A DNA stretch of 64,000 nucleotides from Klebsormidium nitens (lineage: Eukaryota; Plantae; Klebsormidiophyceae): the NCBI GenBank assembly GCA_000708835.1, contig DF237323.1, forward strand, positions 1 through 64,000, written 5' to 3'. Both the position numbers and the translations under genes were made by a program. Of this stretch, positions 1 to 64,000 are shown piece after piece; within the stretch, counting starts at the first letter, position 1; each line of letters begins with the position of its first letter. Below the pieces are notes generated by a model. The model was given only the letters and a program-made list of their open reading frames with translations, searched no databases and was not told the origin of the DNA.

Positions 1-96
1 GCCTAGCTGCCAGATCAGAAAGATATGCGCCCCGCTAGAACAACTACGGCCTCAGATTCGACTCCCAATTTGAAATCTTCCTATCCTGGACTCGGA

Positions 97-321
97 GGTC
101 GCAGAGTCGCGGTGAAAGTCGCGGACGAAAGTCGCGTAAAGTCACGGAAAGTCGCGTAACGTCGCGCAGCATTGCAAGCATCTAAACACAAAACTTGCTT
201 GGAAACATGTTTCCCAAAGCTTAGTAAGGTTTTGATGAAAGTCGCGAAGATCGCGAAACAAAGTCGCGGAGCAGTCGCGTAAAGTCGCGAAGAATCGCAG
301 AAAGTCGCGCAACGTCGCGGG
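97..321. repeat. Two clusters of ~10-bp period (AAA)GTCGCG(N) repeats
   Basis: About 15 copies of [aa/ac]gtcgcg at ~10-12 bp spacing in two blocks (~97-168 and ~238-321) separated by an AT-richer spacer. Confidence 0.85.
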
Positions 322-974
322 CAACTCTGGCAACCTCCGGGTCCAGGATAGGCCTCCGAGGGGGCTCATCCAGGCAGGCGCAAGCTGGTACCGGTGCATG
401 ATGCTCGCGCAGGCTGTCGCAAGCAGCAGCAATCCCCTGACAATCATAATCAAATCAGCAATCTACTAGGAAGCTTTAGCGGCGCAGACAAGTTCAACCT
501 CGACTTGGAGAACCTTGCCGGTATCAGCGGCTTTCACTTGAAACCAGTGTGGGAAAAATGGTGTCCTTAAATACACATGGATGATGGACCACGATTCGGC
601 ACGATGTTTGTGCGGGCAACATTGCTGCTGCATTGCGGCATGTGCATGTTACCTACTCTTAAATACCAGCTAGCTGTAGCAGTGTGGGTAGAGAGCTCTG
701 CTCTGAGTCTGAGCTACGTACCTTGGTCATACCGTACTACCTTTATGATGGATCATGGTAGGCCAAGTACAGGAAGTACCTGACAAAGGAGCTGACCTGC
801 CCAATTCAAAAAGCAGACGGGGGAGTGCTATGTCGCTTCTTTACATGGGCAGCATTGTCCTCTCTATTTTAACTAGCTAGTTCCTCCAGATCATGCCTGT
901 TTCGGATCTTTCCTTCGGCAGGAAACTTCCAGCTCCCTGTTTCCTCCCATTTCAGTGCCAGCTCGTTCGCCGCC

Positions 975-3900
975 ATGGCTACCATTGCCGGACGCAGATC
1001 TCTCCATCCAACCCTCCTTCTGGGAGTGCAGCTTGTTTTCTTGGCTTTTTGGGTTGGCAATGCCGCCGCGCAGGGCCTCATTGTGGTGCCCAAGACGGTG
1101 ACACGCGAGCTGGGGGGCTATTACATCAGCAAACTAGGCCTGGCGGAGAACGGGCTCAACTACTACGCCATCCTCTCGCAGCGCAACGTGCAGACCAACG
1201 TGTACAACTACGTGAACGACATTGCGGATTCGGACACGCCTCGGACCGCCGCGGCCAAGATCTCAAATGTCCGGGGGCTGTACGAAACGCGCACGGTCGG
1301 GGGGAAGGTGAAGGTGGAGTCGTTCTTCCGACTGCTGCGTTGCGGGGACGACGGCTGCTTTGCTGTCAACCGGCTGATCGCGTCCGCGATAACGGACGCG
1401 ACCGGTACAACGCACGTGCTCTCGCACGTCAAGACGGCGATGGGGGCTTCCGGATGGCTGGTCAACGCGCCCCAAGCGGTTGTTAACACATTCTTGACGC
1501 AGCCAGAGGAGCAGCAGCTGCTATACGTGGACGGGATCTTCAAGACCAAGCTTTTTTACAAGGTGGCGACGCCGCCGCCTCCTTGCAGGTACTTATCCCT
1601 AACTTGAGCTCTGCTTCTTGCTATCACAATCTCAGACGTAAGTTACACCACATCTGAGAGCCATGTCATGGCCATTGTTTGAGCAGGATCTTTGAGGCCA
1701 TGTGAATGTGATGTACTTAGACGCTTCCGGCAGAGTAATGCAGGCAACCCCCTAATCCAGACCCCTTTCACACATTCTTTACATTGAGAAACCCCTCTGT
1801 GTACTCACGGTCCACGCTTCTGATTTGCCTCTGCTTATGTGATAAATAAACAGGCAGTCATGAGAGCACTCCCCTCGGTCGCTAAACAGATTAGACATAC
1901 CATTGTGTCCCAGATGCAGCTCCTGAATAGAGTATCAATCGCTTACGCCGGCCCCCTTTTCAAGCGAACCACCATTGGAGTGCCTCCTAACCCTTGCCCA
2001 CACCCCTCACCCTTAATCTTGTTACTGCTGCAACAGACGGCTCAGGTCTCGTTCAAGGTGGAGGCCTTGAGGGGGGAAGCAGTTAGAAGTGCTGCTCAAA
2101 CATTGTTCACATCTTGGGCAGTTGATGCAGACCGCGTTACCTTTTGCCATTGCTGCGTGCCAATTTCCTAACCCAGAGAAGCTGTCAAATATCGGGGTCT
2201 TCATTAATACTCCATATGCATATGTATTTTGAGTTCCTTGGGGTCTTGGTCTTTTGCATCTGCCCAACACCTGGCAAATGCTGTGTTTTTTGTCTACTTC
2301 CCTTCTTTCTAGTCCTTCTTTTGCAATTGTTTTATACCTTAGATGTCTAGCCTGGATGTGCATAGGGACGCTTGGTGACTTGTCAACTCTTTGCTTCAGC
2401 TCCCTACCATCACGTGTATCAACCAGTAGGTCGCATAACTCAATAAGATGAAAAGAAGCATATTTAGCCATCTGATCTACAAATCCAAATGCTACAGCTG
2501 GATTGATGTTTCAGACCTTCATGTTATCATACGCTCATCTTTTTAGAGTTCCCACACATGGTCTCTCACTTGTCTTTTCTTCAGCTCTCCCACCTCACAT
2601 CTTTCACCCATTAGGCCACACGTTTCACGAAGGTCAAGACAGCCAACTCACAAAAAGGGGCCTCAATTGACACTCTCTGAGATTGAAATGCTGAGAGAGG
2701 ACCGAAATCTTAGACCTCCATAGTGGAACATCAAGTACTTTCTTAATCTCGTCATTGACTCATGTAAGTCCTCTCCAATCTTCACAGAGGCTCCGCCCCC
2801 CAAACCCAGACGGGCTCCATTTCCGAGTTCCAAAAGCTGCCCGGCTTCGCGTGCATCAACGTCGGCGGGACGCCCATCTTCGTCGGCACGAGCGTCCCCA
2901 ACATGATCACCGTAATCAAGGCGGCCGCCGTGCCCTTCAGCCAGTGCGACGGGTCGCTGGGCATCCTCTACTCGCTCAGCGCCGAGGGCGGGCCGCGCAT
3001 TTTGCGCTGGATCCAAACCCCCGGGGAAGTCCCTCTCAATATCGTGATGGATCTGCCGCCCAGTGCCGGAATCTGCTCTCAACTCTACGATACCCCGGAT
3101 CTGACCATCCAAGCCGCGCAAAACATTCTCGCGTACAACGGGTTTATCGGCACGGTCAACTACACCCTCGCACCGCTCGCGTCGGTCTCCGAGCTCGGGT
3201 TCGCCGGTCGCTGCGCGCCGGTGTTCTTCGCGAGCGGGTACGGCGTGCAGCTCACGGGGCAGAACGAGGCGATCACGGACGGGAGCACGAACAAAACTCT
3301 CGTCGGCGCGTTTGCGCCGTACTCGGCCACCGGCGCGTGCGTTTCCATGATGGGCGTGAACCAGCCCAGCAGCGGCTCGATCAACTTCAACGAGGACGAG
3401 TGCGCAGCGATCTTCCTCGGGAACACGGCGCAGCAAACGGACGGCGTCGTGACGTATTTGGGGCTCGACCCGGACGATCAGCCGACGGCGGCGGACCGTG
3501 CGTCGTTGTTGCAGCAGTGCGCGGACCCGACGAACATACGGTACAAGTTTGACATCCAAGTGGTGTTGCCCCAGATGGCGGCGGACTTTGAGACGGACAA
3601 GAACTTCCTCGTTTCATCGACAGAGGTGAGCCTTGGATTCAGAATTTTGAAGAGTCTAGGGTTCCCTTCTGTCAATATCTGTTTTAGGGACCTGTCACGG
3701 GTCTGGTGCTTCTGATCCAAATTGCGGTAGACTTTGAGACGGACAACAACTTCTTCGTGTCGTCAACAGAGGTGAGCCTCCATTTTGTACTCCGAAGATT
3801 CAGGGACTTCGAATTCGCACGATTGAACTAGGAGGTTAAGGGACTTCAGGATCCGTTGACGGTGTTGATCAAGGCTGCGGCAAACTGCGGAGACGGACAA

Positions 3901-6900
3901 CTTCTTCCTCATGTCGTCAACGGAGGTGCCCCCCTTGGAAGAGACAAGGGTTCAGAGTTGCTTCTGCTTAGGACCTCAGGAGTCTGGTGGTGTTAACCTA
4001 AAGTGCGGCGGACTTTGATACTGACAAGAACTGCAGTATCACCCACTCTATTCTAGTCATAGAAGCGTAAAACCCGCAGGTTCTTTGAAAGGAACCAAGT
4101 TGCCCCCTACGTGTTGGCCGTCGAAGAAGCGCTTGCAAGAACTGCAAGGATGGTGGTCCGCTCGATTGATATCCCCGCCAAGTCGTACTTGTTCTTAAAC
4201 CAGAGGTCAAGGAAAGTACAACCTTCGCCTCTTGTTTCCAGGTCAAACTCAACTTGGACGGCGTCGCCGAAACCGCCGCTTACGGTTTTGGCCGTTGAAT
4301 TCGTTCTCTCAATCAGCGGCTCGTCGTTACTCAGACTGTGTTGTCCTGGCGTCTCTACTCCCTGCTTCAAGTCGTTCTCTCATCCACGCTCGAAAAGCAG
4401 ATTCCCTTTTACCTTTTTCAGCTTAAGCTCCACTTAGACGGCGTCGCCGCAACGGCCGCTTCCGTTCTGGCCGTCGAGGTGGCGCTCGCGAAGAGCGGAA
4501 TCGTGATCGCGCGCTCGGGGCTCTACCGGCGCCGGCGCATCCCGAACCAAGTTCGCGTGCGGGCTTGCGCTCGTCGTTATTGACCGAACCCGAACGTAGT
4601 TAACGTTAACCCCGCAGGTTAAGCTCCACTTGGACGGCGTAGCCGCGAATGCCGCTTCCGTTCTGGCCGTCGAGGTGGCCCTCGCGACGAGCGGAATCGT
4701 GGTCGCGCGAATGATCGCGCGCTCGGGGCTCTACCGCCGGCGGCGCATCCCGAGCAACTTTGCGCGCGCGCTCGCGCTCATTGTGACGGCGGTGGTCGTG
4801 ACGCTGTTTAACATCCCCAACTTTGCGCTCATCAGCAAGTCGCTGAGCAACAAGAGCACGGTTACGACGTATACGCAGGTGGGTCGGGTTTGGGGCGTTC
4901 TGGAGGAGCTGCATCAACGAGATTAAAGCCATTTTAGTTAGAGGTAGCTTCACAGATATGATTGTATTGACTATCCGCTGCAGTTTATTGGCCAGCTGCT
5001 ATAAGAGGTTTTTACATAGCCTACAGTACAGGGGTATTTGGAGACCTGTGGAAGAGCCTAGGAGCGGATTATCCTGTGAAGGCAGCCCGATGTGCGCGGG
5101 TTTTGCCTGGGAGCTTCTCTTGCAATCAGTGCTCCCTCTCCAGCCACGTCTTGGCGGGTTAGGTATGCAGGCTTCTGAGTTGCCTCGCAAGACGTTCTCA
5201 GGAATTTTCCTCTTGCGGTCCTCGTCAGCGCTGCGAATGCATCCATCAAAAGCGGCGGAAGCCAGACACGATTTCACGAGATTCTCCTGGTGAGAAACTT
5301 CGTAACCTGACTAACGGAAAAGGACGGGCTCCTCTTGCTGCATGCGAGCGTGCGCCAGCTCCGCCCGACCATTTCTCTGTGGTGAACCAGCGTGCGCCCA
5401 CCTGGTTAACAGCTGTAACCCGCCAATTTCTTTGGATTAACGACCCGGTTTCGCTAATAACCTGATTTCCTCCCAAGCGCAGGCGAGCGTGCGAGAGAAT
5501 CGCCCGACCAACTTTTCAGCGAGCACTCGAGTAACAGCTTTAACCCGCCATTTTCCCTGGGTTAACGACCCGCTTTCGTTGATAACCGCATACTTCTCTC
5601 GCTGCAGGCGAGCATACGCGAGTACCGCCCGACCAACTTTTCCGCGGTCATCCGCGCGGAGACGCACTCGTTCGTGGAGGTGACGGGATCGTCCGCGACC
5701 GCCATTATCGGGCTGCTGCTCTACGGCGCCACCATGGTTTGCTGCCTCTACCTCACATGGTCCGAGTTCACCGAAATCATCCAGCGCAGGTGCGTTCCAT
5801 TGGAAGCGAATGTTTTCATATCAAGGAGTCTTGGGGTAGGGTTTCAGGCTTCAAGGGTCGTAGACTCTAGATTTTCAGGACTTTGAAAGTTGCCTCCTTT
5901 TGTCAGCCTCTGTCCAAATCAGGTGTTGCAATCGTCTGTCTCGACCTTACATAGTCCGAGCTCACTGAGATCGTTCAGAGCAGTGCGCTTCAGTGGGAAC
6001 GGTTTAGGCACTGAGAAGTGGGTTCAAGGTTTAAGGTTTGCCGGGCTTTGGAGTTTCTGGTCACCTAAACTTCCGTGCTGCTCTACGGGGCGACGCTCGT
6101 TTGCTGCCTCTACCTCACGTGGTCAATCTTCACCGAAATCATCCAGCGCAGGTGCGCCACGTGGAAACAATATGTTTCTCATGTTGAAATTGGGGATAGG
6201 ATCTAAGATTCTAAGGTACTGAGAGCTTAGTTTTTTGCTTCCATATCCCGTGTGCTTGACAGTGTTCTTCTGGTTATGAGGACGGTCTACCAATCGTATG
6301 TCTCTACCTCACATAGTCCGAGTTCACCGGAACCATTCAACGCAGGTGTGAAGAAATCTTGAAGTGCAGGGATGTGTTCAGGGTTTGCGGTTCGCCGGGT
6401 TTACACTTTCTCGTCACCTTAATTCCTGAACGGCCTGCTGCCTTACGGCGCCATGCTCGTTTGCTGCCTCTACCTTACCTGGTCCTAGTTCAGCGAGATC
6501 AATTAGAACAATTTGCTCGTCCAGTGGCGCGGCGGACAGTCCAGCATACGTTCAGCTTTCTTCTCCATTGCCTCGCCTGCTCGAAAACCGCCTACGAACA
6601 TTTGCCACGTGTCCTTTTGCAGGATCGCCGCTGAGAGCCGTCTTGGCCAGGATGCTCTCATCGCGGACAAAGATCTTCTCGTCCAGTGGCGCGGAACGGA
6701 CAGTCTGGTTTACGACACTCTCCATCCCAAGAAAGTCGTCGAGTCGGCGCAAGCGCAGGAACTCGAGATCATGCGCCGCAACCTAGGCATGGGGCCCCCT
6801 TCTTCCGGGGGGGTCGCCGCGAGCTCGCCGCGGACCCCCCTGGTGCAGCGGCCCGGCGCGGGGGGGTCGAGGGACCTGTACCCGGACGCTTCAAAGGGCA

Positions 6901-6926
6901 CCCCGGATCTGTATCCGGATGTGTAA
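975..6926 (+). CDS. Signal-peptide, large ectodomain, ~3-TM membrane protein of unknown function (732 aa, 5 exons)
   Basis: join(975..1588,2788..3625,4618..4878,5608..5789,6623..6926). All introns are GT-AG and phases match (2,0,0,2). Hydrophobic N-terminus ending AAAQ; hydrophobic segments VLAVEVALATSGIVV, ALALIVTAVVVTLFNI and AIIGLLLYGATMVCCLYL; GC-rich codons. Confidence 0.8.
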
Positions 6927-8659
6927 CCGGACCGAGAATGGTTCATAACCGGACACGTACCTGGGGGGGGCGGAGATTGGAAAGAGGGGTGGAGTATGTG
7001 ATTGGGGAGCCGTTGAGTTTCTGAAGCGAAGTTTGGGGTGTTGATTTATTCCACCAAGGGGAAACGGAAGGCCCCCGGACAACAAAGGCCCCGGTATTCA
7101 TGAAGGTGACAATTGGGAGGAGGGGCCGGAGTCGGCTTTGAGGACAGCGATTCGGGATGGAGAAAGGAGGAATGAGCGGTTTTGAGAAAATATTGGTCAA
7201 AAGACTGGGAAATGGGGGAGAGGGTTTGCAATGGGGGAGAAGGTGCGAAGTCGTTTGCGAGATCGGAAAGCAATGGCACCTCGACCTGGGGAAAGAGTGG
7301 GTTTGGAGCGACGGGAAATCGAGTGCAAGAGAGTAAACTTCATTGAACGAGAGGTGTTGGATTGGGTGAAGCAAATCACAGAGCTGCGGCGAAGTGTTTT
7401 TGTCGAGATTGGACGTCGGGTTACCATTGCAAATTCAGAGCACACCCTTTCAACGATTCTGCGGCTTACAAAAGGAATGGTTATCCGTGGCGACGGCGTC
7501 TTTGTGTTGTTCCCGTTTTCGACCATCTTTGAAACGCTAGTCTCGTCTTATTTCTGGTTTAGAAATTAGCCAGCTGGGCTCGCTTTGCGGGAAGCTGAGA
7601 AGAGGATCAGAGCAAGTTTTGATCAAACAATCATAGAATTATGTATAGGTTCGGCAACACGTAAATTAAGCTCTGCTTGCTCCCTTCATGCTTGCGGAAG
7701 GCCCGAGCATTAGACTGACCGTCGGCACCGAGACGTCAAATTCGAGAGAAGACAATTAAACCGTTTGGCATCGCTTACTTTGACGTTAAGCGCGCAGACT
7801 TTGTCTGGACCGCGTTTAGAAGCATTAGATCAGGACCATGCAGGACCAGGATTGAAAGCCGCGCAGTCTAAGGTCAAAAGGTTGCGCTGAACAGTGCATG
7901 GTCTCTTTGTCAAGAATGCAACTTGCATGCAAATTATGACTTTGCTGTTAGCACGAGTCCCGGCCTCATGGCGCGCGAATACCATGCAAGAAGTAGCGTA
8001 TACATCAAGTTACATGCAAGAATGACGCAATCCTACGGGCGGCCAGGTACGTATGTCGCACGCTTATACAACCGGCCCAATCGATGTTTGAGCTGGCAAC
8101 TTTTGACCAATCGCATGTGCACCGCGACGTATAGTATGTGGACTTGGAACGTTTCCGAGTTCAATCTCCTTTTTCTAGCCACGTGTATACGGCGGCAGGC
8201 GATTGCTCTATTTCGGGCGCAACAATCGCACCGCAGCCCGGCCGTGCTAGTCGATAGGACGATCATTCCGTTCATAAATCGTCCCGCCGATTGAACGCAG
8301 CGCTCGGGGGCGACGATATATAATTTAGGCAAAGGTCCTCGAAGGATTGGCAACTTCTATTTGGCATGCCAGGCAACAAAGATCAAAGAGTAATGGCATG
8401 GCTGGGCGCGCTTCTAATGCAGCGAACACTGAATGCACCTGTTGCTTGATAATAAGTACCACTAGCTTAGCGACTTGTGATGGCGAGCGCTCGCCTTCCA
8501 AAATCTCGTAATCGCTGCCGGCAGATCGTCACTACCACCACAATGATGGGCCACTTTGTGACCAATTTGAACACATGATAGTCTGGCTGGCTCATCAGCC
8601 GCTGCGGACGAGCGTGCAACTAATGTTCGATCGCTGGCCTATGTTTCACCAGCCAAGCC

Positions 8660-11600
8660 TTAGTCGGCTAAAGCTGGGGGCGTGCTGGCGATAACGTTCC
8701 CTAGGGTCTCAATCAGCTTGGTGCTATTGAACACGATGCTCCCGTTGTCCGCAACCTCCGAAGGTACCGTCACCTGCAATGGAATGTCAAGAGTAAGTAT
8801 TGATCTAGAGTGCGTCCGAAACAACCAATCGGACTTGTTTTATGAGGAAAGCTAGGGACGACGTTATGGGCAGAAGACATTGATCTTACGAGATTGAAAC
8901 AAAATGAGGAGCAGCCCTGGCTCATCTATCGTTAGCGATGTGCAAAGCAATCGCTTGCCTGCATACTTTTAACGGCACGTTTGAACCTGTCCAAGTATCT
9001 ACCAGCAAGTATGTGACCAGATAGAAAATCAAGTTGAATAGGACACCCTGAATCGAACTCCGGGGCACAGCGGGTCGTATACTTACCACTCGTGTGATCC
9101 CAATTGAGTGCAGATTTTCGATGTCGACTGGTATCTGGCCCCCTTCCGGTACAAGAAACACGGTGACGTACGTCGGAGGCTGCAAAAAGAAAACCCGAAG
9201 TTCATCGTCAGCAGAACTGTATTGCAATGTCCTTGATTGCTTTGGCGATTACAGGGCATATATCGAAGTTCGGAGGCGATGGACTATGCTCTTTTGTCTC
9301 TCAATTTCTAGATGAGTTCCCTGACCTTGGAAAGACGTAGTTTTCCCCAAAGGTATGATTTCGCATACTAGAGTGGCGCTTTCTGTCTCCCCAGGTGGAG
9401 CAAAGAGCAACTCTCTTCCGATGCTTCAGAACCATTTGCGGTTCTCTTCCGATCGTAAGAAACTTCCAAGAGCAGAATGCTAAGTGGTCTTTATCCACGT
9501 CTGGCGAGATGCAGTCAGGACAGAGTATCACTGCGCAAATGACGATACGAAGCATCATCTACAGAACGTCACACCACGCCTAGATCCATTCCATTGACAC
9601 AAACGCCTGAATAGGGGGTAACGTTTGACGCATCTGCTTCGGGAGTCGATCCAACGCCTTATTTCTCCTGGACTCGGTGGAACAACACGGTGGAAAGGTG
9701 CAGGTTTGAGAAAGAGTAACGTACAAGGTAGTACAGTCGTGACGCTCGGTCTTCTCCATGTGTCCGGTTCAACGCGTTGCAGACCGCCAGGACGAAGTCG
9801 GACGCGGCCATGCCGGCGGTCTCCCGGTCGTGCGTGCCGTTCAGTAGAAACACCTGTAGAAACCACGCGGGTTAAGTCAGACCTAACCAAGCTTCGTGGA
9901 TTTCTGACTTGCCTCCACACCCAAACCAAACCCTTTCAATCTGCACAAACCCTTGCGCCACTTTATTCACCAGGCTTTTCTTTATCTCAAACTTGCCTGC
10001 ACACACAGAGCTAGCCTTCTTCAGATATTACCCCTTTCCGAAGTGCTCCATTACGTGAAAGATGCTCTTGATGACGTGCTGCGGTTTGTGAAGTACTCAA
10101 GATTGGGCGGTTTAGGCGCAGTTTCCACCAATTAGACTTGCCGCGCTCAGATTGCCAATTCGCATTTGACGACCCACTTTTCCGGTCAGTCGCAAAAGCA
10201 GTTGCGCTCGATTTCGCCGCAAGAACATAATTCTTGGAGCCAGGGAATAAGCTGAAAGGACTTACCTTTGGACAGTCTTTTGCAGCGATAGCCTCCCCTA
10301 CGCCACGTAGAATCTGCACGGCAGTAAGCACGCCAGGTTTATGAAACAGGGATGCATCTTGCAGACCTCTCAGTTAGACATGGGTAGAAACACCGTCCGG
10401 ATTGCAGGCGACCCCCCAGCCGCTGGACGAATGCAGGGGCCACAAGCGCCCTGCTTGAGGGCGTGCAATATGCTCCGCGCCGTCGGATCGGTAATTCTGC
10501 TGAACGGACGGTCGCGGTTTGCCCTTGAAGATTCCCCGAGGCACACATCGGCCTCGGTTGATGGCAGATGTAGTTTAGATGTTTAATCACACATGGTCAG
10601 CCTCAAGGTGGCTGGTAAACCCACCATATCCAGACCTCCAGAACAGGTAGTTCGCACGTCTGCCCGGAACCAAAAAGGCAGGTATTCTCAAGTTAGCCCT
10701 CTAAGCAATAAACTTGACCACACTTGGGTTCCGGGCAGACGTGCGAACTACCTCTCGGACCATAGAACCGGTTGCAGGTTGATTTAGCCTAGCCGCTTGT
10801 GGAAGGGGAAGCAATGTAGGCCCGAAGAGCTGGGCAAAGGGGAACACAACATAAGCGCCCAGCCAGGGTCCAACTTACCGCAGCCTGAGGATGCTGGAGA
10901 GCTCTCTGCTATCGGCCAGATGGTATCGAAAGTCCAAAACGAAAATCGCTTCGAGATGCAATTGGCACCTTAGAGGCTTCAGTCCCCTTGCAACCGAAAC
11001 AATCCGCAAATTGAACAAGTACGACGTGTACGATTGTGGCTGCTCAGATTGGAGTTGACAATCCGAAACTCTTCATGACTTTGCTGGAAGAGGACTGCTG
11101 CGCGCACGGTCTCACCAGCGAGGGGCAGATGCTCGTGTACAGCGACCCCATGCCGTAGATGATTGCGTCGACCTGGTCTAGGTTCTTAACCACGTTTGGG
11201 TTAACCTTCGGGAACACCTGGAGGTGGAGAAAATCCGTGTCAGAGTTGCACATATCTGCTCTAGGTCTTTAAGTACGTTTGAAGTATCTTTCGTGAACAC
11301 CTTGAGTCAGAGATGCACATTTAAACCGCCATGCCATTCATCAAGCACGGAAGGACCTGCAAAAGTACCGACCAGGTTTCAGATGTCAGGTTCTCGCGTT
11401 CCGAATTGTGATCTTCGCGGCAGTACTTCACTTCTGGTGCAAAAGCTCGTCTGTAAACTTTACTATAAGAACCTGCTCCCAGATTAAACCTACCAAGTAG
11501 CACATTGCGGCACGGAGTGGATGCGAAAACGCCTTCCTTCCTAGACTCGTGTGATAAGCAGACACTGATTCGGGGTGCCCTCTGACCCGTCCACGGGTCT

Positions 11601-14600
11601 CCGACGGGAACCCAATTCTACAAGCACACGGTTGTACGAGAGCGGCCGAAGCAAACCCGGGTGTTGTCACTCCCTGTTTCTGATAGCAGGCAGCAATCGG
11701 ACCCTTATCCAGACCATATTTTCTGCATTGAAGTTGACTCATTGATACCGCGAGCCTAATTCGGAGCTTCAATCGCAGAGGGCTTTTAGGACAACTCGAA
11801 ATGCCTGTAGAAAACTAGGAGCAACTCCCAGTGTGAGCAACCTGCCCCCAAAAAGACTTTCTGCAGTCTGAAACCGCTTGAGAAAGAATCGAGGAAACGA
11901 TCACGGTCTTCTTCTTCCGAACTTCACGATTTTATAGCATTTGGGTGACTTTCCATTCTGTTTGTGCACGAAATCACGTTCATAGTAAACCAGCAGACCC
12001 ACAGAACGGCTACCACTGACGAACTTTGCAGAGCTCTTGACCGTGATATGAACGCAACGCTACTAGGGAAATGTGCGAGATGTATGCAGAAAATCACCTC
12101 CTGTAGCAAATGCGTCCCTTCCGTCGACATGTAAAACACGCGCTTGATCGGCGACGGCAGCGGGGGGCACGCCCCGAGCGCCTTATTCACATTGCGCACG
12201 CCGCTCTGCTCCAGCTCGGCGGGCGATGGGTGTGAAATCATGTTCTGCCCCCGGATGATCTCTCCGTTCCGCAGTTCCGCTCCGAGGACGAGCCGGTCGT
12301 TGGTGGAAACGGCCGGAAGGACTAGGCTGTCTTTCGGAATGGCGGAAATGGAGGAGTATGTGAAGATCGCGGCGTCCATGGAGCGGAAGAAGGTGCGCGC
12401 GCCCGCGAAGAAGAAGTTGCCAATGGAGCCGTTCTGGAAGGAGAAACGCTCCGACGAGTGCCGCAAGATCTGCACAAGCGAAATGCACTAATAAGACATA
12501 GCTTCTTAGTCGCAGTTTGAGAGGTATTTTACAACAGTTAAAGGGCGGAACAACGTGCGCCCAGAAAAAAGCTGCTGGTGGAGCCGTTTTGGAAGGACAA
12601 ACGCTCCGAAAGTACCGCAGGATCTGCACTGGGGGGAAATCTGTCAATACGACTTTGCAGTAACAGCTAACGAACAAGTTCGCCATTCAACTTAGCGTTT
12701 ATAACCATGCGGCATATCAGCGTACAGCAAAAAAGTTGTTGTTGATGGAGCAATACTGGAAGGAGAAGCACTTCGACGAGGGTTGCAGAATCTGCAGGCA
12801 GAGATTTTCGCTCAGAATCACTTCCTAGGATCCGTTCAGAAGGCATCCACGATCATGAAGAAGCGCGGAAGCATGTGCGGGCCGACGAAGTTGCTGGCGA
12901 AGCCCTTCTCCAAGGGGAAGCGTTTCAGTAAGTGCTGCAGAATCTGCAATTGTAAAACTTCATTGGCACAACTTCGTAACATCAGTGGAGACACATATGC
13001 ATCATCGAAGAGGCGCGCCGCACCCCTCAGGTTACATAGACATAGCCGATCGAGCCACCCCCAGAAGAAGAGATTCTCCGCAAAGCAACTGCAAATCTGG
13101 TGATTTCGGATGAGTCTTCGCTTTCACCTCTCCTTCTTGGATGTGGTCGAACCTGGCGGTGTCCCCTTTGACCAAGGAAAGAAACAGAAGGTCCAGATGG
13201 TCGTCAAATTTGACAAGAAACTCACACTCGCAAAGACTCCGACTTTACAAGCCCACGCACGCGGCACTCCTCAAAATGCATTGGACGATTCTCGCAGATC
13301 CGCTCACCTGTGTATGAAAGTGAACCAAAAACGCCCGGATTGTATCCTTGTACGGGTCCGACACTCCCGTCCACAGTTCATGCTCCCCCTCCACAATCGA
13401 GTACCACTCCATCTTAGCCCCCGGGGCGTCGACCGGAAGTCGGTGGCCCAATAGCCGCTTGACAGCTAGCGCTTCCTCGCTGCTCTCGTCGGAGAGTCGC
13501 AGGCAGCGAGACCGGATGTCTCCGACTGCGGGGCCCCCTGATTAGGAAAAATGAATGTAAGATAGAGCATGATAACATGAGGGACGCTGGAAGCGCAAGA
13601 CTTGATCCCCTTTGATGATAATGCTAGTGGCCATTGTTTGAACCCTGGTCAGATCAGGTAGGCTGAGGCAAGGCCTAGTGTCTCCAAAGCTGGTTCATAA
13701 GGCTTGCTTCCAACATCAGATCAGTACTTGATTGGGAGGCCCTGGTCATGAGGTTGCAAAATCTGTGAGTGGACTTTCCTTGCTATGTCTGGGCCTTGCT
13801 GGAAGGAAGCAGACACGAAAGCAAGACTTGTTTTAGAAAACATGCTGAAAGGGCGGTTGGACAGCCTCAGATGCACAGTTGGATTGGCTAGGATCCAGAG
13901 TCTATTAAATATCAGAATAACGCTTTGAGTGTGTCTGCGCAACACTGAACAGGAAGAAAAGCAGCTTCAATCAAGTCCAGCTTCGATCCAATGTACTCAG
14001 TCTGTATCCTGTCTGGATTTGTTCGCTTGTATGTGCCTGGGTGTGTTGAACGACGTATTTGTCATTGGACGCATTGACCAGCCCTTTGTCAAGATCAACC
14101 CCATGAGAGAACAACTCAATTTTAACATGAAGTGAGGGTTGCTATGAAATCTTCTTGGAATATTTGAAACCAAGTCACATGCTAGACTTGAAAAGGCTAC
14201 TTGATGGCAGCAAGTATTGCCGAACCGTCATGTCACATCAAGAGAGGTAGCTTGCTCACCCAAGACCCTCACAATCTCTGCCGTGCTGCCTCCATCGTCC
14301 GATACAGGAAGCACGTGCGACACTCTCGTCGTGAAGTGCTTCAAATCTTCAACCACGCCATTGAATGCAGTCCCTCCAGAGAACACCAGAAGTGAAGGGG
14401 GTTGAGCGCGCGCTGCAAATATGTCAGGTGCAAAGGTGGCCAAAGAAGGGTGGAGTTCCTGCTCAGGAAGTAGATTGGATCCACTGGGGCCAAGCCTCAA
14501 CTCCTCTGAGCTCTCAGCTTGCGCATTTGGCTGGGGTTTTGAAATGGTTTTTGTATGAGGAGAGCTTTCATGAACAAGGGACTGGGGTGCGAGACTGTGA

Positions 14601-15004
14601 TCAATCGGGACCCCAGGTCCGGATTGGTCGTCCATAAACCCCTGCCTTTGAGAGCCGTCCAAATAGGGCCGCTGCGAAGCATTGCTTTGCTCAGAGCGTT
14701 CGAGAACCCCAACAGCAGCAGTGGTTTTGACAGCTTCTGATCTGACTGTTAATTGAGGGCTGAGATACACTCCCTTTGCCACAAGCTCACAGCTTTGCTT
14801 GCCGAACTTGGAGATTACGGAGCCGTCCCCTTCACCCCATTGAGTTTTGGCTGCAGAAGGGCTGAGCTGGCAACTAGGCGTGGGGCTCGGAGGACGGGCA
14901 ATTGCTGTGGCGGCAGCAATAGACAGCTTAAATGCAGTCTCTAAGGAAGCTGGCGCAGAGAGAAGAGGGACAGAGGAGTGCATTGCCAATGAGGCTGCTT
15001 GCAT
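8660..15004 (-). CDS. UPF0052 / CofD-YvcK-like protein (plant MEE18-type), ~610 aa, 8 exons, long N-terminal extension (possible transit peptide)
   Basis: complement(join(8660..8773,9087..9179,9725..9853,10266..10313,11116..11217,12098..12469,13308..13537,14260..15004)). Family motifs VFSGGTAFN, VLPVSDDGGST, GPAVGDIRSR, GSIGNFFFAGAR, AIIYGMGSLYTSI, LLNGTHDRET. Phases are consistent. The start codon is uncertain (15004 chosen). Confidence 0.9.
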
Positions 15005-15725
15005 TGGATGCAAACCCCAATTTCCCTTGCGCGTCACATGAAAAGAAGCTCTGCCAATGCTAGGACAGACATTCAGCGATAATGAATCTGCTCGCAGAAG
15101 GTGCACTCCAAGTGTCTGCTAAGATAGCGCCTCAAGAAAGGCACCATACAATTGAATGTACCGGTTTCCCTGCTTTAAAGATCAACGAGAAAGCGCCTCC
15201 TTTCAGACCTTTGAGAGCTGCTCTTTTTCTGCTAGGTAACCACGAATTTGCTAGCCAGGAGCTTGCAACCAGTGCCTGATCTTTTTGAAAACGAGCCCTC
15301 CCTTTTGTTCAGATCGAGGACGTCTTTCTGAATCTAAGAAAGTTTCTTCTGTGCCAGCAAGTGAAGTTTCATATCATTTTCCCCTCTGGCTGTACATTTC
15401 CAGGATTACGGTACTACAATAGAGCTGAAGCGTAGCTCGTATGAATGCCGAAGTTCTACGTATGCAACGAGTTCAGGACCATGCCCGGACGCTCCACAAA
15501 TCGAAAGCTGTCTGCTTATCTGACAAGATATTTTTGATATACGACTCCTTGCAAGTTGCATTCAGGTCATCTTGGAGAAAGTGAGCTGCTGAGCACCAAG
15601 CTGGAGGGCAAGCTCTGGACGGTGAGCCTGCATTCAAGGGACGAATCACAGGATACGAAGGGAGGCAGCCGGATTTGCTGACATACATTTCAGGACCTTG
15701 CCTGGCGTGACAAGGATAAAGCACG

Positions 15726-21662
<5,937 letters not shown>

Positions 21663-24180
21663 CGAGTTTGTCGATCCAAGAATAACGAGAGCGAAGGCGA
21701 GAAGTTGGGAAGAGGTTAGCAGGGCTAACAACCAATCCGCGAAACATCGATAATCGAATAGCGCTCCCTTATTGATGAGATTTTGACTTCGAGAAGAGGA
21801 TAAAGAGAGTATTAGACATCTGATTACCTGAGACTGCAATGCTTCTTTTGGATCGAGTGCACTTCGATCTGGAGCCAAATGACGAACAGTTTTTGGTGCA
21901 AATAGTACAAAGTGCAAACTCACAGCCCTGTTGTTATCGTCACACTGTGACACTGAGGCTAAAGTGCTGTATGTTGCTATTTTGGCGCTCTCAGGCTCAA
22001 TAGTGAACTCCGTGTCTGATGGCTGACTGATAATCGAGGATGCAATGCTTGATCATACGATGATTCTGAAAAGGCCTTGCGGCGGCGGCCCCTTGCCCAT
22101 AGCTAGGCGACTTTCTTGAACAAAGCTTCACAGATTTGAGGGTCAACCGAGGAAGTGCCAGTGGTGGTTGGTTGTAGTAACGTGACTCAGTGCCTGGGTG
22201 AAGCAGCCTGAGCATATTTACTTCGATTCCTTTTAAGTTAGATTATTTGTTTGTCTGGGCTTCCACCTTTGGTGGCTTGTCGAATTGCATGTCGACCCTC
22301 CTTCAGTGGCACATATATGCGGCTTGCTGGTAAATCCTCGCCGTGAGAGATCCATTGTGACCTTTGGCCGGCCACTCAGCCATCTGTCTAAGTACGCTTT
22401 GATCCTTTTAAAAAGACAGTATTGCAGTCACTTCTTGCCCGCAAATGATCGCGTTTCGAGGCTCCCAGTTGAAACCGGCGAAACTGGCCGATTTGATTTT
22501 CAAACTTTGATGATCTTCCTTTCGTTTGATTTGATCAATTGAAGACGAATTTTAGAGCGGCAAACATCGCAAGGATGACAAGGTTCGGTCAGAATAACTC
22601 TCTAACTGTGTTTTGCGAACGCGTCAAACATGCTCGGTGTTCTCAAGTGCATGATCAGCACTAGTACGATAACTGGCGACTAACTGATATGGCCAGAAAA
22701 GCCAAGGCTGCCAATTCTAGAGTTGGGAAAGAAGCTGCCAGCAAGTCTTGACAAATTTAGATTGCGTGAACGTCGCTGGCTATGATGAGACCGTCGCCCA
22801 GATTTGACGTCAGTCGTGACAGCCAGTGTTGTCAGAGTATGCGACACTAGTCTAGTTCTTGTTCTGTAACCGTTGGGATTCTCATCTCTAGCTCGCGTGA
22901 CCATTTCAAACCATTGAAACACTTGTCAACCAAGGAGACTCGTCCAAAGCTAGGTGACTGGGACTTCTAGCTCCGATACTCATGGGGCTCCTCAGAAAAC
23001 GTTCGCCTTTGTTGAGCATCTGATGCCACCCGGCCAAGACCAGTGGGGCTCGTGCGTAGCTTGATTCAGACTTCTTCCCGCTTTTCCTTTGATGATGCCA
23101 GTATGCCACATACATCTTCCCGTCACTCGAAATCGAGACTTTTCGGAGCGCCCTAGCCGGGCGACCATCTTTATTGTTTGCAGATTCTTCAGATTTTGTC
23201 TTTCGTCTTTCGCGCCAATCAGGGGCTCTTTGATTTCTCAAGGACGCAGTAATAGATCTATAGTCGGGTCTAGCGAGCTAAGGAAGGCAGGCAAGCTCAC
23301 TAACTTGAAAATACCCCGCAAATGTCTCCCCGGATCGTGATGCCAAAACAAATTTGTTACTGTATCACGCCGAGCGGATTCAATCTAGTGCATCGCATCA
23401 TGTGCGCCAAAAAGACGCCCTCTGACTGCTGCCAAAAGTCTGCTCGTAGCTGTGCCTTCGCTGTATCGCACTACACGGATGCCTTTAAAACAAGAGAAAG
23501 CGTCAGGATCGTATCCGACGCAGCGCCGGCCGTGACTGAGCTTTGATTCGTGTCTACCGAAGACACGAGCATTTCTCCTCATGACGCCGTTTGCCAACAT
23601 CAAAACGGCCCCTCTGCGCAGCTTCGCTTTCGGGCCTATGCGCGCGCAAGTTGCCCACGTGAACCTCATGGATCCACAAGGACCCACGTGGGGTAACGGC
23701 AAATAGGATCTGCGGAGCCCATACTTCAGCGGGGCCCCTATTTGCCTTTGCGCGTGCGAGACGCTCAAGAGAATCTCAGTGAATATAACTTCTCGGTTGC
23801 TGCGGTGCTATAGGTATTTAAACTTCACCTACTGAAGCGTCTCGTCCAGCTGTTGCTAACGAGCTTCGGCCGACTCTCGAAAAGTGTGCGGTTCCGCTGA
23901 TCTGTGCAGTTTTTCCTACAGAGGAAGCGTTGCTTTGGCTACTTTGGTCAAGATGTGCAAACCTGCGAAGCAGGATGGGCGGTACATTGTCTTTTTGGCT
24001 GTGACGGAGCCTCGCATGTCCGAACAGACAGAAAGATTCAGCTGGTAGTCATGACAGCCAGGAGCAGCCAAGTGTCAAAATCTGCCGGTCCGTTACGTTT
24101 TTCTTCAAACCAGGTTGACGTCATGACGTGATTGATGTACTGTCAGCACTGCGTATGAGGAGTCGCTTCTTCCGTTGAAT

Positions 24181-24264
24181 AGGCGGTGATCAAAAGTGCG
24201 AACGGATCCTGTGGGAAGTTTTCTGAAACCCCATCACGGTTGGTACACTGTCTCGCTGACGCCT
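24181..24264 (+). ncRNA. Box C/D-like unit (family F)
   Basis: aggcg-GTGATCA...CTGA-cgcct, perfect 5-bp terminal stem. Confidence 0.45.
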
Positions 24265-24763
24265 TTTCGATGATCTTACTTCTCGAAGCGTGCTCTTTCA
24301 TCCAAAGTATGCGAGAAGCAAGTTGAACCGGGTCTTCCGAAATAGAACGGATGGTACAGTACTTCGAAGTCAATTATTCTGGGGGCGGTATAGAGGGTAC
24401 TTTAAAATTTCGCTCCAGCAAGACCCCCCAACTCCAATCATCGGTGGGGAGCTTGGGCGGCGCACAGACGACTAGAAAGGCTGAATGAAGCCGTTTCGGT
24501 GGCTGCTGATGCCGCATAATCAAAGCAACTTTCCTTTATCGCCTAAAACACTGAAACCCCTAATACTTTAAAACCCGAAAACCCAAAAAACCGTCGCCAA
24601 GCGCTTCTGGTATGCATCTTGCGCCCATCGAAGAGGCTTGCTGATTGACGCTGAGACTTGGATCCGGACCGGTCGCTGTTCTTTTCATTTTGGGTAAAGT
24701 CGTCGGCCTGATTGATGACAAAACGGGCCGGGGAGGTGGTAAGAACTTACTCGACGCAACACC

Positions 24764-24827
24764 GGCAGTGATTGAGTTTCGTCTCATGTCTTGCAAAGAC
24801 ATCGACGCAGAAGTCACTCCTGATGCC
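24764..24827 (+). ncRNA. Box C/D-like unit (family A2)
   Basis: ggca-GTGATTGAG...ctcCTGA-tgcc. Confidence 0.5.
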
Positions 24828-26175
24828 ATATGATGAGGTGATGAGGTGAAAACGGCCCCTTTGCGCATCTCTCGTCATCCGCAGGGCCTGGTGATTAACC
24901 TGCCCACGTAGACGCACGTGGGGCAACAGCGAACAAAATGCTGCACCGCCTTTGACCCTCGGCCTGGTCTCAGAAAAACCTGTTCCCACAGCGAGTTTTC
25001 AATGCAACTTTCCTGGTCTCAGCCGTTTTTACAGATTAAAAGCGTATTGCAAACATCTTGTAAAGCCGAGTATTTTCTGCCGATTCTTCGACTTGATTGC
25101 GGTATTTTGCAGTCTGTGCTAGCTCAAACGTAGCGTTGATGAGTTTAAGAACTTAAGGAAGAGTGCCCCCCAGAATAGCAGTTGGGTGCTTTACATTCGC
25201 TTTCTGGCTATTATGGAGCTTCAGAAAAGTCTGACCAGGACAAGGAAGAGTCGCACCGTCTTGATGGCTAGGAGCCGCTCCCATTTTTTTGGCCGTTCTG
25301 AATCTTCGCCGAATGATGTTGACGTCGTCATGACGTGAGGAAGAGTCAGTCACCGTTGCCAAAGCGTGCTTGAAAAAGTAGCAGTACGTGGACAGCGTGC
25401 CTCTCCGCGGAATGATCAAAGTCGTGTTTTCGACATGATCCCAGCTATGCACCTTTCGTTCAAACGGCTGATGTTGTGACGGGCGCGCGTAGGCCGGGGC
25501 GCGCGCGGCTGGGCTGAGCCGCACGCCTCAAGTGGGCGGCTTTGGAAGAGATCGAGCTACATTAAGGATCAACGTAGACTGTCCAGAATTCCGGCATGTG
25601 AACGATCGACTCCGTAAATGGTATTGCAGGAAGACATCTTCTTTCGCAAGAGTCTCGATCGACAGTGCGCCTTTTCTCAAAACTGGAGTGAAGATGTCCA
25701 ATCCCTGATCCGAGCGATGCAAATGCGGTGAGTCGCGACGTCAGTGACTGCCTTGCCTTCTCACCTACAACGTAACTTTACAGCGGTGATGCAGGCTTTC
25801 GTGAGGCCGGTTTCGACCCTTCTCAAGGATCAGCTCGAAGTGTCTGCTGATGCTACGACCTTTTCGCTTGCGTGGTCCGGAAAAGATTGTACCTCAGCAT
25901 CCGGACGTACTTCTGGGCTCTTCCAACGTTCACGACTTCCAGTTGGAGTAGCGGGAGGTCAATCAGGGTTTAAACTAGAAGAGAGCCACTGTCACTTTTG
26001 CCAACCAATTCCGGGACGGACATTGAATAAGATTCCTAAGCCCTTGTATATATTCGATTACTGAAAAGGCGATGAGTGAAGATCCGACCGGACACGATGG
26101 GCACTTCACAGCCTACCCATGCGAAAACTGCCGTCCCAGTGACGCCTTTCAAATTACTGCTGCTTAGCTTCGACA

Positions 26176-26353
26176 CTATAAATCAATACCCGGTTTAAGA
26201 TCGTTTGCTGAGGCCGTTTTGATCTCAGCAATTCAGCTTTTAAGATCAAAATGGTCTGACACAACGTTTAAGATCAAAATAAGCCTGAAAACCTGAGTAC
26301 GTTTAAGATCGAAGTGGCCTCACAACGATCTTAAACGGGGCTATCATTTATAG
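26176..26353. mobile_element. MITE-like element with ~30-bp TIRs and internal TTTAAGATC repeats
   Basis: Left ctataaatcaatacccggtttaagatcgtt vs reverse complement of right ctataaatgatagccccgtttaagatcgtt. Absent from the paralogous position at ~34477-34495. Confidence 0.75.
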
Positions 26354-27946
26354 TTAATTCTCTAAATGAAGCATGCTTTTGATGTGGGTAGTCTGAAATA
26401 AGAAGAGGTACTATGTAGCGAAAGTATGGAATCGTCGGTGATGAGAGTTGCAGGTTGGGTTGCATGTTTTTGGCCCAGAGCCGTTCCCTTGCGGAGAACG
26501 AGCGGCATACACATCGTATGCGTGAGAACGTTAGTCAACAAGTCCTGCCGAAGTCTGTTCGATAGCTTTGTATTTTGCTACGTCGCAGTCCAGTGTCTTG
26601 CAGTACAGAGGGTCTTGATAAACGAAAGAATCTCTACGTGGCGCTGGCGTAACTGAGCTTTGTCTCTTGTCTAGTTAATACATTGACCTTAGCATGACCT
26701 CCTGATGCCAGTCGCACGCCGATCGGCAACAAAATCCAACGACCTCTCTTCGCGTACTACCCAGTCATCCGCAGGGCCTACGGAATGAGGTCCTGCCTGA
26801 TTTCCGAACCCGCTCACTTGGACACACGTAGGCACCGAGGAAACTTTTCAGAGCCATTAGTTTTCCAGCGGGGCCGCTTTTAGTTTGACCATCTCTCCAA
26901 CCGAACTTCAACCGGCTTAGGTGAATAATGGAATCAAACCCCAAAATTATGACTATCTCTGAGTCCATCGCTACGTACGAACTCGCATTCTCTCAGAAAC
27001 AAGGACTCACACGTTTCGTTTTCTCGATCTTCGAAAGGCTGTGTGTCCTCTTTCCAAAAGCAAAGCGAAAGCAAAGTACTATCCCGTGCAAGTCAGACGA
27101 TCGAGACATTTCTAGACTATGCAAACCTTCCGTCGCAGCCGGTGGCGATTCAGTTCAACACATACTCAAAACGTCCTCCTTTAGTCAAGCCCCTCGGCCG
27201 ACCCTTCGGCCTGCAATTCTGCTGATTTGCAATTTGTCCTCCAAGAAATCCCTCTTTGGCTACTCTGATTGGACGAAGTCGAGTAAAATTTGCGATCGGA
27301 TCGGTGCATACATTGCTTTTTGCCTATGATCCTGGAGTTTTGCGTCTGTCTGACCAGCACAGATCGTGCATGACGGATCTCCTGAAGGCCGAAAGCAGTA
27401 CGTTGTACGTTCAAATCGCTGCCGTTGTATAACTTTCTCCGAAGGATGTGGAAGTTATGACGCCATAGATGTCAGTACTCTACCGGCCGAAAATGGCACC
27501 CCGGATTCTTTCAAGCGCGGTTCTGATCTCTGGAAAAGCATGGACGTCCTCGAAATAAGCCAACGTTTTGTAATCATGGGAGTCGATGGTAAAAGAGTCG
27601 ACCTGTAAGTTCGCGCCATTTGCAAAGCAGCCTTGGTTGAAAATCTGACAACGTATCTCCTTGCAAAATTGTGGTCACGAATGTGGGCGGGAAGGAGGAG
27701 ACGTATCAACTTAGAAACCGTCCGCCAGTTGAGCCGGCGCGCTGGCGGAGATGATCATTGCGATGTTCGGTTGCTGCTGTTGGACGCTTATTTTGGATCC
27801 GTTTGTATCCCTGCAGATTAATAGTATGGACTGAACGGTTTTTCATTACGGGGACAATTGTGAAAGTGGTTTGACATGTCCGCGGTAAGATGCACGTCGC
27901 CTCAGTCGCCGTCCTGCCTATTCATCTAGTTGCTAGCGCAACATTC

Positions 27947-28032
27947 AGCAATGATGCAAGATATCTGAGCGGGACTTCAACTTTCCTGTAAGACTTGGCT
28001 CACCGGTCTTCGTTATCTTCAATGCTGATGCT
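27947..28032 (+). ncRNA. Box C/D-like unit (family E)
   Basis: agca-ATGATGCA...tgCTGA-tgct. Confidence 0.5.
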
Positions 28033-29483
28033 ACCATTTTAACTCGCTAGAATCAGATTCGGTTTCTCCTAATCCAGCAGTTCGGGGTTTGACGACTTAC
28101 CTCTTGAAGAGGAATGGCCAGACTCTCAAACTTTTCCGAGTTTCTCAACGAGTCGCATACGGCCGGGCGAAGAGAATCATGGCATACATCTACTTAAGTT
28201 GGGCCCTACCTTGAATCCATACTTTTTAACTATTTTCAGAGGCGCTGAGGTTATGGGGTGCGTCGCAGGATGTGCCAGTACGCGCGCGCGGTACGAAGGT
28301 ATTGCTTACACAAGGCAGTGATCAAAAGTGTGACGGGATGCGGTGGGCAATTCAAAATCCACAGAGTGACATTTCCCCTGACGCCTTTCGATCGCTCCAG
28401 TTTTCGAAGTTGCATATTTTTCATGTGAAGTGTTTGCAATGGATACCTCGTGCGATGCGGCATATTTCGCTACGATATAGTCCCACGGGTGCGATTTGGG
28501 ATATCGCATGTCCTGTTCAAACAGACAGTCTCCTGCAGAAAACAGTACAGCGGAGAGGCCAGATCATTGGGGAAGAAGGGGAAGAAGAGAAAAAGTCGAA
28601 GGGCAGCCTTCAGCGCAGATTCAAGGGACTTAAGGGGGGGGAAATCAACATCTCGTCAAGGAACACCTCGTTACCGCCGCCTGAAGCTGCATGTAACCAC
28701 GGAGAAACATTCCATAATAAAGTCCAGCGTAATATTCTGGGGTAGGCGCATTGATGGTCACGCAACAGCTACCGTTCACGGCGTGCATATGTACTATGAG
28801 ATGGATTCTTGGAAAGCCCGTTTAATTGGGAAGGTGCTGGATCCTCAGTGCACTAGAAGATTTGACGCCCATAAAGTTTATGTCCAGGTCGACATCATGA
28901 GGCCAAGAGCCGCCACGTGGCCTTCGTAATCATCGCGCTCTCCACCCAGCTCGTGCTCAGAACCTGTGCATTTTTTATTCACTCTCAATGTAATCAGATC
29001 AAAATCGTCCTGATTTGGAAAGAAGAATTTAGAGCGCGCGCGGCAAATTGGACTGGACGCGAGCTGGCGATGTTGACTTTTTGAAAGGGGTCTTTGACGT
29101 TATTTGCAGATGGACCCTGTGCATGTCGTCAGTGCCTCCGTAACTTGCCCACGTAAACCCACGTGGACACACGTGGACCCACGAATCCAGCACGAAAAAT
29201 TTAGTGCTCGTACCTAAGCGGGGCCTGTTAGTAAGACTCTGCGCCCCTCAGTCGACGCAATCACAAGGGTTTGGCAGTGCAAAGTCTCTGGTCGCCTCCA
29301 ATGCTTCAGATCAAGAACGTGATGTGGGACGTTTACGTGGAGCTACAAATCATCGGCCGACCCTTTAAAAATTTGCGCTTCCGTTAGCTTTCTGCAAATT
29401 GTGCTCGGATGTAACACTCATTTCGCTACTTGGATTGACGGTCACCACCGAAGTGAAGATTGGATAGGTGCACGAGGTGATTT

Positions 29484-29554
29484 TTGGCAATGATAGAGCT
29501 TCGCGCATGTCTGACTTGACAATCGTAGAATCGTTCTGCGGTCCTGACGGCCAA
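29484..29554 (+). ncRNA. Box C/D-like unit (family A)
   Basis: ttggc-a-ATGATAG...CTGA (D')...CTGA-cg-gccaa. Confidence 0.5.
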
Positions 29555-29964
29555 TGAGAACATAATCAAATCAGGAAATTGCCGTGTGGTAATAATCTCC
29601 AAACGATGTGAACGTCATAAGTGGCTGATGTAACGTGAGCTGCACTGTAATGATGGGGCTTCTGCTGGGCTTTTGCAAGGGGTTTGCACGTATGTAGTCA
29701 ACCAAGTCGAGATGAATATAGTGCATCAATCAACCCGTTTTGAGCGCCAGAAGGGACCGTAGTCCTCAGAGCCATCCGAGTCTCGTCCAGGAGGAGCTCG
29801 ATGCTGAGAGCTTCGCCGTCAAAAAATCCCGGCAACGTTTGTAAAGCTGTATTTCACAGCGCATGTGGTCCCCAAGATATGTGACCAAGTATGCATGGGC
29901 GAAGTTGATGAGACGCACGAATGGCAAGTCTGGTGCTTCAAAGGCGCCGGCTTAGAAATCAAAG

Positions 29965-30300
29965 TATTGCAGATTCGGGCAAACCTGGCCGCCTGACCCG
30001 AGAACCGATTGGGACCGATCGCAGAACCTGCCCGATGCACAGAACTTGGACCGGGCTTGGACCCTTCGATGACGCAAAAAGGCTCCATCGAACGGCCCAA
30101 GTTCTGCGTCTGTTCCTTTGAAAAGGTTTGCCGATTGGCTCTGACCGGACTTGACTGGCCAGGCCTCGCAGAACTTGGGCCGTTCAATGAAAGGCTTTTG
30201 GGTCATCGAAGGGTCTCAAGTTCTGCGCATCGGGCAAGAATTGCGATCGGTCCCAATCGGACTTGGGTCAGGCGGCCAGGTTTGACTTGAATGTGCAATA
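29965..30300. mobile_element. 336-bp foldback / MITE with ~135-140-bp inverted arms and TA termini
   Basis: Arm tattgcagattcgggcaaacctggccgcctgaccc...cccaagttctgcg (29965-30108) is the near-perfect reverse complement of 30167-30300. Confidence 0.8.
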
Positions 30301-31890
30301 ATGTGATGTCAGATAATCTGCTGGATTTGGATGTCTGTCATGTTGGATTGATCGTGAAGCCTGCAGGCAATAACGGTTGACTGAGTGGTCCCTCCTTTCC
30401 AGGACGTAGTGTGATAATCCTGATCCGGCTCGTTTGCCGCGATGAGATGTTAAGACGCAACTTCTCCTCCCCTTCCTATTGACCGCGAACCAGCATGCTG
30501 GGCGGGGTGTATCAGGGCATTTTATTGGATCAGGCCCTGTTCTGATTGCAAATTCTCTTCTTAGATTTGGTAAGACCGATACCTATCGTGCATATATAGC
30601 GTGATCGGCTTGGCCAGTGCTCGCGCCGTGTAAAGATTTGAATCGTGCTGCAAATGGTGACGATTGTAAATGCAACCGGACGCGCACGATGTCTGAAAGG
30701 GAGATTCGGTGCCAAGCGGTGCTTGTTGCTCTTTATAAGTTTCGGGTTTCTACCTCTCGTTTGGTGCTCGTTATTGACCTTAACGTCGACGAAGCCGTGA
30801 ACTCCCTTTCGGAAGCTGCTCCTCGCGTTCGCATCGGCACCTTTCGGAGGAATCACGCTTTTGGGTTTAAAAAATGCTCAGGTACCTCATCGTAACCTCG
30901 GGTCTGATTTCCGTTTTGAAAGTTTGCTGAATGAAGCCTTCCGCTTCCTTGTCACGAGTTTTATCGCTCTGCATGCATGGGAAACAGAGATAGACTGTTC
31001 TCGCGTTTTCTTCTTTTTGCTTCCCCTTTGATTTGGCTTAGTATGCTGCCTACGGGAAAATGAATTGGTTTACCCGTTGAGCGGAGCGCTGCAACTTACT
31101 CTCTGGTCAAACGGCCCACCTCAACTCAGTTGATGGTCAGAAGGACCTATCTTGATTCGGTATGCGGCTCAGAAACTTCAGCTCTCACACTCGTTGCGTT
31201 TAAAATTCGGCTAAAATTTTTCCCAGTGATTGCCCGCATCAAAGCTAAGCTTTTCTCCAGTAATCGCCCGCATCAAAGCTCCAACTTTGACAGCTATCTC
31301 AGTAGGAGCATGTCCCCTGCTTTGAGGATTTTGTTACGTCACCACGTTAGTCCCCTAGACTTTCCGATCACATAGCACCTTCTATTTCATGCGGGGAAAG
31401 CCTCCCCTCGAATCATTTTCGGGTTAATGATTGCTCCTTTCATCGAGCTTAGGGTTTCTGACGTGCAAGTGCTTTGCACAAGTTTTTTCGCTTCGAACTC
31501 GTTCTCTAGACAGGCAATGAGGTTGGGGCAACTGGGACCTTTCCCCACGTCGCCCACATAGAGTTGCATGGACCCTTCTGATGCCGCAAAATTAGCGACT
31601 GTTGGTACTGGAAGTGATTAGATACTCGTTTCGCTGAATAGATTGCGAGGCACGTACCCTTGCAGCCTGAGAAAGAGTACACGCGTCTTTTTTGGGCTGC
31701 TAAGAATTGCACACACAATATGAATGTTTTGATATACTAGCACGCTGCGAGTTGCCTCTGCATAGAACAAACATGTACGTGCAGCGAAATCAAATAGGTC
31801 GGTTCAGCGCGGATCGGATCCGTCAGAAGATACGTAAGTCGGAGCAAAGACTCGACTCAATATGCAGCCGACGACTAGAACGGGGTCCGC

Positions 31891-32080
31891 TGCAGCGGAA
31901 GCGGACCTGTTTCCGCACCAGAATGAGCTTCGAAGTGGCGGAACGGACCCGCTGGCGCTCACGCGCATCGCGGCCGCAGCAGACGAAGCCCGCAGCAAAA
32001 CGGCATCGCTGCTCATTGCAGCGGAACCGGTCCCGGTTCCGCACCGGAATGGACTTCAAGCTGGCGGAACGGACTGGCTG
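31891..32080. repeat. Two ~64-bp direct repeats
   Basis: tgcagcggaagcggacctgtttccgcaccagaatg...ggcggaacggac at 31891-31954 and tgcagcggaaccggtcccggttccgcaccggaatg...ggcggaacggac at 32017-32080. Confidence 0.75.
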
Positions 32081-32925
32081 AGTAGGCCGTACGCGCCCCA
32101 ACGACTGCAACTGCTTAACTGAGTCCTCGTATCACACCCGACCATTCCTCGTATCCACCTCCCATTATGGTGCTCATGGAAACCCTCTCAAGCAGTCCCA
32201 TCCTTCTTTTGTATGTGCATACTTCGGAGCAGCAGTGGATAATTCGCCAGCATACTAGGCGCGCCGCTATCAGATGGTTCCGGACGAGCCACCAGATGAT
32301 GACTGCCAACATTGAGAACTCAGTATCAGGACAAATTGCAGATGTATTGACGGGCAGTCAGCCGTCCGGGTCGACGTTAAGGCGGTGAAGTCCTTCAGAT
32401 TGCCGTCGGATAACGTATGTTCCGACTTGCTCCTGTAATCTTAGGGTCTGGCCTTTCTGAACAGACAGGTAATGCTCTAAATCGTTTAAGCGGCGGTCTG
32501 AGTGCGGGAATCTGTGAAAGGAGAAAGCCGCGCCTGAGGATTCTTGGTACGAGAAGAGATACTGCTTCTGAAATCCGAAACGAGTCTTCCAAAACGGACA
32601 ACGTTGCGATATGTAGGGTCGTAAAGCTGGCATTAAAGAGCGTAAGTAGACAGCCGGCTACTTGAAACTGGCAGATCCCCGCCCAACTCTGTTTATGAGG
32701 GGCGGCAGACAGGCACGACTTGAGAACCCCCAAATTTGCCCGTTGGATCGAGAAGCCGAACAGGTATCTCCCATAATGACGTCTCCGTGAAGCAGAGCTG
32801 TTTGCATCGTATTTCCAAGACGCTCGATGACTGTTGCCTGAAAGAGTTTGTCTGTTAGCTTCGTGGTCAAACACAGTCTTCCTAAAAGAGACACAAAGCG
32901 ATAGAATCATGTTTGACCCGTACCC

Positions 32926-32990
32926 TGGCTGTGATTGAGCTTTTCTCATGTCTTTCCAAGACAAGAGTGGAGGAGATCCTCCTGATGCCA
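32926..32990 (+). ncRNA. Box C/D-like unit (family A2)
   Basis: tggct-GTGATTGAG...ctcCTGA-tgcca. Confidence 0.5.
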
Positions 32991-35900
32991 TCTGCCAATC
33001 GGAAACGAGGCCCCTGCGTGTCTTGCAGTGAGCGGCAGTTTCGATAATTTCAGCTCACGTGCAGCCACGTGGGCTGATAATCGGCGAACAAAGTCTGCGT
33101 CGGAGCCCTCGGACTCACCGCGGGGGCTCCGTATAAATACGGTACTACGCAGTCCGTAGACGACTTGGATTGGATACTTATAAGCCATAGCTTCTTTGGT
33201 CGCGGCCGGTGTTACGCATAAGAGCCGGAAGCCAACGTCGTGCGCAGCTGAAGAGCCTCCGCTCTTTTGCATCTCCGCTTTCTGCAGTCTGTGCTTCTAC
33301 AATGCGATTGTTTGGCTGCTCAAATGGAATGGTGGTCACCGAAGCGATTAGAAATGGGTCGGTGCACGTTGTCAATTTTGGACTAGCCTATGATGGAGCT
33401 TCGCGCATGTCTAATTGCCAAGACAACTTAACAGCGGTCGGAAATCCTGATGGCGAAGGAGCGGTTTCGACCTCCTTTTTCACTTCCAATCGAGCCTTGA
33501 GGCATACTTACATATGTAACATAAAGACGAATGGGCCTTTGTATTCAATCAACTTAGTCGTGCAAACATCAGACTTCTGCTAAATCGGGTCAGCTGATAG
33601 CCTCCACCTCCCGGCCTCGAAGCAATCCATTCGGGATTGGCGCTCGATTGTAAGGGCGTCGACGTCAAAGCAGGTGTGTGGCGTCACCACAAGCAGCATT
33701 TGAGAACTCATCTCTCTATGCGAAACAATTATTCCCTCGAAGTGCGATCCACGCCAATACCTGCTGTGTAACGCACGCGGATTAAGTCGTTACGGTTAAG
33801 TCAGCGCGCCCATGCAGTCGCGCGCCTCAATTGCGCGGCCTCAAAGAGAGCTAGACGGCTAATAATATAGATCTAGGAATCATAGGCTTTGTAAGTGCGC
33901 TCAAACAAAAATGACTCCAGCACACAATCCTGCCGGAAGATGTCTCGTTTCTGCGACATTCAAATCAATGTGCGCTCATCTTTGAAGTAGAATGGAGCTG
34001 TTCGATTATCCACGATATAAAAGCTCCTTGAAAGCGCTTCAGTGATTGCCCTACCTTATCACTTTCAAAGTAAACCGTCAGCAATGATGCAGAGGCTTTG
34101 AGCCCGGTACTGATTTTTCTCGAAGGATAAGCCCAATTCTTTTCCTAGTACTGTTTGCTAATGCTACGATTTTGTCGCTTGCCTGATCCATTGTAACTCA
34201 GTACTTGCTGGAATTTCTATCGGCCAGCCGTCGTCGTTGATACCTCCAATTCACGTTGTGGTAAGTCAAACGGAGTCTTGAACCTTATTTAGAAGCGACC
34301 TTCTCCCCATGTTTCGAAAGAGTCGTATTCATCCGGGACGGGAAGTACTAGGGCGTTCCTGAACCCCTGCCAACCTTCAATTACTAATTTGAGAAGGCGA
34401 TGAGTGAAAATCCGACCGGAAGCCATGGGCACTTCACAGCCCAACCGTGTGAAGACTACCGTCTCAGTGACGCCTTTGCTGCTTCACTCTTTTAGTGAAG
34501 CATGCAGCTTTTGATGTGGGTAGTCTGAAACGCGAATAGGTACCATGTAGCGAAAGTACGACATCCTCGGTGGTGAGAGGTGCAAGTTGGAATGAAGGTT
34601 TCTGGCCCAGAGCCTTTCCTAGTTTGCTGAGGAATTAGTAGCGGCAGACACGCCGTATGCGTCAAAACTCCTGCCGAAGTTTGTTCGGTAGCTTTGTATT
34701 CTGCTACGGCGTAATCAAAAGTCTCGCACTTCCAGAGCGTCTTGGCAAACGAAAGAAGGCAATCTCTACGTGGCGCTGGCTGTGACTGAGCTTTGTCTCG
34801 TGTCTACTTAAGACATTGACCTTAGCGTAACCCCCTGATGCCAGTGGCACGCCGATCGCTGGCAACAGAACTCAACAAACCCTCTACGCGATGCAGTCAT
34901 CCACAGGGCGTACGCAACCCGCCCACGTGAACCCACGTGAGCACTGGCGATTCGCAGATTCAGAGCCCTTCGTTTTTCAGCGCGGCACCGGTCTTTGTAA
35001 GAGTGGTCTCTTCAACCCAACATCAGCAGCCTTACGGTCATTACGGGTATGATGGAATCAGGGTCCATGATTCAGAGTTTCAGTGAATTCACTGCGCCTA
35101 CGTACTCGCATTCCCTCAGAACAAAGACTGATCATCCCCCTTACCGGGCTGTGGATCTAATCAATCTTTGAAGGGCTGCATGTCCTCTTTTCGAAAGCGA
35201 AGCGAAAGCAAAGTAGTATCTCGTGCAAGTGAATACGATCAAGACAGCTCTAAGCTATGCAAACTTTCCGTCGCAGCCGGAGGCGATTCAGATCAACACA
35301 TACTCCAACCGTCGTCCAAACTCAAAGCTCCTCGGCGGACCCTCCGACCAGTGCAGTTCTGCTGATCTGCATTCTGTTCCTTGATTAAGCGAGCTTATCT
35401 TTGGCAAATCCACTTGGAGATTGCCCAGCGAAGAAGGGCGACTGGGTCGGCGCATACCAGATATCCTTCTCTGGCTATGATCGTGGATCTTCGCGTCTTT
35501 TTGACCAAGACAGAAGGGTCCTCCAGCAATTCCTTACGGCCAGGAGAAGTCCTGGTCCCGATGTTGCCGTTTTATAACTTTCTCCACACGATGTTGTTGG
35601 CATGACGCGATTGACGAGATGTGAGCACTAGTGGGGCTAGTCTTGTATCCCAAGGTTCCTGATACGCTCCTATTAAAATTACTTTGGAAATTTGATCTCG
35701 GTTGCAGTTCCCTAAACCAAAGGTAAGCGGCAGACAGGGGGTGAAGTTAGGACGATTGGGCTATTTTCGAACCTTGCTCAAACAATGCTGTACGGTCCTT
35801 CTGATGCCGCAAACCTGCAATGACCTTTGGCACTGGAAGCGCATCCTAGCTGGTTTTGATCGTGCTAAGCAACAGCAAGTTGCAATCTGCTTGCTAACTG

Positions 35901-36564
35901 AAAAGTAACGCGCATCTTGAAATTAAGTGTCAAAATAACACGTCGGACGTCTTCCTTGGTGTTTACTACCACGGTGCGACGTCTCGTTGCTGCCACAAAT
36001 CAGCTCTTTTTGCAGTGAAACGGAAGGTCAGTCCGCTAGGCCAGATTGAAAGCCTCAGGAGGAAACGTCGACAAAACCAAACACCCAACCACAGAATTTA
36101 TGTACCCGTACTCGTGTTCATCATCCAATCATTCATCATTCCTATTTACTTCTGGTGTGTTGTCTGGCTAAGACAACAACAACGAGTACTTCTGATGCCA
36201 TCTGCCGAATGGTTAAAGTCGCCCCCTGGCGTCTCGGCTAGCCACGTTCCGCCAGATCGGCCAACGTATCTCACATGGACCCATGTCCCTGACAGAACTC
36301 TAGAGAGCCCTTGCCTTTGCGGGCCCAAATAAGAAGTCCGTGGCCCTCGAGGCGAGCGCAAGAGTTCCGGCCGATTGCAATCAGTCTGGCCTTCTTAGGA
36401 ATTAGGAAAGCATGTCAAGAGTTCTTGCAAGAGTCGAGAATCTCGGTCACTCTTCTCTTCTGATCCGGTACGTCAAACCTTTTGTGCTCAGTATCAAACT
36501 TGCGTTTGGCTACTCCTGTTGGGAGGTGGCCTTTGATTAAGCAACTAAGGCGGAAAGGTGCAAA

Positions 36565-36584
36565 NNNNNNNNNNNNNNNNNNNN
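36565..36584. other. Assembly gap (20 N)
   Basis: Run of N in the sequence. Confidence 1.
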
Positions 36585-36597
36585 GATAGCTTCAACT

Positions 36598-36661
36598 CTG
36601 GCTATGATGGAACTTCGCAATTTCTGACCAAGACGGAATCTCTTGGGGTCCTGATGGCCAG
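36598..36661 (+). ncRNA. Box C/D-like unit (family A)
   Basis: ctggct-ATGATGGA...CTGA...gtcCTGA-tggccag. Confidence 0.5.
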
Positions 36662-38950
36662 GAGCTACTCCGATTGCTGTTTTTGCCGGACTGGATCGTT
36701 ACCAAACGTTGTTGAAGTAGTGACGTGATTGAACTTTTATATAAGTACTGATGGGCTTGGACTGTGATTTCTATATATATGGAGCGGGAATGACATCAAG
36801 GCATCTTTCAGTTGGTTCTTGTTGTCCGGAGGGAGTACGTTACCGATATCGTCGTCGCAATCAAGGATCCATGAAATGCTCGGTGATGTTAGAGAGCGGG
36901 ATCGATGAAAGCGACGTTTCCGCCAAGGCAAGTGTACGGTATTGCAGAGCAGCAATTGAGAATGTGCCTCTCCGCGGAGTATGACCACATCCGTGTTCTA
37001 CACCGCACCTCCGCTGCGCGCCTCACGCTGTGCTCGCGCGCGCAGCTCGCGCCTCAACGGAGGGCCGCCCCTTGACTTGAGTGCTACATGGATCGACGTA
37101 CTTCGTTCTAAATTTGGGCGTTTGATTGCTCTTGCGCATGAATGTTTGTGTGGGAAATATTCCACTTTCTGCAGAACGGCAACATCTCAGGCTGTTCCTA
37201 AGACATAGTGTAAAGGTGTTGGGGTCAACTCTCACAATTGGCAGGTCGCCCCAGCTTGTTCACGGTGTTTCTGAAGCCAAAAACTATCCGCAATTCTTGC
37301 AACCAGCATCCGTTGATCTGCCATTGATGGTGACAGGAAGCCTTTCTCTGACTACTCGGTTGACAGAATGAACGTCGAGGCAAGATGATTGGGTTGCATG
37401 GTGCTTGTACAGAATCTTGGCAATAACGGGGCTTCGCCTATGTTTGACCTGCAAGACAGAGCACGAACGTCGGTCCTGACGGCCGGAAGCTGATCCAGTT
37501 TTAGTTTTGCCCTTCTGTGGATCTCTCCACGACGAAGACCTATGAATTCCTTGATGTAATATGAGGTCTCACAGGGCTTCTGTTCCCTCCCCAGCCGAGA
37601 GACACCGTTGGACATTATTCGACCAGTTTCTGATTAGCCAAAAACAGGATTACAGACGAAACAAAGCGAGTGTTCATATGGGCACCTGAGCTTGATGGTG
37701 AGATTGTCAAAGTTGTGGTAAGTTCGCGGGGTCTGCAAGGCAGCTGACTTGACAACGAACCACCTTTAGGACTATGTTAGGAACATGCGTTTACTCTACA
37801 GCTATCCCTCAGCCTCCGTAAAATTCACTAGGGCCCCCGGCGCGTGGGGCTGCGCCGTGTGCTTCAAATGGCGCCCCTAAAAGAGAGCAAGAGCTTACAT
37901 GCATTTGAGACATGTGAAACTCCTGAAGGCGCATTGCCTGCCACGGACTGCCGATGCGGGCGCTTGTGAAGTATCTGTTCATGCTTCAAGAAATCAAAGG
38001 CGGTGATCGAAATCAGGAACGGGAGCGGTGGGCTCTTTGGAGTGCACACAGGTGAAATGAATGTCTCGCTTGAAGCCTTCTGATCGCTACGTTTCGATTC
38101 CCGAGCATGCTTTTAATCCGAGGATTTTGAAGAGTGCAAATCGGAACACGAGGCTAGACCTAGCTGGTGAAATTTCGGAGATGAGAGCTTTGACAGCTGG
38201 CAATGCATTTCATCCAGATTCAAGTCAATTTCTCTTGCAAAGAAAAGAGCGGCAGAAAAATACGTTGATCAATTTCGCAAGATTACTCTTGGATCATGAC
38301 GCCAAAGACGTGAATCGCCGCCGATCGGATCTACGTACTTTGCTTTGTATGCTCAAAGACGCTTGCCAACTCCCACCGAAATCTTTTGTGGGCTTCATGT
38401 TTGCTGCTTTACCAGATTTATTTTGAACACCTGAAAAACAACAGATTGAACTAGCAAGAACCTACTTGGCAAATTGCTGTCTGTGAATGAGCCTTCGCCT
38501 ACGTCCAGCTAAGACACATACCGAAAGCAGCGTGCTCCTGATGCCAGATGCGAAATAAAACTTCCCCTCATGTGCGCATCTCAATTCTTCCTTAGGACCC
38601 GCAGAATGGGTTCACGTGGACCCACGTGAGCAGTCAGCGGACGGAATGCTCCAAAGCTATTTGAACTTTAGCGGAACTCTGTGATGGAACCTGCGCGCGC
38701 CCTAGAGGCGACTGTGGCCAGAAACATTCAAAAGAAAAACGGTCGCAGGCGCCGTTGCAACGATTCAGAAACATACGCCGCAGGTGGCGCGCGAAGCTAT
38801 CTTCGATTTGGGTTTTCTATTTCCTTGATCTGCGTTCCGCCAATTCGCAGCGTGTGCTCAAAGGAAGGTAGCCTCATCGCCGCTTGTTTAGCTAAGTAGT
38901 TACTAGTAGTGATTTAAGGCATGAACAACGCGTCGGTGCCAATTTGACTT

Positions 38951-39029
38951 CTGGCTATGATGGAGTCGCGTAGGTCTGACCAAGACAAGCAAGTTGCATG
39001 ACATCATCATGCAGGGGTCCTGATTGCCA
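38951..39029 (+). ncRNA. Box C/D-like unit (family A)
   Basis: tggct-ATGATGGA...CTGA...gtcCTGA-ttgcca. Confidence 0.5.
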
Positions 39030-41509
39030 CGAGTAGTCTCCGAATTCAGGGCTCTCCCGACTTGTAACTGATATTTAGAACGATCTAAACGTGCGTCTTG
39101 ACTGGATGCTGAACCAGAACACTCTAATGAAACCGTGATTCACCGAAGGGGAATGGCATCAAAGCATTTGGCATCAAATCGGTTCTGATTGCCAGAATCG
39201 AATGAACCGTAGTCCTCGAACCAATTGAAATTCATAGGGAAAGAAACAAAAAGTCGTCAGATTTCATAGGAGGAAGCTCGATGATGAGAGCGTCGACGCC
39301 AAAGCTAGCACATTCGCGGCTTTTGCGAAGTAGGACTTGGCAGCGTATGTCCCTGTAGAATGGTCAGGTTCGTGTTTCCTACCACTATTTCCACTAGCCA
39401 CCTCATGATGCTGAAACACCTGATCTCAGATGGTCTCGAGGCAGGGTCGCGCCCTTCAACTGGGCGGCCTCTGAACAGAGCCATAGGAGTCAAATTCAGA
39501 GTTGCAAAGTCAGGCGGCTGATAACACTTACGTCGCCAGAGACTTGACAAAAAGTATCCAGTTGGGCCATATAGACATGGAATCAGTTGCATCATTGCTC
39601 ATAGACACAAGGTGATTGGCTGCTGGTTTAAACATTGTGCTGGGATCGCTTCCACTCTGCAAATCTCAAAGGTGCTTATACAACATTGGTAAGCTGCCAA
39701 CGAGTTGATGGCTCTTTGCCCATGCAAGCTCTTCAGATCACAAGCTAGCACGTTTGAGATTCTGTAGTTCAATAACCTCAGAAGACAAACTATTCTTTGG
39801 TGTCCTGCATGAGCTCAATCTTACTCTCGTGGTCTGCTTTACACGCTTGCACATCGAAGTTGAATGGCAGACAGGCAGTGAATTCTGGTGTCAGAACGCA
39901 TGGAAGGAGAACGTGGACTCCAGTTCTCATTTGTGGACCCCCACACCACTGGTTGAAACTCTGCACGCGCAGATCTAAATCGCCTGGTTGAATTACAGAT
40001 CACCGGGTCGTTTCTTGGGCGACTGGAAAACATTTGCAAGGTTTGTATGCATGCATTTCAGCGCTCGGTGGAAATCGAGCGGGTCGGTCAGCAATACGCT
40101 TTGAGTTACGTTACCGTGGGTTTGCTAGTTCACGCGCGTGGCAAGCCCTAGCTCAATGTCCTTGCGCGCGCATGTTGACTGTTGTGGGGTCTCGGACTGC
40201 AAATCGCAGTCCGCGTTCTCCTTCCATCCGTTCTATCACCACCTAAAGTGGGCACAAATTCGAAGAATTCAGTGCCCACAAATGCCGGTCATCCTGATGT
40301 CGCACGGTTAGCGCCACCGTGGACCAGTGCAGTTAATATTCAGATTACCCAGATCGCTGCAAGAACGTCCCGGCCAAACTTGCTTGCGAGTCAGGCGGCG
40401 TGTCTCAGTGGAGAACGATCCTGCAAAGTGCCCAATGCTTTAGTACGCACGGGATTCATCTAAAATTGCCCGTACGTAAGCATCCTTTCTGGCTCTTGGC
40501 AATTTCGAGGTTTTGGTCGAGCTAAGCAGGGCACATGCATCGCGCGCTTTTCAGGCTTTCTTCCGCCCAAAAGCTACACGTGTCCTCAACGCTGACAACA
40601 TGGCATGGCGCCTCCGAGTCACCGGTGTATTCTTGTTCTGCTAGCATGGAGGGATCGAATCCGCTTTTGCGGAGATTGAATTTCGCAAAGTCAGGCCCCG
40701 GAAGATAGCAAGGGTACTCAGATTGGAGCGGAATTTCTTTCTGCCGTTTGCATCGACACTGGCCCTTTCACCGTCGAACATCAATTTCGTGGAACAATGA
40801 AGATCCCTGATTGAAACCGGGAGAACATGTTCTGTATTTTTAGGGCCTGTTCTGAAGATTAGAGGCCAATAAAGCAACGATGCTGAGAATTATCGCCCTT
40901 TTGTGAGCTTCAGTTCCGCTGACCTCCATTCTACGGCCATAGGAATTGAAAAGCGTCAAATGTGCTGAATCAAAAACTGACAACCACTCGGAGCAAGCTT
41001 TACGTTCGTGAAATAAAATCGTGGCTATGATGAAGGTTTAGTGGCAGGTATGTCTTGTCAAGACACCGAGGGTCTTCCTACTTCTGATCGCCGGCCGGGA
41101 GCACCTCGTAATACGCCTTTGCCGTTCCATGTACTTTCTCCTCCACCGACGAATCGAAAGTGGCACGCGAGCAATGATGCAAACGTCTGTGTGATCCTGT
41201 ATTGTCGATTGTGCGGAAACTGCACTCCCGTTCTCGTTCTTGGTCTGAGGAGCGTTATTACTTTACAACTTGCATTTCTTTCCGGCCGGCATTCTGTCGA
41301 CGTCGTCTTCTCTCTTTGACGACGTCTGGTCAGATCACAGATTATTAAGGTCCTACCTCGAACGAATCGCAGGCAGGGCCTGTGCCGTTCCTACGCGTCG
41401 CCCTATGATGAGTCGTCTTTATACTCCTTTGAGTCTCTTCACTATGTGCATCGTGGATTGTGTGTCGACTTGGCGGTATGAGCGCCTCTAAGATGATACT
41501 CTTGCTTGG

Positions 41510-41596
41510 GAAGGCAATGATCTTAAACGCGGTGGGCACTTCACAGACCACGTCTGAGTACGTGAGAGACGCGCGCGCCGTCTCGCTGACGCCTTC
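41510..41596 (+). ncRNA. Box C/D-like unit (family F)
   Basis: gaaggc-a-ATGAT...CTGA-c-gccttc, 6-bp stem. Confidence 0.45.
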
Positions 41597-43632
41597 TGAT
41601 TGCGATAGGACTCTCATTGCGGGCTGAGTCCAAAGTGACGTGTCCAGCACATACATACCTGACGTCTGATCTTTGGCTGAGATTGGATCTTGTCTTATGT
41701 CTATCCGAGACAAGGACATCTAGGAGTGCTCGTGATGCCAGCTGCCATTAGATAATGGCCTCGCCTCTTCAGTCATTCTCAGAGCTATACACGACCTGCC
41801 CATGCATGCATGCGCGGGCGCGCGGGCGCGCCACGTGGACCCATGTGGGCATCGGCGAACAGAAGTCTGCGGAGCCAGAATTTTAGCGGGGCACATGGAA
41901 AGGTACTCGGCAGTTTCCCCTCGGACAACTCTTGATGCATATTCATTGTCTCTGCTGGTGCTATGGATTAGCAAGATACTCCGAAGGGTCTATGAAGCTG
42001 CTATAGGGTCCCGCCGATTTTCCAATCTGCGGTTCCGCTGATCTGCAGCTTGTGTTGACTTAATGGCTACTCTGTCGGGAACGTGACCGACGAAGCATGA
42101 TGATTGGGTCGCGTGGTGCTCGCACAAGTCTGTGGCGATGATAGAGCTTCGCTTACGTCTGATCAAGACAGCAAGATCTCCACCTGTCTCCTGACGGCCG
42201 GAGGCAGTTCCAATTTTACTTTTGCGTTCTGTGGATCTTTCCACGACGTACTAGGGCCTTTCGACCTCCTTGATGTATATGAGCCCTCACGGGCCAATCT
42301 GGTTTTTACCCATCGAACTGGAAAGACACGTTGGCAGATTCTTGAGCAAGTCGCTAAAAAACGTGTACTAGAGTCTTCAAATATCGAAACGAAGCGACCC
42401 AAGTGTCTGTTTGGGTGCGTAACCTGATGATGAGAGCATCAACGTCCAAATGAAAAGACGCCGTTTGCAAGACAGGCAGCTCCACTTAAGAAAGTTCCAC
42501 TTGCGGATTGTAGTCAAATTCGTAATCTGTACCACTATCCCTAATGTGCAACTCACTCGGGCCCGCGCGTGGGGCTGCGCCCTGCTCTTCGAATGGCGCC
42601 CCTAAACGAGAGCAATGGCAACTATATCCCAAAATATGTGAGACTCCCAAAGGCGCATCGCATGTGTCACGGTTTGCCGGTGCGCGCGCTTGTGGAGATT
42701 CTGTTTATGCTTCGAAAAGGCGGTGATAAGGGGAGCAGACGCGGTGAGCGCGTTGGTTTCCACCCAGGTTAACATGACCGTCTCGCCGAAGCCTCTTGAT
42801 TGTTACCTTGTTTCGTGGAGCAAGCTTTTGGTGTGAGTAGTCTGAAAACGCGGAAAAACGAAAGTGTGGCTCTATTTGGAGTTTCGTCGTTTAGGTGAGA
42901 GTTGGAAGTCGGCATGTATCCTATTGGAGAGGTTTTCGGTTCCAGAAGAAGCAGCGGCGGTTATGATCGAGACTCGAGTATGTCTGAGCAGAAAGATGTG
43001 GGTGTCCTGACGGCCGACAATCGCTCCAATCCTCTTTGATATCTGCAGACTTCTGACTAGACACTGTTCCCAAAGATGTGAACGTCGATCATAGTTGGAT
43101 GGTTGTCGAGACTTGGACGCTGCATGATGGGGCTTCTGTAATCTACCGAGCGGGAGAGACATCAGGACAATCTTTCAAAGTACCGGCTCGGATCACGAGA
43201 ATCTGCGAACCGTAGCCCTCGAAGCAATAGATTTTAGCCGGAGCTCGATGATGAGAGCGTCAATGTCCATGTTGAAGCTCGCGGCTGTTGCAATGAGAAG
43301 GACTTGGTAATTACGTACACTGTCATGAGGTTTGATACTGAGATTATTCTTCTCCACCACGTATCATTCCGCTGTAAAACCCCTTAAGGTTGGGTTACGC
43401 GCCTTCAAGTGGGCGACCTCTGGAAGAGAGCTATATGGATCGGATTATACCTGCCAGAATCCGGGCTTATGATGGTGGTTACGGTGAAGACTCTTTGCAA
43501 AAGAAATTAACCTGGTTTCTGCGCCCGTTCCTGATATTACATCTAAGATATCAAAGAATTTTGAATTGTCCTGCGCTAGGGGGCTAAACACTGCCTTACC
43601 AGTTTGTTATGATCATCTTCAGGTTTGTTCTC

Positions 43633-43716
43633 TAGCGTTGATGCAACTCTCGTGAGCGCGATGTCCAACATCCTTGAACGCTTAGCTCACGCTTCTCGTC
43701 GTAGTTGCTGATGCTA
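43633..43716 (+). ncRNA. Box C/D-like unit (family E)
   Basis: tagcg-TTGAT-GCAACT...AGTTGC-TGA-tgcta; both stems are extended. Confidence 0.5.
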
Positions 43717-45550
43717 CACTTTATTTCGCTCTTGGTGCGAGGAGAATTTGTTCAGTTGCTGCAGGCCTATTGCATTGGCCGTTTGCCCCTCTTGTTTTGA
43801 CGACTTATCCTTGGACGAATGTGGGCCAGACTCTCAATCGGATTAGAATCCCGAGGATCAACCTAGCCCTAGTATAAACGAGCCGCATTAATACTGTTGC
43901 ACAATACATATCGTTCCTTCAACATTGTAAGAGGCTGCTCTTACAACGATCAAAAGTGCATTCCTTCTGGAGACAATTTTGTCAGTTCGCGCTGGCGTGG
44001 CTGCTCAATTGTTGCTTAAAGATGGCGATGATTGAAAAAGCGAGCAAAAGCAGTGGGCACTTTGCAACCCAAGATCGGGCGCAAACTTACCCTAGTCTCG
44101 CTGACGCCTTCTGATTGTTGCGATCTTTTGCTTGCTTCTGATGTGAGGAGTTCGTGGCGCGGAAGGAGTGCCATTTGACATGCAATGCTTTGGCAAAGCG
44201 TTTTATGAATCTGAGTTGACTATTGGCATGTATCTTAGCGAAAGAATAGCGAAAGAACTTATCTTGCAATGCAAGGCGGGAAAGAGGACAAGATTTGATT
44301 TGAGACAATCATGCAAACAACAGATGGCGGCTGATCGAAGTACGTTTGATGGATAGATTTGTGCGTATCGGCGTTGGGGCGGAAACCCGGAACCGTGATC
44401 CAGACCTCCCTTACCGCAAACGTCAAGAATCCTTATTTGGATGTAAGGTGACGACAGCCGTGACGTTTCCCAACCTCTGAATATTGCGTTCGTGCGAGGA
44501 TCCACGAAGGTGTTCCAGGCGTTTTGTGAATTACCTAGAGGTCATCGACCAGATCCCCCGATTTGCACTCACTTGCAGTTTTTTGACTGCCGATTTGTCC
44601 TTGTAGAAAGCGAGTCACTTCGCTACTCCAGATGCGTCGTGACCATCGCATCAAGAAGACGAAAGGGTCTGTGCATAGTCGCATTCTGGATATGACGGAG
44701 CTCGCGCATGTCTGATCAAGACATGAAGGCCGTGGCGACATTCCTGACAACCACGAGCAGCTACGTTTCAAGGTTCTGCGGCTCAACTGGATCATCAGAT
44801 TGTAAGATTAAGCTATGTTTCCTTCCTGGATTTGTCGCCAATTTTTTTGTAACGTATCTGCTGCGACGCTATGTGCTGCAAGTATGTTTAGCTGAGAAGA
44901 TAAATCGGCGTGTGTACACGCCGCCTTTGTCGGCCCCTTTTAGCTCAGCCAAGAAAGCCGGGCAATGTCGTTCCCCAGTCTCACATTGATAAAATCCCCG
45001 GCTTCTTTCCCTGGACCTGTGTCTCCGGACTTGCGTCCCCGGTGTCCGGAAGGACGCGGAGCTAACGAAATACCGGACATGGCCGAGTCCGGGGAGGAGG
45101 CCGGGAAAGGGGCCCTCCCCGGGCTGTGCCCGGCCTTTTCCCCGGCCCCGGGGGAAAGCCAGGTTTTCCCTGTGTTTGATCATACTGTTTCAAATCTGCC
45201 GTTTTGTTCTTTTCTACACATTCGTGACGTAAGTGGTGTAACGTGAGCACCGTTCTGACGGGGCTTTTGTATCTATCGAGCCGGAGCGAAACCACGGCAT
45301 TCCGTCTATTGACGGGTCCAATACCAAAACGGAAGTCCTCCAAGCAGATCAACTCGAAGTTAGTCCTCGAAGTAAACCAACTGTCAAGTGGGAGCTCAAT
45401 GATAACAGCGCTGACGCTAAGTCAAGTTGGGCGTCGTTTGTAAATAGTTTCCGCGAATATATTCACGTTCGTGTTTTGCTTTCAGCCACAATCCCTTGGA
45501 TCGTTGCAAGTACTGTGCACGTCTTGCATGTTATCTACAGCGAAGTAGTC

Positions 45551-45633
45551 AGCGATGATGCAAACCGAATTGAGCCCGGTTTGAACCTTCTATAAAGCTT
45601 GGTTCATTCTTTGACATACTGTGTGCTGATGCT
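45551..45633 (+). ncRNA. Box C/D-like unit (family E)
   Basis: agcg-ATGATGCA...tgCTGA-tgct. Confidence 0.5.
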
Positions 45634-45799
45634 ACAATCATTCTCGCTTGCCTGGTCCGTTTTCGATATTTGTAACCTTAGCATCTGGACCAAGTGCTGG
45701 TTAGCCATCGTCTTTGAACGATTTCCATCTGACATACTAGTAGCGGAAGGTCAAACGGATGCTTGAACATTTTTACCAGCGCCTGATCGATCCTCCTAG

Positions 45800-46034
45800 G
45801 TCGTACGAATTCCATCCTTTCCCGGACGGAAAGCAAGGCGTTCCTAAGTTTTGTGCGCAGTGCATTAATTGCCGGAGTGAGGATGGGGCCGCGACCAATC
45901 ACAATCTGATCTGTAGGAACCGTTGGGTCTTGGCTGATATCGGGGAGGGACTTCGAGACCCTGGAGAGGAGTGGAGAGCCAGGCAATTGCAGGCCGTTCC
46001 GGGTCACCAGAATCTGTACTTGCTCGGGGATTAG
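45800..46034 (+). pseudogene. Isolated 3' fragment of the DUF900-like hydrolase gene family
   Basis: Translates to SEDGAATNHNLICRNRWVLADIGEGLRDPGEEWRA..VPGHQNLYLLGD*, near-identical to the C-termini of the genes ending at 54003 and 60520. No upstream exons are recognisable. Confidence 0.8.
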
Positions 46035-48413
46035 ACAGAGTTGATTTTCAAACAAAAACCGTGAGCGTGTCGTAGGTATGAGAGTGTCAGGCAGTCCGGA
46101 TGCTCTGCAGTTCTGCTGGACATTGGAGTCTGGTAGTCCCGAATCGAAGCATTTTCATGCAGCGACCCGGGCCCAGCTCAGGATTGTGCATTTAAACGAG
46201 GTACATGAGTTGCCTAATTCATGCCAGTTCATCATGTAACAGCTAGCTGATTGAAATGTAATTAGTCTTGTCAGACTAGACTCGAATAGTGGCGCATGAC
46301 CGACCAGTTCCATGCTGGCTGCAAAGTATAATCTCGCCGCTTAGTCGGATGAGCATGTGCAAACACATAGGATCTTTTTGCATGCGTGTATTGGGAGTCA
46401 GTCTGTTTGTGAGAGGGTAAGCTGAAACATGTCATGCAGCGCCTGATCGATCTTGAATGACTACGTGCAGAGCTAGTGTGCTGAATCAGCACCTCGTCAA
46501 TGCTCACGCAGATCAGTTTCAAAGATATTCAACTGAACGTCAGTTCAGCAGCTAGCTGACGATGCAATGGTGTTGAACGTGCACTGTATTGTATGTCCAA
46601 GTTGGTCCCATTGCATCATTGCCAGCCTCTTTGCGACTACGTAGTACTACCTCAGACGTGGTAACGAGTCAAAACTTTCTGCATTGAGTTAAAGTTAAAT
46701 GAATTGCGCCTGTTGATCAATACTAGTAGCCTATAGGTAGTGGAAATACAGTGGGAATGCAGCAGTCGACCATGACAGACCATACGTCGGTGCTCCGGTA
46801 AAATAGGACGGCACGTAAGATCTTATATACATGTATGTCCATTGCAGCAGACAAGCGGCAAACCCTAATCCCGCTTTGATTCCGAGTGCTCAGCGTTACC
46901 TTGTTTCAACCACTCCATTCATGCTTGCCGCCGCACAGATTACAAGCAAGGCAAACGTAACGCAGCGGTTTTCGCAAGGCACGGTTTGAAGGCAAATCTA
47001 GGGTTTGCGGAGCGGAGCGCAACCGCGCTTATAGGAGTTTGCAATCGTAACAGTCTGGCCGGCAGTCGTCATCACCAGGAAAACGCGCATGATGACGATG
47101 ACGCAGCATGATAGCTAGGTAGGTAACGTTATATACTAATAGCTTTCGCACGCCCCTCGTTTTCTTCTTTTTCATGGGGAGTTCTGAGATCGTGGTATCG
47201 TTTTGCCTTATTCTACCATCATTCCATTGAGAACGAGCAGCCTAGCTGGCCATTTGTTCTCGTTCTTTCGGCTCCCCTTATGGATCAGGAACTTAGTCAC
47301 CGGCTAGAGGCAGATTTTTAACTTGGCGAAAGCAAGGAATTAAGGAAAGCAAAACTTTGAAATCCATGTACCACAAATGTTCTGAAGCGAACGAGTTGCC
47401 ATCAGACGGTGGACAACTGGGGTGCTCGGGGCATATCCAATTGTTTCTTCTCCTGAGGATTGATGATCCGTTGGAAGACTCTAGAATAATTACCCAAAAT
47501 TTGTTGAGCTTCTAGATTGCAAATAGATGTTGTGACAATTCATCTCATCCACTAGTTCCGCAGCAGAGCACATAGTATCTTGAAACCAGTTGCCAACCAA
47601 CGGAGCCATTCATTACTGCTCATGATCACAGAAGCAGACGTTGAAGCACAAGCCTTGACAGTTAGTTCAAGCCCTACAGCAACTGTGGAATCAGGTATGC
47701 AGCAATAGATGTTGAATTTCATTTTGTTCAAGCGATTGCTGAGTGGAGGATTCTTAGCTGGGTACTGCCCTAGGAAGTTCAGACTCGCCTCTCCTACCAA
47801 GAATGCAGACAGCTTCTGAACAAACACATTTGTGGACGACGCTTGAATGAGAAAATCTTGTTCAATAAACTTGTGGAGTTCCTGAGACGTGTCTCAGCTT
47901 ACGAAAGAGACTGCTTGTTGTCCCCGTAAGAACTTGATAATGGTGCTACACTTGTGTCCAGATTGTTTCCAGCTAGCCTTTCAACATGTTCTTCTGCAGA
48001 TTGCTGGAGAATGGTCTCCAGTGCGACAAATGAATGAGTGTCTGCACGTCAACTGTACTGCACTCCAAGCTGGTGTTGCCAGATATCCCTTCACAAGCAG
48101 TAGCACCAGTAGTATTGGTCAGCATACCAGCTGCAATCATCCTTCTCGGTAACTTGAACGGTTCTTACTGCAGGTTCATTACATCCTTATACTGAGCTGC
48201 TGCATCACCTTAAAAAAGGCTGTCTTTCTTTTCCTACAGGTATCGAATGTCTGAGGACGCACCACCTTGGCGCGCAAAGACAGCTTGTAGAAAGAGAGAT
48301 AGAGTGCATCACAAATGAGCTCAAGCTCTACGGACAGTAGATACTAGGCTGCTTGGAAGGTGTTGAAGCGTGAGCGCTTTAAATAACCTCCCAAGCGCAT
48401 AGCTTATAGATAG

Positions 48414-51400
48414 ATGCTCGATAGCATCCGGGCCCGCCTAAGGCGGGCCACAGACCGGCGAAGGCAGGCCAGCCGCGCCGAGCAATTGGCCGAGTCCCCT
48501 GATCAGGCATTTCAGGGTTTAGTGGAACCTTCCCATGAGCTCAATCACACCAAGCCCGAGGGCGTTCAGACCAAGCACCAAGTGCCCGAGCTTATTCTCA
48601 ACAGGCCTCAAACGGTGGACCTTGGGAGCTTGCTGCATTCGAAGGGGTTAGATGAGCCGCACATTGCTCCCCCCGGGCTGGTAGAAGCAGATGCGACAAG
48701 GCCAAAATCGAGTCAAGGGGGAATAAGGGCAAGGGTGGAGCGGCGCAAGAGTGGGGGGGATGCGGAGATGTTGGTTTTGGAGGGCAGGAAGGGGGGGGCG
48801 GCGGGGAAGCTCGTGTCAGAGTGGGAAGCAGCAGTTGAGGTGAGTGGCGGGCTTGCCACAATCGCACACTATCATAGTTATCAAGGCCGATGTTCTTGGT
48901 ATCCTCTTGAGCGAGCACATCAGGTCTAGGCAATCGGGAAGTATCAGGCCCTCATATTTTTGGCATCCGCTTATGAGATAGAGCTCCAAACACACGACTT
49001 TGTTTGGAGCTCTAAGGCACTATGAGGCACTAACTTCAAGGCAGCTAAACTTCCTTTTTCCAGAGACATAGTGATATGGGGTTCTCGTCTTGAGGCTGCC
49101 ATGCCAGAGGCAGACGGTGTGGAAGCATCTTTTTGCGTCAAAGTAGAGTCCGAAATCTGGACGCTTTTTGAGCTGGGTCAAGGGGATTTGTTTTTCTGCA
49201 AACCTGACCACGACGCCTGTCAAAAGAGGGTGCATGGCGATGGTTGACCAGGTGCATGACATCACCAGCTGCTGTCGTGTACATAATCTCGACGAAGGTT
49301 GTCCAATCTGACGGTACCCCCTGCATGACCCAGTTGTTAGAGTGAAACCTGAGGGGCTCTTCCGAGCAGGTTTGCTGGCGATTAGTTCCCTTTCTTTCCA
49401 TTCTTTGCGCACAATCAAACATCAAGGGCTCATCCTGCTCTAGCTGACTGGAGCTCATGATCTCGCTTTCCCCTTCGCAGGAGAGCCCTTTGCAAATCAG
49501 CACGATGCCTCTTCGAGAGGCGTTGACCAGCCCCCGCAACCGGCCGACCTCTTCCAAACCATCAGACAGGCGGGCGGAGTCGAGCAAGTCAAAGAAGGAC
49601 ACGTGTCAGCCGCAGGGCGTCCCTGCCAGACAGCCGGTCGACGATTGGGCGAACGATCGGAGAGCAAAGACGAGCCACGGAAGCAGAAGCAAATGTACCG
49701 AGGGAGATGAGTTTACAAATCCGGTCAAAAAGCGGGTTCAATCGGCGCGTCAGGTTAACCGACGGGAGGAGCGGGGTTCCGACGAGGGTCAGGAAAACCG
49801 GGGGCTTAACCCGGAGGCCCCCAGTCCGTACAAGCCCGCGCGCACGGAGAGCCGTCCATCGAGCTCCCAGTCAACGGCCGAGAAGTCGCCCTGGAAACGC
49901 CCAGGAAATTTAAGACGGGCCTCAGTCCTTGCGCCAGCATTCGGAACCACTAACGGATTAGACGGCACGCAAGAAAAGTTCGTAGTCCGGGGAAGGGGCG
50001 GGTTAGAGGAGCGGAAAGAAGGGCGAGTTGCAAAGGGGGGCGTGGCCAAAGCGAAGGAAAAGGTTGGGGGAACGAAAAGAGTAATGAAAGGGGCAACGAA
50101 CGCAGGACGGTCTGGAGCGCAGGATATGGAGTGGCGGGAAAAGACGCCCCAGCTGGTAAGCGGAGATGCTGTGCTGGTGCAGAGTCGGATTTAGCCATAT
50201 AACAATTGGAGTCTACTCATAGGTAAACCGCGTCTGCCCCGAGTCGGTAGGAGGATGCTAAGAAAGAATGTGCCTCGTGGAACTTTGCGTAAGTTAAAAT
50301 GGCGGAGTGAAGTTACCTGCTTCTATGATGCATGAAACCATTGCTTGTTAGAATTTTCCGTGGGCTTATTATGAGCGCGAAGACGCCCATTTGACCCGCA
50401 AACATGATTATACAGATTTCAACAAATCAATAGCAGTCGCCATTCCTCGCCGGTTTCGGACTCCTTTCCAACGTGAGAGCGGACTGGTCGCGTCTCCAAG
50501 CCAGGTCACAATCTCTTTAATTCTCTTGGGGAAGCTCTGTTACCAGCTGGGACGCACTTGATTGTAGTCGGAGCTCATCATGCCCTCGTTAGCAAAACCC
50601 TCGATAAAATTCACCGCTTCGGTTTTTATTTGCGAGACAGCTTCCTTTTTGTGCGCGCAGGCGAAGAACCTGCTGGCGAGCAGTGGTCCCTCGCAAGATC
50701 CCCCGGCCCGCAGCCGCCGAAAGTCCGACGGAGACGAAGCCCCCAAACGGAGAGTTGCGACTCTCGTTTCGAAGCGGAGAGTGTCTCTTGATTCTGCTCC
50801 CAGCCCCAGTACCAGCAGCAGGGGAGTCGCTTCTGAGCCCCAAGGCCCCCCTGGAACCGGAGCTCCGGCCGGGGGGGTATCGGGAAACGCTTCCGCGCGG
50901 TCGAGCGATCCCCCAACTAGGGGAACCGTGGAGGAGAAAGAAAACGCTTCCTCGTCGCCGGCAAGCGGACGTGACGTCAGCTCTGCCACCTTTGATGACG
51001 TCAGCACGAGCGTCTCATCAGGATCTCAAGGGAAAGGTCCAAAGAGCGTGGCGGGGGGCGCTTTCGTTCCGGTCAGCGGAAACCGGAAGAGCAAAGCGGG
51101 GTGCGCCCAGAAGGACGGAGCACGAGACGGCAATTCCTGTGTCTCTGGGCTGAGCGGAACAGCGGAAGCGGCACCAGGCGGAAGATGCGGCGATCAAGCC
51201 GGACTATTGATCGGGAGGGGTTCCAACCGCCCCTCGACGCCGTCTCCCTTCGCAATCGTCAGCAAGAAGGAAGACGACGCAGCACGCAAAGCGGGAACCG
51301 TTGGAGTGGCACGGAGCCTGTTCCGGCCTTCGGATGAGGGCGGAAAGGTCCAAACGGACGAGTCCGGCTCCGGCGACCTGCTGGAATGGATTCAGGCGGA

Positions 51401-52894
51401 CGGCCGGAAGGCCGGAAGCACGGGTTCAGAACGTATCCGCAAATGGGGGGGAGCGGAAGCGGCTGATGGTGCCCCCCCGGAAAGCACCAACTCGAAAAAC
51501 TCGAGAGCTCCCGTTTCCGGAGATACAGCGAAGGGGGCCGACCCCAGTGTGACGTCACCCGAAGTCCCGACGTCCAGACTGCAGATCGGCGAGGCGTCAG
51601 CGGAATCAGGCTCGTCAGCGGAACCAGCAAGACTCACGAGTGACTTCATGCTGACGCACGACGCGCTGACATCGGGACAGCACGCGGAGCGGCGACTCAT
51701 GCAAGAGTGCGCTGCGGTCATGGAGTGGCTGGGCTTCAGCTTGGAAGTGCTGGTGAGAAGAGAACCTCGAAACCCTTCTCATCTCGCGTACGCGGCCGCG
51801 TGTTGCTTTGTTGGGCAGCTCACACACTGGCTAGACTTCAGTACAGCCGCCAGAGAGTGAGAAGTCCCCAAACCTTTTTCTAAGTGCAAGACGCGGCCGC
51901 GAATCGCTTCAAATAGGGAGTCCCTGAAGGCTCATATAGATTAAGCTTGAAAGTGCTGGGAAAAGGTACGACCTCCAAAACCCGGTCCTGCTGGTGACGT
52001 AGCCGCGTGTCGCTTCGTCGGACGTCTTCCCGTTTGCCCGCTTCACTGCACGGGCTGCCGAGCCCAGACTTCGCATTTGCGCAACGCGCCAGCGAGCCGT
52101 CCTGATCAAATCCTTATCAGTTTGCGTCAGCTCCAAACACCCTGGCAACAGCTTTCTCTATAAGTGACCACGATGACCCCTGAGCTGCGGACGGCCGCCT
52201 TTTCCGGGGCATTCTTCTGAGCCGTTTCTGAACCACGCCGGTTGCCAAATTCTACAAGCTGAACTAAAGCGCAAGGTTTCACTGTACTGCCTTAACCTTA
52301 GTGGTCAGATAGCCCATCTACTCTGCTGATTGGCATTCCCAGCACTCATTATATGAGTTCCCTCGAATTTCTTGATTTACAACACTGACTTCCTCCCTTA
52401 TCGATTTGCGAAGTTCATAGTTTGCAAGACAAAAAGTAAGCTTAGGAAAAGTGGTTGCGTATCAGTTCTCCGCCTCCATGTCGGTCCAACTTTGCTTTCT
52501 TCACCCTTGATTTGGGCTAAAGGCAGATTCTTTGAATATACCAAAGAGATGACAACGTCGCTGTCTCAAAGCTTTGATTCCTTTCAGAGGACGGCAGTCG
52601 ACCTTCACCCCGACTTCTTTTCCTTGTTCAGCTTCATTCTGTAGAGCAGAACCATTTACACCTTCTTTTCCCATTCGCTTGCAGCTGGAAGAGATCCTGG
52701 AACCGCCACCGATTACCGCATCCCCGATGCACCGATTGAAGGAGGCGAAGGCGACCGGAAGCCCGAGGACCCTGGCAAAACGGTCGCCGAGAGGCAGCCC
52801 GAAAGGTCCCCCGAGGAGCCCCAGCAGCAGCCCGCGGCTGGGGAAGCACGGCTCTCCGACTAGCAAACTGTCGCCGCTTTGGATCCCCCCTTAA
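48414..52894 (+). CDS. Low-complexity S/G/R/P-rich, largely disordered protein (~828 aa, 4 exons), function unknown
   Basis: join(48414..48923,49481..50155,50661..51752,52685..52894). All phase-0 GT-AG introns with pyrimidine-rich acceptors. Exon 3 could alternatively run to the stop at 51860. Confidence 0.6.
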
Positions 52895-54002
52895 AATATC
52901 GAGCTTCGGTGCATTTAGCAACGGCAATCTGGTGACTTTTTGTTCACAGTATGGCTGTGTTGCCTAGATACGGGTTCCGGGAAGAGGGGGTGGAGTTTGG
53001 GGGTTGCTAGTGGTAACGGGTGCGGAGCGCAAGACGGCCTGGATCAGGGTTTTTAACAGGCGGGTGCTTCAGATTAGAAAAATGCAAGGCTTGAGTGAAG
53101 CCTTGAAGACAGTAGTTACCTTTAAGAACGACGACTCGCGCATCCATGAGTGGATGCAGGGATACTTAGACTGACTGTGTGACGGTTTGTATATGAGCGC
53201 CGCGGAGAATCTCAGATGAGGCCGGTCCAAGCGGGTGCCGGATCAATCTGTTCCCACTTTAGGTTTGAGAGAGAAGTATTTGGTTAACGCAGCGCAGCAC
53301 AGAGATGGGGTGCTTCCATGCGTGAGGCCATGCGAGAATCAGACTGCTAGAAATCGGTGTAAGGACGATAGATCATATGCATCCCTCAGGTACTAAGAAT
53401 CTATAGGATAATATTTCGAGTAATCAGCGGCCGCCTGATCGGCCGACCACTGGCACCATATCATGGTCACTACGGCCGTCTTTTGGTTTCTCTCGCCGGT
53501 CGAGTGTTTTGAATCCTTACGAATGCTCGAATCACCTGAACGAGCTCATTGAGAAGATGCTCATTACGCGTGAGTACCCTCAGAGTGCGAGTCCAAGTCG
53601 CTCAAGTTTGCGAAAACGCATATAAGAAGCCAGCTTAGTACAGCTATATTGGGTTTAAGCATGCAGATGATATCGAGCGGCGACTCAACGGGAATCAAGT
53701 TCCGACGTTGCAAGGAGGGTGAGAGTCGTTCATGCATTATGCAGCTTAAACTTACTACTGGACGCCTATGACTCATTGGTTCAATCGAGTCTCTTTCAAG
53801 TGAGCGGACGCCATCTCAAGTACCTTAGAATATAGCTGGGTCGCCATGCTTGTATTAGAAAGCATCAATCATGCAATGCCGTGCGATAGAACTATTAGTC
53901 CAGCTCAGTCCATCGTACTTCCCCGGACCGCAACCGTTTCACTCTTACAGTTAACACAGCTAAATCTCCGCTGCTAAAAGCTGACAGTTGTATAGTCTGA
54001 GC

Positions 54003-64000: not shown

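Follow-up and report, generated by a model that had tools for sequence, protein, structure and literature searches.

A diverged tandem array of box C/D-like units in Klebsormidium nitens, probably a lineage-specific locus of small RNA genes

What does a long series of short units resembling box C/D RNA genes represent in the genome of the alga Klebsormidium nitens, and does it consist of genes at all? A sequence-only reading of the 64-kb stretch analyzed here (contig DF237323.1, positions 1 to 64,000, referred to as the window) had described about 35 such units on a single strand, in at least four families and within a region devoid of a credible protein gene. An ORF flanking the array matches a K. 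nitens protein with 100 % identity, in agreement with this origin. The array of C/D-like short units at 22.8-45.6 kb is confirmed as real. When nhmmer profiles of the families, seeded with units read by eye, were run against both strands of the whole window, eight matches were obtained for family A, 21 for the B/C superfamily and six, one of them weak, for family E, with E-values down to 1e-21, as well as two for family D with E about 1e-25. Adding a weak B-like unit at 22776 to the profile matches raises the count to 38 units, 55-96 nt long, which fall into five families (eight in A, 14 in B, eight in C, two in D and six in E). All of them reside on the plus strand and inside 22776-45638, in line with the earlier count, and the profiles had no match at E<0.05 on the minus strand or in the rest of the 64 kb. 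A motif scan with strict settings, which required RTGAT and [CG]TGA separated by 50-130 nt and a stem of 5 bp or more, retrieved nine sites on the plus and one on the minus strand, compared with 3.5 +/- 1.7 in shuffled sequences. The statement that the region lacks a credible protein gene also held: open reading frames of at least 110 amino acids in the array were without a credible Pfam match, and Pfam found no transposon protein domain among the array ORFs. BLAST detected self-similarity for 74 % of the unit bases versus 25 % of the remaining bases. The units are given below; all but the first were recovered by profile search.

22776..22830, +, B unit, weak; ATGATGA ... GTGA, 6-bp stem
23993..24062, +, B unit (E=4e-12)
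25202..25272, +, B unit, degenerate box C (ATTA)
27318..27393, +, B unit
29482..29553, +, B unit
33386..33456, +, B unit
35470..35545, +, B unit, degenerate box D (CTTA); partly overlapped by RNA contig X1 (35485-35654)
36597..36663, +, B unit, intact, 13 nt 3' of the assembly gap
37416..37487, +, B unit, degenerate box C (ATAA)
38949..39030, +, B unit
41021..41094, +, B unit, ATGATGA, T preceding CTGA (stem II position 7 A-T)
42131..42201, +, B unit (E=5e-17)
42959..43017, +, B unit
44684..44754, +, B unit
23524..23593, +, C unit (B-related)
24761..24832, +, C unit
26642..26713, +, C unit, degenerate box C (GTAA)
32923..32994, +, C unit
34774..34846, +, C unit
36161..36204, +, C unit, 3' half only
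38476..38550, +, C unit
41671..41744, +, C unit
24177..24267, +, A unit
26062..26150, +, A unit; RNA contig of run X4 apparently derives from just 3' of it
28311..28392, +, A unit
34390..34477, +, A unit
37996..38084, +, A unit, box D TTGA
41508..41600, +, A unit
42714..42800, +, A unit, box D CCGA
44020..44115, +, A unit
31505..31593, +, D unit
35732..35817, +, D unit without box C
25780..25858, +, E unit
27945..28036, +, E unit
34078..34170, +, E unit, box D CTAA
41168..41226, +, E unit, diverged 3' part
43633..43719, +, E unit; weak Rfam C/D match to sno_ZL116 (E=4.4)
45549..45638, +, E unit, final one of the array

The locus is not the plain string of units that had been envisaged. It is built from about ten modules of 1.2-3.9 kb, each composed of several elements, which are old and have diverged strongly; there are three to five units per G-box block. 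In the closest pair of modules the A and C units are 83-89 % identical, as opposed to 56 % for the spacer. Conservation extends to blocks that are not of the C/D type, namely F, G, H, the G-box block and spacer blocks at 85-88 %. The assembly gap, located by alignment to six paralogous modules, stands for approximately 20-25 nt of the spacer block immediately 5' of the B unit at 36597; order and orientation on both of its flanks are collinear with the paralogous modules, and the reading frame across it is irrelevant because the locus is non-coding. MITE-like foldbacks have inserted into the array, and a heavily decayed inverted module may be present at 39.4-40.5 kb on the minus strand. No copy was encountered in sequence from related species that amounted to about 82 kb, of which about 55 kb was non-redundant and none came from the orthologous place.

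22776..45638, +, entire array (about ten diverged modules in tandem; their consensus order is [G-box block]-B-G-F-E-A-H-C)
36565..36584, unstranded, assembly gap (N run) in the spacer preceding the B unit at 36597
39583..40446, -, possible heavily decayed inverted module; its 5' end (39600-39583) is E-like and its core (40446-40421) A-like

The G-box blocks are promoter-like in appearance. The two G-boxes are spaced by exactly 10 nt in seven of nine modules, and in six modules a second element follows 42-47 nt beyond the pair.

23656..23735, unstranded, promoter-like block: two G-boxes, then AGCGGGGC
24905..24920, unstranded, G-box pair, spacing 10 nt
26815..26874, unstranded, G-box-like pair, spacing 10 nt; AGCGGGGC 42 nt on
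29150..29224, unstranded, three G-boxes in 10-nt phase, then AGCGGGGC
33056..33071, unstranded, G-box pair, spacing 10 nt; TATAAATA about 70 nt downstream
34924..34986, unstranded, G-box pair, spacing 10 nt, then AGCGCGGC
36262..36277, unstranded, G-box pair, decayed
38613..38677, unstranded, G-box pair, spacing 10 nt, then AGCGGAAC
41832..41892, unstranded, G-box pair, spacing 10 nt, then AGCGGGGC

The F blocks (nine copies) and G blocks (three to five copies) were also considered as C/D units and rejected: they contain ATGATGA or ATGATGG and lack box D and a terminal stem. An H/ACA unit was not recognized in the array. The following F and G blocks were found by profile search.

27578..27678, +, F block, not a C/D unit
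29792..29891, +, F block
33639..33724, +, F block
36904..36990, +, F block
37688..37769, +, F block, then GTAAGT
39273..39370, +, F block
42419..42520, +, F block
43239..43337, +, F block
45390..45488, +, F block
29600..29699, +, G block, TGACGTCA-type motif, then ATGATGGGGCTTCTG; 45-59 nt 3' of a B unit
43070..43172, +, G block
45220..45302, +, G block

The box C/D architecture ascribed to the units was borne out. In about 30 of the 38, both boxes retain their GA and the ends are complementary over at least 4 bp. The UGA core of box C is kept in 33 units, the canonical RUGAUGA being rare and positions 6-7 deviating in a family-specific manner (ATGATGG in B, ATGATGC in E, GTGAYTG in C and GTGATCA in A). 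The GA of box D (NTGA, mostly CTGA) is retained in about 35. Terminal stems of 4-6 bp are formed in families A to E: AAGGCG/CGCCTT in A, CTGGCT/AGCCAG with a 1-nt bulge in B, GGCA/TGCC in both C and D, and AGCR/TGCT in E. As had been suspected, many copies are degenerate, and about eight are missing a GA core or one of their halves. Mean pairwise column identity ranges from 0.82 to 0.90 for the box cores and from 0.66 to 0.93 for the terminal stems, whereas the interiors reach only 0.46-0.58. Values for boxes, stems and interior are 0.89, 0.66 and 0.50 in family B (P=0.0001), 0.86, 0.76 and 0.58 in C (P=0.014), 0.82, 0.82 and 0.50 in A (P=0.006), and 0.90, 0.93 and 0.46 in E (P=0.0003).

A kink-turn requires more than the boxes. 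Its stem II, in which box C positions 6-9 face the bases 5' of box D after the tandem G.A pairs, is paired in 74 of 100 cells in families B to E, compared with 63.4 in shuffles (P=0.0002); the individual figures are 33/48 for B, 21/28 for C and 18/20 for E. Position 7 is G-C in B and C, which are clearly paralogous, C-G in E and A-T in the B unit at 41021. Stem II thus covaries between families, with roughly two independent events behind the signal. Family A fits poorly, with only 10 of 32 cells paired. The earlier observation that flanking stems differ while remaining complementary holds between families; within families no stem covaries significantly, neither the terminal stem of B (P=0.25) nor an internal GTCT..AGAC palindrome, which is conserved without covariation. 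RNAalifold found almost no structure in the units. Overall, the sequence-only reading is partly supported.

A local standard for comparison is a bona fide C/D snoRNA at 18227-18311, residing in an adenylate kinase intron 4.5 kb upstream of the array. It shares with the array units a box C of the form ATGATGG (as in family B), CTGA, a terminal stem, stem II pairing and a similar length. It differs from them in possessing a 13-nt guide to 18S rRNA, matched in 10 rDNA loci, and 92 % conservation in a related species, neither of which was seen for any unit. That the units have no apparent rRNA target, as noted before, was substantiated for conserved rRNA sites: among 119 eukaryotic rDNA loci (rather than the rRNA and snRNAs of K. 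nitens itself), antisense 10-13-mers were not more frequent for the units than for their own sense strand or the spacers, and the intronic snoRNA, serving as positive control, passed. Rfam returned no array match at the gathering score and two at chance level (E=4.4 and 9.1). This blank is weak counter-evidence because the genuine snoRNA at 18227-18311 is also missed at the gathering threshold. Assembled contigs of four putative RNA runs provided just two short contigs at the array; they have a depth of 3-6 and could stem from precursor or from carried-over DNA. One (X1, 35485-35654) overlies the B unit at 35470 and the adjoining G block and is unspliced; the other (run X4) apparently derives from about 26.35-26.44 kb, just downstream of the A unit at 26062.

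With modest confidence, we consider it probable that the array consists of box C/D-type (kink-turn) small RNA genes at a locus that is specific to this lineage and was amplified in tandem. Each module would be its own transcription unit, driven by two G-boxes in 10-nt phase and AGCGGGGC about 45 nt further on, and a long precursor would be cut down to those segments that Snu13, Nop56, Nop58 and fibrillarin protect by binding the kink-turn. Selection would act on particle assembly rather than on a common target. As regards conserved rRNA sites the RNAs would therefore be orphans, and about eight of the 38 copies would already be dead. More tentatively, and here doubt prevails, the locus may maintain a standing pool of orphan C/D particles in which the assembly signals, that is kink-turn and terminal stem, are selected while guide regions drift freely.

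The same RNAs might instead be carried one per intron by a repeated non-coding multi-exon host, be freed by splicing and debranching and have the F and G blocks as mini-exons, a layout familiar from mammalian SNHG genes and the SNORD116 host. We regard this as unlikely; it differs from the preferred reading in the biogenesis route only. Canonical snoRNAs of this genome are indeed intronic, as exemplified by the one at 18227-18311, the distance from the end of the B unit to the G block is constant (44-59 nt) with a pyrimidine tract in between, some F and G copies have AG at their left border and GTGAGC or GTAAGT at their right one, and all three frames of the G block contain stops. However, an acceptor AG is present in only about three of eight G copies and five of nine F copies, many copies are without donors, the RNA contigs contain no spliced joint, the sole contig across a B unit and a G block being unspliced, and the presence of a G-box pair in each module speaks for multiple promoters instead of a single host gene.

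A snoRNA cluster that was amplified by the local tandem duplication common in this genome and is now silent and decaying, its conserved ends reflecting past selection, is rather improbable in our estimation. It would account for the units that have lost a GA core or one half, the inserted foldbacks, the almost complete lack of RNA coverage, the failure to find a target at conserved sites of the 119 rDNA loci and 'echo' duplications in other parts of the window. On the other hand, poly(A)-type RNA-seq contigs assay small nucleolar RNAs poorly, and box cores have stayed 0.82-0.90 identical in modules whose spacers BLAST mostly cannot align, which indicates selection over most of the history of the array. 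Very improbable, finally, is an accidental C/D resemblance in a tandem repeat of protein-binding DNA palindromes of regulatory or transposon origin. Several of the best-conserved blocks are bZIP or bHLH-type palindromes (CACGTG pairs, TGACGTCA, TGTCT..AGACA), and the internal GTCT..AGAC is kept without covariation. Yet the C/D features are strand-asymmetric and constant in their order and spacing, there is covariation of stem II between families, a transposon protein domain is absent, and the copies are confined to one locus in fixed order and orientation instead of being dispersed.

In Arabidopsis, most of 226 C/D snoRNAs are clustered (PMC8583080, citing Brown 2001 and Qu 2001). The array resembles such polycistronic clusters of Arabidopsis and rice in that several distinct C/D units are closely spaced on a single strand outside protein genes and that paralogous clusters arise via duplication. 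Plant clusters are usually smaller than 2 kb, comprise two to eight genes with conserved rRNA guides and have dispersed copies, whereas about ten tandem modules over 23 kb, unconserved guides, no rRNA match and no Rfam plant family characterize the array. Mammalian SNORD115/116 and SNORD113/114 are large single-strand tandem C/D arrays without rRNA targets, in which the copies of a family are near-identical, including the guide region, and the boxes canonical. Large size, a single strand, tandem arrangement, the lack of a detected rRNA target and perhaps units hosted in introns among non-coding exons are common to both; the array deviates by interiors that are 50-60 % identical (46-58 % as column means), five interleaved families, deviant box positions 6-7, only partial splice-like flanks of F and G and RNA contigs free of joints. 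In Euglena gracilis and the trypanosomatids, multi-gene snoRNA clusters form head-to-tail repeats from which long precursors are presumably transcribed; these repeats are nearly identical, contain working rRNA guides and are often mixed with H/ACA-like RNAs. The array likewise repeats a multi-gene snoRNA-type module head to tail, but here the modules are old, have diverged and include no recognized H/ACA unit.

To our knowledge, mammalian imprinted loci are the only textbook examples of large tandem arrays of orphan C/D RNAs, and the function of the mammalian arrays is still debated. If K. nitens indeed keeps a pool of orphan particles, such a pool would have been maintained for long in a streptophyte alga, independently of the mammalian arrays, and could serve as a nursery of new guide specificities, supply snoRNA-capped long RNAs or act as a sink that takes up snoRNP proteins. 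The five interleaved families point to selection on particle-forming ends, not on guides, and the phased G-box pair with its proximal element is a candidate small-RNA promoter. Even if the units were not expressed, the locus would still record the amplification and decay of a snoRNA cluster. As a set of genes, it would represent a third way in which snoRNA genes are organized in the K. nitens genome, alongside the intronic one, and would constitute an independent case in a small culturable alga near the root of the land plants, in which orphan C/D function and the origin of guides would be tractable.

The plus strand between 22776 and 45638 carries 38 box C/D snoRNA-like units belonging to five families, A to E. 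The families were first grouped by eye, after which profiles were built and the whole window was searched on both strands. Matches were obtained for A (eight), for the B/C superfamily (21) and for E (six, one of them weak) with E-values down to 1e-21 and for D (two) with E ~1e-25, and a weak B-like unit at 22776 completes the set. All profile matches lie on the plus strand inside the array and the remaining 41 kb of the window yielded none on either strand, which confirms the single-strand, multi-family array of about 35 units proposed by a sequence-only reading. A strict family-blind motif scan gave nine sites on the plus and one on the minus strand, compared with 3.5 ± 1.7 in shuffled sequences. 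That reading had also seen no credible protein gene in the region, and indeed no ORF of at least 110 aa within the array matches Pfam credibly; looking up the array ORFs as exact proteins retrieved no record and a tRNA scan was negative. The window is eukaryotic (~50 % G+C), and the full identity of a flanking ORF to MEE18 assigns it to the streptophyte alga K. nitens.

Features of the array and its surroundings
14228–15106 (−): ORF with 100 % identity to K. nitens 'maternal effect embryo arrest 18' (MEE18)
18227–18311 (+): canonical box C/D snoRNA inside an adenylate kinase intron
near 21.66 kb (+): 3' end of the adenylate kinase gene; the array starts 1.1 kb beyond
22776–45638 (+): array of box C/D snoRNA-like units
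23656–41892: nine G-box blocks, CACGTG-type boxes in each
26179–26350: MITE-like/foldback insertion, 170-nt element with 27-nt inverted ends, missing from the paralogous module
29980–30284: MITE-like/foldback insertion, nested inverted repeats, ~305 nt, arms 86–96 % complementary
31891–32080: 64-nt direct repeat, 81 % identical, within the array where units are sparse
36565–36584: N run, 13 nt upstream of the family B unit B36597
39886–40241: MITE-like/foldback insertion, 56-nt inverted repeat pair
45865–46390 (inverted orientation): ~500-nt DUF900-like gene fragment adjoining the 3' end of the array
47457–47541 (+): C/D-like unit in the downstream gene, flanked by two conserved exons

The intronic snoRNA at 18227 served as positive control. 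Its box C (ATGATGG) is that of family B, its box D is CTGA, its terminal stem comprises 8 bp, and its 13-nt guide AGCTCTAGAATTA is complementary to UAAUUCUAGAGCU of the 18S rRNA, a site present in 10 rDNA loci; in a related species it is 92 % conserved (contig L124, 10934–11039). Rfam scans of the array at gathering and permissive thresholds returned nothing usable, a result that says little, as Rfam at the gathering threshold also missed this bona fide snoRNA. The 18S-type guide of the unit at 47457–47541 is broken (CTCTAGAAT-AA-TTACC), and the unit is not conserved in the corresponding intron of the related species (contig L122); it may therefore represent a paralogue of the 18227 snoRNA that is now dead.

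Conservation between copies was expressed as mean pairwise column identity of boxes, terminal stems and interior. Copies keep their ends, whereas their interiors have diverged.

Mean pairwise column identity between copies; P values are somewhat flattering because the boxes are anchors in the unit definition
Family A: boxes 0.82, terminal stems 0.82, interior 0.50, P 0.006
Family B: boxes 0.89, terminal stems 0.66, interior 0.50, P 0.0001
Family C: boxes 0.86, terminal stems 0.76, interior 0.58, P 0.014
Family E: boxes 0.90, terminal stems 0.93, interior 0.46, P 0.0003

The GA dinucleotides are kept in ~87–92 % of copies, at interior identities of ~50 %. Furthermore, positions 6–9 of box C pair with the bases 5' of the box D TGA, as required for stem II of a kink-turn: in families B–E, 74 of 100 cells are paired versus 63.4 ± 2.9 with shuffled partners (P=0.0002). 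Families B and C have G-C at position 7, all five E copies have C-G and B41021 has A-T, changes that amount to about two independent compensatory events. Family A fits poorly, with pairing in 10 of its 32 stem II cells. Covariation of the terminal stems, put forward as a check by the sequence-only reading, did not exceed chance in family B (P=0.25), and RNAalifold returned almost no consensus structure for A, B/C and E. Most B and C copies share an internal palindrome, (CA)TGTCT-N5-6-AGACA(TG), in alignment columns 41–62; its loop is variable, 71 % of its GTCT..AGAC cells are paired and covariation is not seen, and it may represent a hairpin in the RNA or a site in the DNA.

Targets were sought in a panel of 119 eukaryotic metagenomic rDNA loci, none of them a full-length streptophyte sequence; the search covers conserved rRNA sites only. 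Antisense 10–13-mers to these loci are no more frequent in the units than in the spacers or on the sense strand of the units; the 18227 snoRNA passes the same test. Paralogues do not conserve their guide regions. Two single matches were rejected as guides. B44684 has an 11-nt match (9 nt in the B consensus) to LSU ACAUGCGCG(AG), adjoining the D'/internal CTGA, a match that differs from copy to copy and does not exceed chance; it lies in the interval from Am661 to Cm675, two known plant sites, and coincides with neither. The 12-mer of D31505 to LSU lacks a neighbouring box and is absent from the paralogue. The earlier failure to find an rRNA target is thus borne out for these 119 loci, and the description of the locus as orphan and partly decayed gains support from the lack of rRNA matches above chance and from the loss of GA dinucleotides in part of the copies.

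The units are embedded in old tandem modules. Self-comparison revealed segmental duplications of 26359–27469 versus 34488–35614 (71 %) and of 37369–38114 versus 42084–42829 (68 %); outside the units, most modules are no longer alignable, and because of this divergence Tandem Repeats Finder reported small repeats only. The modules follow the consensus [G-box block]-B-G-F-E-A-H-C, the nine G-box blocks being spaced by 1.2–3.9 kb; the final 3.9 kb of the array contains B-G-F-E-A sub-duplications from which C is absent, and a heavily decayed inverted module may be present at 39.4–40.5 kb. Families B and C, clearly paralogous, have RTGA-NGAGCTT..CATGTCT..AAGACA in common. Blocks F (GGAGCTCGATGATGAGAGC...) and G (a TGACGTCA-type motif followed by ATGATGGGGCTTCTG) start B-like and contain C-box-like words while box D and terminal stem are absent; a coding reading of F (ELDDESVDVK-like) was rejected, stops and frame shifts varying between copies. 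The H block GCATGCTTTTGATGTGGGTAGTCTGAAA, located 10–20 nt 3' of A units (26370–26400, 34497–34530, 42815–42845), is a miniature TGATG...CTGA pair with a spacing of only ~12 nt and is 80–88 % conserved in the closest module pair. Directly 3' of C units lies ACGGCCCCTNTGCGCA (23600–23620, 24850–24870, 33010–33025), with an apparent likeness, in sense orientation, to the stretch GGCCCCUGCGCA in U6 snRNA, probably by coincidence because Rfam finds no U6. The N run upstream of B36597 stands for ~20–25 nt of a spacer block conserved in six paralogous modules. On either side the neighbours are those expected from these modules, in the expected order, and the two sides of the gap therefore appear collinear by paralogy.

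The boxes of the G-box blocks form pairs exactly 10 nt apart in seven of the nine, and a AGCGGGGC-like element follows 42–47 nt downstream in six; 14 of the 26 CACGTG sites of the window fall inside the array. Each block looks like a promoter acting at the DNA level, one per module, and the phased pair together with AGCGGGGC is a candidate architecture for a small-RNA promoter. Its CCCAC core recurs in algal USE motifs listed in PMC8287931. A USE/TATA snRNA-type promoter was rejected, as TATA is absent at the right distance; the comparison covered USE motifs of other algae.

Since every module has a G-box block, we favour a route in which module-wise promoters would give rise to long precursors that would be trimmed to protected particles. 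As an alternative, each unit might reside in one intron of a repeated non-coding host, as suggested by the intronic position of the canonical 18227 snoRNA, by the constant distance of 44–59 nt between B unit and G block and by flanks resembling splice sites in some F and G copies. These flanks, however, are not conserved, and no splice joint was seen among the assembled RNA contigs. The latter stem from runs taken to be RNA and carry no end information. One run contained 6 % of the sampled words from 34.3–37.3 kb, and no listed run contained sampled words from 41.0–45.7 kb. Alignment of four runs to 32.5–38.4 kb gave two contigs: one of 170 nt (35485–35654, depth 3.4) is unspliced and spans the 3' part of B35470 plus the G block, the other (488 nt, depth 6) matches 34507–34558 at 90–95 % only and is assigned by its overhang letters to the paralogous region at ~26.35–26.44 kb, just downstream of A26062. 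Both are compatible with low-level precursor transcripts or DNA carry-over and are uninformative on mature small RNAs.

Contigs of related species were reached via the flanking genes. A Logan contig retains the MEE18–adenylate kinase synteny and the intronic snoRNA and stops within the kinase gene; on two JGI contigs, MEE18 lies beside a different gene neighbour. On contig L122, which is free of array units, the downstream gene comes after a full DUF900-like gene in inverted orientation (72–5835), at whose position K. nitens has the fragment only, followed by the array; because of this difference the 3' border of the array is a rearrangement point.

Taken together, box C/D snoRNA-like RNAs are the best supported reading of the array, which we consider somewhat probable, polycistronic expression and stability of the RNAs being predictions. 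The K. nitens array differs from plant clusters, from the repeats of Euglena and trypanosomatids and from mammalian orphan arrays: units of several families are interleaved in old, diverged tandem modules, and selection is visible on the assembly signals only.
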